A stretch of DNA of 64,000 bases from Calditrichales bacterium (lineage in GTDB: Bacteria; Calditrichota; Calditrichia; Calditrichales; J004). The stretch is taken from positions 1,280,001 through 1,344,000 of the forward strand of contig OZ254086.1 in the NCBI GenBank assembly GCA_965267575.1, written 5' to 3'. The translations under genes and the position numbers were made by a program. Positions 1 through 64,000 of this stretch are shown here, piece by piece (within the stretch, counting starts at the first letter, position 1; each line of letters starts with the position of its first letter). The notes under the pieces were generated by a model that ran no database searches, was not told the origin of the DNA, and saw only the letters and a program-made list of their open reading frames with translations.

Positions 1-1372
1 GTTCTGCTCCAAGCGCCATATCATATTCGCCCCAATCCGGTTGGAACAAAGTTTCATTGTCAGGTCCTGTCACTGTGCAGTTTGTAAATGTCATCAGCAG
101 GTTTTTGCCATTTTCGCGCAGTGTCTTTAATAATTCTCCGCGTACACGCACCCCGCCCTCAAAGCGCAGGTCGTAAATACCGTCATCGTTTTGAAACTGC
201 TCCAGCTCGGCCTCAGTCATATCTTCCAGCGGCTTTGGATTATCTTCCAGAACGCCGACCGGCGATCCGTAGCCTCCTTTGTGGTAGTCCGGGCCGTGAC
301 CCTCAAGAATATGGTTTTTATAGGACAGACTGGTCGGACCTTCAGTTTTAATATACACCGGTTCATCGCCGTTAATGATCGCGATTTTAAATAGCCCCGA
401 GACCTGCAGACCGCTGGAATATTGGCATGTAGCTTCGGTACCCGATTCAAGCGCCTTTCTCAGGCCGAAAGCTCCGCCTTTTCGAAAAGCCATGCCATCG
501 GCGAATTCTTCAAGCACATCCAGCAAATGCTGCCAGTCGCGATTTACAAATAGCTGCGGCTGTTCTTTTGTGATGTCGTAATTGTATTCCGTGCATTCGA
601 TAGTGAGTGGCAGCTTTTTGACCCGTGGACCCATACAGTTTTTGCTTTCTCCCACGGAGCTTAACAATCCGGCCCCGTAAAGCTTGTAATCTTCCACGTT
701 ACCAATCAGGCCGTATTCCACTGTCCACCAATGCAACCGCGACAACTTGGTCATTTCACTTGGATTTGTGTTCTGCTCAATCTTTTCGGCAAGATCCTTT
801 TCCGCATCTTCAATTTCCTTGTCCGTTGTTTCCGGGTATTCCTTGATGATGGAGAGATATCGGATCGCTTCGTAAATCTCCTGGTCCAGTTTTGAGCTGA
901 ATGCTTTTGTACCGTAATAGCCGAATTTCTGCAGGAACTCGCTGTATTTTTCGTCGGCAATTATCGGCGCATGTCCCGCCGCCTCGTGCACAATATCCGG
1001 TGCCGGCGTATAAAGAACATGTTTGATGTTGCGGATGTCCGCTGAAATTACAAGTATTTTATGATACTGAAATTCCATAAAAACAGCCGGCGGCAAAAAG
1101 CCGTCCACGATGACTGCTTTCCAGCCTATGCGTTCCAGACAATCATTCATTTCATCTATGTCCGGAACGTGGCTAATGCTGATGCCGGTTTTGGAGAGTC
1201 CTTCCATGTAAGCAGGATGCGCATGTTTTTTCAGAAAATCGATGTTTCGACGCATGATATAGCGCCAAACCGCCTGATCCTGCCAGGTGTAGCGATCATA
1301 GTTCTGATCAACCACATATTGTCTCAGGTGCTTGGGTATGCTTTCATAGAGAATGCGAAACTTTTCAGTCAT
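1..1372 (-). CDS. phhA: Long-form pterin-dependent aromatic amino acid (phenylalanine 4-) hydroxylase; 3' end runs off the window; absent from the ORF track
   Basis: Manual translation from the ATG at 1372 gives MTEKFRILYESIPKHLRQYVVDQNYDRYTWQDQAVWRYIM...YTPAPDIVHEAAGHAP...LSRLHWWTVEYGLIG...YGAGLLSSVGE. This carries the HxxxxH...E iron triad and the YGAGLLSS signature. The frame is open to position 1. Confidence 0.9.
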   Translation of the reverse strand, partial: MTEKFRILYESIPKHLRQYVVDQNYDRYTWQDQAVWRYIMRRNIDFLKKHAHPAYMEGLSKTGISISHVPDIDEMNDCLERIGWKAVIVDGFLPPAVFMEFQYHKILVISADIRNIKHVLYTPAPDIVHEAAGHAPIIADEKYSEFLQKFGYYGTKAFSSKLDQEIYEAIRYLSIIKEYPETTDKEIEDAEKDLAEKIEQNTNPSEMTKLSRLHWWTVEYGLIGNVEDYKLYGAGLLSSVGESKNCMGPRVKKLPLTIECTEYNYDITKEQPQLFVNRDWQHLLDVLEEFADGMAFRKGGAFGLRKALESGTEATCQYSSGLQVSGLFKIAIINGDEPVYIKTEGPTSLSYKNHILEGHGPDYHKGGYGSPVGVLEDNPKPLEDMTEAELEQFQNDDGIYDLRFEGGVRVRGELLKTLRENGKNLLMTFTNCTVTGPDNETLFQPDWGEYDMALGAE

Positions 1373-4300
1373 TTTTTACCTCTTTTTTATTAGACTTTTT
1401 TTCCGGCAGCAACGCTTTTTTAATTTTGCCAAGGTCATAGCCGCTCTCTCCGGCCAGCTTCTTTGCCCTGTCCAGGCCGGCAATCACGCTTCGGTTGAAT
1501 GTGACCAAACCGCCCTTCGAATGCATCATTATGTAAACAAAAGCCTGCCAGTCCAGAAAATGCTCCCAGCGCTCCTTATTGATATACTCCTGTCCCTGGT
1601 AAACGTTATGGGCGAGGATCTCCCTCACATCAGACAAATTAAGAAACTCGCCAAGCTTGTCAACCGACGGCTCCGCTTCGATCATTTCAAATAAATTCTC
1701 ATACTTGACGCTTATGGCAACATTCTTACGCGCCAGTCCATCAAGGTCATCCATAGTGCGCTTAATGATTTTGTTCATAAACCAGTTGTTCCAGCTTTTT
1801 TCCGCGTTAGCCCCCGAATGGTACGATAGCATAATTTGCAAAGTAGCGACAACGGCCAGTGTTTTCAGCTCAATTTCGGTGGACCATTTTTCAATAAAAT
1901 GCTTTTCCGCTTCGGTCTTCCTGGCCATTTTCTGAATTGCCGTGCTGTTTTTATGTATCCGGGTCCAGCGTTTAAAAAGCAGGGTTTCCAGTTTTGTTTT
2001 ATCGGATTCCCATTCCGCAAAGCTCCAGACCGCGTCAATAAAGCGCACCGGCTGCACAATATCCTCACGCTTGAATGCCTCTTTGCGGTTATGCCATTTC
2101 GTGTTGAGAATATGCCCGATCAGGTTTTCCATGGCTGTTATGAGCGGCGCCAGCTTAAGTTCCTCCATGGCATCGTCCACCGACGCCACAGCACGTCCCT
2201 GCAAGCGGCTGTACAGTTCGTGATATGGATGCTCCTGATTATGATATACAATACGGATTGGTGTAAAGACCATATATTTAAAAGCCCCTAATTGCGCGTA
2301 AAAGCCCGATTCAATTATTTCCGTACTGCGGCGCAGGACCTCCGTCTGGCTGATATGATCATGAAGGATTACATACTGGTTGGGATCATGCGACAGGCCA
2401 AGACCATCCGCCAGCGATGTACGCCGTAGATTATCGTTACCGTCGTTATAGCCAACGCTTGTTCTTACCCAGCCGGCCGTATCATTGTATTTATTATTAT
2501 AAAGAACCAGACTGCGCTCATCATGATAGATATTGCTGTAGCAAAAAACGTTCTCATCAACTGTGCCGTGCATGGTTTCAAAATCGTAAAACAGGAAATG
2601 ATCCACTTCACTGAACAGGCGGCGCTTTTTAAGCAGGGGAAAGACTTCAAGCTTGTGGCGGTTTACCAGGTACTCATCGTCTTTTTCGTCCCAGTAGGCG
2701 CGTCTGTATTCCATGCCGTATTTTTCAGAATAACCTTCTATCTGTCCGTGCCCGAACATAGGCAAACCCGGCATCGTACACATCAAAATACAAATTCCAA
2801 AATACTTATCGCCTTTTCCGAACTGCGCCACGGCCGTCTCTTCATCCGGGTTGTTCATAAAATTGACATAGCGCTTTAAAATTTGCGGATTGAATTCCAG
2901 CACGTTTCTAATCATCTCACGGTACTTGGCGTTTTCTTCTTTCTTGAGCATATTCATGAACGCGCTGTTGTAAACACGGTGCATGCCCAGCGAGCGAACA
3001 AAATAGCCTTCCATCATCCAGAAAGCCTCCGCCAGCAACAATGTATCCGGCACCTCCTGCTGAACACGGTCAACGACCTCGCGCCAAAATTCTACGGGAA
3101 ATAATTCATTGAACTGGTCTTTGGTAAGCCCGTGTTCTGCCCGCGAAGGAATATCCCCTCCGCTGCCTGGTTCCGGAAACCATAGCCGCTGGAAATGTCG
3201 CTTTGCCAGCGTCATTGCTGCATCGAAGCGAATAATGGGAAACTGTCGTGCCACATGCAAAATCGTTTGTACAACGGCTTCGCGCACCTGCGGGTTAAGA
3301 TAGTTGAGCTGCGCTGTGTCGTTCCAGGGCATGCCGGTGCCATCGTTGCCATGGTAGATATAGCGAGCCCGGTTATCGCGGTGATCCCATATTTTAAAGA
3401 CCACTGCGGCGTCGGTTTTATCCCAGTAGCCATCCTCGATGTGGATGCTTAAATCAGGATCTTCGCTTAAATCTACACCATGAAAACTATATCCCGGAAA
3501 CGGCGGGTGTTCGGATTGAACGAACCAGTCCGGATGTTGTTTTATCCAGCGGCTGTCCAGACCTGTGTGATTAGGCACCATATCGGACGCCAGGCGGATG
3601 CCCCGTCTCCACGCTCTGTCCCGCAAATTGTAATAGGCCTGCTCACCGCCCAGATCATTGGCAATAACATAATCATACAAAGAATAGGCTGAGGCCACGG
3701 CTTCAGGGTTTCCGTTGATCTGCTTGATCTTTCGCGAAGCACTGCTGCGCTCCCAGACACCGATAAGCCATAATCCGGTAATGCCAAAATTCGCCAGCCT
3801 GTTCAGCTCTTCATCGGGGATTTGGTCCAGGCGGTTTATTTCCAGACCATATTTTTTGGAAAGTTGATCCAGCCAGACATACGTACTTTTCGCAATCAGC
3901 ACAAGGTGAGGCATCCAGTCCAGGTCCGGGCTGAATTGCTCCGGTTCAAACTCATATTCCGGGCCGAATCCGGGCACATTTGTCTCCGGCTCGTGAAACA
4001 CTCCCGGATCAAAGCGTTTTGCTTCCTCACGGAACAGGTCCATGCTCATCAGGATAAGCGAAAGAAAACCACCGGCCAGATCGCGCCAGCGTGAGCGTAT
4101 AAATTCCAGCTGATCGTAGACTGACTCCGGGTGACTGAGCAAAGGACTCAACAGAAAATCAATAAGCGACAAATCAGTACCGGGCACACTGGCCTGTTTA
4201 CGTAAGTAAGCCGTTAAACCGCCAAGCGCCTTTTCATATATGTCGGTAAGCTTCAGCTCCGAATCGTTGATCAGCTCCTTGATATTTTTATAGGCAGGAT

Positions 4301-4808
4301 TGCGGTTGTTAAGCCACTGTACGAGCATCTCCTCCATAACAATTTCGCGGTTGGACAGCTCGCCGCTCTGGCCCTTTATATATTGCGCTGCGGTTATTTC
4401 CCCCCTGTAAACCGCCGGTGGCGGAAATATATCAACAAAGCGCGCTAACAGTGCATCCCGGTTTTTGGTGCCATATTCCCCGGCCAGCCTGTCCAGGATG
4501 TCATTTAAAACGGATGGGTTTACCTGCTTGCGGTAATTTTCAATCACAAAATGGAAGATCTCATCAATCAGACCCATCGCCTGTATTTCTGCCGCGCTGA
4601 CCCCCTGACCCGGCGGACGCGTCGCGTTGATCTTTTGAGCAAAGCGCCGGGCTCCGTTAAAGTTTGCAAAAACGACCCTTCCGCGTATGGAGAAAAGATC
4701 TTCATCAAAGCGGTACTTATCCCTGGAAGCGCGGGTTACGTGAAAATGAAAAAGCGGAGATTGTTCATCACCTGTATTGTGATTTTTCTGGTCAACGGTG
4801 AGGATCAT
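1365..4808 (-). CDS. Large cytoplasmic GH13 alpha-amylase-family glycosyl hydrolase (~1147 aa)
   Basis: GH13 regions DMVPNH, IRFDAA (nucleophile), LAEAFW (acid/base) and FMNNPDE. No signal peptide. The ATG at 4808 has an upstream AAGGGA; the ORF track start is 4850. Confidence 0.85.
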   Translation of the reverse strand: MILTVDQKNHNTGDEQSPLFHFHVTRASRDKYRFDEDLFSIRGRVVFANFNGARRFAQKINATRPPGQGVSAAEIQAMGLIDEIFHFVIENYRKQVNPSVLNDILDRLAGEYGTKNRDALLARFVDIFPPPAVYRGEITAAQYIKGQSGELSNREIVMEEMLVQWLNNRNPAYKNIKELINDSELKLTDIYEKALGGLTAYLRKQASVPGTDLSLIDFLLSPLLSHPESVYDQLEFIRSRWRDLAGGFLSLILMSMDLFREEAKRFDPGVFHEPETNVPGFGPEYEFEPEQFSPDLDWMPHLVLIAKSTYVWLDQLSKKYGLEINRLDQIPDEELNRLANFGITGLWLIGVWERSSASRKIKQINGNPEAVASAYSLYDYVIANDLGGEQAYYNLRDRAWRRGIRLASDMVPNHTGLDSRWIKQHPDWFVQSEHPPFPGYSFHGVDLSEDPDLSIHIEDGYWDKTDAAVVFKIWDHRDNRARYIYHGNDGTGMPWNDTAQLNYLNPQVREAVVQTILHVARQFPIIRFDAAMTLAKRHFQRLWFPEPGSGGDIPSRAEHGLTKDQFNELFPVEFWREVVDRVQQEVPDTLLLAEAFWMMEGYFVRSLGMHRVYNSAFMNMLKKEENAKYREMIRNVLEFNPQILKRYVNFMNNPDEETAVAQFGKGDKYFGICILMCTMPGLPMFGHGQIEGYSEKYGMEYRRAYWDEKDDEYLVNRHKLEVFPLLKKRRLFSEVDHFLFYDFETMHGTVDENVFCYSNIYHDERSLVLYNNKYNDTAGWVRTSVGYNDGNDNLRRTSLADGLGLSHDPNQYVILHDHISQTEVLRRSTEIIESGFYAQLGAFKYMVFTPIRIVYHNQEHPYHELYSRLQGRAVASVDDAMEELKLAPLITAMENLIGHILNTKWHNRKEAFKREDIVQPVRFIDAVWSFAEWESDKTKLETLLFKRWTRIHKNSTAIQKMARKTEAEKHFIEKWSTEIELKTLAVVATLQIMLSYHSGANAEKSWNNWFMNKIIKRTMDDLDGLARKNVAISVKYENLFEMIEAEPSVDKLGEFLNLSDVREILAHNVYQGQEYINKERWEHFLDWQAFVYIMMHSKGGLVTFNRSVIAGLDRAKKLAGESGYDLGKIKKALLPEKKSNKKEVKND

Positions 4809-4873
4809 CTTTTTCCCTTGAATAATTCTTAATAGGTTAACGTTTATCATCCTGCCAATTTAAAGGAGCTAAA

Positions 4874-5512
4874 GTGGAATTTAACTATAAACCTCGTGTA
4901 ATTTACGGTATGAACAGCTTTGATGAAAAATCCCTTAAAAAAGACCCGTTCGAACAATTCCATATCTGGCTCAAAGAGGCTATGGACAGCGGTTTGCGGG
5001 AGCCCAATGCCATGACCCTGGCCACAGTGGATCAAAACGGCCAGCCTTGTGCACGTATGGTATTGCTGAAAGAACTAAATGATAAAGGATTTGTCTTCTA
5101 TACCAATTATAAAAGCGATAAGTCGCTGCAACTGCAAAGCAATTCACAGTGTGCGCTTGTATTTTGGTGGGACAAACTGGAGCGGCAGGTGAGAATACGG
5201 GGCAATGCTGAAAAAATAGATTCCGGCATCTCCGACGATTACTTTGCCACAAGACCTCGCGGCAGCCAGATTGCGGCATGGGCCAGTGCACAAAGTTCAG
5301 TTATCTTATCTCGTGATGCACTTGAAAGGGAGTTCAAAAGCGCGGAAAAACGTTTTGCCGATTCAGCTATCCCAAGGCCCGAACATTGGGGCGGCTATTT
5401 TGTCATTCCGGATTCAATCGAATTCTGGCAGGGAAGAAAAAACCGCCTTCATGACAGATTGCTTTTTACCCGCGGTGAAAATGCCTGGCAAATACAGCGG
5501 CTTGCTCCCTGA
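4874..5512 (+). CDS. pdxH: Pyridoxamine 5'-phosphate oxidase
   Basis: EPNAMTLAT, RMVLLK, FYTNYKSDK, RPRGSQIAAWAS, EFWQGRKNRLHDR and a C-terminal RLAP. AAGGAG precedes the GTG start. Confidence 0.97.
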   Translation: MEFNYKPRVIYGMNSFDEKSLKKDPFEQFHIWLKEAMDSGLREPNAMTLATVDQNGQPCARMVLLKELNDKGFVFYTNYKSDKSLQLQSNSQCALVFWWDKLERQVRIRGNAEKIDSGISDDYFATRPRGSQIAAWASAQSSVILSRDALEREFKSAEKRFADSAIPRPEHWGGYFVIPDSIEFWQGRKNRLHDRLLFTRGENAWQIQRLAP

Positions 5513-5522
5513 TCCTATTAAC

Positions 5523-5553
5523 AAAAAAGGCTGCCAAACCGGGGCAGCCTTTT
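5523..5553. terminator. Bidirectional intrinsic terminator between convergent pdxH and the GHL10 gene
   Basis: AAAAAAGGCTGCC-AAACCGG-GGCAGCCTTTT hairpin with A and T tracts on both sides. Confidence 0.85.
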
Positions 5554-5578
5554 CACTTATATTAACCGTTTCTATTTC

Positions 5579-7930
5579 CTATTTCAAAACCATCATTTTA
5601 CGTACCTGTACTTTATTGCCCTGTACAAGCCTGTAAATATAAATACCGGTTGGCAACGAGCTGGCGTCAAAATGTGCCTGATGCACTCCGGCCGGGAGAT
5701 TGCCGTCAACAAGTGTTGCAACTTTCTGGCCCAATACGTTATAGACGATGAGACTCGTATAGCCAGCCCGTGCCACACTGAAATCAATGGTGGTAACGGG
5801 GTTGAACGGGTTGGGATAATTTTGACCCAGCTTAAAGCTGAGCGGTTTATTCTGATCTTCAAAAATTGAGGTAACTGTTCGTAGAGCCCATACTTCCGAG
5901 AAATTACTGCTGCCATATTCGTTGGAGGCCGATACGCGCCAGTAATATCGCGTGTAGTCATTAAGACCGGAGATGGTGATTGAAGTATCGGTGACCACCG
6001 TATCCAGAATTACGGTTCCCTCCTGGAAGAAGGAGCTTGTCCCCAGCTGATAGCGATAAACATCCGCGGAATCAGCAGGATACCACTCAAATGTCATCTC
6101 CAAAGGAATATTGACCGTGCCGCTGCGTGGGAAACTGAGTTCCGGGGCAACCGGAAAACCGGTTGTAAAGTTGTATGCCTGCGAGTAATCGCTGTGTCCG
6201 GCGGCGTTACCTGTTTTTGTTCGCCAGTAATAGGTGCTTAAGCCCTCCAGTCCTGTAACACTGGCTTGCGTATCCTGAACCGATTCCGTTAATACAATCG
6301 ACTCAAATTGATTGTCCGCAGCCACTTCAACCGTATATGCCCCGGCCTGGTCAACAACCGACCATGAAAGCATGGTCGTGTCCGATTGGTTTTTGGCCCC
6401 GTCAGCCGGCATAACAAGCGTCGGTTTTTCGGGCGGCGTTACGGTAATGACGTTGCTGGGAAAACTCTCGTTATAGTTACGGTCCAGCGCGCGCACCAAA
6501 AAATAGAATTGATCCTGATTTTCCTCAGGGATCGGCGGGCTGAAAGATCTTTTGTTTGTGACATCCAGGATGTATTGCGGCAATTCCAGGTCTTCGATCA
6601 ACGGGGCCTCTTCAAATCTATAAATCACATAGCGCGAAGCCGAATCCCCGTCGGTCGCCTGAAAAGGCAAATCCCACTGCAAGCTGAAAACACCGTTGCT
6701 TTCATTCTGCGCGTAGGCCAGGTTTTGCGGCTCATTGGGCGGCACAATATCCTTCCAGTCCATAACGGGCAGCAAAGCAGGGTAGCGATAATAATTGTTC
6801 TTAAGGCTATCGGTTACCCCTTTGGGGTTCTCAAAAAAGTTATCCGCGCGGAAGAAAACGCTGCCCAGGCTGTTTTCCGTTTCGCGGTTCAGGCGAATTT
6901 GACGAGGTATTTCATCGGAAGCCCAACCGGATTGGCGGTATAAGGCCTGGCCCGGGTAGAGATGGCGTCCGTTTATCCGGGCATCATCAGCCCACCAGGG
7001 CATCAGTTTGCCGTAGTCCTGTCCGCCGCCAAAAGGCCAGTATAGCTGTGGCGTCAGGTAATCCAGGTATTCTCTGTCCATCCATGTCGGCGCGTCACAA
7101 TAGATCACATTATAGGCATCCAAACCTGTTATGCCCGGCGGCACGCCGTTTTTCCAAATACCGAAAGGACTGATACCAAATTTTACATGCGGCTTAATGG
7201 CCTGAATACTGTCAGCCACCATGCCAACAAGGATATTTACGTTCTCGCGGCGCCATTCTCCGCGATTGGTAAAATCACCTTTATAAGCATCCCATGTTTC
7301 CTGGTCGTCGCTGTTGGTCGTTCCCTCATAAGGGTAGAAATAATCGTCAAAATGAACGCCATCGACATCATAGCGTCGTACGACATCCGTGATAATACCG
7401 GCGACATACTCGCGTACATCCGGAATGCCCGGATCAAGCATGATCAAGTCATTCTTTTTAAAATGCCACTCGGGATGTTCACTATAAATGTGATCGGGAG
7501 ATAGAGTATAGGTACCTTCTTCCCTGACCGATCGATAAGGATTAAACCAGGCATGAAGCTCCATGCCACGGGCATGTGCTTCTTCTATCGCAAATTCCAA
7601 CGGATCGTAATACGGTGAAGGCGGCGAGCCTTGCGAACCTGTAAGCCAGTATGACCACGGTTCATAAGGTGAGTCATAAAGCGCGTCGCATTCCGGCCGG
7701 ACCTGAAAGATTACCACGTTTATGCCAACTTCTTTCAATTCATCCAGCAGGGTTATCAATTCTTCTTTCTGTGCCGCGGTACCCGTAGTCGGGTTAGCCG
7801 GCCAGTCCAGATTGACAACGGTGGCTATCCATGCCGCGCGGAATTCGCGTTTTGGAGGGTCAGCCTGCGCAAAGCAGGAGGCCTGAAATCCAAAAAGCAA
7901 AAGCAAAAAAATGTATCCGATCCTATTCAT
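5579..7930 (-). CDS. Secreted GHL10 (YddW/DigH-like) glycoside hydrolase with FN3/Ig-like domains and a T9SS type-A CTD
   Basis: Signal peptide; EFRAAWIATVVNLDWP, GMELHAWFNPYR, YDVDGVHFDDYFYPY, FGISPFGIW, DYLTPQLYW; YYWRV FN3-like repeats; C-terminal QNYPNPFNP...GIYIYRL...RKMMVLK. Confidence 0.9.
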   Translation of the reverse strand: MNRIGYIFLLLLFGFQASCFAQADPPKREFRAAWIATVVNLDWPANPTTGTAAQKEELITLLDELKEVGINVVIFQVRPECDALYDSPYEPWSYWLTGSQGSPPSPYYDPLEFAIEEAHARGMELHAWFNPYRSVREEGTYTLSPDHIYSEHPEWHFKKNDLIMLDPGIPDVREYVAGIITDVVRRYDVDGVHFDDYFYPYEGTTNSDDQETWDAYKGDFTNRGEWRRENVNILVGMVADSIQAIKPHVKFGISPFGIWKNGVPPGITGLDAYNVIYCDAPTWMDREYLDYLTPQLYWPFGGGQDYGKLMPWWADDARINGRHLYPGQALYRQSGWASDEIPRQIRLNRETENSLGSVFFRADNFFENPKGVTDSLKNNYYRYPALLPVMDWKDIVPPNEPQNLAYAQNESNGVFSLQWDLPFQATDGDSASRYVIYRFEEAPLIEDLELPQYILDVTNKRSFSPPIPEENQDQFYFLVRALDRNYNESFPSNVITVTPPEKPTLVMPADGAKNQSDTTMLSWSVVDQAGAYTVEVAADNQFESIVLTESVQDTQASVTGLEGLSTYYWRTKTGNAAGHSDYSQAYNFTTGFPVAPELSFPRSGTVNIPLEMTFEWYPADSADVYRYQLGTSSFFQEGTVILDTVVTDTSITISGLNDYTRYYWRVSASNEYGSSNFSEVWALRTVTSIFEDQNKPLSFKLGQNYPNPFNPVTTIDFSVARAGYTSLIVYNVLGQKVATLVDGNLPAGVHQAHFDASSLPTGIYIYRLVQGNKVQVRKMMVLK

Positions 7931-7947
7931 TACACATTCCTCAAGTT

Positions 7948-7980
7948 AAAAAAAGGGCACCCAGGTATGGATGCCCTTTT
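7948..7980 (-). terminator. Intrinsic terminator after the 855-aa T9SS cargo gene
   Basis: Minus strand reads AAAAGGGCATCC-ATACCT-GGGTGCCCTTTTTTT. Confidence 0.8.
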
Positions 7981-7998
7981 AGACTTTTACATTAAATA

Positions 7999-10566
7999 TT
8001 ACTTGATCAAAGTCATTTTACGTGTATCCGTAAAATCTCCGGACTGCAGTTTATAAATATACATGCCGGAAGAAAGCTTGCTGGCGTCAAAAGAAATGCT
8101 GTAATCGCCTGCGGACAGGTTCTTATCAACAAGTGTCAATATTTCCTGACCTAGAACGTTATACACTTTCAGCACCGTTTTACCGCTCTTGGCAATCGTA
8201 AAGTCGATTGTCGTTGTCGGGTTGAACGGGTTAGGATAGTTCTGCTTCAGCGTATAATTTTCCGGAGTTACAACATTTTCATGACGTCTCAGCGACGTGA
8301 ATACACCGGTGTACTTATACACAACACCGTTGTTGAACGATCCGGTGTACATAACCGTACCATCGCTATTGAAAGCAACACCACGAGGTCCGTCGGTGTC
8401 ATCACCGTTATCCTGCGGCATCCATACGTAACCGTAGGTATTATCACGCGGATCAAACCATACTATAGCATTTACGTCCTGCGTACCGGCATATGCGTTA
8501 TCCTGGGATACCCAGAACTTGCCATCGGAACTGCGGTCTAATGTAACCGACTGTGCTTCGAAGATAGGTTTGCCGGTGTTGTCATTTCGGATACTGTCAG
8601 CCAACGGATAATTGATGAAGTCCGTGGATTCGTAAATATAAAGCGAGTGAACGCCTTCAGCCAGGTTACCCGGAATGAGCGTCAATCCGTCAGGCGAAAC
8701 ATAGATACCACGATGGAATCCACCTGCCAGAGGATCAAGCGTGATCGTTTGAGTTACGTCAAACGTAGCCGGATTAATAACGTTGATGAAGGGATTGCCG
8801 CCAAATACAACCGCACCTGTGTAGATAAATCCTTCATCGTCTACCATCGGTGCACCTTGCGACAGACCAAGCTCAACACGTGCCAGCGTACTACCGTCAC
8901 TCGGATCAAGCTTCAGTGTTGTACCGCCACTCTTGGTATAAATGATGTTACCATCATTGTCCGTTGCCAGTCCGCGGCAGCCTGTTAAGAAGACAGTCGA
9001 GTCCCCACCGCCGTCTGCTTCAACGGTAGTTGAGTCAAGGGTCATGAATTCCGAGCCATCTTCGTTATAAACAAAGACACCACCGGAGAATGTACCAATC
9101 CAAAGACGGTTATTACCGTCTACAGCAACACCGTGTACGGCACCCGTTGTATCCACAACCCCGTCATAGGAGTATTGGATTTGGTCAAGCTGCCATACGC
9201 CGGGGCTTACGTCCGGTTCTACATTAAGAACAACCAATGCCTTGGTTTCCGGACCAAAGCTTGTGGTGTACATTACTTCGGTACCCAGGTCATCATCAAT
9301 ATTAGCAAGGCCAATAACATTCCAGAAACCGCTAGGTGCATATTCGGAGTCAATAATTTCATGAGTCCAGTTATTAATGTTGCTTACGTCGTCCTGTGCG
9401 CCAGTGTACTCTAAGCGGAAAATGGCTGCGTTGGGCTCAGCGAAACGCGAACCTACGATATAGTCGGTACGGCCGTTAACATCAACATCACCGATAGAAC
9501 TACCGCCAAGACGAATGCTTTCACCGTAAGCGGAAAGGTCCGCCACTAGCGTGCCTTTAAGTGAATCGCCTTCGGCATCATACTCATATACATAAACGCC
9601 GGCAGGTGAATCGTCCTGAATAAAAGGCGTCCAATAAGTACCAAAGATAATTTCCGGCTGGGCGTTTCCATCAATATCATAAACCTCAACGCTATTGAAA
9701 GGACCACCACCACCTGCAACAGGCGGCAGATCCTCGAGCAACTCGTAAGTGTCAGCGGCCGTTGCGCGAACGCGCGTGGTAGTAATTTCGTCGAACAGGT
9801 AGATGGTGCCGTCAAGAACAGCAACATCCCACTTGTTTTCGGCACCGGAAATCGGGCCACCGGAAACAGTCAAACCATTGGATTCAACCGTCCAGGTTTC
9901 GCTGCCGTCGCCGGCATCCGGAACATCATCAACGGAGAGGACACCAAAATACCAGCCACTGGATGTACCGGTACGATCATTAAAGATCACTTCTTTTGTG
10001 CCGTCGCCATCAACGTCATTAACAACGAAATTAGTTGGGCGCAGGTTAAGATTGTCCTGATTGGTCATGGTGAATTGCGTATTTGGCAGAAAACCGCCAA
10101 AGCCATCGGAAACACCCATATCATCAGAACCGCCACCTACTGATTCAAAAATCACGATACGTGGAGGATTAGCTACACCGGCAAAATTATTAACCGGCCC
10201 CCAGATGATCTCTTCTTTACCGTCTTCATCAAGGTCATCAACGGTAAGGGCAGGCCAGGTGTTTTGGGCAATACCTGCGAGTTCGGTGCTCCAAACATTG
10301 TTCCAGCCACCAGCGCCGTCTTGTTCCAGCTTATATAAACGTGGAACGAGCTCATCCGGCGTATCATTAGAGTTGTCGTTGGCCATAAAAATTTCCAACA
10401 AGCCATCACCGTCGGTATCAGCACCGGCAACGATATTACCAATGCTTCCGACGTTTAGATTAAGATCAGGAATCTGAATAGAATCCTGACGGCTCCATTG
10501 TGCGAACAGTTGTGTTGCGCAAAACAGAACCACAAAAATGAACGTGGTATAACGAACGTGAGTCAT
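7999..10566 (-). CDS. Secreted acidic protein with FG-GAP/VCBS-like Ca-binding repeats, a second beta-propeller and a T9SS type-A CTD
   Basis: Signal peptide (..LFAQ); repeats DTDGDGLLEI, DLDEDGKEEI, DVDGDGTKEV, DIDGNAQPEI; NHL-like GPRGVAFNSDG; CTD QNYPNPFNP...RKMTLIK; AGGAGG RBS. Confidence 0.85.
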   Translation of the reverse strand: MTHVRYTTFIFVVLFCATQLFAQWSRQDSIQIPDLNLNVGSIGNIVAGADTDGDGLLEIFMANDNSNDTPDELVPRLYKLEQDGAGGWNNVWSTELAGIAQNTWPALTVDDLDEDGKEEIIWGPVNNFAGVANPPRIVIFESVGGGSDDMGVSDGFGGFLPNTQFTMTNQDNLNLRPTNFVVNDVDGDGTKEVIFNDRTGTSSGWYFGVLSVDDVPDAGDGSETWTVESNGLTVSGGPISGAENKWDVAVLDGTIYLFDEITTTRVRATAADTYELLEDLPPVAGGGGPFNSVEVYDIDGNAQPEIIFGTYWTPFIQDDSPAGVYVYEYDAEGDSLKGTLVADLSAYGESIRLGGSSIGDVDVNGRTDYIVGSRFAEPNAAIFRLEYTGAQDDVSNINNWTHEIIDSEYAPSGFWNVIGLANIDDDLGTEVMYTTSFGPETKALVVLNVEPDVSPGVWQLDQIQYSYDGVVDTTGAVHGVAVDGNNRLWIGTFSGGVFVYNEDGSEFMTLDSTTVEADGGGDSTVFLTGCRGLATDNDGNIIYTKSGGTTLKLDPSDGSTLARVELGLSQGAPMVDDEGFIYTGAVVFGGNPFINVINPATFDVTQTITLDPLAGGFHRGIYVSPDGLTLIPGNLAEGVHSLYIYESTDFINYPLADSIRNDNTGKPIFEAQSVTLDRSSDGKFWVSQDNAYAGTQDVNAIVWFDPRDNTYGYVWMPQDNGDDTDGPRGVAFNSDGTVMYTGSFNNGVVYKYTGVFTSLRRHENVVTPENYTLKQNYPNPFNPTTTIDFTIAKSGKTVLKVYNVLGQEILTLVDKNLSAGDYSISFDASKLSSGMYIYKLQSGDFTDTRKMTLIK

Positions 10567-10632
10567 ACACTCCTCCTGTTAAAGGGTACTAGTATAGTGG
10601 TTTCCATTTCTCAACAACTCAAATAGGCTGCT

Positions 10633-10642
10633 TCACCTCCTT
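10633..10642 (-). promoter_or_regulatory. Orphan extended Shine-Dalgarno (AAGGAGGTGA) in the leader of the 855-aa gene
   Basis: A perfect 10-nt SD sits ~65 nt upstream of the start codon, in addition to the gene's own AGGAGG. Confidence 0.45.
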
Positions 10643-10674
10643 CGTGCTTGTTTCACAAACAGTATTTTTTTTCA

Positions 10675-11919
10675 TTATTGATCGCGCCCGTAATAAGGAG
10701 CTCCATTTTCGCGCATATCTATGCGTAAAACTTTTGAAGAGGAACTCGATGTTTTTTGGGCGGCATACAAATACAGGCCTGTTCCCCAATGAAAATCAAT
10801 TATTTCAGGCCCAATCAGTTCGGGATAATGTATGTCCAGTGTCTGGCTTGCTTCATCAAAGACGTATATAGCATCCGGCTCGGCAGATGTACCGATAAAA
10901 ATCCTTCCCTCTTCTGAGACAGTAATATCATTTATACCGGCTTGATTTAAAACAGAACTTTGTTCTGCAGTTAATAACGGAGAAATAGAGGACAGCCCTC
11001 CATTTCCATCTATGGTTCCCTTATATAATGCGACTGCATCTGAGGAATCCGGATGACGTAGCGTGAAATACAAATTGTTGTTAAAAACACGAAGACTCGA
11101 AACCGGCCTGTCAAAACTCTGGACAACAGTACTCGAAGAGCCATCCGGCATGATGGATGTTATGTTGCCGGCAGCAATTACTTGTGTGCCTTGTGTATAT
11201 GAGCTATCGATGGCCGTATAGATATAAAATGATCCATCAAAATCAAAATCACGGGGGATACCACGGAATGACGCGAAAGAGCTAAAACTGCCACTGGTAG
11301 TATCAAGTTTAACTATTTGACCATTTCTAATAGTAACAGACGCATAGAGTTCATCGTTTGGGCCTATTTGCATTGCTTCTACAAGCTCAAAGGCCATGGC
11401 ATCGTTAACAAGCTTAGTAGATTGTCCCGGTATGGTTTTTCTCAGTACCTTACCCTGAATATATTTAAATACTGTCCCCGCACGGTTCACGGCTACGGCC
11501 AGAACCACTTCTCCCGGAGCCAAGGTGCCGAATTCGGCGACTGCCGGATTGAGCTTATAAAAGGCAGAATCACTGTATAATTCCGAAGAACGTATGCCTA
11601 CTCTTACTCTAAACCTGTCTTTTGCTGTCTTTGGCGTTTTAACCGTAAGCTCGTTTTCGGAAGCTGATAGCACTTCGGCAACAATTTCATCAAAAACAAC
11701 AAAATTCTCCGCGGGTACAGGCGAAAAGCCATTGCCCGTAATGGTCAATGTGCCTACACCGGCGAGGGCACTGTCTTCAGGCAGAATATTGGTTATGACT
11801 GGTGCCGTTCCCGGGTCCCTGTCCGGATTGTATAAGCTGTCTGTTGGCTCTTCGCTGCAAGACAGGACCAATACAATCAGTGACAAAACTAATATATGCA
11901 TGGGGCGCATGCGTTTCAT
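10675..11919 (-). CDS. Lipoprotein with an IPT/TIG domain and a beta-propeller
   Basis: Lipobox VLSC; PVITNILP...TLTITGNGFS...ASENELTVKTP is IPT/TIG-like; repetitive beta-rich C-terminal region. Confidence 0.8.
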   Translation of the reverse strand: MKRMRPMHILVLSLIVLVLSCSEEPTDSLYNPDRDPGTAPVITNILPEDSALAGVGTLTITGNGFSPVPAENFVVFDEIVAEVLSASENELTVKTPKTAKDRFRVRVGIRSSELYSDSAFYKLNPAVAEFGTLAPGEVVLAVAVNRAGTVFKYIQGKVLRKTIPGQSTKLVNDAMAFELVEAMQIGPNDELYASVTIRNGQIVKLDTTSGSFSSFASFRGIPRDFDFDGSFYIYTAIDSSYTQGTQVIAAGNITSIMPDGSSSTVVQSFDRPVSSLRVFNNNLYFTLRHPDSSDAVALYKGTIDGNGGLSSISPLLTAEQSSVLNQAGINDITVSEEGRIFIGTSAEPDAIYVFDEASQTLDIHYPELIGPEIIDFHWGTGLYLYAAQKTSSSSSKVLRIDMRENGAPYYGRDQ

Positions 11920-11940
11920 TTTTAGCTCCTTAATGCGCGT

Positions 11941-12948
11941 TTAAAAAGAAAATCCAAAGGCAAAACGGTGAACATCGCCGAAAACACCAAAAGGTGTGTA
12001 GGCATAATCCACGTTCAGATCAAATCCTGTAACTTCCTGCCGCAGGCCGGCGCCAAAAGACATGCCTTCTTCATCTGTTGGCGAAGTGAGTCCGGCGCGC
12101 AATGAAACCTGCTTGAGAAATGTATACTCAAGACCCACATCAATCTGCTCATAGTAGTCTCTGGGGTGAGATGCATCTATCGCAAGCAATAAATCATGCC
12201 TGTCAGAATCGAGGTCCGTCAGATCAAGCATGTCCATGGCAACACCGATTTCAAATGTCAGCGGAAGTTCAAATGCCTCTTCGTAATACTGTACCTGCTG
12301 TGAAAAATTGCGCACGTACATACCAAACGTCAGGCTTTGATAACCGGTTTTATAAAGAATACCAAAATCGAAGGCTAAAACATTGGCATCAAATTCGCCC
12401 GTAACCACCTGCTGATCGGCATTTTTAAAATTGACCGCACCGCCTGTAAGGTTTTGATACACATATTTCATGTGACCGCCAATAGAGAAACGATCGGTAA
12501 GCGCCCGCGCATAGCTAAGACCAATGCTGTAGGCAATCGGAGAAAACTCGCCGGTGTCGAGAAAGCCTTGTTCGTTTTCGCTTTTGATTGATCCCTGAAA
12601 GCTGCCGTAGTCCGGAGCGATATAGGTAAGACCAAAAACGCCATACTGTCCACCGGAAGGGCTGTAGGAAAGTGTGGCGAACTGATATTGAAAATCAGCT
12701 ATCCAGTTTAGCTGACCAATGGTTGTTGAAACCATGGAAGGCAAGCGTGCCATACCTGCAGGGTTGTAGAGCATAGATGTGCTTCCGCCTTCAAGGGCAA
12801 CCGTGGCACGGCCAAGCGCGCTCATCCGCGCATCCAGCGACAGGCTTAAGAAAACCATGCCTGTTTGTGCCAGCTTTTGGCGTTCAGCACCAAAGCCGGA
12901 TGCTACAGTAAGCAAGATGACTATGAGAGTTAATAATTTGTTTTTCAT
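11941..12948 (-). CDS. PorV/PorQ-family (UPF0164-like) outer-membrane beta-barrel, module 2
   Basis: Signal peptide; KLAQTGMVFLSL..DARMSALG, YNPAGMA, FDFGILY, FELPLTFEIG, DYAY..FGVFGDVHRFAFGFSF with a terminal Phe. Confidence 0.85.
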   Translation of the reverse strand: MKNKLLTLIVILLTVASGFGAERQKLAQTGMVFLSLSLDARMSALGRATVALEGGSTSMLYNPAGMARLPSMVSTTIGQLNWIADFQYQFATLSYSPSGGQYGVFGLTYIAPDYGSFQGSIKSENEQGFLDTGEFSPIAYSIGLSYARALTDRFSIGGHMKYVYQNLTGGAVNFKNADQQVVTGEFDANVLAFDFGILYKTGYQSLTFGMYVRNFSQQVQYYEEAFELPLTFEIGVAMDMLDLTDLDSDRHDLLLAIDASHPRDYYEQIDVGLEYTFLKQVSLRAGLTSPTDEEGMSFGAGLRQEVTGFDLNVDYAYTPFGVFGDVHRFAFGFSF

Positions 12949-12963
12949 ATGAACACTCTCGCT

Positions 12964-15057
12964 TTATCGAATAACGACAAATTTTTTGATTTCACGGCGG
13001 CCGGTAGATTGGTCCGTTATCACGGCAAGGTAGATACCGCTTACTACCAATTGGTTGGAAGATGTAACACCATCCCAGAACTCATCTCCGCTGCCGTCCG
13101 TATGTTCAATGGAATAAACCAATTCCCCGCGCTCGGTATAAATATCGATAGTACAACGTGCAGGAATATTGTAGAAGACCAGTTTATTCGGCTCATTTTC
13201 AAAGCGCAGCCTGTTTGGTGAGGAGGCTATCATAAACGGATTCGGTACAATTCGTACGGTACTTTCATCAGCAGCAAATGTTTCTGAACTGCCGGCAGGG
13301 CGCTTAAGAAAAACAGGATCATAGGTTTGTGTGTAAAGCCTGCTGCTTTTTAACTGCGTTGCAGGTATTCCCAGATCGGGGTCTGCGGGAATGGTTTGGC
13401 CTAAAACTTCCAGAAAATAGAAGTAGCCTACTCCTCTTACTGGTGATGTGTCTTCAAACTCAGTGACGGACGGATCAAGAGGTTCTGGGGTTAGTAATTC
13501 TGGCTCGGCATCGAAACGGCCGCGGCTACGATAAACGTTATAACCGCGTACGTCACCAGAGTTGGCATACAAGGTCCAGGAAAGGGATACCTTGTCTCCC
13601 TTTCCTTCAACTAACAACTGTTGCGGGGGCAGTGGTGGATTTGCGATATCATATCCGGATTGATAATTAGCAATCGCACGGCGAAACGTTTGAAACAAAG
13701 AATCACGTCCGGTTAAAACAGCTTCGTTTTTTTCCACATCGGAAATATTGCCAGCCTTATACTCAACACCTATTTCCGTAGCGTTTTTGCGGCTTAGGCC
13801 GGCAACGGCTTCCGCCATCACAATACGGATTGTATCACCGGGGCCCATTGTGTAGGGGCCATAGCCGTTGGCAAAAGAAAAGCCGCCCGGCTCGCCCGGG
13901 CTGATATTTGCTGTCTTATCCTGTTCAGCGAAGTTGCCGTCCGGAACCACTTTCCATGCGTGACGATCCGAATGGCCTCGTGACATCCACGCGTATTCTT
14001 CCTGCATTTTACCTACGTCAAAAGCGCTGTTATTGGATGTCAATGGTTCATCAGAACCTACCGTGGTTGTTGTAAAAGGCTGACCCGGATCATCGCTTTT
14101 ATCATCAACCGATTTATCTGCATGGATAGTAACAATGCCGCCGAATTGCGGCGCGCCAAGACGGCCTACTGTATCATATTCTGCAATATAAGGTGGGTTT
14201 ACTGGATCCTGACGCCAGATGGGAGCGCCGATATTATCGTATGAGACCGCTTTATCGGCATAAAAGCCATGCCAGGCGAATTGCGCCCTGAACTGTTCAT
14301 CTTCCGGATCACCGTATTTTTGCATATTTTCTTCGCCATCGCCCCTGGCATCATTCATTGTGTTTATTCCCCAGCCGGAAGCGTTGCCGATCAGGTATCT
14401 TGTCTGGCGGGTCATGGAATAACGGTATTGCCAGAAAAATATAACGTCATTGACTGTATTATCTGGCAATTCTATCTCTTCGTCGTCGTCTGTATTGCCC
14501 GTGTTGATAAAAGTGTATTCATATATCATGTAGTTGTCATGCAACGGATTGCTCCATGCCAGGATTTTCCTTTCCATAGTTATTCCCAACAGCGTATTAA
14601 CCTTATTATAAATCATCCTGTCGGAGGGCAGCGTTGGGTCAATCCTGTCATTCTCAACTTCTTTTTGGTACGTTTCGACACCATCGGCAAGAACTGTTGG
14701 CGGTTCAAATTTGCTGATCATTTCAAATTCGAGTGGAAAAAACTCGTTAAAACCAAGCACGCGCGGCCCAACATGCACAACGCGCGCGGGAAAATTGGTT
14801 CCGTTTTCATCCGTAAAATTGGTGGCGCCAATCCAGAATCCTTTAGCGGCCTGATTGTCTTGAAATTCGTAAATAGCCGGCCACTGCAATCCGTTTTGCT
14901 GTTGGGCAAAGCCCTGGCCTTCTTCCGCCTCACAGCCGAATTCGGAAAACCAGTTATGCAGATTACCCACGGCGAGCCATTTGTAAGCACCTTGCGCCTG
15001 TGTGGAAGCAAGCAGACCAAATAGGCATATATAAAAGGCTAAAAGTAGATTTTTCAT
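12964..15057 (-). CDS. Secreted ~700-aa protein with an FN3-like domain and a variant T9SS-like CTD
   Basis: Signal peptide; PPLPP..VSLSW..GYNVYRS..YFYFL (FN3-like); CTD VRIVPNPF...CTIDIYTERGELV...WD...VSGIYL...KFVVIR. GAGGGA RBS favours a start at 15057 (track start 15072). Confidence 0.8.
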   Translation of the reverse strand: MKNLLLAFYICLFGLLASTQAQGAYKWLAVGNLHNWFSEFGCEAEEGQGFAQQQNGLQWPAIYEFQDNQAAKGFWIGATNFTDENGTNFPARVVHVGPRVLGFNEFFPLEFEMISKFEPPTVLADGVETYQKEVENDRIDPTLPSDRMIYNKVNTLLGITMERKILAWSNPLHDNYMIYEYTFINTGNTDDDEEIELPDNTVNDVIFFWQYRYSMTRQTRYLIGNASGWGINTMNDARGDGEENMQKYGDPEDEQFRAQFAWHGFYADKAVSYDNIGAPIWRQDPVNPPYIAEYDTVGRLGAPQFGGIVTIHADKSVDDKSDDPGQPFTTTTVGSDEPLTSNNSAFDVGKMQEEYAWMSRGHSDRHAWKVVPDGNFAEQDKTANISPGEPGGFSFANGYGPYTMGPGDTIRIVMAEAVAGLSRKNATEIGVEYKAGNISDVEKNEAVLTGRDSLFQTFRRAIANYQSGYDIANPPLPPQQLLVEGKGDKVSLSWTLYANSGDVRGYNVYRSRGRFDAEPELLTPEPLDPSVTEFEDTSPVRGVGYFYFLEVLGQTIPADPDLGIPATQLKSSRLYTQTYDPVFLKRPAGSSETFAADESTVRIVPNPFMIASSPNRLRFENEPNKLVFYNIPARCTIDIYTERGELVYSIEHTDGSGDEFWDGVTSSNQLVVSGIYLAVITDQSTGRREIKKFVVIR

Positions 15058-15064
15058 ACGTCCC

Positions 15065-16060
15065 TCATTCATACAAATTGATGCGAATTGTCAAATCACC
15101 GCCCGGGAAGGACGACGGGTCGCTTTCGAGCATGATATCTTCAAAAAGAACCGGGTTTTGCTCTATGGTAGCCCGCATTAAAGTAATCCGAAACGGCCGG
15201 TTGGCATAAGCCGGGTATGTTGGCGTCAGGCGAATTTGTACTTCCGCGCCAACCAGGTTTAGTGGAAACGTCAAACCCGCCGGTGCATTATTTATAAAAT
15301 CCTCTCCGGGAAAGGCTGTAATCGCCGAGCGGCCGCTGCCACTGTAGGCAAATGACATATCTGCCCCTATCGGACTGGTAAATTTTCCCGTAGAGAGCGT
15401 GTCGCTTCCCTTAATTACCAGGCCTTCATAAACCCAACCGTTTGTCAATTCGGGCAACACAAGGGTTTCGGAATAAGTACTGTCGATTACCACGGTGCCC
15501 GTTGTGTCTGTTGACATGGTCGTATCAAGCGTTGTAAACCAAAGTCCGGCAAAGTTATTGGCAGAAGCAGGGCTAGTTGGTGTATACACCATAAAAGAAC
15601 CCTGTAAAGTAGAAAAATCAAAATTAAGCAGCTGCTGGCTTCCTATCGTAAAAACGCTGTTATTGGCTTCAATGGTTGATCCTATGACGCTAAACACTGT
15701 AGGAGTGAACAACGTATCACCGGCCCCGGTAAAACGCATGCCCGGTACATCATCCGGTTCAATCGTTATGATGACCTCTTTGGCCCTTTGCAAATCCCCG
15801 ATTTCCACCTCTGTTTCCAGGGAGTAAGGGGAAGCGCTTCCAGCCAATATGCCCAGGCTGGCATATTTTTGAACATTGTTTCCGCCTTCAAGTACATCCC
15901 ATGATATCCAGGCCTCATACCAGGCAGAGTCTCCGGGCGCATTAAGCCCGTTAACGGTAAGCGATATTTTGCCTGTTGTATCCCCCGATCCGAGAACGGT
16001 TGTTTCTTCACAGGAAAGCAGAAGCAATATCGCAAAAATAAGAGTTAGAAAAGTTTTCAT
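15065..16060 (-). CDS. Uncharacterised beta-rich lipoprotein
   Basis: Lipobox LLSC; LPEL..GWVYEG..LSTGKF..FPGEDF motif block; many D-S/T-hydrophobic tripeptides. Confidence 0.75.
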   Translation of the reverse strand: MKTFLTLIFAILLLLSCEETTVLGSGDTTGKISLTVNGLNAPGDSAWYEAWISWDVLEGGNNVQKYASLGILAGSASPYSLETEVEIGDLQRAKEVIITIEPDDVPGMRFTGAGDTLFTPTVFSVIGSTIEANNSVFTIGSQQLLNFDFSTLQGSFMVYTPTSPASANNFAGLWFTTLDTTMSTDTTGTVVIDSTYSETLVLPELTNGWVYEGLVIKGSDTLSTGKFTSPIGADMSFAYSGSGRSAITAFPGEDFINNAPAGLTFPLNLVGAEVQIRLTPTYPAYANRPFRITLMRATIEQNPVLFEDIMLESDPSSFPGGDLTIRINLYE

Positions 16061-16075
16061 TGATTTGTCCCGACT

Positions 16076-19000
16076 TTAAAAATCGAAAGAGATTTCTATG
16101 CCCCAGAAAATATCCCTCGGGTTCAAAAACGTTAGGTAGCTCTGGTTCGGCATATCGATATAAGCTTTATTGTCCAATACATAATTGACCCGGCTGTCTT
16201 TGGCTTTTGTCCACTCGCCCTGTTCATTATAGGTGAGGTACTGGCCGCTGCTGGCCTCGTAATAAAGATCGTTTTTGTTGGGGTTGTTTACGCTGTTTCG
16301 GTTAGCCATTGTAATGATGGGAATAAAAGGCACGCCGCTTTTTCTGTAGTCTCCGGGTTGGTCATCACCAGGAATATTTGTATAGTCCAACCGGTCGAGG
16401 CCTTCTGTATTTTCTGGCAGGTGCAGTGATCGCATGTAACGCCTAAAATCATCTTTTTCGCTAACGAATCCGTATGTGGAAAAAAGCTTGAAATTAAACA
16501 GGTTTTGTACGTCCATAAAAAAATCTATTCGCGCCGGTCCAACTTCCAGGCCCTTGCGAAAACGCATATTGACATTATAATAATCTGTCCACTGCACATT
16601 GTTATCAATACCTAATTCATCGGCTGACCCCCCGTCTGTCCAGTCAAAATATCCGCCGGAACGCCAGTTGGCCAAAAGGCTGAGTGTTACGTTGTCCAGC
16701 AGATAAACGCCTCCAACGCTCGGTCCATATTGATTGGGCGTAAAGAAGGACAGATTAGCCCTGGCGTAAGGACGGGGTCTTGGTTTGGACTGTTCATAAT
16801 TTGCCTGGCGTCGTTCCTCTTCGCGCTGTTGTACTGAATTTTCAAACGAATTTCTGAAACCAAACGTACCGGATGATTCTACCTGGTAAGTGTAGTTAAT
16901 GAATCCTCGCACCCACCGTCCCCGGTTTTTATTTATCGTCAGTTCAAAACCGCGAATATCTTCGTAAGAGTTAGGTTCATTAATATTTACGCGTGTGTTA
17001 CTGCTGATATATGTCACGGTAGTAGGCTGATCCGAGATGTCTTTATAAAAGCCCGCAGTACGAACTAGGTATTCATCAAACAGACTGTGCTCGTATCCCA
17101 ATTCATAAGCAATAGTTTTTGGCAAAGGATTGTTTGGATCAGCGATACGCTCAACCGCATTGGTTTGTCCGTTTTGCCTGAGAATAAAAAAGTTTTCCGG
17201 CTGCGGTACCTGGCGAAAGTGGCCATAGTTAAAGTATATCTTGCTGTTCTCGGATACAGGAAAAGAAACAGCCAGCCTTGGACTAAATGTAAAAATATGC
17301 TCTGTCGGTTCCTGATTGAGGGTATCCAAAGCGGCCGGGTCATCACCACTAAAGGCAGCATCGTAAGGATTGTAGCCGGAATACCATTCGCCGCCGGCGT
17401 GGGTATAATCCATCCTCAAGCCCACCGAAGCAATCATGCCTTCAAATTCAAGTTTGTCTTCGAGGTAGATTGCACCTTGTATTGGTGTTCTGTTCCATTT
17501 CGTTTGAGCATTTCCGGATGGTAAAAATCTATCGAAACGGGCATAATTGACCCGACTGTCAGTAATAACAAACTCGGCGCCGGCCTTAACATTATTATAG
17601 CGGTTCACCTGGCTGGAAATATCAAACTTGCCGTGATAACGCACTACCACACTGGAATCACGGGCGTTACTGAAGCCGACGCTCATGCGCATGTTACCAT
17701 CTATGCCGGTAGTTGGGGCCTCCCAAAAGCCGAACGGCGCTTCATCCACAAAATAAGAATTACCGAACTGGTATCTTCTGGTTGTATCACGCAACGCACC
17801 AAGCGTAGTGCTGTAACGCGACTCGAAGCGTTGTAATTTAGCTTCGTAAAATGTTTTTGAACTTATGGCGTTGGTAAATTTTATACCGACATTATTAAAA
17901 TTAACCCGTGAAGGATTCCAGTAATCCGTGCTGAAAATGCGTGAATCCACGAAACTGATCGTCGTCAGATCACTCGCTATTTGCCAGGGTGCCGTAAAAA
18001 GCGTAGGAGCTCCGGCGCGGCTGCGGCTTGTGCCAACCTCTTCGCCAATTAAACCCGAAACAACAAGTTTCTTGCCGGGTCCGAGATCAGATGTGAAGTT
18101 AATTTGCCAGTTTTGAGTTGTGTATGCCTCGCGTGAAAGCGGGACCAGATACATTTCTCTCAGGCGTCGATAGGCAGTAAAAAAGCGGAGATTACCCAGA
18201 TCCTTGGTCAGAAACGGTACGGGACCGCCGAAGCCGATATCAACGTCATAGTCCGGCTTATCGATATCGGTTTGCTTGCGGTGCTGGAACAGAAAAAGCT
18301 CCTGAGCGGCACGCGGAGTCAGATCGTTTGAAGGATCATCATCTTCCAGGGTACGACGGGCAATTTCATTCCATCCTACGAAGTCCGGGTACTGCAAACG
18401 CGTCCACTCATCCCAGCCACCGTTATCGGTTCCAACCCAGGCAACCTCATCATCCAGGAATGGACGAACATAATAGGCGTCAAAATCATTGAAGGCCGGT
18501 CCAAAGTGTTTTGCAGCTATCGGCGAATAGCGAAAAACCGCGTTTACATTATAATCGCTCTTGGAGCCCTCCTTGGTGACAACATTTATCAATCCGGAAC
18601 GGAAATCACCATATTCCGCGGAAAACCCTCCGGCCTGCAGCTGGATCTCTTTGATGCTGGTCAAGCTGATGCCGGTATAAGGTTCGTTGTCTCTTCCGTC
18701 ACGAAGATTGAATCCATCCATGATAAAGACAACTTCGTCCAGTCCGCCGCCGCGAATTTCCAGGCCTTCGGCACCGGCCTGCAGAGCAACAACTTCGGAA
18801 ACATTCGCCAGCGGCAATGCTTCGACCTCTTCAGTGGAAATATTCGCCCGGCTGGCGGCAACGTCTTTTTCCACAACCGGACGTTCGGCAACAACAGATA
18901 TGGCTTCATCCAGTTCGATCGCTTCTGTGCCCAGCTGTACATTTATTTCTGTTGTTTGATCTATAAAAACGCGTACATCAGTGAATGTTTTGCTGGCGTA

Positions 19001-19237
19001 ACCTACGTTTACAACCTGCATGGTATAAGTACCGGGCTCCACATTAATAATAACATAGAAGCCATCCAGGTCTGTGGCCGCACCACGGGTGGTGCCCTCA
19101 AGATAAACGTTAACGCCCGGAAGGGGCTCGCCGGTTTCGGCGTCTGTAACAACCCCGGCTATTTTTCCTGTCGTCCCTGAAAACAGGGATGAAGCGGTAA
19201 GGAAAACACTAAAGATAAGATAAGCGACTCTGCGCAT
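16076..19237 (-). CDS. TonB-dependent receptor, module 2 (carboxypeptidase-regulatory-like N-domain, plug, barrel)
   Basis: GKIAGVVTDAETGEPLPGVNV; plug IRGG..E...DG and GGFSAEYGD..SGLINVVTKEG; SPRLAVSFPV..YFNYGHFRQ; C-terminal NPRDIFWGIEISFDF; GGGAGGAG RBS. Confidence 0.92.
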   Translation of the reverse strand: MRRVAYLIFSVFLTASSLFSGTTGKIAGVVTDAETGEPLPGVNVYLEGTTRGAATDLDGFYVIINVEPGTYTMQVVNVGYASKTFTDVRVFIDQTTEINVQLGTEAIELDEAISVVAERPVVEKDVAASRANISTEEVEALPLANVSEVVALQAGAEGLEIRGGGLDEVVFIMDGFNLRDGRDNEPYTGISLTSIKEIQLQAGGFSAEYGDFRSGLINVVTKEGSKSDYNVNAVFRYSPIAAKHFGPAFNDFDAYYVRPFLDDEVAWVGTDNGGWDEWTRLQYPDFVGWNEIARRTLEDDDPSNDLTPRAAQELFLFQHRKQTDIDKPDYDVDIGFGGPVPFLTKDLGNLRFFTAYRRLREMYLVPLSREAYTTQNWQINFTSDLGPGKKLVVSGLIGEEVGTSRSRAGAPTLFTAPWQIASDLTTISFVDSRIFSTDYWNPSRVNFNNVGIKFTNAISSKTFYEAKLQRFESRYSTTLGALRDTTRRYQFGNSYFVDEAPFGFWEAPTTGIDGNMRMSVGFSNARDSSVVVRYHGKFDISSQVNRYNNVKAGAEFVITDSRVNYARFDRFLPSGNAQTKWNRTPIQGAIYLEDKLEFEGMIASVGLRMDYTHAGGEWYSGYNPYDAAFSGDDPAALDTLNQEPTEHIFTFSPRLAVSFPVSENSKIYFNYGHFRQVPQPENFFILRQNGQTNAVERIADPNNPLPKTIAYELGYEHSLFDEYLVRTAGFYKDISDQPTTVTYISSNTRVNINEPNSYEDIRGFELTINKNRGRWVRGFINYTYQVESSGTFGFRNSFENSVQQREEERRQANYEQSKPRPRPYARANLSFFTPNQYGPSVGGVYLLDNVTLSLLANWRSGGYFDWTDGGSADELGIDNNVQWTDYYNVNMRFRKGLEVGPARIDFFMDVQNLFNFKLFSTYGFVSEKDDFRRYMRSLHLPENTEGLDRLDYTNIPGDDQPGDYRKSGVPFIPIITMANRNSVNNPNKNDLYYEASSGQYLTYNEQGEWTKAKDSRVNYVLDNKAYIDMPNQSYLTFLNPRDIFWGIEISFDF

Positions 19238-19330
19238 GTCGCTCCTCCCTTACGGTTAATAAATAAATATATAGTTGCGGGCAAGTAGGTCTTTAACTGG
19301 TTTGTACGCTTGGCGAACAAACCGTTATAG

Positions 19331-19361
19331 CAAATATAATATTTTTATATATCCACACAAA
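19331..19361 (-). promoter_or_regulatory. Candidate internal promoter for module 2
   Basis: Minus strand reads TTTG-N19-TATATTTG, matching the Bacteroidota -33/-7 consensus. It can also be read as TTGTGT-N16-TATATT. It lies in an AT-rich gap and is followed by an inverted repeat at 19299-19323. Confidence 0.5.
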
Positions 19362-19384
19362 CATTTTTGTAAGAATCGTAATTT

Positions 19385-20683
19385 TCACTTGCCCGATTCG
19401 ATCTCCTGTAACAATTGTTTCTTCAAAACAGGGCGCAAAGGCGGTACCAGTGTGCGCTTTGGGAAATGCTGTTTCAGAACCGCCATATTTGTGCGCTGGC
19501 TGTCCAGCGTATCCCATTGCGCGTAATTAAGCCGGACGCTGCTTTGCTCCAAAAGGCTATCCAGAGCATTTTGCGGATTGTCTGTACGCTCCAGCCAGCT
19601 TTGCTCAAGATAAAAATCGCTCCATAACTTTTTTTGACGTAACACTTGTTCCGCCGAGCCATATCCTTTTTCTCGGGCGTAAAAGACAATCGTCTGGTCA
19701 TCCAGCATATCCTTAAGCACCCTTAAAAAGCTGCGCTGAAAAGCCGCACCGCTTTCAAAATTCAGAGGATAGGGTGAAACTTTCATCCGCTTCAGAACAG
19801 CACTTCCATCCCACACAACACCATTGGCAAAACGGACAATGGAAGCTTCTCCTGCAGCCGGCGCTATTTCGGGCATAGCCGCTCCGCGTAACATCCGTGG
19901 ACCACGATTGTAAACTTCTTCGAACAGGCTTTTTAAAGCTCCTTTGTCTAATTCGTAGCTGTATTGACCCAGTTTCTCCCGGGCAAATTTACGAAAAAGA
20001 TTTTTACTTTTCTTCAATTTAAGCTTTTTTTCAACCTGGCTTATGCCAGGCGTTTGGCCGGTCGGCGCGTTGGTTTCGGCAATAACCTGGTAGATATAGT
20101 AAAGATCGTTTACCCGTTGCGGTCCCCCTATTTCTCCGGGAACAGCGCCAAAAAGAGAGTCGGACAAGGCTGATCCGGGGTCATACTTCACCGTATCCGC
20201 ACGCACTGAAAAATTGCGCCATAGCGGATTTTGCTTAAAGTCCCGCGCCGCGGCTTCGTCTTCAAATACCATATAGCGCAATATTCGCTGAAACTTGAAC
20301 CGTTCGATAACAGCGGAAATCTCCTCGGGGCTTATCTGAACCTGAGGAAAGATCTCTTGCTCCCAGACTTCCTCAATCAACGCCTCACGTTCATGCTGAG
20401 CTACCCGCGCGGCAAGCAGTTCCGATTCATCAAAGCGCTGCTTTGCGGCATCATGCGTGATAACCTGGCGGCAAATCAAGCCGTGTAAAATCATGATTTT
20501 TGCCAGCGAGTCGTCTTTAACGTCCGTTAACAAAGGATTGTACCGATACAAATCGACAAAATAATCCTGGCTGATATCATGGCCATTTACTTCAAGCAAC
20601 GGTTCTTGGGAGTCGGGAGAGCAGCAGAGCAAAAAAAAGGCAATCGCTACGATTGCCTTTTGGGTAAATAACGTTTTTTTCAT
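19385..20683 (-). CDS. SurA/PpiC-like periplasmic foldase lipoprotein with a degenerate parvulin region
   Basis: Probable start MKKTLF at 20683; lipobox-like FLLCC; LLEVNGHDIS, QISPEEI, LFGAVPGEIGGP..YYIYQV; two SurA-N-like helical repeats. Confidence 0.65.
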   Translation of the reverse strand: MKKTLFTQKAIVAIAFFLLCCSPDSQEPLLEVNGHDISQDYFVDLYRYNPLLTDVKDDSLAKIMILHGLICRQVITHDAAKQRFDESELLAARVAQHEREALIEEVWEQEIFPQVQISPEEISAVIERFKFQRILRYMVFEDEAAARDFKQNPLWRNFSVRADTVKYDPGSALSDSLFGAVPGEIGGPQRVNDLYYIYQVIAETNAPTGQTPGISQVEKKLKLKKSKNLFRKFAREKLGQYSYELDKGALKSLFEEVYNRGPRMLRGAAMPEIAPAAGEASIVRFANGVVWDGSAVLKRMKVSPYPLNFESGAAFQRSFLRVLKDMLDDQTIVFYAREKGYGSAEQVLRQKKLWSDFYLEQSWLERTDNPQNALDSLLEQSSVRLNYAQWDTLDSQRTNMAVLKQHFPKRTLVPPLRPVLKKQLLQEIESGK

Positions 20684-20690
20684 TTCAATA

Positions 20691-21719
20691 TCAGAACCGT
20701 ATTGATAAGCTGAATTTTTGGGCGCTTTCCAGCCTGTTCCAGTCGGCATAAGCCCAATCTACACGCAAATGCGTCTGGCCCGCCAGGCGGATATTGGCCC
20801 CGAGACCATAAGTGAGGCCTTCTTCCGTTTCATCCTGAAACAGCGACTTATAGCCGGCCCGAAGAAAAACAAGCTCCTTCCAGCCATACTCGAATCCTGT
20901 ATTGACGGCTTCAAAGTTATCATTGGGCTGAATGGCGTCCAGGGCCAGTGTGAGGCGATTGTATTCTCCGATCTCAATATCTTTGGCAAAGCCAACCTGA
21001 AAACGCAGCGGCAGGTTGTAGGCCAGCATTTCATACTGAGCGTTTACAATTTCCACGTTTCCGATATTGTCCGGGTCAGGGTCGGTGGCAAACTTGCTGT
21101 CGCGACCTTCCAATTTCATTTTGTTGCCAAAATTGCTGATGGAAGCCCCAAGACGAATGCCCCAGAAAGGCGTCTCGAAAAGCGTACCCACATCGAGCGC
21201 AACGGAAGTGGCCGTCATGTGCCAGATGCGCTGGTAAATAAACTTCCCGGTAAAACCGATGGAAAATTTATCTGTTAGATTGCGGCTGTAAGCGAGGCCC
21301 GCGGCTATATCCTGCGTGTCAAAACGCTCGCCGGTGCCGTCCGGTTGCTGAACTGTCCTTACTTCCATTTCACCGGACTGGAAAGAGGCCACCATGGCGC
21401 CCAACGCTCCAAATGAACCGAGATTGAGCACGACCGCACCATAATCAAATGAAGTTCCGGCCAACCAATCAACATGTGTAAACATGGCTTCATTGGCATA
21501 AATGCGCGACAGGCCTGCGGGATTATGATGAATGGCGCTTACATCATTGGCCACGGAAGTGAAAGCTCCTCCCATACCAATAGAGCGCGCGCTGGGTCCG
21601 ATTTTTAAAAACTGGGCTACGGTAGTTCCGACCTTGGACACGCGGTCACCATCCTGAGCCAGGCCGGCGGAAAAACCGCAAAAATAAAATATAAATGTTA
21701 TTGCTAATAGCTTTTTCAT
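20691..21719 (-). CDS. PorV/PorQ-family outer-membrane beta-barrel, module 1
   Basis: Signal peptide; KVGTTVAQFLKIGPSARSIGMGGAF, NPAGL, ALDVGTLF, LPLRFQVG, FLRAGY, DWAY...QKFSLSIRF; GGAGG RBS. Confidence 0.9.
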   Translation of the reverse strand: MKKLLAITFIFYFCGFSAGLAQDGDRVSKVGTTVAQFLKIGPSARSIGMGGAFTSVANDVSAIHHNPAGLSRIYANEAMFTHVDWLAGTSFDYGAVVLNLGSFGALGAMVASFQSGEMEVRTVQQPDGTGERFDTQDIAAGLAYSRNLTDKFSIGFTGKFIYQRIWHMTATSVALDVGTLFETPFWGIRLGASISNFGNKMKLEGRDSKFATDPDPDNIGNVEIVNAQYEMLAYNLPLRFQVGFAKDIEIGEYNRLTLALDAIQPNDNFEAVNTGFEYGWKELVFLRAGYKSLFQDETEEGLTYGLGANIRLAGQTHLRVDWAYADWNRLESAQKFSLSIRF

Positions 21720-21738
21720 GAATCCTCCGCGGAGATCT

Positions 21739-24700
21739 TTATTTTATGATGGCGAACTTGCCGACAGTGGTACCAATGCCCGGGGCATCGACGTGATAAA
21801 AGTAGAGACCGTATGCCACCTCAATGTTATCACGTGTTAAAAGGTCCCAATAAACTTTGCCGTCATCTACGCTGCTGTCATGATGCAGGGTACGCACCAA
21901 TTCGCCAGCCGTCGTATAAATCCTGATTGTGCATTTCTGCGGCACTTTGTCAAAGTAAATGCGCCGGAAGCCACGCTCGTCCCTCGCTGTTGGATTGGCC
22001 GGCTCAATGACGTTTGTAGCCACATAAGGGTTTGGTACCACACGAATGTCATCGAGCTTATTGCGGGCCAGCGCTTTATCCTCGCGTGCGCCTTCCGTGG
22101 TAAAACGGAAAATATCACCGGGATTAAATGGCTTAAAGGTAGCCAGCAGGAAGATATCGCCGTTGGCCGGCGCATCACTCGTATCACGGGTTTGAGAAAC
22201 AAGCTGCCACACAGCGTTGCGTGTGTTGGTGCCATTCTCAAAGATGAAAATATCTTCACCCGGATCCCATGTGCCGTTGCGTGTAGCGGCTTTTTCCAGC
22301 ACAAAGAATTTCGATTTCGTGTTTTCCGTAACATTCCACAACTGGAAGTTAGTGGCAATGTCGTTTATTGATGAATCCTGCATATCCGTAAAAAACCTCA
22401 GCTCATAATCCGCGGGGTAAAAGCTGGCCGAATCACGCTCCAGAAGGGTAAATTCCATCTCTGTCTGTGCGCTGCTGTTCCAGCCGGTCAGGTCTTCATT
22501 AACGCGGAATTCTTCGTTTTTAATAACCAGCTGCATGCCATCAAAGATGGGGTTGGTTTCCTGCGAATCCACGGCAAAACTGCGGAAAATGGGGAAGTGC
22601 GTATACTCGGCCGTATAACGGGTGTCGTCCATCATGCCCGCGCCGGGTACGCTGTCCGGGTCGAAAACAGTGATCGTACCAAAGCGGGCGTCGAGATCGT
22701 AATCTACACCTTCCGTGAAAGTCTCCCCACTCTCAGAACGTACAACAAATGACTCAGGATTAACGAATTGCTTTTGCAATGAGACAGACCTGCCGAAAAA
22801 GGAGATGAACATCTCTTCAATTGGTTTTTGATCCTCTACGGTATACTCCAGACCCTCCGCAGTCGAATCAGCGAACTGGATCTCAAAGGTATTGTTATCC
22901 TCTACGGCAGATTCGTCCAGAATGCTGACAAATATGGTCCCCGTGGAGCGGCCGCCGGTTTCGTTTTGAATTCCGTCGGTCAGGCGTGGCGCTACGTAAC
23001 CTGCTGTTCTGCTCCGCGGAATCACAAGGGCGGTATTAACATCTGTTGAATAGGTGTTTGTCGTCGGGTCAAAAGTAACAATCTTGGCGCACTCCGATGG
23101 CGGAATACCCAGGCTGTCGCTGCCGTGATCATAGGAAACGATCGCATAAAAATATTGCTGACCATTGATCACATTGTTGGAATCAATAAAGGTATAGCGC
23201 AATCCTGTATTATTGCCAAGATTATAGGAAACACCGCGCCCCGTATATGGAACGTTACTGGGCCCGCTGTATTCGTTGTCCAGGTCAAAGCGGGCATCTA
23301 CCCCGGTTACCGTTTTAAGCGGCTCAAATAAAAATTTGGTACCGTTTATGTCTGTGATGGTTTGAATATCAAGAAAGCCGGGATCTGTGCTGCGGTAAAT
23401 GACGTATCCTTCGAAGTCATTTTCGCCGGAGACGGCGTCAAAGGAGGATTCCGCCACCTTATCCCAGTAAAGTGTCACTTTGCGGTCGCCGGGCACGGCG
23501 GTAAGGTTTGGCTTTGCGGGCGGTTTGGCAAACTGGTAACCGCTGTCATAAATGCGCTGCACCGTTTCAGCATTTTGAATCAGGTCATTACGGTCTTCCC
23601 CGATTATGAGGGCGATTGAAAAGCGCTTAATGGCTTCGCTTATCTGGTCATCCGGTGTCGTTTGGATCGATCTTAAAGTAAAGCGTCCGGAGCCATACAA
23701 AAACACATAATCGCCCGGATCGCGGGAGCCGGCAAGCGTGTCAAATTGGCCCGGCTGAATATAACGGCTCCACATCTCTTCATCGTCGCTAATCTGGAGA
23801 CCGGAGAACGACGGCTGAGCAAAACTTGTCAGACCGATCATGTCCGATTCATCGATGTCGGTAAATTCAAAATTGGGCTCACCGGGTTTGGTGATATCAA
23901 AAGGATCGCCGGCAGTGGGTACACCGTCACCTTCACCTTCATCAAGGGTATTGGGAACGCCGTCTATGCCCACGTCATCGGTTTCGGCGTTCCAGTCGCC
24001 ATCGTTGTCGATGCCGTCCGTCCAGCTTTCATCGATCATACCGTCTTTATCATTGTCGATACCGTCATTGGCCAGGCCCGGACTTTCCAAAAACTTATAG
24101 CCCATATAACCCGGAACACGGCCGGCGATATCGCTTCGTCCATCGTTATCCCAGGCAAAGGTCATATTAAGATCACGGTTAAAGTCAGCCAGGTCATCCT
24201 GCCAGTTATCCGGGCCGCCGATGTGCGGATCGCCCCACATACCAAAAATGACACGGTTCAGGTCGTAAGCGCCTTTGTTGCGGATTTTATAAATTAAAAA
24301 GATCGCGTCTTCAGCCAGGGGGTTGGACCACTGATACACGCGGCCTTCCACTTCAAGCCCCAGGCCCTTGCGCACTGAATCTCCGGGGTAGGGGTAATAC
24401 TCAAATTCGCGATTGTTCACATCATCCATAACAAAGAAAGATTCCTTGTCAGCATTGGTGGCGCCTTGCCCCAACGCACCGGGCCACACATAATCGCGCA
24501 GGTTTTCATTATACCAGGCGTCGGGCCATGTGTCGGGTTTGCCGTCGGCGTCCTGATCCGGCGCGTCATTGGTAGGCATGGTATTTTGCGTGCTGTTCAG
24601 ATAAACATTAATACCGTCGTCGCTAACCTCAAGCGGTTCCCAGCCCCAGCGCTCGGTAAAGTCTGGCGAGACTTCACCGCCATTGGAGATCAATCCATCG

Positions 24701-25116
24701 GAAATGGCATGTACCACCCAGGTGGAATCGTTCTTGCGAACAACATCAGGATGACTGCCGGGCGGCACGGGAATTTCAGACGCCACAAAGGGGCCGAACT
24801 CGTAACCGTAGCCAAGGCCTTCCCAGATAATGTCCGTGGTGCGGTTACCCGGTGCGGAAATGGAGCCGTAGTTCCAGATCTGCGTGGTAATCTTGTTACC
24901 GTTCATTATAACATCCTGGCGCAGGATGGGATTATCTGCCGCTGTTTTTTGGAAACGGTTATTATACCATTGCCACCAGGCGTCTACCTGCTCCGGCGAC
25001 CACTCTTTTTGCGGGCCAAAACGATAAACAGAATCCTGCTTGGATAGCTGCGCGGAAAGCGGTACCGCCAGACAAAACAACAATGTTACAAATACAATCT
25101 TTTTCATAATGTGCAT
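21739..25116 (-). CDS. Secreted 1125-aa protein with Asp-rich Ca-binding repeats, an FN3-like domain and a variant T9SS-like CTD
   Basis: Signal peptide; DGIDNDKDGMIDE and DGIDNDGDW repeats; PPAKPNLTAVPGDRKVTLYWD..FEGYVIYRS..YFYAIVSYD; CTD IRVVPNPYV...CTIRIYTTAGELV...WDL...AYGLYFYHV...KFAIIK. Confidence 0.85.
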   Translation of the reverse strand: MHIMKKIVFVTLLFCLAVPLSAQLSKQDSVYRFGPQKEWSPEQVDAWWQWYNNRFQKTAADNPILRQDVIMNGNKITTQIWNYGSISAPGNRTTDIIWEGLGYGYEFGPFVASEIPVPPGSHPDVVRKNDSTWVVHAISDGLISNGGEVSPDFTERWGWEPLEVSDDGINVYLNSTQNTMPTNDAPDQDADGKPDTWPDAWYNENLRDYVWPGALGQGATNADKESFFVMDDVNNREFEYYPYPGDSVRKGLGLEVEGRVYQWSNPLAEDAIFLIYKIRNKGAYDLNRVIFGMWGDPHIGGPDNWQDDLADFNRDLNMTFAWDNDGRSDIAGRVPGYMGYKFLESPGLANDGIDNDKDGMIDESWTDGIDNDGDWNAETDDVGIDGVPNTLDEGEGDGVPTAGDPFDITKPGEPNFEFTDIDESDMIGLTSFAQPSFSGLQISDDEEMWSRYIQPGQFDTLAGSRDPGDYVFLYGSGRFTLRSIQTTPDDQISEAIKRFSIALIIGEDRNDLIQNAETVQRIYDSGYQFAKPPAKPNLTAVPGDRKVTLYWDKVAESSFDAVSGENDFEGYVIYRSTDPGFLDIQTITDINGTKFLFEPLKTVTGVDARFDLDNEYSGPSNVPYTGRGVSYNLGNNTGLRYTFIDSNNVINGQQYFYAIVSYDHGSDSLGIPPSECAKIVTFDPTTNTYSTDVNTALVIPRSRTAGYVAPRLTDGIQNETGGRSTGTIFVSILDESAVEDNNTFEIQFADSTAEGLEYTVEDQKPIEEMFISFFGRSVSLQKQFVNPESFVVRSESGETFTEGVDYDLDARFGTITVFDPDSVPGAGMMDDTRYTAEYTHFPIFRSFAVDSQETNPIFDGMQLVIKNEEFRVNEDLTGWNSSAQTEMEFTLLERDSASFYPADYELRFFTDMQDSSINDIATNFQLWNVTENTKSKFFVLEKAATRNGTWDPGEDIFIFENGTNTRNAVWQLVSQTRDTSDAPANGDIFLLATFKPFNPGDIFRFTTEGAREDKALARNKLDDIRVVPNPYVATNVIEPANPTARDERGFRRIYFDKVPQKCTIRIYTTAGELVRTLHHDSSVDDGKVYWDLLTRDNIEVAYGLYFYHVDAPGIGTTVGKFAIIK

Positions 25117-25134
25117 TTAATATGTCTCCCTCGC

Positions 25135-27870
25135 TTATAGGTCGATGCTCATGCCCACGCGTATCTCACGCGGTGCACGATAAAAGTCAGGACGTGTAAT
25201 GTATTCTTCGTAGGTATGCACGCCTGGCGTGTCATATTTTTCGATAAGTTCTTTTGGCTCATCGGCGCTGCGGTTGGCAAAAGTATAACCCGCGCGGCCC
25301 GTATCGTTAAATACGAAACGTTCGTTAAGCGAATCAAAAAGATTATAAATCTTTACGAAGAACTGATAGTTAATGTCTTTAAAGGCAAAATTATAAGACA
25401 TCCTTAAGTCTACGCCCTTGTATGTCGGTTTTCGGTCGGAGTTGGGTTCCGCGTCATACGTAGAGTTGAACAGAAAAGGTGAATAGGGGTAGCCCGTGCT
25501 CATTTGCCCGATCGCGCTAACCAGAAAACCCTGAAACGGCCGTACGGTCACCGAAGCATTCAGCACATGCTGCTGGTCCCAGTCCAGCGGAATAATTGTG
25601 CGGATTGCCGTTTGCCCAGACAGATTACTGAAATAAAAAGCCGACGGATCATTATCATTACCTTCTGCGACCTGGAACGTATAGTCAATATTGGCCGCAA
25701 CCGGGTCGCCGCCCATCATGCGCTTGGTGAAGGAGAGCGTAAGCCCCTTCACATTGGCATAATCCAGATTGCGATAGAGGCTGTAGTTACGGATATCACC
25801 GCTTAAGGCGCGGAATTGCAATGATTGCGTAGCCAGCAAATCGCGGATATCCTTGTAAAAACCGGTAACGTCAATGGCGTAGCGGTCGCTGATCTGCTGC
25901 TGCAGACCCATTTCATAAATAACCGTTTTTTGCGGATTCAGGTTGGCATTGCCAAAAGTAAACGATCCGCTCACGGGTACTTCAAATTCCGGGTTTACAT
26001 ATAAGTTGGCCAGAGAAGGCATCTGGAAAAAGTGGCCGTATGAAAAGTGAATAATGCCGGTCGCGGTTATCGGGAAGGAAGCACCCAAACGCGGGGCAAC
26101 CATATGTTTATGTTCCGCTTCCTTCAACTCGCCGTCCGGTTGCAATACATCTACCGCGTAATCGAAATCAGAGAAAAAGTAATCGTAACGAAGGCCCGCA
26201 TTGATAATAAAATCGTCGTACTCAATTTTATCCTGGATGTATGCCGACATCTGCCGCGGATAAGTTACATAAGCGTCGTGTGTCGGTGAATCCAGGCCGA
26301 GTACCGTAGGCTGTTTATAGCGATTGCGGTCATAGAGTATCGTGAAATTTTCGCGGTCCAGCTCGTAAAGGCGTGCTTCCAGTCCCGCCTTGACCAGGTG
26401 ACGGTTGTTAACCTGGCTCGTTATATCAAACTTGCCAAGGTATGTAAATGAGTTGGAATAAGAGTGCCCCATGGAAGTACCGCCAAAAAGAAACTGGACA
26501 CCCGCAGGGGAGCCCTGGACTTTGTCCGTGGGAACGTAGCGCGGATCACCTGGATCTTCATAAAGATAAGTGGTTGAGCGCTGAAAATTGACGGCTGCCT
26601 TCAGTTCATAAAACGTCTTTGGAGAAAGAGTATGGGTGAAGAGCAACGAGTTTTGTGCGCTCCAGGAACGGCTGGTCGGCAAACCTTCCGGGTTAAATTT
26701 CCACAGGTGTGAATAAGATTTGGAGCGACCCTGGTTGAAAAGTGACTGCGTGCGCAGAGTCATATTGGGCGTAAGCTTAAACTTCAACTTGCCCATCAGA
26801 TTCAGACCTTCGCTTGGATTCATCGGGACAATAGCATTATCACCGCCAAGTTCAATATACCACTCGTCATAGGTTCTCGTGATGGTAACGATTTGGGAAA
26901 AGTCATCTTTATAGCTGATTGTCTCTGTTTTCAAATCAAAATTTGCAGAGTCCGATGGCAGGTGCTCACGGCGGCCATAGAGATAACCCTCGCTCTTGGA
27001 ATAACGCCCGGAGAGGAAAAAAGTATGATCATTGCTGCCCAGGAATGAGAGCGGGCCGGAAAAGGTACCTTCTATATTGCGGTTGGCAACCGCGTCAATG
27101 TCATCAATGTTTAAGAAAATATCGTCGTGCGAACTGACAAAGTCGCCGCTGTAAAAACTTAAAAATGCTTTATATTTCTGGCCACCGTCTTTGGTCGTCA
27201 GGTTTACAATACCGCTCATGGCGTTACCGTATTCGGCGTTAAACGCGCCGCTCACCACAGACATCTCCTGGATGGCATTGTTGGCAACGGTTACAGACAA
27301 TCCGTTTGTGGAATACGGATTTGCCACAGAAACACCGTCAACCAGGTAGGCAATCTCGTTGGAGCGGCCACCCTTGATGTGCAGTTCGCCGCCGGCACCC
27401 TGGGTTACGCCGGCCTGAGTCAGCATAACATCCGTAAACGTTTCAACCGGAAGCGCCGCGATTTCTTCAGCGCTTGTTATTTTTTTGGATGCGGTAAGGT
27501 CCTTTTGTACAAGCGGCCTGTCCGCAACAACCGTGATCTGCTCCAGCTCGAGCGTCTCTTCACTCATCTGAAAGTTAATGATGCGTGATTGGTCGGCGTT
27601 GATAACCACGTTTTCTACGCGCTTCGTGGCATAGCCGATCATGCTACATTCCACGACATAAGTGCCGGGCTGAATATTCAGAACGAAGTACTCGCCGTTG
27701 GCATCACTTGAAGCGCCCAGTGATGTGCCCTCTATAATAATGTTGGCGCCCGGCAGTGGTTCGCCGCTGCTCTGGTCAATTACCGTTCCAAGCAACTTGC
27801 CGGTATTTCCGGCAAATGCCGAAGACCCTATCAGCAACAGAAATAAAATGGCTTGAAAAAAACGTACCAT
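25135..27870 (-). CDS. TonB-dependent receptor, module 1
   Basis: GKLLGTVIDQSSGEPLPGANI; LHIKGGRSNEIAYLVDG; SGAFNAEYGNAMSGIVNLTTKDG; PRLGASFPI..HFSYGHFFQ; C-terminal APREIRVGMSIDL. GGAGG RBS supports the ATG at 27870 (track start 27924). Confidence 0.92.
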   Translation of the reverse strand: MVRFFQAILFLLLIGSSAFAGNTGKLLGTVIDQSSGEPLPGANIIIEGTSLGASSDANGEYFVLNIQPGTYVVECSMIGYATKRVENVVINADQSRIINFQMSEETLELEQITVVADRPLVQKDLTASKKITSAEEIAALPVETFTDVMLTQAGVTQGAGGELHIKGGRSNEIAYLVDGVSVANPYSTNGLSVTVANNAIQEMSVVSGAFNAEYGNAMSGIVNLTTKDGGQKYKAFLSFYSGDFVSSHDDIFLNIDDIDAVANRNIEGTFSGPLSFLGSNDHTFFLSGRYSKSEGYLYGRREHLPSDSANFDLKTETISYKDDFSQIVTITRTYDEWYIELGGDNAIVPMNPSEGLNLMGKLKFKLTPNMTLRTQSLFNQGRSKSYSHLWKFNPEGLPTSRSWSAQNSLLFTHTLSPKTFYELKAAVNFQRSTTYLYEDPGDPRYVPTDKVQGSPAGVQFLFGGTSMGHSYSNSFTYLGKFDITSQVNNRHLVKAGLEARLYELDRENFTILYDRNRYKQPTVLGLDSPTHDAYVTYPRQMSAYIQDKIEYDDFIINAGLRYDYFFSDFDYAVDVLQPDGELKEAEHKHMVAPRLGASFPITATGIIHFSYGHFFQMPSLANLYVNPEFEVPVSGSFTFGNANLNPQKTVIYEMGLQQQISDRYAIDVTGFYKDIRDLLATQSLQFRALSGDIRNYSLYRNLDYANVKGLTLSFTKRMMGGDPVAANIDYTFQVAEGNDNDPSAFYFSNLSGQTAIRTIIPLDWDQQHVLNASVTVRPFQGFLVSAIGQMSTGYPYSPFLFNSTYDAEPNSDRKPTYKGVDLRMSYNFAFKDINYQFFVKIYNLFDSLNERFVFNDTGRAGYTFANRSADEPKELIEKYDTPGVHTYEEYITRPDFYRAPREIRVGMSIDL

Positions 27871-27917
27871 GTATCCTCCCAGGGAAATAAAACTTTGCCA
27901 GTCATGATAATGAATTT

Positions 27918-27946
27918 TTGGCAAATATCAATTTTTTGATTATACT
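27918..27946 (+). promoter_or_regulatory. Candidate sigma70-type promoter for the 607-aa gene
   Basis: TTGGCA-N17-TATACT in the AT-rich divergent intergenic region. Confidence 0.55.
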
Positions 27947-28032
27947 CTTCAACGCCCAATATATAAAGCAAGGCTTTACAAATCACAATTAATTTACTTA
28001 CCAAACAAACCTAAACAAAAGGAGGAGAAAGT

Positions 28033-29856
28033 ATGCGTCGTTCGCTTACTGTATTCGCTATCCTCGTAACGATGGCCTTTATCAGCCAGGGATTTGCACA
28101 GGGAACTGAAGCTTCCCGCGTTGCAACTGCCTACAGCTTCCCACCGGCTGACACATTTTTCACCGGTCTGCAAAGTATCCGTGGTGTTAACGTAGCCGTC
28201 GATCCTTTCGGGGATGGAGTTAATCTTATTTCAGCCACAAACTATTTTACCGGTGGCGCGGTTCACGTTTTTGCCGCTGTCGGTATGGACTCCATCGAAC
28301 TGAAGTGGAGCTCCCCGCCCGGAGTCGGTGGCGGTGGCTCTACACCTCGTCACTCCGCTTTTGGAGATCTTGACAATGATGGGGTTGTTGAAATCATCTT
28401 CCAGAATTCGGACCGTGGTTTCTACATTTATGAGTGGGACGGGGTTCCCGGAAGCTATAACTTCGGTGATGCTCCTGCACAGATCATAGATGATACCTAT
28501 TTTCCCGCGACAAGCGGATATACGGAATGGTTCGACATTTCCGATGTTGACGGCGATGGTGCCAACGAGTTGATCACGGCTTATAATGCCGGTGGTTCTG
28601 TGAGCGACGGTCTGTTTGTTATCAGCGCCAACGGCGAATGGGAAACAGGAGATCCCGGTTTCTCAGGATTTAATGTTGAGCTGGAAGCACTGCGTTCGGA
28701 TCCCTTTTATGGAGCCCTTGGTTTTGGCGGAAGCCCCATGGGCGCCTGGGCAGCTCAGCTGGACGGTACAGGTAACGAAGAAGTCTTCTACACCAACTGG
28801 AATTTTAAGAATGTTACCGTTGTAAGAGCCACGGCCGCAGACACCTATGAAGCAGCCGATACGACAGGCGGTAATGGTAACCTCTTTATTACATGGCCCG
28901 ATGACAATACCGCGCTCTTTGGCGGCTTTGCCACAGATATCGATGGCGATGGTCGTGAAGAAGCCTATCTGTCGCAATTCGGTAGCGCTAATGCCGGCAA
29001 ACTGCACATGATCTATTTTGACGAAGGCTCTGACCTCAGCAAAATCGATTCCAGCAATCTGGCAACAATTGATGTTACCGACGTGCTGAACGGCAGTATT
29101 TTCGGACATGGTGTTGGTGACATTGACCAGGATGGACGTCCTAACATTTACATGGGCTTTGTTTACGGCAGCAACGTTGCTACCGCGGAATTCCAGGGTG
29201 GTGACAAGACAGATCCTGCCAACTGGACAACGGACGTACTTTACGAAGGCGAAGATGACATCTATACATCGGTAACCTATAGCGATAGCCTGGGCACAGT
29301 CGATACATCCTATGCCATTGACAACTCCTTTGTTGCCAAGCTGGGCGCCGGATATTTTGACCTGGACAATGACGGCTTTGAAGATATCATTCTGCCTTAC
29401 CAGGCTTTGAATGACAGCCTTGATGTTACCGAGCAAACCTGGGATGCCGATTCCGGAGCATACGTCGTAGATGCCCAGTATAAAGTGGTTAACCCCAAGC
29501 GCTGGTCACTGCGTGTACTGGAAGGCACCATTGGCAGCAGCATCGAAGCCAAAGACCTGACAGTTATTACACCGAATGATTACAAGCTTAAGCAAAACTA
29601 TCCCAATCCTTTCAACCCGGAAACAACGATTGAATTCGTAATGCCGGTACGTAAAAAGATCACCATGACGATCTACAATACCCGCGGCCAGAAGGTTAAG
29701 ACACTTCTTAAAGACGCGTCTTATCCGCAGGGTACGCACAGTGTTAAATGGGATGGTACAAATGAAGCCGGCCAGCAAGTGGCAACAGGCATGTATATCT
29801 ACGAGTTTAAGTTTGGTAACTTCACCAAAAGCAAGCGCATGATGCTTGTTAAGTAA
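28033..29856 (+). CDS. Secreted FG-GAP/VCBS-repeat protein with a FlgD-Ig-type T9SS CTD; paralogue of 7999..10566
   Basis: Signal peptide; GDLDNDGVVEI, DVDGDGANEL, DIDGDGREE, GDIDQDG, DLDNDGFEDI; QNYPNPFNP...WDGTNEAGQQVATGMYIY...KRMMLVK; AAGGAGG RBS. Confidence 0.87.
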   Translation: MRRSLTVFAILVTMAFISQGFAQGTEASRVATAYSFPPADTFFTGLQSIRGVNVAVDPFGDGVNLISATNYFTGGAVHVFAAVGMDSIELKWSSPPGVGGGGSTPRHSAFGDLDNDGVVEIIFQNSDRGFYIYEWDGVPGSYNFGDAPAQIIDDTYFPATSGYTEWFDISDVDGDGANELITAYNAGGSVSDGLFVISANGEWETGDPGFSGFNVELEALRSDPFYGALGFGGSPMGAWAAQLDGTGNEEVFYTNWNFKNVTVVRATAADTYEAADTTGGNGNLFITWPDDNTALFGGFATDIDGDGREEAYLSQFGSANAGKLHMIYFDEGSDLSKIDSSNLATIDVTDVLNGSIFGHGVGDIDQDGRPNIYMGFVYGSNVATAEFQGGDKTDPANWTTDVLYEGEDDIYTSVTYSDSLGTVDTSYAIDNSFVAKLGAGYFDLDNDGFEDIILPYQALNDSLDVTEQTWDADSGAYVVDAQYKVVNPKRWSLRVLEGTIGSSIEAKDLTVITPNDYKLKQNYPNPFNPETTIEFVMPVRKKITMTIYNTRGQKVKTLLKDASYPQGTHSVKWDGTNEAGQQVATGMYIYEFKFGNFTKSKRMMLVK

Positions 29857-29873
29857 GCTCGGTTCTTACCTAT

Positions 29874-29904
29874 AAAAAAGGCGCCTTTTTACGGCGCCTT
29901 TTTT
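29874..29904. terminator. Bidirectional intrinsic terminator overlapping the lpxH stop codon
   Basis: AAAAAAGGCGCC-TTTTTAC-GGCGCCTTTTTT. Confidence 0.85.
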
Positions 29905-30629
29905 GTTTTGTAATACTCCAGCTTCAAATCCTTTCCATCAAAAACAGCATAGCTGAAATAGGTAAGCCAGTCTCCCAGATTTATATATTTACAGCCACCT
30001 CTTTCGTGCACCAGCGGATTATGGCGATGGCCCATCATTACATAATCAAAGCCCTTGTCAAAACACGCCTCGGCAAATTCGACGTAATCGGTTTCATCAC
30101 GCTTCTCGTTGATGGTATCGGTATACCCGCGACTCGTGCCCGACACCTTTCTCGCGAAGGGGATTCCAGCGTCCGGATGCAGCCAGCGAAAGACGCGCTG
30201 GTTCAGCTTACTACGCAGGATTCTCTTTAAGAAGCGGTAGCCCTTATCCTTTTTGGCAAGCCCGTCTCCGTGAAAAAGGTAAAACGATTTACCTGCAAGC
30301 TCGAATGTGTATTCATCCGGCCAGGTTGTGATTCCCAGTTGCTCATCAAAAAAGCGTCCCAGAAAGAAATCGTGGTTTCCCGCCAGATAGTGCATTTCCA
30401 CACCATCGTTGCGCAAGTTCATAAGACGGTTTAAAACGCCAAAATATGCCTTCGGTATTACATGATTGTATTCATACCAGAAATCGAACAAATCGCCAAC
30501 GATATATAAGTGGGTGAGGTCACCGCGTATGTCATCAAGAAATTTTTCAAAAATCGTTTCGCGTGCTTTTTCAGCAGCCGTATCCGCAATACCCAGGTGA
30601 ATGTCCGAAACAAAAACAGCCTTAACCAT
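29889..30629 (-). CDS. lpxH: UDP-2,3-diacylglucosamine diphosphatase (LpxH-like metallophosphoesterase)
   Basis: SDIHLG, GDLFDFW, GNHD, HGDG, MGHRH, NLGDW. Confidence 0.88.
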   Translation of the reverse strand: MVKAVFVSDIHLGIADTAAEKARETIFEKFLDDIRGDLTHLYIVGDLFDFWYEYNHVIPKAYFGVLNRLMNLRNDGVEMHYLAGNHDFFLGRFFDEQLGITTWPDEYTFELAGKSFYLFHGDGLAKKDKGYRFLKRILRSKLNQRVFRWLHPDAGIPFARKVSGTSRGYTDTINEKRDETDYVEFAEACFDKGFDYVMMGHRHNPLVHERGGCKYINLGDWLTYFSYAVFDGKDLKLEYYKTKKAP

Positions 30630-30726
30630 AATCTGCTCATCCTTGTAAAAGAGGGCGAAAATATTGTATTATGACGTGTGAAGCAATTATCAACAGACTG
30701 GCTTTAATTTATAACCGGGAGGATAT

Positions 30727-31275
30727 ATGACCAAGATTTTAATGCCGCTGAGCGATGGCGTGGAAGAAACGGAAGCTATAACCGTAATAGACCTGCTTCG
30801 CCGCGCCGATCTCGAGGTTATGACGGCTGCATTGGAACAAAACCCGGTCCGCGGATCACACAACATTCGCTTTTACGCAGATGCCTTGCTTGAGGATGTT
30901 GGCCACGAGCTTTACGACATGCTTATACTGCCCGGCGGACCGGGAACGGCCAAACTGCGTGATTCGCAAATGGTTTTGGACATTGTTAAGAAGCATTATG
31001 AAAAAGAACGCTGGGTCTGCGCCATCTGTGCCGCACCAACCATTTTACAAAAAGCCGGAATTTCAAAGGGCAAAAAAGTCACCAGTTTTCCAACGGAAGA
31101 AAAGGTCTTTTCAGATAGCACATATCTAAAAGATAGGGTTGTTCAGGACGGGAAAATTATCACCAGCCGCGCTGTGGGTACAGCCATACCATTTGCCCTA
31201 AAATTGATCGGAGTATTAAAAGGTGGAGAGGCAGCCAAGGCTGTTGCAGAAAGGATCGTTTACGCAAGCAGCTAA
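30727..31275 (+). CDS. DJ-1/YajL/ThiJ-family protein
   Basis: GVEETEA..IDLLRRA, ILPGGPG, AICAAP (catalytic Cys), IITSR. Confidence 0.92.
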   Translation: MTKILMPLSDGVEETEAITVIDLLRRADLEVMTAALEQNPVRGSHNIRFYADALLEDVGHELYDMLILPGGPGTAKLRDSQMVLDIVKKHYEKERWVCAICAAPTILQKAGISKGKKVTSFPTEEKVFSDSTYLKDRVVQDGKIITSRAVGTAIPFALKLIGVLKGGEAAKAVAERIVYASS

Positions 31276-32183
31276 AAAATCGAAATGGCCGTTTTGGTGG
31301 TAAAAAGCTCCAGCGCGCGTGTACCGGCCAGCGAATTGCCCTGTGGATTGAGACCGGGTGACCAGACGCAGACGCTGAATTCATGGGGCATCAGTGCCAG
31401 GATACCGCCGCCAACGCCGCTTTTGCCCGGCAGGCCAACACGGTAAGCGAAGTCGCCAACGGCATCGTAGGTGCCGCAGGTAAGCATGATAGATTTGATA
31501 TATTTTGCCTGGCTCGGGCTTACAATCTCTTCACCATGCAGCAACCGGCCACGGTTAGCCAGAAACAGGCCCGCCCTGGCAACATCCACACAATTCATGG
31601 AAAGGGCGCAGTAACGGTAATAGTTTTCCAGAACAACATCCGGGTCGTTATTCAAATTGCCAAAGCTCTTTAAAAAATTGGCCAGCGCAGCGTTGCGAAA
31701 TCCGGTGTCTCCTTCAGATTCCGCGACGGCATGGTCAAAGTCGATCGTCTCATTAGCCGCCAGTTTTCTTACAAAACGCAGAACATCCTGCACCGGGCTT
31801 TTAAGCCTTGAAGCCAGAACATCTGTTAAGACAAGCGCGCCCGCGTTTATAAAAGGATTGCGTGGAATGCCGTTTTCGTATTCCAGCTGTACAAGAGAGT
31901 TAAAAGCCGTGCCGGAGGGTTCGCGCCCGAGGCGTTCCCATAAGGCGTCGCTCTCATATTTCATGGCCAACGTAAGTGTGAAAACTTTCGATATGCTCTG
32001 CAGGGAAAAGGCCGTGCGCGCCTGGCCAACCTCATAAATTTTACCATCCAGCGTGCAGACAGCCATGCCAAACTGGGAACGATTGATCTTAGCCAGCTCT
32101 GGAATATAATCGGCCACTTCACCACTGTCCAGAAGCGGCATAACTTCCTTATATATCTCTTCAAGGATGTGCGTTATATTCAT
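31272..32183 (-). CDS. glsA: Glutaminase
   Basis: VADYIPELAK, SLQSISKV (SxxK), GREPSG..FNS, NPFINAGA, PGKSGVGGG. Confidence 0.96.
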   Translation of the reverse strand: MNITHILEEIYKEVMPLLDSGEVADYIPELAKINRSQFGMAVCTLDGKIYEVGQARTAFSLQSISKVFTLTLAMKYESDALWERLGREPSGTAFNSLVQLEYENGIPRNPFINAGALVLTDVLASRLKSPVQDVLRFVRKLAANETIDFDHAVAESEGDTGFRNAALANFLKSFGNLNNDPDVVLENYYRYCALSMNCVDVARAGLFLANRGRLLHGEEIVSPSQAKYIKSIMLTCGTYDAVGDFAYRVGLPGKSGVGGGILALMPHEFSVCVWSPGLNPQGNSLAGTRALELFTTKTAISIF

Positions 32184-32193
32184 AAGCTGACTT

Positions 32194-32213
32194 AAAAGCC
32201 ACGGAAGCGGCTT
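32194..32213 (-). terminator. Weak hairpin or terminator between the DUF1611 gene and glsA
   Basis: Minus strand reads AAGCCGC-TTCC-GTGGCTT followed by TT. Confidence 0.4.
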
Positions 32214-32214
32214 G

Positions 32215-33237
32215 TTATTTTTTCAGGGCGATGCTGTCCAGTAAGACGTTGATTCCGCCGCCCAGCGGATCGGCCACGGGCAAACCCAGTTGTTGTTTCA
32301 GCCGGCTTATCACATCACCGCGGTCTTCGGAAGAGGGTAGCTGAGCCAGGTTAATGCTTACCGCCAGCACCTGCGCCCCGTTAACCTGCTCCAGCAACAT
32401 GCGCTGCAGTTCCAGCGCCCGTAAAGCGCCGCGCAGATCATTTGCCTGTTCCAGCCTGTAACACATAATAACGCCGTCCGGCTGTGAACCGTGAAGGATA
32501 CCCAAAGACGCAGGCGCCTTCACCGGATCGGTAAATGCCCCCTGCCCCTGCACCAGGAGATATTCGAATTTACCGTTCAGCTCGTTCAACTCGTTTTCAA
32601 CATGGCCGGCAATGATGTCCGCACCCATCGAATCTGCCGTCAGACCCTTGCCCTTTAGCAAATATCCGGCCAGGCTCGTTGGCAGCCAATCGGCAGACGT
32701 GCCTTTTTTATGCAGGGCGTGCGTCAGCTCAATGGATGTTACCAGCTTGCCGGAGTAGCGGTTGCCCCCGCTTATCAATATTCTTTTCGATTGCTTGCCT
32801 TCTTTGGGGCCGATAAATTTGAGCGGCCGGTTTTTCTCTTCGTCACGGCGTAAATCTATAATGCGTGCTTTATACTTCTCGGAAAGCAATTCAAATTCGG
32901 CCAGGTCGTTCAGTGTCTGGTGCAGGCCATTCAACACGTGTACCTTATTCTGCAATGCCTGTATAACCATGGGATACCATTCCATCGGAAAAGCGGGCAC
33001 AAGAGAAGAGGCACCAAGTAGCAGGTAGTTGGGTTTGCGCGTAAACAGCTCATCCAGCGTTGAAGTCACAGGAATGGCGCCACCAAAACCCAGTACATCT
33101 TGAACTGTCTTACCGGCATTATTTTTATCTATAATACCAACTATTTCGTCGTTCAGATAACGGACCAGTGCGCTTTCGACCTGCGAAACAACAGGACGCA
33201 GCCGTGATTCACAATGTATTACAATGCGTCTTTTCAT
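32215..33237 (-). CDS. DUF1611-family (DgcN-like) protein with degenerate motifs
   Basis: IVGIID..AG..V..VLG..IPV, A....VLNGLH, IIDLR, QGQG, LHGSQPD..IMC and GLPVADP follow the DUF1611 layout. Confidence 0.75.
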   Translation of the reverse strand: MKRRIVIHCESRLRPVVSQVESALVRYLNDEIVGIIDKNNAGKTVQDVLGFGGAIPVTSTLDELFTRKPNYLLLGASSLVPAFPMEWYPMVIQALQNKVHVLNGLHQTLNDLAEFELLSEKYKARIIDLRRDEEKNRPLKFIGPKEGKQSKRILISGGNRYSGKLVTSIELTHALHKKGTSADWLPTSLAGYLLKGKGLTADSMGADIIAGHVENELNELNGKFEYLLVQGQGAFTDPVKAPASLGILHGSQPDGVIMCYRLEQANDLRGALRALELQRMLLEQVNGAQVLAVSINLAQLPSSEDRGDVISRLKQQLGLPVADPLGGGINVLLDSIALKK

Positions 33238-33297
33238 GGATTTCTTAATTCTATAATGTGGGGTAAATATATATAAATGTTTGTTTTAGCACAAAAA

Positions 33298-33765
33298 CTA
33301 AAGTGAGTCAGGTATAAAAATATAAGGACGGATTAACTCCAGTGTCTTCGGGCCGATTCGTGTTACGTTGTCCAGTTCTTCCAGGCTCTTAAAAGGGCCG
33401 TTTTGTTCGCGGTATTGTATAATATTACCTGCCGTCACAGGCCCTATCCGCGGTAAACGCTTTAAACTTTCAATCCCGGCCGTATTGATGTTTATGCTTT
33501 TAGCCGTCAGCTTTTGCTCCGGCTCAGACCGCCTCGTCTTTTTCTGCGATACCTCGTCCTCAGCCTGCTCCATTCCCGCAGGATCATTTTCCTGTTCCAC
33601 CATTGTATCTGCTGCCAACACATGGAAAAGACTGTCCTGTAATGTGTAATCGTACAATTCAGGATGAAAGCCATGCGGTTTAAGCCATTGCAGTGTAAAG
33701 GCGGCCAAAAACAAGATCGAAATCAGGCCGAAAGCTTTTTTCTCTGCCGGAGAAAATTGCGACAT
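33298..33765 (-). CDS. comEA: ComEA-family helix-hairpin-helix DNA-binding protein with an N-terminal membrane anchor
   Basis: ININTA..LKRLPRIGPVTA..I..YRE.NGPFKSLEEL.NV.RIGPKT. Confidence 0.88.
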   Translation of the reverse strand: MSQFSPAEKKAFGLISILFLAAFTLQWLKPHGFHPELYDYTLQDSLFHVLAADTMVEQENDPAGMEQAEDEVSQKKTRRSEPEQKLTAKSININTAGIESLKRLPRIGPVTAGNIIQYREQNGPFKSLEELDNVTRIGPKTLELIRPYIFIPDSL

Positions 33766-33777
33766 CGCCCAACCCTG

Positions 33778-34944
33778 TTAGAAATTCAATGCTTCCTTGA
33801 ACTTTTCAAACATATTCTTGGAGCCAGAATCTTCCGATGGCTTCAGGTTGTCACTCTCCTTGAGTTCTTTCAGTAATTTTTTGTCCGAATCCGACAAGCG
33901 CACGGGCACATAAACCTGGACCTGTACAAGCTGATCACCGATGCCGGCGCCGTTGAGGTGCGGAATACCCTTGCCGCGCATACGCAGAATTTTGCCCGAT
34001 TGCGTTCCCTGATTAATGTTCAATTTGGCTTTGCCGGTCAGCGTTGGTACCTCCACGGAAGCGCCCAGGGCAGCATCGGGAAAACTGACGGGCAGAACAA
34101 CAATGACGTCATCTCCGCGTCGGTCAAATATCTTATGCTCTTTCTCTTCGATGTGAACGATCAGGTCGCCGGCAGCTCCACCGCGCATCCCGGCATGGCC
34201 TTCTCCGTTCAGCGGAATATAGTTGCCCGTTTTTACGCCGGCCGGAATATTCACTTCGATTGTCTTGGTGCCGTTTACGCGTCCTTCGCCGGCACAGGTA
34301 GCGCAGGGATTCTCGATAATCTGACCCTGGCCATTGCAGCGGTTGCAGGTTGTTATATTTACAAACTGACCAAACAACGACTGCGACACCTGGCGGATTT
34401 CACCGCTGCCTTTGCAAATGGGGCAGGAGACCGTCTTGCTGTATTTGGCCGCACCGGAGCCGTTACAGGTAGCGCATTCAATTTTTTTGTTTACTTTGAT
34501 TTTTTTACGGGTACCCGTGGCTATTTCTTCCAGAGTAAGCTTTAAGCGTATCTGCAGATCGGCACCGCGACGGTTTCCGCCACGCCGCCGTCTTGTTCCC
34601 GCGCCACCGCCGAAAATATCGCCAAAACCGCCAAAGCCCTGTTCCATAAACTGGCGCAACGCTTCAGACAGGTCGATGCCGCCAAAACCAAACGGATCAC
34701 CTCCGCCCATACCGCCCATGCTCTCCGCGGCATGTCCAAAGCGGTCATACTTCTGGCGTTTTTCATCGTCGCCCAAAACGGCGTAAGCTTCCGCCACTTC
34801 CTTAAATTTTTCTTCGGCATCCTTATCATCCGGGTTTTTGTCCGGGTGATACTTCATCGCCAGTTTTCGATACGCTTTTTTTATTTCATCCTTGCTGGCG
34901 TCCTTCGACAATCCAAGGACTTCATAATAATCTCGCTTTGCCAT
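33778..34944 (-). CDS. dnaJ: Chaperone DnaJ
   Basis: J domain with HPD, G/F-rich linker, four CxxCxGxG motifs. Confidence 0.98.
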
Positions 34945-34952
34945 AATCTGTC

Positions 34953-35549
34953 CTATTTTGCTACCAATACCTGCGCGTGCCGGATCACTTTGTCATTGAG
35001 CTTGTAGCCTTTCAGGTGCTCATCTACAACCGTACCGCTTTCATATTCGTCCGAGTCCACCTGCATCAGCGCGTTATGCTCATCGGGGTTGAATTCGTTT
35101 CCTACGACTTGCAGCGGCTCCAAACCACGCTTGGTTAGCGTATTCAACATATTCTTGTAAACCAGCTGAACGCCCTTTAGCACCGGCGAATCCGGGTTCT
35201 CTTTTTCGGCATGGGAAATTGTGCGCTCAAAATCATCCAGCACCGGCAATAATTCCTCAATCAACTCGCGGCTGGCAGATTGAATATTATCGATGAACTC
35301 TTTTTCAGTCCGGCGCTTAAAGTTTTCAAATTCTGCCATCTTGCGCAGCAGCTGATCTCTCAGTTTTTGCTCTTCCATTTGCGATTTTTCCAATTCAGCC
35401 TCAAGCTGCTGAATCCTTTTTTCAGCTTCATCATTTACCGGCCTGTTCTTTGACGAGGCCTTTTTATCTTTTTTTGAATTAGACTTTTTCTCGTTCTTGG
35501 GCTTTTGCTTTTCTTCTTTTTCTGTTTCTTTTATTTCTTTATCACTCAT
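34953..35549 (-). CDS. grpE: Nucleotide exchange factor GrpE
   Basis: [43 protein letters not shown]. Confidence 0.97.
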
Positions 35550-35633
35550 TTTTAAACAACTCCAGTTTATACCTTTTTATAATATTTTGATAAACAATCC
35601 TAATGCCCGTTACAGGTATTTATTAAGCCGGGT

Positions 35634-35663
35634 AATTTAAGAAAGTATCCTTTCGGCTGTCAA
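35634..35663 (-). promoter_or_regulatory. Candidate sigma70 promoter for grpE-dnaJ-comEA
   Basis: Minus strand reads TTGACA-N18-TAAATT. Confidence 0.5.
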
Positions 35664-35671
35664 GGCAGCGA

Positions 35672-36532
35672 TCAGGACAAGCTCTCCAAATACTTAGCAA
35701 CGCTCAACCTGCTGGAGATAAATCCGATCGCCACACCCAGAAACGTAAGTGCTGCGTAGATTTCCTCCCGGAACACGATCGAGCTAAAAACAGTTCTGCT
35801 CAATCCATAGTTTAAAGCAGCCAGAAGCAGGCAGGCCAGGCCCGCGCCGATCAATCCCTGCAGAATGCCTTCCACCACAAAGGGTCTTTTTATAAAAGAG
35901 CGCTTGGCGCCGACAAGCTTCATGATCTCTATAATATCGCGTCTGGCAAAAATTGTCAGCCGAACCGTATTATACAACAGCACAATCGTTACCGCGGATA
36001 TCAGCGCTATGCCCAATGCCCCGGCCAGATAGGCAATAGTTAAGTAACGGTCAATCAGGGCGATCAATTCCTTTTGATAAATCACTTCGTCCACGGCATC
36101 GATGGCTGCAAGTTCGCCGGCCATGGCGTTTACCGCAGCGGCGTTCCGGGCCTCAGCTTTCGGCGTGATGATAAACGACGGTGGCAACGGGTTTACCTGA
36201 AGCACCTCATAAACGCTCTTGCCAAACTCCTGCTCAAAACGGCGCGCGGCATCCTCTTTTGAAACAAAGCGCAGGCTCTCCACATCATCGCGCTTTTGCA
36301 GCTCGCTGCGAACAAAATCAATGTCCTCCTGGCTGACAACGTTCTCCAGAAAAATCTCCACCTCCAGCCGCGAGCGAATGGTACTGATCCAGTTATCCAC
36401 ATTCAGGGCCACAAGAACGGCGGTCCCAATCAGAAAATGGCTGAATGTTATGGAGGAAATCGTAAGAAATGTCGCCAGCCGGGCGCGGCGAAATCCTTTG
36501 AGACCTTCCTTTATGGTAAACCAGAAATTCAT
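35672..36532 (-). CDS. ftsX: Cell division permease FtsX
   Basis: Four-TM layout; FVSKEDA..F, NPLP.S, NTVRLTIFARR..IEIMKLVGA..FIKRPFVVEG. Confidence 0.95.
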   Translation of the reverse strand: MNFWFTIKEGLKGFRRARLATFLTISSITFSHFLIGTAVLVALNVDNWISTIRSRLEVEIFLENVVSQEDIDFVRSELQKRDDVESLRFVSKEDAARRFEQEFGKSVYEVLQVNPLPPSFIITPKAEARNAAAVNAMAGELAAIDAVDEVIYQKELIALIDRYLTIAYLAGALGIALISAVTIVLLYNTVRLTIFARRDIIEIMKLVGAKRSFIKRPFVVEGILQGLIGAGLACLLLAALNYGLSRTVFSSIVFREEIYAALTFLGVAIGFISSRLSVAKYLESLS

Positions 36533-37182
36533 TTCTCTACCACTTCTCCCTTGTCCAGGGCAATAGTGCGGTGTGGAAAGCGGCGCAAAATTTCGTCTGA
36601 GTGCGTGGCCATTAAAACAGCCGTCCCCTGCCGGTTAATTTTTTCCAGTATGGCAACAATCTCAAGCGATGTCTGCTGGTCCAGGTTTCCGGTGGGCTCG
36701 TCGGCCAGGACAATAAACGGGTTATTGACGATAGCACGGGCAATGGCCACACGCTGCTGTTCGCCGCCGGAAAGCTCCAGCGGATAATGAAATCTCTTCT
36801 GCCCCAGGTTGACCTCGGCCAGAACGCGCATAACCTTTCGCTTAATATCATGCGTTTGCGCGCCGGTTACACGCAGCGAAAAAGCAACATTGTCAAACAC
36901 ATTGCGGTCGTTGAGCAGCTTAAAATCCTGAAAAACCACACCCAGCTTGCGGCGCAAATAGGGGATATCTCTCTCCTTGATTTTGGCCGAAGTATAATTT
37001 TCAACCACAACCATTCCGCTGTCCGGCATCAGGTCCATATAAATATGGCGTAAAATGGTCGATTTGCCGGCGCCGGATGGACCCTTCAGATAGACGAATT
37101 CACCCTTGAGAATACGCATGGTTATATTTTTGAGAATGGTTTTATCGTCTATTGTTGTATGTACGTTGTAGAATTCTATCAT
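36529..37182 (-). CDS. ftsE: Cell division ATP-binding protein FtsE
   Basis: GPSGAGKST, IPYLRRKLGVVFQDFKLL, LSGGEQQRVAIARA, LADEPTGNLD; 4-bp overlap with ftsX. Confidence 0.96.
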   Translation of the reverse strand: MIEFYNVHTTIDDKTILKNITMRILKGEFVYLKGPSGAGKSTILRHIYMDLMPDSGMVVVENYTSAKIKERDIPYLRRKLGVVFQDFKLLNDRNVFDNVAFSLRVTGAQTHDIKRKVMRVLAEVNLGQKRFHYPLELSGGEQQRVAIARAIVNNPFIVLADEPTGNLDQQTSLEIVAILEKINRQGTAVLMATHSDEILRRFPHRTIALDKGEVVEK

Positions 37183-37910
37183 TGGGGTTTTGCGCAGATA
37201 AAATGAATACGTTCACTCTGTTTGCGGGCGTCTTTGTGTGTTAAGTTTTCGAAAGCTGCTTTCATATTCAGCGGACTTTGTGCAATAAGCTCGGTCCACA
37301 CTGCGTCGTTTCTGATCTTTTGAACATGGCGCTCTTTGTAACTTTCTCCATGGTAAAGAAAATAAAAGTCATTGTATTGCAGATTGTCTTTTTGGGAAAA
37401 CCAGCCATGCCGCTCATAGGCGAGCCCGTTCCAGCTGTCCGATTCGTAATAATTGTCAAAGCATTGTCGCACACCTTCGCGGGTTACCACATCAAAGATG
37501 AAAATACCGCGGGGCGCCAGAACGCGGGCTACCTCGCTAAAAAGAATCATAATATCCTGTTCTTCCAGCAAATAATTGATCGAATCGTAAAGCATGAGAA
37601 CGGCCTGCTGGCTTTCTGCGCGTAACGGCAGCGCCACGCTGTCGGATACCGCAAGCAAATTATGGCCGGATTTTCTGGCCTCCGCCAGCATCGGCAGCGA
37701 AAGGTCCAGCCCCACTACCAGCAAATCCTTTTTTTTTAAAAAACCCATATGTTTTCCCGTGCCGCAGGCTATGTCGGCAACTTTTTTTACCTTTCCCGGG
37801 TAGAAGGCAAACAAAGATGAAACGTAGCCGGCCCAGGCTTTGTAGTTTACATGGGCCATCACGCGATCATAAATTTGAGAAAGCATGCTGTAAGGGGCGG
37901 AATCGTTCAT
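37179..37910 (-). CDS. Class I SAM-dependent methyltransferase
   Basis: YD..M..VNY..W, DIACGTG, GLDLS..ML, DSINYL, L.P.G.FIFD. Likely ATG at 37910 (track start 37931). Confidence 0.85.
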   Translation of the reverse strand: MNDSAPYSMLSQIYDRVMAHVNYKAWAGYVSSLFAFYPGKVKKVADIACGTGKHMGFLKKKDLLVVGLDLSLPMLAEARKSGHNLLAVSDSVALPLRAESQQAVLMLYDSINYLLEEQDIMILFSEVARVLAPRGIFIFDVVTREGVRQCFDNYYESDSWNGLAYERHGWFSQKDNLQYNDFYFLYHGESYKERHVQKIRNDAVWTELIAQSPLNMKAAFENLTHKDARKQSERIHFICAKPQ

Positions 37911-37990
37911 GCGGCAATTTGCGAAAAACAATTTTCTGAAACAATTACATATATTTATTATACTGACAGACGCGATTAAACATACACCAT

Positions 37991-40024
37991 ATGATTGATT
38001 TTATAAACCCTGCTCTGCTCACAGCACTAATTGCCGCCGGCATCCCTCTTCTGCTTCATCTGCTTAAGAAGGAAAAAACACGCAAAATCGACTTCAGCGC
38101 CGTACGCTTCCTGAAACAGCTCGAGCAACAGCGCATAAAGCAAGTGCGATTGTATCAATACCTGATCATACTCATCCGCACACTGTTTATAATCTTTCTT
38201 GTGCTCACTTTTGCGAGGCCGACGTTAAGCGGTTCGTTTTGGGGCACGTTGGGCCAAAGCGCCGGCACAGCCGTTATCATCCTGGATGACAGCTACAGCA
38301 TGCAGACTTATCATACTGTTTCCACTTATTTTGACAGGGCGAAGGAGACGCTCGCGAGCATTTTACCGGCTTTTTCGGAAGAAGATAAAGTTTTTGTCGT
38401 GACCCCTTCGGACGTTAAAGCCAGGGCCATATCCGGTCCGGACGCCGCGATCAGCGATATTAAAGTCAGCAATCAGAAAGCAGGACTCGGTGACGCATTG
38501 ACCCTGGCCGATTCGCTGTTCCGCTATTACAAGAATCCCAACAACGAACTCTATGTCATTTCCGACTTTAGTTTTTCCGCACCCGGCGGGGAGGAAATTA
38601 CATCCGATTTTAGCGGCTTTATGCTGCCGGTTAGCGCGGGCGAATCAATAAACAGCGGAATTGACAGCGCTTTTATCAAAAACAGGCTTATCGAAAAGGA
38701 CAAGCCCATCGAGCTGAACGCACGCTTGTACAACCAGGCCGGCAATAACATAGAAACCGCGCTGGCGTTGAAAGATTCCGCAAAAACGTATGCCGTGGAT
38801 TATATCTCCCTGGCTGAGGGAGAGGAAAGGGATATTTCGCTTTCTTTCACGGCAACGCAGTACGGCCCGCTTTTCCTGGTGGCCGAGCTGGATGAAGATG
38901 ACCTCAGTCTAGACAATCGCTACTATATTTTTGCTGATGTGCCGTCTTCCGTTCGCGTGCTGTTTATAAATGACGACACCGCCTCCATGCTGCGCAGCGC
39001 CGGTGAAGTATTGGAAAGCCGCAGTGTTCTTGAGATTACCACTATGAGCCACACGCAGTGGCAGAGCGCTTCTCTCTCCGCATACAACCTGATTGTTGTA
39101 AGCGGCCCTGAAAAAGTAAATGCCTCCGGCATGTCTTTGTTGCGGCAATACCTGGCCAGTGGCCGCAGCATTGTGCTGCTGCCCGGCCAACAGACCTCGG
39201 CCGAAGCATTGAATCTATTTGGGCAAAATGTGGGAGCGCCGTTAAATGCGGACAGCCTGATACGCGCAACCGGACAATCTTATTTTAGCATTGAATCTGA
39301 AAAAAGGGCCAATCCGCTTTACCAGGAGCTTTTCCGCAATCTCAGCGGCAGCATCGACGTGCCAAGATTTAACAGTTATTTGAAAGCCGGTTCCGGCGGT
39401 GAAAGCCTTATCCGCTTCAGGAATAATGACATGTTTCTCGGATCATATTCATCGGGCGAAGGGGGCGATCTGCTTCTATTTACGGCTTCTTTCGATTTAC
39501 AAAACAGTAATATTCTGGTTAGCGGACTTTTTTTACCGTTGCTTTACCGCGTATTTTATAATGCCGGATATGACCGGGGCAATACCTTCTCGGCGCTGTG
39601 TGGTGAACGTGTTTTTGTAAGGAAAGATGACATTGATCTGACGCAATCGTATTATTTTATCCGGCCGGGTGGAAGCAGGGAAAGCATCATACCGGAACAG
39701 TTTTCCGATGGATTCCGTTTTGATTTAGGATCGCTGGATGAGCCCGGGTTTTACAAAATCTTAAATGACCGCAGCGATTTACTCTATGTGGTAACGGTGA
39801 ATAAGGCATCGGGAGAACTGAATCGGCCGGCAGCGGATGATCCTTTTTTTTCCGGGTTTAAATTACTCGACGTAAATGACGATGGCCTGGCCGCATCCAT
39901 CAGGGAACAGCGGCGCGGTGTTGAATTTTGGCCTTTGTTTTTGAGTTTGGCTTTGTTAATGTTGCTACTGGAAATGTTCGTTATCTATAAATTGGAAGGA
40001 AAGAAAAAAGCCGTTTATGAATGA
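37991..40024 (+). CDS. BatA-domain / VWA membrane protein
   Basis: N-terminal FINP..L...IPLLLHL..FS.VRFL..L.FARP (BatA double-TM); MIDAS-like DDSYSM; C-terminal TM W..FL.LAL..LLLE. Confidence 0.85.
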   Translation: MIDFINPALLTALIAAGIPLLLHLLKKEKTRKIDFSAVRFLKQLEQQRIKQVRLYQYLIILIRTLFIIFLVLTFARPTLSGSFWGTLGQSAGTAVIILDDSYSMQTYHTVSTYFDRAKETLASILPAFSEEDKVFVVTPSDVKARAISGPDAAISDIKVSNQKAGLGDALTLADSLFRYYKNPNNELYVISDFSFSAPGGEEITSDFSGFMLPVSAGESINSGIDSAFIKNRLIEKDKPIELNARLYNQAGNNIETALALKDSAKTYAVDYISLAEGEERDISLSFTATQYGPLFLVAELDEDDLSLDNRYYIFADVPSSVRVLFINDDTASMLRSAGEVLESRSVLEITTMSHTQWQSASLSAYNLIVVSGPEKVNASGMSLLRQYLASGRSIVLLPGQQTSAEALNLFGQNVGAPLNADSLIRATGQSYFSIESEKRANPLYQELFRNLSGSIDVPRFNSYLKAGSGGESLIRFRNNDMFLGSYSSGEGGDLLLFTASFDLQNSNILVSGLFLPLLYRVFYNAGYDRGNTFSALCGERVFVRKDDIDLTQSYYFIRPGGSRESIIPEQFSDGFRFDLGSLDEPGFYKILNDRSDLLYVVTVNKASGELNRPAADDPFFSGFKLLDVNDDGLAASIREQRRGVEFWPLFLSLALLMLLLEMFVIYKLEGKKKAVYE

Positions 40025-41294
40025 TATTGTTATTGACGTCCAGACGGAGAGAGCCATATTGGTTGCGATCCGGCTTCCGCAGCAGGAGCGCTTTGTTGTG
40101 GAGGAGCATCTCGACGAGTTAAAGGAGCTTGCACTTACCGCAGGAGCTGAAGTTGTTGCCACGGTTGTCCAGGAACGCCCCTCTCCCGATTCCGCGTTTT
40201 TTATCGGTAAAGGCAAGCTTGATGAAATCGCCGCTCTTATCGATGATCTTAATGCCGGAATGCTGATTTTTGACGATGAACTTTCCCCTGCGCAGGCCAA
40301 AAATGTCGAGCAGAAAATAAAGGTAAAAGTTATTGACCGTACCGCGCTTATCCTGGATATTTTTGCCGATCACGCCCAAAGCCGCGAAGCTAAAACACAG
40401 GTGGAGCTGGCCCAGCTAAACTATTTGCTACCGCGATTGACCCGGCAGTGGCAGCACCTTAGCCGCCAGGTGGGAGGTATCGGAACCAAGGGGCCGGGCG
40501 AAACCCAGCTTGAGACCGACCGTCGGCTGGTTCGTAACAGGATTTCCCGGCTGCACAGCAAACTGGAGGAGATTGAGCGGCAGGGAGCCACGCGCCGCCA
40601 AAACCGCGATACGCTTTTCCGCGTTGCCCTTGTCGGCTACACCAATGCCGGTAAATCTACCCTGATGAATGCATTAACGGATTCATCCGTTCTGATGCAA
40701 AACAAACTTTTTGCCACGCTGGATACAACGGTGCGGCGCATGAATGATGAGGAAACACCCGGAGAGATCCTCGTCAGCGATACCGTCGGATTTATCCGCA
40801 AATTGCCCACACAGCTTGTTGCCTCTTTCCGTACAACGCTTTCCGAAGCGCGTGAGGCCGACCTGCTTTTGCACGTCATCGACATTGCCCATCCTTATTT
40901 TGAAGAGCAGATCCGTGTTGTGAATGAAGTTCTTGCTGAGCTGGATATTACCAACAAGCAGATCATTCATGTTTTTAACAAAGTCGATATTCTTGATAAA
41001 AGCGAACGTATAGAGCAAATGCGCACCCTGTATGGTGAAGATTCCGTTTTTATATCTGCCAAAAAGCAAATCGGGGTTCAGACGCTTAAGGATAAGATCA
41101 TTGCCCGTATGGAATCGCATTATAAAACCCGAAAGTTGCGACTCAGTTATATGCGCGGCGCCAATGAGCATTTGGTTATGCCTTATGCCACTATCTTAGA
41201 TAAGTCTTTCGATGAGAATTTTATATATCTGACAGTCAAATATCCTCCGGAAAACGAGTATCAAATTGAGCGTATACAAAAGAATTTTAGTTAG
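40017..41294 (+). CDS. hflX: Ribosome-splitting GTPase HflX
   Basis: DRTALILDIF, QVELAQL.Y.LPRL, GPGETQLETDRR, GYTNAGKST, DTVGF, NKVD. Confidence 0.97.
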   Translation: MNDIVIDVQTERAILVAIRLPQQERFVVEEHLDELKELALTAGAEVVATVVQERPSPDSAFFIGKGKLDEIAALIDDLNAGMLIFDDELSPAQAKNVEQKIKVKVIDRTALILDIFADHAQSREAKTQVELAQLNYLLPRLTRQWQHLSRQVGGIGTKGPGETQLETDRRLVRNRISRLHSKLEEIERQGATRRQNRDTLFRVALVGYTNAGKSTLMNALTDSSVLMQNKLFATLDTTVRRMNDEETPGEILVSDTVGFIRKLPTQLVASFRTTLSEAREADLLLHVIDIAHPYFEEQIRVVNEVLAELDITNKQIIHVFNKVDILDKSERIEQMRTLYGEDSVFISAKKQIGVQTLKDKIIARMESHYKTRKLRLSYMRGANEHLVMPYATILDKSFDENFIYLTVKYPPENEYQIERIQKNFS

Positions 41295-42822
41295 TCTGCT
41301 TTTCCTGATGCTGACCGGCGCCTCGCTAAAGTCTCAGGTAGTACATACAAAATATTTTGATCGTTTTAGTCACTATTCCATTGATGACTGGATCACCTAC
41401 GCCTATGCCAATCATATTACCTCGATTGACGTCGGATCGGATTATGTCTATTTCGGTACAACGCAGGGCGGCATTCTGCGCTTCGATGTTTTTGATCAGA
41501 GCTGGGATTTTCCTTTCACCGTAAGCAGCGGCTTGAGGAGTAACACCATTCTACGGCTAAGCTATGACCCGCTTTCCGACCAGCTTTACGCGCAAACACC
41601 CGAGGGCATAGACGTTTACAACAAGGCTTTCCGTTACTGGGAGAGGGCCGCAATAAGCGAACTGCCGCGGCAACGCACACCGCAGAATTTCCAGCGTGGC
41701 AATGACTTCCGTTATCCGCCGTACAGCCGTCCCGGCCTGGATATTCTAAACAATTTCTTTACGGACGGGCAGTACGATTACCTTCCTCGCGGTACGGTAA
41801 TTTCTCCAGACAATTACCGCTACGAAGTTACCGACATGGTTGTCGACTTTCGTAACACGTTGTGGATCGGAACAAGCGGGGCTGGGATCGGCAATGTGGA
41901 TCTGGACGGCCTGACCATGCATTTTGAGCCGAGGTCGGTTGCCGCAATCAGCCCGAGTGATCTATTGTTTGACGGTGATTATGTCTGGATAGCCGGGGAT
42001 CCTCTCCGCCGCCCGGAAGCCGCCATAACCCGCTGGGATTCTTATGAAAATAGCTGGCAATATTTCCGTGAAGGTATTTACGCTTCGATTATTTCGCTGC
42101 GGATAAATACGATCGAGTGGTTTAACGGAAACGTGTTTTTCGGAAGTGATCGCGGACTGTTTTATTTCAACACCCAAAAAGGCTCCTGGCAAAGGCTGCG
42201 CAACGAATTTGTGGGCGATGATTTCATTTTTGATTTACAGGCAATGGACTCCGTGCTTTTTGCGGCAACGGAATCAGGCTTGCTCAAAATTTCAAAAAGC
42301 CTGGATTTTGCCACAGAAGTATCTCCTAAATTGCTGCGCCATAGCTCTGTCTATCATCTTGCTTCGGCGGGCGGGGAAGTTTACCTGGCAACCGATCGTG
42401 GTCTTTTTGTTTTGGATTCCGTCTCTGCCGGAGCCCGTTTTTTGGCCACAGGCAGCGCGGTAAGTGATCTCTTTCTAACAGCCGTCGGTGTTCAGAATGA
42501 TACGGTCTGGTTTGCGGGAAGCGGGGGTGTGGCCATGGGTATTCCGGGCCAGCGCGACTGGCGTTCATTTCCCGGAGTACGGTTGTCTGTTACGTCCCGC
42601 ATAAATGATATTGCTTTCAGCGGGGAGAATGTCTGGTTTGCCAGCAACAGCGGCCTGATCAAGTATGATAAAGGGCGCGACTACTGGTATCTTTATACCG
42701 AGCAGGACGGCCTGCCTTCGCCGGAAATACGAAAAATCGATGTAGCCGGTGATGACCTTTGGCTTTCCACCGCCGGCGGTATTACTGTCTTTCGCTGGAA
42801 TGAGCCGGGCAGGGAAGAATAA
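41266..42822 (+). CDS. Secreted beta-propeller protein (two-component-regulator-propeller-like repeats)
   Basis: Signal peptide; repeated W(F/I)(G/A)T..G blades; SGLRSNTI and DGLPSPEI motifs; no CTD. Confidence 0.75.
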   Translation: MSVYKRILVSLLFLMLTGASLKSQVVHTKYFDRFSHYSIDDWITYAYANHITSIDVGSDYVYFGTTQGGILRFDVFDQSWDFPFTVSSGLRSNTILRLSYDPLSDQLYAQTPEGIDVYNKAFRYWERAAISELPRQRTPQNFQRGNDFRYPPYSRPGLDILNNFFTDGQYDYLPRGTVISPDNYRYEVTDMVVDFRNTLWIGTSGAGIGNVDLDGLTMHFEPRSVAAISPSDLLFDGDYVWIAGDPLRRPEAAITRWDSYENSWQYFREGIYASIISLRINTIEWFNGNVFFGSDRGLFYFNTQKGSWQRLRNEFVGDDFIFDLQAMDSVLFAATESGLLKISKSLDFATEVSPKLLRHSSVYHLASAGGEVYLATDRGLFVLDSVSAGARFLATGSAVSDLFLTAVGVQNDTVWFAGSGGVAMGIPGQRDWRSFPGVRLSVTSRINDIAFSGENVWFASNSGLIKYDKGRDYWYLYTEQDGLPSPEIRKIDVAGDDLWLSTAGGITVFRWNEPGREE

Positions 42823-42850
42823 AAAAAAGGCGTCATTAAGACGCCTTCTT
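42821..42850. terminator. Intrinsic terminator between convergent genes, overlapping the citrate synthase stop codon
   Basis: AAAAAAAAGGCGTC-ATTAA-GACGCCTTCTT. Confidence 0.75.
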
Positions 42851-44143
42851 TGCAATTTCTTCAAGCATGCTGGTCGTAAGTGATTTCGGCCGCTCAAGTG
42901 CCTGGCCCACTGCACGATCCCAAATGATATTACTAAGCACGCCTATCGCACGGCCCACACCAAACATGACCGTGTAGAAGTCATATTCGCGCACGCCATA
43001 GTGCCACTGTATTACACCGGAATGGGCATCCACATTCGGCCAGGGGTTTTTGGCCTTACCCTGTTCACGCAAGATATCCGGCACTACGTCATAGAGCATG
43101 CTTACGACTTTGAACAGATCGTCGTCTTTAAGATGCTTGAGGGAAAATTCCCGTTGTGCCGTGTAACGCGGATCGGTTTTACGCAGAACGGCGTGTCCGT
43201 AGCCCGGTATAACCTGTCCTGAATTAAGCGTATCCCATACAAACTTGCTCAGCTCATCTTTGGACGGAATCTTGTTGTCCATTTTGTGCATCAGGCTCTG
43301 AACCCAGCGCAATACTTCCTGATTGGCCAAACCATGAAGAGGCCCTGCCAGACCGTTCAATCCTGCGCTGAAAGCATAATATGCATCGGACAAAGCGGAG
43401 GCGACCAGGTGCGTGGTATGGGCGCTTACGTTACCGCTTTCGTGATCGCTGTGCAGAATAAAATAGAGCCGCGCTACTTCATCATAGGGATGGCCAATAC
43501 CCATCATATGAGCAAAGTTAGCACCGAAATCGAGATCGTTATTCGGTGCAATCGGCGTGTCGGCTTTATATTTCATCCGGTAAATATAGGCGGCAATGTG
43601 CGGCAGTTTTGCCAGCAGGTTAATGGAATCTTCGTACATCGGATCCCAGTAGTCCATTTTGCTCATGCCTTCTTCGTAGCGCTTTACAAAAACAGATTCT
43701 CTTTGCATGGCTACGATCGCCGCGGAAAACATACTCATCGGATGCGAATCGCGTGGCATCGTTCTTAATAAATCAAAAACGTACTGCGGCACCTTGCTTC
43801 TGGAGCGGAACTCTTCAACAACATCTTTGATGTCGTCTTTCGTTGGAATTTCGCCGGTGAGCAACAGATAGAAATGGCCTTCCACGAAGGGCATTTCCGC
43901 ACCATTGGCTTTGGGCAGCTTTGCAAGGCATTCCGGTATCGTATAGCCGCGGAAGCGGATACCTTCGTTCGGATCAAGATAAGAAATGTCGGTCGTTAGC
44001 GACTTTATGCCACGCATACCGCCATAGATTTGCGAAATACGGACCTGATCGACTACAACATCACCATGCTCCTTGAGCAGCTTCTGAATACGCTCGCGGT
44101 ATTCAGGCAGCTTTTCCTGAAGTTTTTGTTTAAGCCGGGACAT
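42836..44143 (-). CDS. gltA: Citrate (Si)-synthase, eukaryote/mitochondrial-like type
   Basis: YGGMRG, LDPNEGIRFRG, HSDHESGNVSAH, GLAGPLHGLANQEVL, GQVIPGYGHAVLRKTDPRY, KNPWPNVDAHSG, LERPKS. Confidence 0.96.
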   Translation of the reverse strand: MSRLKQKLQEKLPEYRERIQKLLKEHGDVVVDQVRISQIYGGMRGIKSLTTDISYLDPNEGIRFRGYTIPECLAKLPKANGAEMPFVEGHFYLLLTGEIPTKDDIKDVVEEFRSRSKVPQYVFDLLRTMPRDSHPMSMFSAAIVAMQRESVFVKRYEEGMSKMDYWDPMYEDSINLLAKLPHIAAYIYRMKYKADTPIAPNNDLDFGANFAHMMGIGHPYDEVARLYFILHSDHESGNVSAHTTHLVASALSDAYYAFSAGLNGLAGPLHGLANQEVLRWVQSLMHKMDNKIPSKDELSKFVWDTLNSGQVIPGYGHAVLRKTDPRYTAQREFSLKHLKDDDLFKVVSMLYDVVPDILREQGKAKNPWPNVDAHSGVIQWHYGVREYDFYTVMFGVGRAIGVLSNIIWDRAVGQALERPKSLTTSMLEEIAKKAS

Positions 44144-44170
44144 TGTTACATCCTTTCCTTTAAGCTGTGA

Positions 44171-44443
44171 TTAATTATGTTTTTGCGGAGCCTTTGGTTT
44201 TTCTTTCTTTTCGCCTTTGTCAGTTTTCTCTGCCGTATCGCTCTTTTTTGATTGGGACTTATTACCTTTATAGTCTGTGATGTAAAAGCCGGACCCTTTA
44301 AACAAAAGCCCAGCACCGCCTCCAATCTTACGCTCCACTTTTCCGCCACACTCCGGACAGACGGAAAGCGGATCATCAGTCATCTTCTGAAAGGCTTCAA
44401 AGTTATGGGCACACTCCTTACAAATATAATCATAAGTTGGCAT
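44171..44443 (-). CDS. FmdB-family zinc ribbon protein
   Basis: MPTYDYICKEC...CPECGG...FKGSGFYITDY; ATG at 44443 (track start 44521). Confidence 0.92.
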   Translation of the reverse strand: MPTYDYICKECAHNFEAFQKMTDDPLSVCPECGGKVERKIGGGAGLLFKGSGFYITDYKGNKSQSKKSDTAEKTDKGEKKEKPKAPQKHN

Positions 44444-44463
44444 AAATAAATATCTCCGGTGAT

Positions 44464-45441
44464 TTAATTTGATAATACACTGCAAATAGCGGCCACACTG
44501 ACGATATCGTCGGTGCTGCATCCGCGCGAAAGATCGTTAAATGGTTTCGCCAATCCCTGAATTACCGGGCCTATGGCTTCAGCGCCGGCCAGACGTTGTG
44601 TAATTTTATAACCAATATTTCCTGCATCCAGGTCCGGGAAAATATATACATTGGCTTTTCCGGCCACGGGACTATCCGCTGCCTTGCGTTTGCCAACGCT
44701 TTCCAGAAGGGCTGTATCAAACTGCAAATCCCCGTCAATGTTTAGTGCCGGTTGCTGCTCTTTGGCCATTTTTGTGGCCTGTACAACTTTGTCCACATGC
44801 GGGTGATCCGCGCTGCCTTTACTGGAAAAGGAAAGCATGGCCACATTGGGGGTCTGCCCGGTTAGCCGTAAATGCGTTTGTGCCGTGCTAAGCGCTATGC
44901 CGGCAAGCTGTTCAACATCAGGGTCGGGTATTACGGCGCAATCGCCATAGGTAAAAATTCTGCCGTCCTTTAAAACCATAACGAAGCTGCTGGAAACAGC
45001 CTTTATGCCCGGTGCCATACGGATCACCTGGATGGCCGCCCGCAATACATCTCCCGTTGTACTGACCGATCCGGCTACACCGCCATCGGCTCTGCCGCTG
45101 CGCACAAGAAATGCGCCATAAAACAGATTGTTATATAAAATGTCGGCTGCTTGTTCCGGCGTCATGCCTTTGTGTTTTCTCAACGCAACGAGCTCGTCAA
45201 TATAAGCTTGCCTGTCCGAATCCGTATGGGGATTAATAATCTCGATTCCGGCCAGATCAACCTTCAGGGCACCGGCACTCCGGGCAATTTCTTCGGGTAT
45301 ACCAACCAGCAGTGGTGTCGCGATTTTTTCCCTTTTAAGAATCTCTGCCGCCTTTAAAACCCGCTCATCGCCGCTTTCCGGTAATACAATCTTTTTGTTA
45401 AGCAACGCCGCGTTGCTGCGGACCTGTTCTATAAAATTCAT
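44464..45441 (-). CDS. pta: Phosphate acetyltransferase (short PTA_PTB form)
   Basis: IVLPES.D.RVLKAA, GDCAVIPDP, AMLSFSSKGS, FPDLDAGNIGYK, GP..QGLAKP.NDLSRG. Confidence 0.94.
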   Translation of the reverse strand: MNFIEQVRSNAALLNKKIVLPESGDERVLKAAEILKREKIATPLLVGIPEEIARSAGALKVDLAGIEIINPHTDSDRQAYIDELVALRKHKGMTPEQAADILYNNLFYGAFLVRSGRADGGVAGSVSTTGDVLRAAIQVIRMAPGIKAVSSSFVMVLKDGRIFTYGDCAVIPDPDVEQLAGIALSTAQTHLRLTGQTPNVAMLSFSSKGSADHPHVDKVVQATKMAKEQQPALNIDGDLQFDTALLESVGKRKAADSPVAGKANVYIFPDLDAGNIGYKITQRLAGAEAIGPVIQGLAKPFNDLSRGCSTDDIVSVAAICSVLSN

Positions 45442-45926
45442 TTTACTTCCAACTTCTCTTTTAATTTTTGCGCTACATGCGCTGTTACAAAACTATCTAC
45501 ATTCCCGCCAAATTTAGCAACATCTTTTACGATTGTCGAGTTCAGATAAGTATATTTTTCATTGGGCATCAGAAAAACAGTCGTTATCTCATTGGCCAGC
45601 TTTCTGTTCATCAGGGCCATCTGGAATTCGTATTCAAAATCGGTTACGGCGCGCAACCCACGGATTAAAACCAGCGCGTTTTTGCTTTGCGCAAAGTCCA
45701 CCAGCAGGCCATCGAAAGAGCTGACGCTTACATTATCAAAACCATTGATCGCGTCTTTAATCATCTCTATCCGCTCGTCAATCGTAAACAAAGGTTTTTT
45801 GGATTGGTTTTTAGCGATCGTAACGATCACCTGGCCAAAAATATGGCGGGCTCTTTCAATTATATCTATATGGCCCCGCGTTATCGGGTCAAAAGTCCCG
45901 GGATATATGGCAATATTTTTTCGCAT
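45438..45926 (-). CDS. coaD: Phosphopantetheine adenylyltransferase
   Basis: YPGTFDPITRGHIDI, RGLRAVTDFEYE.QMA..N. Confidence 0.98.
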   Translation of the reverse strand: MRKNIAIYPGTFDPITRGHIDIIERARHIFGQVIVTIAKNQSKKPLFTIDERIEMIKDAINGFDNVSVSSFDGLLVDFAQSKNALVLIRGLRAVTDFEYEFQMALMNRKLANEITTVFLMPNEKYTYLNSTIVKDVAKFGGNVDSFVTAHVAQKLKEKLEVK

Positions 45927-46477
45927 TAGCGCATCCTTTTTTCAATAAAAGATACAAAGCTTCTGCCCATTTTCTTTTGCTTAAATATATTATACGCGGG
46001 ATCGGATTGCGGCAAGGGATTTATTACTTCGTGCTCAACAACCAGAAGATCACCCGCCCGAAAAATTTCCGATGTACAATAATTGCGGACCAATGTAGGT
46101 AAGGTGGGATAGTGAAAGGGCGGGTCCATGAACGTAACCTCAAACGGTCGTTCACGTTTTTCTGCAAAGGATTCCGTTGTAAGGCTGAGTATGGAAAAAA
46201 GTGAAGGGGCTATTTCAAGTTGCTGCAAATTCTTTTTCAAAACAGCGATAGACGTTTCGCTCTTTTCAACGAACGTTACGTGGCCGGCACCTCGGCTTAA
46301 GGCCTCAATCCCCAGGCTGCCGCTGCCGGCGAAACAATCCGCCACACTTTTAGAGGAAACAAAATCCTGCAGAATAGAAAAGATATATTCCTTAACACGA
46401 TCGGTGGTGGGCCTTATGGAAAGGTCTTTTCCGGCACCAAGCTTTCTGCCCTTGAATTTTCCCGATATCACCCTCAT
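45926..46477 (-). CDS. rsmD: 16S rRNA m2G966 methyltransferase
   Basis: MRVISGKFKGR.L, RPTTDRVKE, D.FAGSGSLGIEALSRGA, DPPF. Confidence 0.96.
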   Translation of the reverse strand: MRVISGKFKGRKLGAGKDLSIRPTTDRVKEYIFSILQDFVSSKSVADCFAGSGSLGIEALSRGAGHVTFVEKSETSIAVLKKNLQQLEIAPSLFSILSLTTESFAEKRERPFEVTFMDPPFHYPTLPTLVRNYCTSEIFRAGDLLVVEHEVINPLPQSDPAYNIFKQKKMGRSFVSFIEKRMR

Positions 46478-46482
46478 CGCTT

Positions 46483-47694
46483 TTAAACAAATACTTCGAG
46501 AACAAAAGAAAGCCTGTAATTAGCATCTTTGTAGGTGCTCTGATTGGTTGAGCTCAGGCTCATCTTGTAAATGCTGAAATGTACGCCCTCACCGGAAATC
46601 TGGTTAATCAAAGCCTGGCAAGCGCTTAGGGAACCAACAAACTGGCCTGTTACATGAAACTTCTGAAATTCATTTTGCTTGGTGATATACTGGTTCTCAA
46701 GTCCGCGCAGTTGCGCCCCCCGCGATTGTGATATCGATTTCAGCCAGTCTTCGGCTTCCTTGATCGTGCTGAAACGCAGTTCAGGGTTTTGCGCACTGGC
46801 AGAGGATCCGCCCGCACCTGCCAGGTTTCCTTTAAAGACATTCAGGATGCCGTTGCCGGGCCGGTCGGTGGAAGAAACAACTTCAACAGACATTTTGTCT
46901 TTAATGGCCATATTAAAGCGGGCCAGGTCTGCGCGATCGTCTCCGTAAACTTCAAACAGAAACTCATCACCGTAAATATGCAGAATAGAGAGTCGTGCGG
47001 AATTGTTGTTAAGCAGTGAAAGCACGTTGCCAACAGAGGCCTGGGTCTGCTGCGAGCGGCTGTTCAGGCTTCCCAGGAAAGCCCGCTTTTGCTGCAGAAG
47101 CTGTTGCTGCTGCTGTTGCTCTGCGGTCAGCGCCTGCTCGTCGGTCTGCTCGGTTTGGGCCTGTTGTTCTTCACCGTTGCCAAGAAAGAAATAATCGATG
47201 GCAAAATAGGCCGAAACCAAAACTACGAGGGCGATCGCCGCAATCAGAATGGGCTTGTAGTTCGGGGAATCCTGTTTTTCGTCCTGATACTCTTCGGTTT
47301 CCGGCCCTGGCTGCTTTTCTTCTCTGTGAGTTTCAGGTTCAACTTCTGTAAATGATGGTGCGGCTGTTTTTTCAAAGGTGTCCAGCTCTTCGGAAAAAGA
47401 TTCGTCCTCTTCGTCTTCAAAATCCTCTATTTCAGGCTCAAAGGTCTCTTCTTCATCAGCCAGAAGGTCATCCGGCTCTTCATGCGCTTCATCTTCGGAA
47501 AGCAATTCTTCATCTTCAACGGAGGTTATATCAAGAAGATCTTCGTCCTCTTCAACGGACCGTTTTTCTTCCTGGAATTCTTCCTCTTGCTTAGCGGATT
47601 CCTGATCCTTTTTTTCCTTTTTTTCTTCACGACCGAAGATATCATCATCTTCTTTAAAAATGTCGTCGTCTTCCAGCAGATTATATTTTGCCAT
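46483..47694 (-). CDS. Single-pass membrane protein: acidic disordered N-terminus, TM, poly-Gln linker, periplasmic domain(s), possibly PilN/PilO-like
   Basis: About 140 D/E-rich residues; TM ILIAAIALVVLVSAYFAI; EQQQQQQLLQQK; alternating alpha/beta C-terminus; GGGAGGAG RBS. Confidence 0.7.
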   Translation of the reverse strand: MAKYNLLEDDDIFKEDDDIFGREEKKEKKDQESAKQEEEFQEEKRSVEEDEDLLDITSVEDEELLSEDEAHEEPDDLLADEEETFEPEIEDFEDEEDESFSEELDTFEKTAAPSFTEVEPETHREEKQPGPETEEYQDEKQDSPNYKPILIAAIALVVLVSAYFAIDYFFLGNGEEQQAQTEQTDEQALTAEQQQQQQLLQQKRAFLGSLNSRSQQTQASVGNVLSLLNNNSARLSILHIYGDEFLFEVYGDDRADLARFNMAIKDKMSVEVVSSTDRPGNGILNVFKGNLAGAGGSSASAQNPELRFSTIKEAEDWLKSISQSRGAQLRGLENQYITKQNEFQKFHVTGQFVGSLSACQALINQISGEGVHFSIYKMSLSSTNQSTYKDANYRLSFVLEVFV

Positions 47695-47717
47695 AACTCC
47701 TCCCAGATCGGAATCAA

Positions 47718-48614
47718 TTAAAGGATCGAACCATAGGCTTCGAGATACTTAAAGGCATCTCTTCCGGGAAGCTCATTCAGCCTGGCCTTGCTCACCGGCG
47801 AAGATATCCCGGATACGATCGTATCAAAATCCTTGTTTGTTAGAGCGCTGCCAAATACAATTATATTAATAGTTGGTGTATTTACAAAAGGCAATTGTGC
47901 CGTAAGCTGAGAAATCTGTTTATAGCGCTCACGTGTCAGATCGGAAATATTTTGCAAACGGCTCTTGTCCGCAGTCGGTGCAATTGAATCCACATAGGAT
48001 GAATAATAATTTCCCGAAAAAAAGATGTGGTGTTCCAGGTAATATTCTCCCAGCTTAATCACGATAAAATTATCACCCGGCTTTAGTTCCTTCTCGCGCA
48101 AAAGATAGTTTTCCAGCGAAAAACAGTTTATTAAAATGCCCTGTAATTGCGATTGTGTGTTGTCCGCCATTTCCTTTAAAGTCTTTAACATGCTTTTGCT
48201 AATGGCAACAACCGTTGCTTCCGAAATTGCCTTGTCTCGTTCTATCTGCTTTAAAACCGATACCCTGTACTTGTCTATTTCCTCCGGCAAACTGTGCGAA
48301 AACTCCCATGCTATGTGCTGGCGAATTTCCTCTTTTGTTTCATCCGAGGGATAAATAACGTTTTTAGTGTATGCCTGGTTAAAGGGCAGGGCAACGATAA
48401 TACCGTTTTCCGTGATACCGCTTTCCTGCTTTAAGGCCGAGATGGCGTCCGCTATCTGCCGAATATTTGCTTCGTTAAAAAGCATATCCGGACGGTAGTC
48501 ATCTTTATAAAGATGCTCTTCGGCCTTTACGATATGACAGGACGAATCGTCGGTCTGAGCGTAAACGAGCTGAAATGCGCGGTCTGACAGTGATAAGCTG
48601 ATAACGTGATCCAT
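47718..48614 (-). CDS. PilM/FtsA-like (actin-fold) cytoplasmic protein
   Basis: ISLSLSDRAFQLV, IIVALP..AYTK, I.WE....LP, IVIKLGE, IIVFG follow the PilM secondary-structure pattern; canonical ATP-binding glycines are not evident. Confidence 0.55.
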   Translation of the reverse strand: MDHVISLSLSDRAFQLVYAQTDDSSCHIVKAEEHLYKDDYRPDMLFNEANIRQIADAISALKQESGITENGIIVALPFNQAYTKNVIYPSDETKEEIRQHIAWEFSHSLPEEIDKYRVSVLKQIERDKAISEATVVAISKSMLKTLKEMADNTQSQLQGILINCFSLENYLLREKELKPGDNFIVIKLGEYYLEHHIFFSGNYYSSYVDSIAPTADKSRLQNISDLTRERYKQISQLTAQLPFVNTPTINIIVFGSALTNKDFDTIVSGISSPVSKARLNELPGRDAFKYLEAYGSIL

Positions 48615-48616
48615 AG

Positions 48617-48649
48617 AAAAAATATACGGCCACCCATGGGTGACCGTAT
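48617..48649 (-). terminator. Terminator-like hairpin immediately upstream of the PilM-like start codon
   Basis: Minus strand reads ATACGGTCACC-CATG-GGTGGCCGTAT-ATTTTTT, then CT and the ATG at 48614. Confidence 0.7.
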
Positions 48650-48665
48650 TTCGCTTTAAACAGGC

Positions 48666-50363
48666 TTACTGGTTGTTTTCTTTTTCTTCCCAGCTTTTGG
48701 TGTTTTTATGAACATAGCCCATATTTTGAATGGTCTTTTTAAATACGCCCATTACCGTAATCTTTTTACCTTCTTCGGCAAAACGGAAAGCATCTTCCAG
48801 CTGCGCCTGAAGAGATTTAAATTTTTCTGTTGAAACCGCTCCGGAAGGCTGTTTGATATCAGCCAGCAGCGTTTCCAGCTGCTCTTTTTCCGCATCAAAC
48901 GGCTCTACTCCCCGCGGAAGCCTTCTCAGGTCAGCCAGCAGTCCGTTAAAGTCGGTCAGATCGTTTTGAATACCGGTATGTAATGAATCGATGTTGTCAA
49001 AAAGATTACCGCCATAAAGCTGTTCAAAAATGATAATGGAATTGCGCGCATTTTCAACCGCCTTTTCCAACTCACTGAAACTATTTGAATTATTATAGAC
49101 GTTTACAAAATTGCGCAGGTCGGCAGCCGCAGTATACTCGCTGCTTTGCAGAAACTTATTGATCTTCTCTTCGATCTCTTTGTTTTTCACGGTAATTTCT
49201 ATATTACGGCGCAATTCGCCTTTGATATCCAAACCTTTTTGGTAGATCGCTTCCAGCGTATCGTGATAGGTGAAAAACGCGTTTAAAAAACCGAATCCGG
49301 TTACTTCATCCACAACAGGCTTTACTTTTTCTTTAAGGTCATCCAGCAGTAACGGACTTTCCACTTTTACATCTTTACCGTCCTCATCAATTTCAATCAA
49401 ATACAACTTACCGCTAACAGGGCTGGAGAACTTTTCCTTTGTCAAGGTCAGGATCATGGAATCGCTTTCCGAAAGGCGATACATAGCGCTGCGACTCGTT
49501 ACAATAAAATCGGCCAGAAACTGCTGGTACGTTTTTTCCAGAGATTCTCTTAATTCTTCTGCCCGGGAAAGATCTTCCGTACTGTTAGCCTTCTTGATCG
49601 TTTGCAGGCCGGACGTTACATCTGCAGCAAAATCCTTGATGCGGTCTGCCACACTGGTAAACTGACTTACCTCTGAGTTGTCTACGCGATCATTAAACGC
49701 AGCCAGACGGTTATCCAGTGTTGTCCATTCGCTTTCAAAATTCGTCCAGTTTACCGACGGCAAATAAGGATTGAGATGGGTTACGTTGTCTTTAGCCCGG
49801 GAAGCAGCTGTTTGCAGATTGTAATCTGACAGGTCGCGGCGAAGCTGATGCAGTGAATCCAATGAGTGAACGGCTACGGCCAGATTGGGATAGGCCACGT
49901 CGTTTTCAAACTCTGAAAGCTGGAGACGTAACTCACTGGCTTCATTGAGAATAGATTCATCCGCCCGGAAATATCGCTCGTTTGCTTCCAGGTCGTCTTT
50001 AATGTTATCGATATTTTGATATACCTTCACAAAACCATCTATCGTTGGGATGGAAAGATAATTATCTATTTGATTCATAAGCTGGATCGTGTAGTCGACG
50101 ATTTTTTGATTTTGATGTATGGCGGAATCGTTTTTAACGACCTGCAGCAGAGTATCAATGTCCGTGGTAAAAGAGCCGGTTAAACGGGAAAAATATTTTT
50201 CTGCTTCGTAGATGCTGGACATGTTATATCGGGATTGCTCTTGTTCCAATGCTTCTTCTTCCCAGATACTGTCCGGAATTTTGATTACGGCGATAAGAGC
50301 TCCAATTAAAACTACGATCAATATTTTATATAAAATGGAACCCTTTCCAGAAGACCTAGCCAT
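48666..50363 (-). CDS. Large helical membrane-anchored protein with a type IV pilin-like N-terminus
   Basis: MARSSGKG|SILYKILIVVLIGALIAVIKIP...RYNMSSIYEAEKYF...GSFTTDIDTL; coiled-coil-rich body; GGAGGT RBS. Confidence 0.6.
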   Translation of the reverse strand: MARSSGKGSILYKILIVVLIGALIAVIKIPDSIWEEEALEQEQSRYNMSSIYEAEKYFSRLTGSFTTDIDTLLQVVKNDSAIHQNQKIVDYTIQLMNQIDNYLSIPTIDGFVKVYQNIDNIKDDLEANERYFRADESILNEASELRLQLSEFENDVAYPNLAVAVHSLDSLHQLRRDLSDYNLQTAASRAKDNVTHLNPYLPSVNWTNFESEWTTLDNRLAAFNDRVDNSEVSQFTSVADRIKDFAADVTSGLQTIKKANSTEDLSRAEELRESLEKTYQQFLADFIVTSRSAMYRLSESDSMILTLTKEKFSSPVSGKLYLIEIDEDGKDVKVESPLLLDDLKEKVKPVVDEVTGFGFLNAFFTYHDTLEAIYQKGLDIKGELRRNIEITVKNKEIEEKINKFLQSSEYTAAADLRNFVNVYNNSNSFSELEKAVENARNSIIIFEQLYGGNLFDNIDSLHTGIQNDLTDFNGLLADLRRLPRGVEPFDAEKEQLETLLADIKQPSGAVSTEKFKSLQAQLEDAFRFAEEGKKITVMGVFKKTIQNMGYVHKNTKSWEEKENNQ

Positions 50364-50529
50364 CCTACCTCCAAAAACTTAGGTGTGAGCAAAAAGTGGA
50401 ATCTATATAAAGTATTAGGGAAATTAAATTAACCATTACTTAAATTAATGTCAATTGTTTTGGCGTCTTGTTTTTTGCCGTAAGATATCGAAAATTCAGG
50501 CATTTATAAAGGTTTATGAGGATAAAATT

Positions 50530-52515
50530 GTGAATAAATTAATGCTTTTGACAATCTGTGCTTTTTGCATGATGAACTGTTCAAAAAGTCCTTCCGTTAA
50601 CAAGGAATTTGTAAGCCAAATCAAAGGCCTTGAATATGGCAGAGTGACTTCCCCGGCAAGGTGGGATAAGATTTACAACGAAGCCACCGGTCAGGATCAG
50701 AAGATGCTTATTGCAGAAGCCGCCGGAAAAGTCAAGTCCGACTCGCTTCTTTCTGCTTTTGAAGGTTGGCTCAGGCCTGAAAACAATGATACCTTAAACA
50801 GCGCTCTTCTTTTTGCGATTGGACAAACACAAAGCGCCAGGGCGGAATCACTGCTTCTTGAATTAAGTAAGGGCTTTTCAGATGCTGACGGTCTTAGAAT
50901 GATAATTAGCGGTCTTCGTCAATGCGGCAGCGAAAAATCTTTTCCGCTGTTATATGAACTTGCACAACGCGACCCTTTACGTGACGATGCGCTTGTGGCG
51001 GCCGGTGTATTGTCCCGCAAAAATCCTGTCGATAAAGCCTTTCTTGATATGGTTTCCGATTCCCTTTGGCCATATCATGGTCACTTTTCCACGGCCTATT
51101 TTTTGTATAACAGCCGAGATAAAAAGGACATACCCTTTTTTCTTACAAAAGCCCTCGAAAGTGATTCAGTTGCCAGGCAATACTACATAAAGGCAGCCGC
51201 CGCTAAAATAAACGATCGTTATCAGCTGGCGTCTGCGGTTGACTCCGTAACCTTTTCCGCTTTGCAATCCGGTATGCGCCAATTGCTCAAGTCCAGATCT
51301 TCCTGGATGGAAAAGCTTCACCTGCTTGCTGTTGCGCCGGTGTTCGCGGACAGCACGGATATTCCTGTTTTAAAACGCTTTATGGGCTCCGCCAATCCTC
51401 ACTTAAAGGAAGCCGCTATTTCAGCGTTCTCCAGGACTTTTGGCCCAAAATCCATTCAGGACCTGATACGAATTATGGAGCAGGAGCAAAGCTGGAGCCT
51501 GCATGGCCATATTATTTATCAGATAACACTGCTCGATCCGCGTTTGGGCTACCGCTACATAAACCAAAACCTTGACAAGGGCAGTGAGACATTTAAACAA
51601 AAACTGTTGGAAGCGCTCAGCCTGATCGATGAACCGATCGCCGTGCAAACGCTGAGAAGCTTTCTGAACGTTAATTCCGACCGGCTGGCCTACACTGCTT
51701 TTCGTATCCTGAGTCAGAAAAATATTGTCACCCGTGACGAGGCCCGGCAGCTGCTTATGCGCAATGATTTTGCCCTTGTACATGATGTTTTGCAGTGGCA
51801 CATAGACAAAGGTCTTGACATCCCAAAAGAAAAACTACTAATGCTTTATGCGGATAATGACCGGCAGGATATGCCTGAAATACAGTCACAGGTACTTAAA
51901 ATAATTTCGGATCGCAATATATCTCTTTCAGCTGAAGAAAAATCGTTGCTGGTTAATAACGGTACCTATGCGGTATGTGAAAAAGTAAAGTTACTAACGG
52001 AAGACATGCCCGAAGCCAGCTTATCCTCAACACGTCCTGCTTTTGCAGATGGAGATAGTGTCGCGGCCTTGTTTGGTGAAGATTATTTTGCCAAGATCAA
52101 AACAAGCAAGGGTTCATTTACAATAATTTTTCTTGCCGAAGAGGCGCCGCTTACAGTATTAAGTTTCATTCGCTTAAGTGAAAAAGGGTTTTATAATGGA
52201 TTAACCTTTCACCGGGTGGTGCCCGATTTCGTAGTACAAGGAGGGGATCCCTCGGGTGGGGGCTGGGGCGGACCCGGATATACCATACCTTCGGAAGATA
52301 ATGACGTTCCCTTCATGCGCGGTTCCGTTGGTATCGCAACTGCCGGTTTCGATACAGGCGGCAGCCAGTTTTTTATTTGTCATTCACGGCAGCCGCACTT
52401 GCTGGGCAATTACGCAAATTTTGCGTTTGTGATTGATGGGATGGAAATTGTAGATACTATCGTAAAGGATGATGTAATAGAGGAAATTACAGTTTATCGT
52501 GGCTCCCCTAACTAA
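50530..52515 (+). CDS. HEAT-repeat plus cyclophilin-type peptidyl-prolyl isomerase, probable lipoprotein
   Basis: C-terminal KTSKG, APLTV.SF, FYNGLTFHRVVPDFVVQGGDP.G.GWGGPGY, DTGGSQFFI.H..QPHL; helical repeats; GTG at 50530 after GAGGA (track start 50455). Confidence 0.88.
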   Translation: MNKLMLLTICAFCMMNCSKSPSVNKEFVSQIKGLEYGRVTSPARWDKIYNEATGQDQKMLIAEAAGKVKSDSLLSAFEGWLRPENNDTLNSALLFAIGQTQSARAESLLLELSKGFSDADGLRMIISGLRQCGSEKSFPLLYELAQRDPLRDDALVAAGVLSRKNPVDKAFLDMVSDSLWPYHGHFSTAYFLYNSRDKKDIPFFLTKALESDSVARQYYIKAAAAKINDRYQLASAVDSVTFSALQSGMRQLLKSRSSWMEKLHLLAVAPVFADSTDIPVLKRFMGSANPHLKEAAISAFSRTFGPKSIQDLIRIMEQEQSWSLHGHIIYQITLLDPRLGYRYINQNLDKGSETFKQKLLEALSLIDEPIAVQTLRSFLNVNSDRLAYTAFRILSQKNIVTRDEARQLLMRNDFALVHDVLQWHIDKGLDIPKEKLLMLYADNDRQDMPEIQSQVLKIISDRNISLSAEEKSLLVNNGTYAVCEKVKLLTEDMPEASLSSTRPAFADGDSVAALFGEDYFAKIKTSKGSFTIIFLAEEAPLTVLSFIRLSEKGFYNGLTFHRVVPDFVVQGGDPSGGGWGGPGYTIPSEDNDVPFMRGSVGIATAGFDTGGSQFFICHSRQPHLLGNYANFAFVIDGMEIVDTIVKDDVIEEITVYRGSPN

Positions 52516-52527
52516 AAGGAGGGAAAT

Positions 52528-53286
52528 ATGTGGCGGGTGTTCTTTTTTTCTTTTTTGATTGTCGCCTTTTCAAAGGCACAGCTTGTTGAAGAATCTGTCG
52601 ATTATTATATGGCTGAGGGGGATTCTGCATATGCCAATTTCGAAAATGAGGAGGCGCTTGAGAATTATCTTAAGGTCATCGAGCTTGATGCGGATAATTA
52701 TGATGCCCACTGGAAAGCGTCCCGGGCTTATCTTGACATAGGTGAAATTCTGACCGGAGAGAAACGGCCTGAATATTACAAAAAGGGAGAGGAGCACGCG
52801 CGGCGGGCCATCGAGATACAGCCTGAAGGCAGTATGGGTCACTTGTTTTTGAGCGTGGCGCTTGGCCGCGTTGCGCTGGATGCCAGTGCCAAGGAGCGCA
52901 TTCGCATGTCCAAGGAAATAAAAAAAGAGGTGGATCTTGCCATTCAGTACGATCCGCGTAATGACATAGCCTACCACGTGCTCGGACGCTGGCACAGAAA
53001 AATAGCTAATCTCAGCTGGATTGAAAAGGGCTTTGCCAACATGTTTTTAGGTGGCGTCCCGGAAGAGGCCTCCAACGAAAGGGCCGTTGAAAACTTCAAA
53101 AAAGCGATTGAATTAAATCCCATGCATATAAATCACCATCTGGAATTGGGAATTACTTACATGTCTATGGGTAATGATAATGAGGCAATTATAGCGTTTA
53201 AAAAAGTTCTGGATCTGCCCCAAAGTGATGCTGATGATTTAAAATACAAGGCTGAAGCCAGCGAGTACCTGGAGGATTTACAGTAG
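52528..53286 (+). CDS. Secreted TPR protein (RMDN-like)
   Basis: Signal peptide; TPR helices; AYHVLGRWH and HHLELG motifs; AGGAGG RBS. Confidence 0.8.
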   Translation: MWRVFFFSFLIVAFSKAQLVEESVDYYMAEGDSAYANFENEEALENYLKVIELDADNYDAHWKASRAYLDIGEILTGEKRPEYYKKGEEHARRAIEIQPEGSMGHLFLSVALGRVALDASAKERIRMSKEIKKEVDLAIQYDPRNDIAYHVLGRWHRKIANLSWIEKGFANMFLGGVPEEASNERAVENFKKAIELNPMHINHHLELGITYMSMGNDNEAIIAFKKVLDLPQSDADDLKYKAEASEYLEDLQ

Positions 53287-54486
53287 TTGCAGCGCATTTT
53301 TACCAAATATTCCGCAAACTTTAAAGGCATTTTATTTTTGCTGGCTTTATCGCTTATTGTGGGCGCGCTCTGGTACACACAGCAACTGGTAAATACATTA
53401 AAGGAAAAGTCGACTGAGTACATCAGTTTTCGGATAAAGGTGTTCGAAGAGAATATCAATAATCCCAATGCCGACATTGATGTCGGCTTTTTTTTTAATG
53501 AGGTTATACGTGGTTCGGACTATCCCATTATTTACACGGATACGGAAGGAAGGCCGCAGAGCTGGGTAAATATTTCTGCGCACCTGGATACGGTGACCAT
53601 TTTATCGCGCGAAGATTCTATTTTGCTAAGCAGCCGGTTGAATAAAATGAAGGTGGAAAACGAACCGCTTCCGATTACTTACCAGGGATCCGTTCTGGGT
53701 TATTATTATTATGGCCTTTCCCCTGAAATTTACCAGCTAAAGAATCTGCCCTTTATTGCCATTGGCGCCGGAATTGTTTTTGTTTTGATTGCTTATCTGG
53801 GTTTCGCTTATATCAAGAAAAGCGAGCAGCGCAATATATGGGTTGGCATGGCCAAGGAAACGGCCCATCAGCTTGGCACACCGCTTAGTTCACTTTCAGG
53901 GTGGATTGAGCTTCTGCGTGAAAGCAATCCTGAGGACGGCCATTTGGTTGACGAAATGGCCAATGACCTGAAACGGCTTAACAAAATTGCCACGCGGTTC
54001 AGCAAAATTGGCTCCAAACCTAACCTGGACAGGGTCAATTTAGAGGAAGTAATAAAGGACGTTACCGTTTATTTCGGAAAGAGGCTGCCTCATATTCAGA
54101 AACAGGTTGGCATAGAATTATCATGTCCGCCGAATCTCATGGTTCTGCTCAACCGCGATCTTTTTGAATGGGTGCTGGAAAACATGCTCAAAAACGCCAT
54201 TGATGCAATCGAAAAAAAGAAAGGGAAAATAAAAATTACGGCTGGCCCGGAAGAACGTAACGATTTGGTGGCTATAGACATCAAAGACAATGGCAAGGGA
54301 ATGAATACTACTGAAAAGAAGAACATTTTCAAACCCGGCTATAGCACTAAAACGAGGGGTTGGGGTCTCGGGTTAAGCCTTGCCAAAAGGATTATTGAAG
54401 AGTATCATGACGGTAAGTTATTGCTTAAGGAGACCCGGCCGGGAAATGGAACGACTTTCCGTATCCTTCTTAAAATGCCGAAATGA
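53287..54486 (+). CDS. Membrane sensor histidine kinase
   Basis: Two TMs; H-box GMAKETAHQLGTPLSSL; ENMLKNAIDA; DNGKG; FKPGYSTK; GWGLGLSL. Confidence 0.93.
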   Translation: MQRIFTKYSANFKGILFLLALSLIVGALWYTQQLVNTLKEKSTEYISFRIKVFEENINNPNADIDVGFFFNEVIRGSDYPIIYTDTEGRPQSWVNISAHLDTVTILSREDSILLSSRLNKMKVENEPLPITYQGSVLGYYYYGLSPEIYQLKNLPFIAIGAGIVFVLIAYLGFAYIKKSEQRNIWVGMAKETAHQLGTPLSSLSGWIELLRESNPEDGHLVDEMANDLKRLNKIATRFSKIGSKPNLDRVNLEEVIKDVTVYFGKRLPHIQKQVGIELSCPPNLMVLLNRDLFEWVLENMLKNAIDAIEKKKGKIKITAGPEERNDLVAIDIKDNGKGMNTTEKKNIFKPGYSTKTRGWGLGLSLAKRIIEEYHDGKLLLKETRPGNGTTFRILLKMPK

Positions 54487-55097
54487 AAACATCCGGAGAT
54501 AAAATGAAAAGAGCGACTTTTACTCGTCAAAAAGAATTTTCAGAACTGGCAGAACCGCATCTTTCGTCTTTGTACAGCACGGCCATGCGCATGACCCGCA
54601 ACAATCAGGATGCTGAAGATCTTGTACAGGATACGCTCTATAAAGCATATCGCGCGCTTAACCAGTTTCAGAAAAATACCAATTTCAGGGCCTGGATTTT
54701 CAAAATCCTTGTAAACACCTTTATTACCGGATACCGTAAAGCCGTCAAGCAGCCTAAAAAGGTGAGCTATGAGGATATTCATGAGTTCATTTTGTATAAG
54801 GGCGCCAAAATCGATGAAAGCCTGCTCTCTGATGACAGCAAAGTGGATATCATAAACCACTATTTTGATGACGAAATAAAGGAGGCACTTGAAAATCTTC
54901 CTTATCAGTTCAGGCTGGTCGTGCTGCTTTGTGACATTGAAGGGTTTTCCTATAACGAAATAGCACACATCATCGATGTGCCTCTTGGAACGGTTATGTC
55001 CCGGCTTTACAGGGGACGCCGTTTACTGCAACGAACGCTGTGGGATTACGCCAAAGAAAAAGGGTACGTCGGAGAACATACTCGGGTAAAAAAATAG
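54483..55097 (+). CDS. ECF sigma-70 factor (SigR/SigH-like)
   Basis: LYSTAMRMTRN..DAEDLVQDT, TNFRAW..IL.NTFI, AL..LP..FR.VV.L.D.EGFSY.EIA....PLGTVMSRL.RGR; alternative start at 54504 after GGAG. Confidence 0.94.
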   Translation: MKTSGDKMKRATFTRQKEFSELAEPHLSSLYSTAMRMTRNNQDAEDLVQDTLYKAYRALNQFQKNTNFRAWIFKILVNTFITGYRKAVKQPKKVSYEDIHEFILYKGAKIDESLLSDDSKVDIINHYFDDEIKEALENLPYQFRLVVLLCDIEGFSYNEIAHIIDVPLGTVMSRLYRGRRLLQRTLWDYAKEKGYVGEHTRVKK

Positions 55098-55099
55098 AC

Positions 55100-55894
55100 C
55101 TAGTTATTTATCAATTGTAAGGAGCGGTTGAATAAATAATTCCTGAATTTTACAGCGTCAAAATAGGTTACGCCGGGTGTCTTTGATTGCTGCACGGTAA
55201 TCAGAAAGGTATCCGGCACCCAAACCCCGTTTATCTCGCGGTTTGTAATCTTTATAATCAATCCCGTTTCAATCTCACCATTTACACGCATCTGCACTTC
55301 CCACCCTTCGCACAACCATTTGGATTTAACAACTTTAAAAGAAGGGTATGTTTCAACGATTGTATTTTTTGCGGGCTGAAACGTTTCTACTTTCAGCAGG
55401 AGCCCGTTCAGCCCAAAGAAATATTTGTAATGGCTGGTATCGTCTTCCGTTGTTGTGGTAAAACGAACTTCAACAATTTGCTCCATTGGCCGGATTGTGT
55501 AATCGTCTTCAATCACATTATAAACGCCATCGAGGTAGAAGCGCTTAAGGTCCCATATCAGACCCGTAATCTGGCTTTTCATATCCGATATCAGTTCCTG
55601 TTGCCGCGAAATATCTGCGGAATCCTTTAAAGCCGGAGTTCCCTGCTCGGTAAGAAATAACCGTCCGTTAGACAACCAGATAAACTGCAGGGGAAATGTC
55701 TCGCGATTGTCCCATTGCTCGCTGGCAAAAGTTTCAAATCGGGAATTGGTAACCAGGGCCGTAAAATTATTGATGCCGCTCTGACTCATCGAGTAATAAG
55801 ATTTCTGCAGCGCGTTAAAAAAACTCTTTTCGTCAAACTCCTGCGCCGGTAAAAGCGCCAGGCTTAGCAAAAGAAAAAAAATCACGTTTTTCAC
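55100..55894 (-). CDS. Hypothetical exported beta-rich protein
   Basis: 264-aa ORF with a signal peptide and GGAG RBS; no family recognised. Confidence 0.7.
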   Translation of the reverse strand: MKNVIFFLLLSLALLPAQEFDEKSFFNALQKSYYSMSQSGINNFTALVTNSRFETFASEQWDNRETFPLQFIWLSNGRLFLTEQGTPALKDSADISRQQELISDMKSQITGLIWDLKRFYLDGVYNVIEDDYTIRPMEQIVEVRFTTTTEDDTSHYKYFFGLNGLLLKVETFQPAKNTIVETYPSFKVVKSKWLCEGWEVQMRVNGEIETGLIIKITNREINGVWVPDTFLITVQQSKTPGVTYFDAVKFRNYLFNRSLQLINN

Positions 55895-55966
55895 AACGGT
55901 ACTCCAGCATTTGAAAAGATTTAGTCTATTGTTTAGCTTTAGAATTCAATAAAATGTTTAAAACTT

Positions 55967-56992
55967 ATGCAACTTGAAACGATTCAATTCAAAGATCGCA
56001 CTCTCTCGATAATAGATCAAACGCTGCTTCCAAATTCATTTAAGGTTATTCCCATAAAAACGATCGGGGAGGCGGTGGAGGCGATCCGTTCTCTGCGTGT
56101 ACGCGGAGCTCCCGCCATTGGGATTTTCGCTGCTTACGCCCTTGTTCAGGAAGCCGTTAATTTAGCCAATAATGATAAATTAACAACAGAATCATTCAGG
56201 GAGGCGGCGCATCTTCTTTCTCAAAGTCGCCCGACCGCGGTTAATCTCGCCTGGGCAGTAAATGAGATCAGGCAGGTTTTTGAAAGTTCTTATGGCAAAA
56301 ATGACTGGGCGGAAAAGCTGTACATGCGGGCCGCTGAATTACACCGGGAAGATCGTGAAATGTGCCTGCAGATCGGGCTAAACGGCGCGCCCTATTTTTC
56401 GGGTTTTAGCAATATTCTTACGCACTGTAATGCCGGTATTCTTGCAACCGGTGGCCAGGGAACGGCGCTTTCCGTGATTTATAAGGCAGCTATGGCCAAC
56501 CCCCGTATGCACGTTTTTGTTGATGAAACCCGGCCGCTCGGGCAGGGCGCGCGACTTACATGTTTTGAGTTGCAGAAAAATAATGTAAATTGTACGCTCT
56601 TGACGGATAATGCGGCAGCTTCGCTTTTCGCATCGCGCCGGGTAGATGCCGTAATTACCGGGGCGGACCGCATTGCTTTAAACGGAGACGCTGCAAATAA
56701 AATCGGGACCTATAATCTTGCTGTTCTGGCGCGTGCTCATAAGGTACCGTTTTATATTGCGGCACCGTTTTCGACTTTCGATCTGACGATTGAAAGCGGA
56801 GGTGAAATACCGATTGAACAAAGAGATCCTGCTGAAGTAGTATCTTTTTGGAAAATTGAAAATTCGGATATTAATATTTACAATCCCGCTTTTGACGTAA
56901 CTCCCGCCGACCTTATCACTGCGATTATTACCGATAAGGGAGTTATCGAGAAACCGGACGTGCAAAAAATACAAACCTTGTTCAAAAATTGA
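55967..56992 (+). CDS. mtnA: S-methyl-5-thioribose-1-phosphate isomerase
   Basis: DQT.LP, VRGAPAIG, RPTAVNL, LTHCNAG.LAT, DETRP..QGARLT, GADRIA.NGD.ANKIGTY, NPAFDVTP. Confidence 0.96.
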   Translation: MQLETIQFKDRTLSIIDQTLLPNSFKVIPIKTIGEAVEAIRSLRVRGAPAIGIFAAYALVQEAVNLANNDKLTTESFREAAHLLSQSRPTAVNLAWAVNEIRQVFESSYGKNDWAEKLYMRAAELHREDREMCLQIGLNGAPYFSGFSNILTHCNAGILATGGQGTALSVIYKAAMANPRMHVFVDETRPLGQGARLTCFELQKNNVNCTLLTDNAAASLFASRRVDAVITGADRIALNGDAANKIGTYNLAVLARAHKVPFYIAAPFSTFDLTIESGGEIPIEQRDPAEVVSFWKIENSDINIYNPAFDVTPADLITAIITDKGVIEKPDVQKIQTLFKN

Positions 56993-56999
56993 GGAGAAT

Positions 57000-58085
57000 A
57001 TGATGAAGCGTTTATCTGCCATATTAATATTGTTCCTGGCAGCACTCATGCTAAGCAACTGCCGTCCCCCGGAGCTGGAGGGTGCAGTCGTTGATTTTAA
57101 TGCAGGCCGTTTTGATAACGCCCTGGCCAATGCGGAAACAGCCGTAGAAAAATATCCTGATAATGCGGAAGCCTGGTTTTATCTTGGCCGTATCTACGGC
57201 AAGAAAGATCGTATGGCCGACATGATGAAGGCTTTTGAGCGGTCACTTGCTTTGGCTACAACCTATGAGAGCCAGATCCAGGCCGAAAAGAGTCTTTACT
57301 TTTCGCAAAAATTTAATGCCGGTGTTAACAGCTACAATAAGTTCAAGCAAATCGAGGATAAGAAAAGCGAGGCAGCTGAAAAAGCATTGCGTGATGCCAT
57401 CGAAAATTTCAAGGCTTCTGCGTTGATCCGCGACGATTATACCGCCAACCGCCTTATTGCTGTGAGCTACCAATTGCTGGGCGATAAGGTTAATGCAATC
57501 AGCCGGTATGAAACATTGATGGAAATCCGTCCTGACACTGCTGATGTTTACGTTGACCTTGGAAGTCTCTATTTCTTCGATAAGGAATATGACAAAGCAA
57601 CGGGACTTTTCGAAAAAGCCCTTGAAGTAGATCCGGAAAACCTTGAGGCGGCGACATTCCTGGCCCAAGCCTACGATGTGCAGAAAAAAACCGAACAGGC
57701 TATCGTAGCCTACAAAAGGGCTGTAAGCCTGAATCCTGAAGAAAAAGCGATGCCTTTTAATCTTGGCTTGTTGCTGTTTAACGAAGCCAACAAAAAGGAT
57801 CAGAATCCCGAGACCAAAAAGCAATATCTGTCTGAGGCCGCCACCTATTTCGGCAAGGCGCTGGCCATTGATGATAGCTTTAAGGAAGGTTATCAGCTAA
57901 AGGGCCAGGCCGAACTTCTGCTCGAAAGATATGAGGATGCGAAAGAAACATATCTTGCCGGCTTGGATAAATTCCCTGAAGACAGCAACATGTGGTATAA
58001 CCTGGGTGTTAGTTATGCCCGGCTGAATGATAAGGCCAAGGCTGAAGAGGCTTTTGCAAAAGCGGAGGAACTTGAAGGTCAATAA
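57000..58085 (+). CDS. TPR-repeat lipoprotein
   Basis: Lipobox LSNC; multiple TPRs (AEAWFYLGRIY, MWYNLGVSY); GAGGAG RBS. Confidence 0.85.
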   Translation: MMKRLSAILILFLAALMLSNCRPPELEGAVVDFNAGRFDNALANAETAVEKYPDNAEAWFYLGRIYGKKDRMADMMKAFERSLALATTYESQIQAEKSLYFSQKFNAGVNSYNKFKQIEDKKSEAAEKALRDAIENFKASALIRDDYTANRLIAVSYQLLGDKVNAISRYETLMEIRPDTADVYVDLGSLYFFDKEYDKATGLFEKALEVDPENLEAATFLAQAYDVQKKTEQAIVAYKRAVSLNPEEKAMPFNLGLLLFNEANKKDQNPETKKQYLSEAATYFGKALAIDDSFKEGYQLKGQAELLLERYEDAKETYLAGLDKFPEDSNMWYNLGVSYARLNDKAKAEEAFAKAEELEGQ

Positions 58086-58103
58086 GTGTTGAGGTTTTGT
58101 AAT

Positions 58104-58131
58104 AAGGGGAGTCTTTCGGCTCCCCTTTTTT
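58104..58131. terminator. Intrinsic terminator between the TPR gene and convergent rex
   Basis: AAGGGGAGTC-TTTC-GGCTCCCCTTTTTT. Confidence 0.85.
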
Positions 58132-58756
58132 ATTTCTTATTGTTAAGGAAAAAGGAAAGAGCTTCCAGCTCGATGGACATATTTTCATTTTTTACAATAA
58201 CGCCATCGGGACTCTTTACGCTAATCGGAGCAAAATTTAAAAACGCCTTTACGCCACACTCCACAAACGTGTCAATAACCTTTTGCGCATATTTGCCTGG
58301 TACGGCCACGATAATGATTTCGATTTTATATTCGCTGATTTGTTTACAGGCACCATCCATCGCATAGACGTTAATGCCGTCTATATCCTGGCCAATCTTG
58401 CTTTCATCATTATCAAAGATCGCTTTTATATAAAAACCCTGCTTTTTGAACTCACCGTAGTGCACTAATGCGTGACCAATATTACCAAACCCGGCAAGCC
58501 CCACATTCCATTGCCTTTGCAGACCAAGTATTCTGCCGATTTCTTCACGCAACTCGGTTGTATTATAGCCCAAACCGCGTTTACCAAAAGTACCAAAAAA
58601 GGACAGATCCTTACGAACCTGGGCTGAAGTTATGCTATTGATGCTTGCTATTTCGCCCGATGAAATCGTTTCCACATTCCGTTCGATCAGATCCGTCAGC
58701 GTACGATAATAACGGCTCAACCGGTTAATGGTGGAGTCGGATATTTTTTTTGACAT
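58130..58756 (-). CDS. rex: Redox-sensing transcriptional repressor Rex
   Basis: TINRLSRYYR, QVRKDLSFFGTFGKRGLGY, GFGNIG.AL, LNFAP. Confidence 0.96.
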   Translation of the reverse strand: MSKKISDSTINRLSRYYRTLTDLIERNVETISSGEIASINSITSAQVRKDLSFFGTFGKRGLGYNTTELREEIGRILGLQRQWNVGLAGFGNIGHALVHYGEFKKQGFYIKAIFDNDESKIGQDIDGINVYAMDGACKQISEYKIEIIIVAVPGKYAQKVIDTFVECGVKAFLNFAPISVKSPDGVIVKNENMSIELEALSFFLNNKK

Positions 58757-58770
58757 ATGTCCCGTCCGCT

Positions 58771-61227
58771 TTACTCTTCTTGATTATCTTCTTCTTCTAT
58801 TACTTCATCTTCCGATGCAACAATCCTGGCCATATCACCAACCACATCATTTTCCATAAGCCGGATGATCCGCACGCCTTGTGTATTTCGTCCTATAATA
58901 CTGATAAACTTTACCTTCTGGCGAATCACAATTCCGTTTTGGGTGATGACCATAATATCTTCTTCTTCATCCACTTCCGCCGCAGCAACAAGATTGCCGG
59001 TTTTGCCGGTTGTCTTCATGGCTATAATGCCGCTTCCACCTCTCTTTTGCAAGCGAAATTCTTCAACCGCTGTTCTTTTGCCATAGCCGTTTTCAGACAA
59101 GGTAAGCAGTGTTTTTGTCTCATCCGCCGGAACGGCTCCGATAACAAAGTCATCATCTTTGAGGCTGATCGCTTTTACACCGGTTGAGTTTCTGCCCATG
59201 CTTCTTACATCTTTTTCCGCAAAGCGTATCGATTTTCCATGGTGTGTAACGACGATAATATCATCTTCTCCGGATGTAACGTGTGCAGCTATAAGTCGGT
59301 CATTATCGCGGATATTTATAGCGATAATGCCGCCTTTGCGGGGACGGCTGTATTTAATCAATTCCGTTTTTTTAATGATTCCATTACGGGTAATCATCGT
59401 TATGTAACCGCCCAATGTAAAATCACGGATGGTTATAAACGTCTGGACTTTTTCATCTTTTTCAATATTGATCATATTGATAATAGGGCGTCCGCGAGAA
59501 GCTTTTCCACCTTGCGGGATGGCATAGACCTTAAGCCAGTAACAGCGCCCTTTGTCTGTGAAAAAGAGGATGTAATCATGTGTGCTGGCAACAAAAAGAT
59601 GCTCAACAAAGTCCTCATCGCGGAGCGATGCCCCGCTTACGCCTCTGCCGCCGCGGCGTTGCGTTTTATAGGCCGCAGCCGAAAAACGCTTGATAAATCC
59701 GCCATGGGAAATTGTGATAACGGTTTCTTCTTCCGTGATCAGGTCTTCCATGGTTATTTCTTCATAATTGGGAATGATTTCCGTAAGACGGTCATCCCCG
59801 TATTTTTCTTTTATTTCAGTCAGTTCATCTTTTACAATATCCAGCTGCTTCTGATCACTGGCCAGTATCGATTTTAACTCGTCAATAAGCTTTAACAGCT
59901 GCTGATACTCTTCCTCAATTTTATCACGCTCGAGGCCGGTTAATCGCTGCAATCTCATATCCAGGATTGCTTTTGCCTGAACTTCGGTAAGGCCAAACCG
60001 CTCCATCAGATTTTCCCTGGCCACATCAGGGTCGGAGGACGCGCGAATCATTGCAATAATCTCATCGATGTTGTCAATCGCAATACGCAGGCCCTCGAGG
60101 ATATGGGCCCGCTTTTCGGCCTGGTCCAGATCGAATCTTGTCCTGCGAACGATAATATCCACGCGATGGCGGATAAAATGCGTGATGATCTCTTTGAGAT
60201 TTAGCACGCGGGGCTGGCCGTTGACCAATGCCAGAAGAATGATACCAAATGTGATCTGCATTTGCGTTTGCTTATAGAGCACATTGAGGATTGCGTCCGG
60301 ATCAAAATCCCTTTTAACCTCGATAACAACACGCAATCCGCGTCTGTCCGATTCATCGCGCAGATCCGATATACCCTCCAGCTTTTTCTCCTTCACCAGT
60401 TCAACAATCTTTTTTATGAGGTTTAGTTTATTGACCTGGTAAGGGATTTCGGTGATCACGATTCTGGTTCTGCCGTTCTTAAGCTCCTCGGTATGCGAGC
60501 GTGCACGAACAATCACCTTACCGCGCCCGGTCAGATAAGCCCGCTTAACCTCTTCAATACCGTAAATGATACCGGCGGTCGGAAAATCCGGACCCTTAAG
60601 GTGCTGCATCAAATCCAGAATATCTATTTCAGGGTCATCGATCACGGCCTTTACTGCGTCAACAACTTCACTGAGATTATGCGGCGGAATGTTTGTTGCC
60701 ATACCAACGGCAATACCGGCCGAACCGTTTACCAGAAGAGTGGGAACGCGCGAAGGCAAGACCGTCGGTTCATCGAGGGTGTCGTCAAAATTGCGCACAT
60801 AGTCTACAGTGTTTTTATCAATATCTGCCAGCAGCTCATCGCTGATTCTGGCCAGGCGAACCTCGGTGTATCGCATGGCCGCAGGGGAATCGCCATCCAC
60901 AGACCCGAAGTTACCCTGTCCGTCAACAAGAGTATATCTAAGTGAAAAGGGCTGCGCCATCCGCACGATTGTATCGTAAACGGCGGAGTCTCCGTGAGGG
61001 TGGTATTTACCAAGTACCTCACCGACAATTCTGGCGGATTTTTTGTGCGGCCGGCTAAAGGAAATACCCAGCTCGCGCATACCATACAGCACGCGGCGGT
61101 GTACCGGTTTCAGACCATCTCTAACATCGGGAAGAGCTCTCGCAACGATGACGGACATCGAATAATCGAGATAAGAATCCCGCATTTCCTCTTCAATTAA
61201 TATGGGAAGAATTCTTTCATCAGCCAT
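58771..61227 (-). CDS. gyrA: DNA gyrase subunit A
   Basis: [29 protein letters not shown], GyrA box QRRGGRG, C-terminal pinwheel repeats. Confidence 0.99.
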
Positions 61228-61242
61228 AATCAGATGGATCTC

Positions 61243-63153
<1,911 letters not shown>

Positions 63154-63167
63154 TTATTCTATTTTCC

Positions 63168-63458
63168 TCAAACAATTCTAAGACCGCTAATCTTAAAAGA
63201 ACGAAATTCATTTTTAATTCTTGTAAGTATGATTTCACTGTTTTCTAAAAACTCCTTTTTCCAGGCAGGATCATCAACCTGCATTACAATCAGCCCGGAC
63301 TCTATGTCATAACGAACAAAAGATACATGACGTGTTATCTTTGGATCCCATTTTTTCCATCTTTTTTCAAAGTCCTTGCTTTCAACTAGCGCTTGCAGGT
63401 TACTATCCTTTAGCACTTTTTTTAATGTATCTCCGATAGGTTTATATCTACGCTTCAT
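63168..63458 (-). CDS. dciA: DUF721/DciA-family protein
   Basis: 96-aa basic ORF between recF and gyrB; W....I..H...G.I...V..PAW..E pattern. Confidence 0.7.
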   Translation of the reverse strand: MKRRYKPIGDTLKKVLKDSNLQALVESKDFEKRWKKWDPKITRHVSFVRYDIESGLIVMQVDDPAWKKEFLENSEIILTRIKNEFRSFKISGLRIV

Positions 63459-64000
63459 AATAAATCTGTTTATCAGCTACCTTTATCATTTTTGCTTCGT
63501 TACCCAGGCGGGCGTAAAAAGACTGTTTTGAAGTAGTTGTTATAAATGTTTGTCCGGATGAATTAAAGTTAATTAAAAAATTTTTAATCCGGTTATCATC
63601 AAGTTCCCCAAAAACATCATCCATCAGAAAAATAGCTGTCTTCTTTTTTGAATCCGATATGAATTCATTTTCAAGTAACTTTAGTGCTATGAGAAAGGTT
63701 TTGTTTTCGCCCTGTGAACCAAAGGCTTTTATCGGTTTTCCTTCTTTTAAAAACTCGATATCGTCCCTGTGTGGACCAATCGTCGCCCGAGCATTTTTTC
63801 TTTCTGATAGCTCATTATCAGCAAGTGCTTTTGTAAAATTTTCAGCCAGCTTTTTTGCTGAATATTCTCCGTTTGTCTTTACCGTCGAATTATAAATAAT
63901 ACTTATTTTCTCTTCCTTACTGGAGATTTTTCTGTAATAATCTCCAATTCTTTCATTTAGATATTGAACCAATTCAAGCCGGCTTTTAACTATTTCCGAT
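63448..64000 (-). CDS. recF: DNA replication/repair protein RecF; 5' part lies outside the window
   Basis: GPHRDD, GSQGENKT..IALKL, LMDDVFGELD..R, QTFITT; frame open to the window edge. Confidence 0.95.
   Translation of the reverse strand, partial: SEIVKSRLELVQYLNERIGDYYRKISSKEEKISIIYNSTVKTNGEYSAKKLAENFTKALADNELSERKNARATIGPHRDDIEFLKEGKPIKAFGSQGENKTFLIALKLLENEFISDSKKKTAIFLMDDVFGELDDNRIKNFLINFNSSGQTFITTTSKQSFYARLGNEAKMIKVADKQIYYEA

Follow-up and report, generated by a model that had tools for sequence, protein, structure and literature searches.

In the SusC/SusD (RagA/RagB) pairs of Bacteroidota polysaccharide utilisation loci, a TonB-dependent receptor (TBDR) of roughly 900–1050 amino acids, which carries a plug and, at its N-terminus, a carboxypeptidase-regulatory-like domain, is followed immediately by a co-diversifying surface partner; a genome has multiple copies of the pair, set among secreted glycan-active proteins. 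These features recur in the locus described here, which lies in a 64,000-nucleotide stretch of the genome of a Calditrichales bacterium (the window) and contains two three-gene modules, A and B: a TBDR, a large secreted protein (BIG) and a barrel of the PorV/PorQ family (BAR). Unlike the helical TPR lipoprotein SusD, however, the module partner is an all-beta type IX secretion system (T9SS) substrate, 700–1200 amino acids long and devoid of a lipobox. The barrel is a third gene foreign to SusC/SusD, and the window receptors reach 66–69 bits on the SusC/RagA model TIGR04056 (just 69.1 for TBDR_A), whose cut-off is 368.

A second group of relatives concerns anchoring. T9SS substrates bind the extracellular loops of their cognate carrier (PMC10994853), and in Porphyromonas gingivalis PorV retains the tail of PorU, and PorQ that of PorZ, the tail serving as anchor (PMC10202324). 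The module likewise combines a PorV/PorQ-family barrel with a T9SS substrate, whose tail is closest to that of PorZ and is predicted to sit on the barrel loops. Whereas the known pairs belong to the secretion machine itself, as housekeeping components present in one copy, 10 extra paralogous pairs are present here, each with a TBDR, and their cargo carries a carbohydrate-type domain where PorZ has its propellers and PorU its protease. In the SprB–SprF type of Flavobacterium johnsoniae, which joins type-B C-terminal domains (CTDs) to PorP/SprF carriers, the cargo gene also adjoins its own carrier barrel, described as remaining attached as an anchor (PMC10202324, PMC10994853). These known pairs include no receptor, in contrast to the module; the type-B model TIGR04131 matches one of the 10 module tails (12 bits, cut-off 35), and on the PorP/SprF model BAR_B reaches 22.5 bits (cut-off 90.55) while BAR_A has no match.

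Two further systems share single traits with the module. Non-SusC TonB transporters of Bacteroides are proposed to have non-homologous partners encoded by neighbouring genes (Price, Deutschbauer, Arkin, 10.1101/2023.03.17.533168); the partners described there are lipoproteins, whereas that of the module would be held by a protein barrel via a secretion tail. BamG, a FadL/PorV-like 14-strand barrel of the Bacteroidota BAM, grips the extracellular protein BamH with its loops, but BamH is described as a surface lipoprotein component of BAM (PMC12578637), and BAR_B scores no more than 15.4 bits (E 0.0073) on the model for BamG, whose cut-off is 250.

Organization of the locus

According to ORF calling, positions 5579–27924 of the minus strand harbour eleven co-oriented ORFs, spaced from an 8-nt overlap up to 147 nt, and a single divergent gene follows on the plus strand (Table 1). 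The latter, which the first-pass annotation had noted as a divergent paralogue, is a paralogue of the FG-GAP gene at 7999–10566 (phmmer 8e-20). Domain families, assigned by Pfam and NCBIfam profile searches, bear out the annotation's reading that the order TBDR, large protein, barrel occurs twice: the two triplets are paralogous, have internal gaps of 15–19 nt, and differ by a lipoprotein of 331 aa inserted in the second. The start it gave for the first receptor is the first ATG of that ORF.

Table 1. Features of the locus, in window coordinates.
Feature	Position	Strand	Supporting observations
FG-GAP protein, type-A tail	28033–29856	+	Pfam/NCBIfam; divergent in window
TBDR_A, TonB-dependent receptor	25135–27924	-	TTG start 27924, first ATG 27870; CarbopepD_reg_2 1.9e-21, Plug 5.6e-11
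BIG_A, 1125-aa secreted protein	21739–25116	-	Signal peptide, supersandwich N-domain, PorZ-like T9SS tail
BIG_A variant (PorZ-like) C-terminal sorting domain, ending GKFAIIK	21739–22071	-	Top NCBIfam match PorZ tail, 2.4e-05
BAR_A, PorV/PorQ-family 14-strand-type barrel	20691–21719	-	NF033709 212.2 bits (cut-off 90)
X454, SurA/PrsA-like parvulin chaperone lipoprotein	19385–20749	-	Likely start ATG 20683
TBDR_B, TonB-dependent receptor	16076–19237	-	CarbopepD_reg_2 2.6e-20, Plug 1.6e-05
lipo331, lipoprotein between TBDR_B and BIG_B	15065–16060	-	Lipobox in translation
BIG_B, 702-aa secreted protein, tail ends KKFVVIR	12964–15072	-	PorZ-tail match 4e-06
BAR_B, PorV/PorQ-family barrel	11941–12948	-	NF033709 184.9 bits (cut-off 90)
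TIG414, lipoprotein with IPT/TIG domain and propeller-like part	10675–11919	-	TIG 9.7e-10
FG-GAP protein, ordinary type-A T9SS tail	7999–10566	-	Por_Secre_tail 6.8e-12, FG-GAP_3 1.3e-06
GHL10 glycosyl-hydrolase-like protein, fn3 and type-A T9SS tail	5579–7930	-	GHL10 6e-68, Por_Secre_tail 3.2e-10

The absence of SusD from the locus, also claimed beforehand, was checked with profile HMMs: at E ≤ 0.01 the 13 proteins of the locus give no match to any SusD family, and the three unannotated ones give none even at E ≤ 10. X454, the only helical lipoprotein of SusD-like size, is not SusD-like. Its AF2 model (pLDDT 89.1) folds as a SurA/PrsA-like parvulin chaperone (Z 9.1 to a PpiC domain, 8.6 to PrsA, 8.2 to SurA), and 25 of 61 genomes from the phylum encode homologues, placed just past the barrel of BIG_A orthologues.

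BIG_A matches no Pfam family at E ≤ 0.01 and was modelled with AF2 (pLDDT 86.3, pTM 0.81). A signal peptide is followed by an N-domain with Asp-rich loops, an Fn3-like domain, more beta-sandwiches and the tail. Residues about 61–690 of the model resemble the N-terminal domains of glucoamylase, glucodextranase and others (VIA-align Z 18.5–19.9; 231–258 residues aligned, rmsd 2.8–3.1), and the N-domain is accordingly modelled as a galactose-mutarotase-like beta-supersandwich, a fold occurring in glycoside hydrolases. The same fold is common to enzymes such as aldose 1-epimerases, and the likeness proves no function. BAR_A scores 91.7 bits on the PorQ model and 80.7 bits on that of PorV, both below the equivalog cut-offs.

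In module B, TBDR_B is 27% identical to TBDR_A over 830 columns and BAR_B 26% identical to BAR_A; the BIG_B and BIG_A tails are homologous (hhalign 99.4%), and the match of the BIG_B N-domain to the BIG_A profile is limited to 53 columns (86.6%, E 4.5e-6). Of 61 genomes from the phylum, 42 encode BIG_B orthologues (E ≤ 1e-40). The module order is kept in 15 of 16 module-B loci, BAR_B being next after BIG_B in 15; lipo331 is found at the same place in 10 and TIG414 after the barrel in nine. These two lipoproteins are possible real partners of the module-B receptor.

Repetition and conservation of the module

The genome contains 10 TBDR/BIG/barrel modules against one SusD gene: a single match to PF07980 stands beside 27 Plug domains, and searches with PF14322 and PF12771 gave no matches. 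The module receptors form one clade and are each other's best matches in the genome, the top nine non-self matches of TBDR_A being the nine other module receptors (E ≤ 3e-67). In three of the 10 copies the receptor/BIG junction is 0 nt or overlapping, and one module (genome 4386511–4395933) is rearranged, with the barrel directly after the receptor and the BIG gene two genes upstream.

The arrangement extends well beyond this genome. The BIG family is present in all 61 sampled genomes of the phylum, and the best 80 BIG_A loci were drawn from Ignavibacteriota, Rhodothermales, Marinimicrobia, KSB1, Calditrichota and Kryptoniota. Where the neighbourhood could be tested, the gene directly upstream is the receptor in 60 of 63 and the gene directly downstream the barrel in 70 of 73; both neighbours are in place in 56 of 60, the other four being without one member of the triplet. 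Synteny is thus kept across phyla, repetition of the module is far beyond chance, and the triplet is not a chance arrangement. The three families also diversify together, as the co-evolution check called for by the first reading revealed: Mantel tests over the 10 paralogous modules give r = 0.80 between receptor and BIG, 0.84 between receptor and barrel, and 0.73 between BIG and barrel (each p ≤ 2.5e-4). Linkage and co-diversification would equally follow from an operon inherited as a unit. A search of the full-text literature for a description of the three-gene module found none; the module is widespread, yet undescribed.

BIG tails and their barrels

Canonical T9SS parts are encoded elsewhere in the genome: one PorV (256 bits), one PorU (845), one PorZ (263) and a PorQ close to its cut-off (216). 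The module barrels score 58–80 bits on the equivalog model of PorV, against the 256 of the sole true PorV; they are private paralogues, distinct from the housekeeping protein. The tails point in the same direction. The best NCBIfam match of all 10 module BIG tails is the PorZ tail, and the genome's own PorZ, ending GKFAVIR, has a tail of the same class. On the type-A model TIGR04183 the BIG_A tail has no match at E ≤ 1 and that of BIG_B reaches 17.6 bits, under the cut-off of 23. A variant tail-class model was trained on the 10 module tails, and classing those tails with it is circular; the genome holds 8 further tails of this class, only one of which adjoins a barrel, and the class is not strictly coupled to barrels.

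There is also a natural swap. One BIG_A paralogue (phmmer 1e-171) has neither receptor nor barrel next to it and ends in an ordinary type-A tail, with 44 bits on TIGR04183 and no PorZ-tail match: in this comparison, the kind of tail on BIG goes with whether a barrel is present. Complex prediction for BAR_A and the tail of BIG_A gives ipSAE values of 0.89, 0.89 and 0.90, the best of three controls giving 0.00; the runs have at least 91% of contacts in common, with partner pLDDT of at least 78. This passes a mark that 116 of 157 solved complexes attain, as do 2 of 215 mismatched pairs, although the pass may partly reflect memory of a similar complex, because a CTD–PorV complex of similar kind is already solved (PMC10994853), and it does not establish that the private barrel is preferred to the housekeeping PorV. 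Given the tail type, the natural swap and the predicted complex, together with the barrel scores, anchoring of BIG by a private barrel, as the first-pass annotation envisaged for this T9SS substrate, is well supported in silico.

Possible roles of the module

The explanation that we consider somewhat favoured is that each module constitutes a three-part outer-membrane nutrient-capture unit, in which BIG is held by its own barrel, feeds the receptor and fills the SusD role. BIG would cross the inner membrane via Sec and the outer membrane via the T9SS, and the private barrel would recognize its PorZ-like CTD, acting as a dedicated carrier. The tail would be left uncut on the extracellular loops, so that BIG is anchored in the membrane by the barrel, as PorZ is by PorQ and PorU by PorV. 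The carbohydrate-type supersandwich would then bind polymer at the cell surface and hand it to the co-encoded receptor for import, BIG taking the role of the Bacteroides SusD lipoprotein and perhaps also that of SusE/F-type binding proteins. We infer that the tail is retained, that BIG binds glycan and that BIG touches the receptor or is functionally coupled to it; the modelled fold of the BIG_A N-domain fits substrate capture and falls short of demonstrating a lid. Together, an importer, a sugar-binding-like T9SS surface protein and an anchor barrel probably stand in for the SusC/SusD pair.

It is rather unlikely that BIG and barrel are a T9SS cargo–carrier pair whose work lies outside transport (as surface coat, adhesin or enzyme bound to the cell, for instance), and that the receptor is merely co-regulated and needs no partner. 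Other PorV-family barrels in the genome do adjoin tailed proteins without a receptor (the PorU-like ORF 406526–410812, g01690/g01691, and a 5607-aa protein beside a barrel fusion), and the supersandwich is found in enzymes too. A bystander receptor is, however, hard to square with its position directly upstream of BIG in several phyla, with the 0-nt or overlapping junctions, with the receptor–BIG distance correlation and with the single clade of mutually best-matching module receptors; moreover, the BIG paralogue that is devoid of a receptor is also devoid of barrel and special tail.

Less probable still is that the true receptor partner is a lipoprotein, lipo331 or TIG414 in module B, and that BIG plays an accessory part, binding or enzymatic, within some larger assembly of the utilisome kind. 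Lipoprotein lids are reported beside non-SusC transporters of Bacteroides (Price et al., 10.1101/2023.03.17.533168), and both candidates recur in module-B loci, lipo331 directly after TBDR_B. Yet lipo331 is absent from 6 of 16 such loci whereas BIG and barrel are present in 15, module A and most other modules are without such a lipoprotein, and the one in module A has the chaperone fold.

The module receptors share their N-terminal carboxypeptidase-regulatory-like domain with Oar-type receptors. A TonB-dependent transporter is reported to be required for protein secretion, Oar for the PopC protease in Myxococcus (PMC6434023), but it is very improbable that the receptor serves export or surface assembly of BIG instead of import, as the T9SS tail and carrier-type barrel already account for BIG export, canonical PorV, PorU and PorZ are present, and the modules are located among secreted glycan-active proteins.

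These neighbours include GHL10, heparinase II/III-like, CBM20 and CBM9/CBM11 proteins. Type-A-tailed proteins lie at most three genes away from 9 of the 10 modules, a figure matched by none of 20000 random placements. In other genomes, the divergent FG-GAP gene has a conserved place as fourth member of the group, directly upstream of the module-A receptor: of 50 testable loci, 34 have an orthologue (E < 1e-30) no more than two genes upstream of the receptor, 30 of them on the same strand.

Organization of the locus and identity of its proteins

The locus comprises eleven ORFs called on the minus strand between 5579 and 27924, whose spacing ranges from an 8-nt overlap up to 147 nt, and one divergent gene. 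The first-pass annotation had described eleven co-oriented genes plus a divergent one and had recognized twice the order TonB-dependent receptor (TBDR), large secreted protein (BIG) and PorV-family barrel (BAR); on all checkable points this description is correct. The two triplets, modules A and B, and the accompanying genes are listed in the table.

Genes of the locus, with their positions in the window
Gene	Position	Strand	Description
divergent gene	28033-29856	+	only gene of the locus on the plus strand
TBDR_A	25135-27924	-	CarboxypepD_reg and Plug (Pfam/NCBIfam)
BIG_A	21739-25116	-	1125 aa; no Pfam family
BAR_A	20691-21719	-	NF033709 PorV/PorQ family, 212.2 bits (cut-off 90)
X454	19385-20749	-	lipoprotein of 454 aa; no family
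TBDR_B	16076-19237	-	receptor of module B
lipo331	15065-16060	-	lipoprotein between TBDR_B and BIG_B
BIG_B	12964-15072	-	702 aa
BAR_B	11941-12948	-	NF033709, 184.9 bits (cut-off 90)
TIG414	10675-11919	-	lipoprotein with IPT/TIG domain
FG-GAP protein	7999-10566	-	ordinary type-A T9SS tail
GHL10 protein	5579-7930	-	ordinary type-A T9SS tail

TBDR_B and TBDR_A are characterized by an N-terminal carboxypeptidase-regulatory-like domain (PF13715, 2.6e-20 and 1.9e-21, respectively) followed by a plug (PF07715, 1.6e-05 and 5.6e-11). On the SusC/RagA model TIGR04056 they attain 66.5 and 69.1 bits versus a cut-off of 368.25, with matches confined to positions 2-127 and 3-208 of the 981 in the model, and these two receptors stand outside the SusC/RagA family. 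The two triplets are old paralogues, with an identity of 27% for the receptors, 26% for the barrels and 34% for the BIG tails. An assignment of the barrels as FadL-type channels for hydrophobic substrates is rejected in view of their 185-212 bits on the PorV/PorQ model and the lack of any match to the Pfam FadL/Toluene_X family.

Promoter-like sites occur at chance level (25 versus 28.1 +/- 6.2 expected) and terminator-like sites number 33 versus 21.7 +/- 5.3 expected; the scan gives no basis for operon boundaries. A 12-pair hairpin with a T-run lies just past the BAR_A stop (20635-20661, minus strand), within the signal-peptide codons of X454; it might act as a partial terminator that separates the triplet from the chaperone gene, or have arisen by chance. 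Beyond the locus, the minus strand encodes at 1365-4850 a 1161-aa protein that lacks a T9SS tail and has an alpha-amylase (GH13) catalytic domain; it hints at alpha-glucan as substrate, is parted from the locus by a 212-aa plus-strand ORF, and its operon membership is not clear. Elsewhere in the window, three consecutive minus-strand ORFs of 403, 298 and 565 aa (46483-50363) match no Pfam family at E<=1e-5.

The further contention that no SusD follows either receptor was borne out by profile searches: the SusD Pfam families find no match in any of the 13 locus proteins at E<=0.01, and none in the lipoproteins X454, lipo331 and TIG414 even at E<=10. Across the whole 4.73-Mb host genome, which encodes 27 Plug domains, PF14322 and PF12771 have no match, and the single PF07980 match is located outside the locus beside a different receptor. 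X454 is the sole helical lipoprotein in the locus whose size resembles that of SusD. Its model, folded with 21 homologues (pLDDT 89.1), most closely resembles the PpiC parvulin domain (Z 9.1), PrsA (8.6), SurA (8.2) and PEB4 (7.9), so that by its predicted fold X454 is a SurA/PrsA-like chaperone; a sequence comparison with the PDB gives no match at E<=10. Homologues of X454 are found in 25 of 61 genomes of the phylum, just past the barrel of the BIG_A orthologue, and SurA-like lipoproteins also accompany two further modules of the host. No SusD-type chain is present among the matches listed in the structure comparisons of BIG_A and X454, which denotes absence from the lists, not exclusion. A term search of the Caldithrix abyssi genome paper finds none of SusC, SusD and T9SS, and TonB-dependent receptors come up there solely in connection with B12 and thiamine (PMC5317091).

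Multiplication and conservation of the module

A phmmer survey of the 3796 ORFs called in the host genome, with the window proteins as queries, revealed ten receptor/BIG/barrel modules. The nine best matches of TBDR_A and of BAR_A, besides themselves, are the corresponding members of the nine other modules; module receptors match TBDR_A at E<=3e-67, the best receptor outside the modules at 9.5e-36. Alignment indicates that the same tail is common to all ten middle genes, including one missed by phmmer. The order receptor, BIG, barrel is observed in nine modules, and in the tenth BIG is two genes upstream of the receptor, with the barrel directly after the receptor. The congruence of the three families was assessed on these ten paralogous modules, and their distances are strongly correlated (Mantel r 0.80 for receptor/BIG, 0.84 for receptor/barrel and 0.73 for BIG/barrel, each p<=2.5e-4), a pattern showing that the families were duplicated and inherited as units, correlation alone being no proof of physical contact.

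Genes with type-A tails, the ordinary kind of C-terminal T9SS sorting domain, lie within three genes of nine of the ten modules, a proximity matched by none of 20000 random placements. The flanking genes include GHL10, heparinase II/III-like, beta-helix, CBM20 and CBM9/CBM11 proteins. In module 1 the PorV-family barrel is followed by a 527-aa FadL/Toluene_X-family barrel (2e-12; locus L026:1816-3396, genome 8813-10396), and two different FadL-superfamily barrels thus stand in succession.

Relatives of BIG_A were sought in one genome per species, the four closest BIG paralogues serving as query, and this yielded at least 600 pattern matches and at least 569 confirmed relatives. The loci examined are the best 80 of the at least 569 confirmed; they represent orthologues of module A only, are 35-57% identical and carry the labels Ignavibacteriales, Melioribacteraceae, Rhodothermales, Neomarinimicrobiota/Marinimicrobia, KSB1, Calditrichaeota, Kryptoniota and others. 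When intervening ORFs of less than 200 aa or BIG fragments are tolerated, a receptor is directly upstream of BIG in 60 of the 63 loci with enough flank and a barrel directly downstream in 70 of 73. The triplet order is therefore kept across phyla, with both neighbours present in 56 of 60 testable loci; the exceptions are the loci L039, L041, L055 and L115. The BIG tails listed end in [GIVL][KR][FL][AGV][VLI][IL]K, with one exception. In 34 of 50 testable loci an orthologue of the divergent gene (E<1e-30) precedes the receptor by no more than two genes, in 30 of them on the same strand, and this gene is thus a frequent fourth member, inverted here.

Within the phylum of the host, the BIG family is present in all 61 sampled genomes, with at least 7-15 matches each, and BIG_B orthologues (E<=1e-40) in 42 of the 61, counts that overstate independence because the genomes are kin. 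Among 16 module-B loci the order receptor, BIG, barrel is found in 15, lipo331 in 10 and TIG414 in nine. The full module is also encoded on contigs labelled Caldisericaceae, Methanobacteriota archaeon, Syntrophomonadaceae and Acidobacteriota (L044, L066, L073 and L112, respectively), which are probably mis-binned contigs or loosely labelled ones and not true hosts.

Tails, barrels and a predicted complex

That the host possesses a type IX secretion system is established by PorV, PorU and PorZ over their cut-offs together with type-A tails. Canonical PorV (384497-385531) scores 256 bits on NF033710 (cut-off 250), the one PorU (3478070-3481339) 845 bits and the one PorZ 262.7 bits (cut-off 260); the best PorQ candidate (342986-343906) reaches 215.8 bits, just under the NF033711 cut-off of 220. 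All four are far from the modules. Some 160 ORFs fall in the type-A tail class. In the window, a 518-aa plus-strand ORF at 41266-42822 displays a weak match to the PorZ N-terminal beta-propeller (2.7e-06, 28.2 bits, cut-off 27).

The PorV/PorQ family model NF033709 has 17 matches over its cut-off of 90 bits in the host genome. The module barrels score about 58-80 bits on the PorV model; BAR_A and BAR_B reach 80.7 and 76.6 bits on it and 91.7 and 82.5 bits on the PorQ model. By these scores BAR_A and BAR_B belong to the PorV/PorQ family but are equivalogs of neither PorV nor PorQ, and the module barrels are private paralogues. In a scan of 110-aa tails against NCBIfam, all ten module tails found their best match at the C-terminus of the PorZ model, at E-values of 1.8e-10 to 1.7e-3 and with scores far under the whole-protein cut-off. 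The type-A model TIGR04183 attains its 23-bit cut-off in five of the ten; BIG_B remains at 17.6 bits, and for BIG_A there is no match at E<=1. The host's own PorZ ends in GKFAVIR, like the BIG proteins. The pairing of type-B tails with PorP/SprF barrels is a different kind of system, since module tails and barrels fail both cut-offs: TIGR04131 (cut-off 35) matches one of the ten tails, at 12.1 bits, and TIGR03519 (cut-off 90.55) gives 22.5 bits for BAR_B and no match for BAR_A.

A natural control is provided by a stand-alone paralogue of BIG_A in the host (L034:3633-6596, genome 2947633-2950596, plus strand; phmmer 1e-171), which has no adjoining receptor or barrel. This protein bears a type-A tail (TIGR04183, 44.4 bits) that ends in RKMMLIK, shows no PorZ match and lacks an insert of ~15 residues after the PNP motif, and thus represents a natural tail swap. 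A model trained on the ten module tails assigned eight further ORFs to the variant class, one with an adjoining barrel; among the type-A class the figure is four of 160, two of them mere module flanks. The association of variant tail and barrel is not absolute. A T9SS review describes PorU and PorZ as retaining uncleaved tails bound to PorV and PorQ, and speculates that cognate PorV-like barrels shield tails from cleavage (PMC10202324).

In the model of BIG_A the tail forms a beta-sandwich, with pLDDT mostly above 84. A complex of BAR_A residues 22-342 (67-row alignment) and BIG_A tail residues 1010-1125 (73-row alignment) was predicted with ipSAE values of 0.89, 0.89 and 0.90, the best of three controls giving 0.00. 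Of 157 solved complexes 116 attain the mark applied, as do two of 215 mismatched pairs, a calibration that is only rough with own alignments. At least 91% of contacts are in common among the runs, and partner pLDDT is at least 78. On the tail, residues of the PNP strand (1025-1030) and of the final strand (1118-1125) are among those in contact. Those on BAR_A recur every 30-40 positions (86-89, 113-135, 163-170, 203, 230-237, 267-268, 297-300 and 327-331) and would correspond to consecutive loops on the same end of the barrel. Structures of substrate tails on PorV loops have been solved (PMC10994853), and because of these the pass may reflect likeness to known complexes; the prediction says nothing on any preference of the tail for the private barrel over PorV.

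Fold of the large protein and proposed role of the module

A whole-chain Foldseek search with the AF2 model of BIG_A (73-row alignment, pLDDT 86.3, pTM 0.81) gave nothing clear, with weak multi-Ig/Fn3 matches at TM below 0.2. When the model was compared with 48,161 representative chains by VIA-align, residues ~61-690 matched the N-terminal beta-supersandwich domains of several enzymes: cyclic glucan synthase (8rf9_A; Z 19.9, 255 aligned, rmsd 3.0), dextran dextrinase (Z 19.3), glucoamylase (1lf6; Z 18.7, 231 aligned, rmsd 2.8), glucodextranase (1ulv; Z 18.5, 238 aligned, rmsd 2.9), GH94 phosphorylases (Z 17-18) and aldose 1-epimerases (Z 12-14). The N-terminal domain is thus predicted to be a supersandwich of the galactose-mutarotase-like or glycoside-hydrolase N-terminal type, a likeness of fold only; an Fn3-like domain, more beta-sandwiches and the tail follow. 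In the ESM Atlas both BIG_A and BIG_B belong to 'hypothetical protein' clusters without a common Pfam family. Homology of the BIG_B and BIG_A tails is clear (hhalign 99.4%), and the full-family comparison reported the tail alone; the N-terminal part of BIG_B by itself matches the BIG_A profile over 53 columns at 86.6%, and homology of the N-domains is therefore weakly supported.

BIG would be exported by Sec and then by the type IX system, a route suggested by its tail. At the translocon the private barrel would serve as carrier of BIG, and it would afterwards anchor BIG in the membrane by virtue of the retained PorZ-like tail. That the large protein is held by its own PorV paralogue, as first proposed, draws support from family, tail type, natural swap and predicted interface, and with the PorQ-PorZ precedent added the succession of carrier and anchor is considered likely. 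It is judged somewhat less assured, and still the favoured expectation, that BIG binds polymer and cooperates with the co-encoded receptor, in view of its fold, the strict linkage of the genes, their co-diversification and their context. That BIG forms a true lid on the receptor is less likely than not. The SurA-like lipoprotein might, as a guess, help in folding or escorting large outer-membrane parts.

The module is a combination of two known kinds of system, as a new variant. It would work like SusC/SusD, whose receptors share the N-terminal carboxypeptidase-regulatory-like domain and plug, but without SusD and with receptors far below the SusC/RagA cut-off; its BIG-barrel half would be a new, multiplied use of PorQ-PorZ-type anchoring. 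SusC/SusD pairs are the means by which biologists recognize and count polysaccharide utilization loci and, to our knowledge, account for glycan uptake in Bacteroidota proper only. The sister phyla break down much of the organic matter of sediments, hot springs and the dark ocean and possess many TonB-dependent receptors; we know of almost no SusD in them. A full-text search, whose coverage leaves out most subscription journals and also supplements, found no description of a TonB-dependent receptor combined with a T9SS-tailed partner and a PorV-family barrel. The nearest published idea is that of non-SusD lipoprotein lids in Bacteroides (10.1101/2023.03.17.533168).

A joint reading can be put forward tentatively. 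A T9SS-secreted protein, held at the membrane by a private PorQ-like barrel via a never-cleaved PorZ-like tail, would be the obligatory substrate-loading partner, or functional lid, of a TonB-dependent transporter. In Calditrichota, Ignavibacteriota, Marinimicrobia, KSB1, Kryptoniota and Rhodothermales, glycans would be taken up chiefly by this triplet and not by SusC/SusD, and the housekeeping PorQ-PorZ pair would be one specialized case within a far wider family of surface proteins anchored by barrels. If the triplet is the uptake unit of the sister phyla, it offers a genomic marker for substrate-utilization loci, links type IX secretion with TonB-dependent import, hitherto studied apart, and implies that PorV/PorQ-family barrels are widely used as protein anchors. 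A direct test of this is within reach in cultured Ignavibacteria, Melioribacter, Rhodothermus or Caldithrix relatives.

Other arrangements of tails and barrels exist in the host genome. Three tandem proteins of 670-950 aa with PorZ-like tails ending in GEKK or QEK (L035, genome 792957-799804) show weak likeness to BIG_A, and receptor and barrel are both absent nearby. A second PorU-like ORF (genome 405480-410812; L017 covers 403980-407906), a 1684-aa open frame scoring 282 bits, below the PorU cut-off, has another PorV-family barrel immediately downstream. At 1934064-1952792 a 635-aa ORF holding a PorV-family barrel comes after a giant type-A-tailed protein of 5607 aa, another cargo-barrel pair without receptor.
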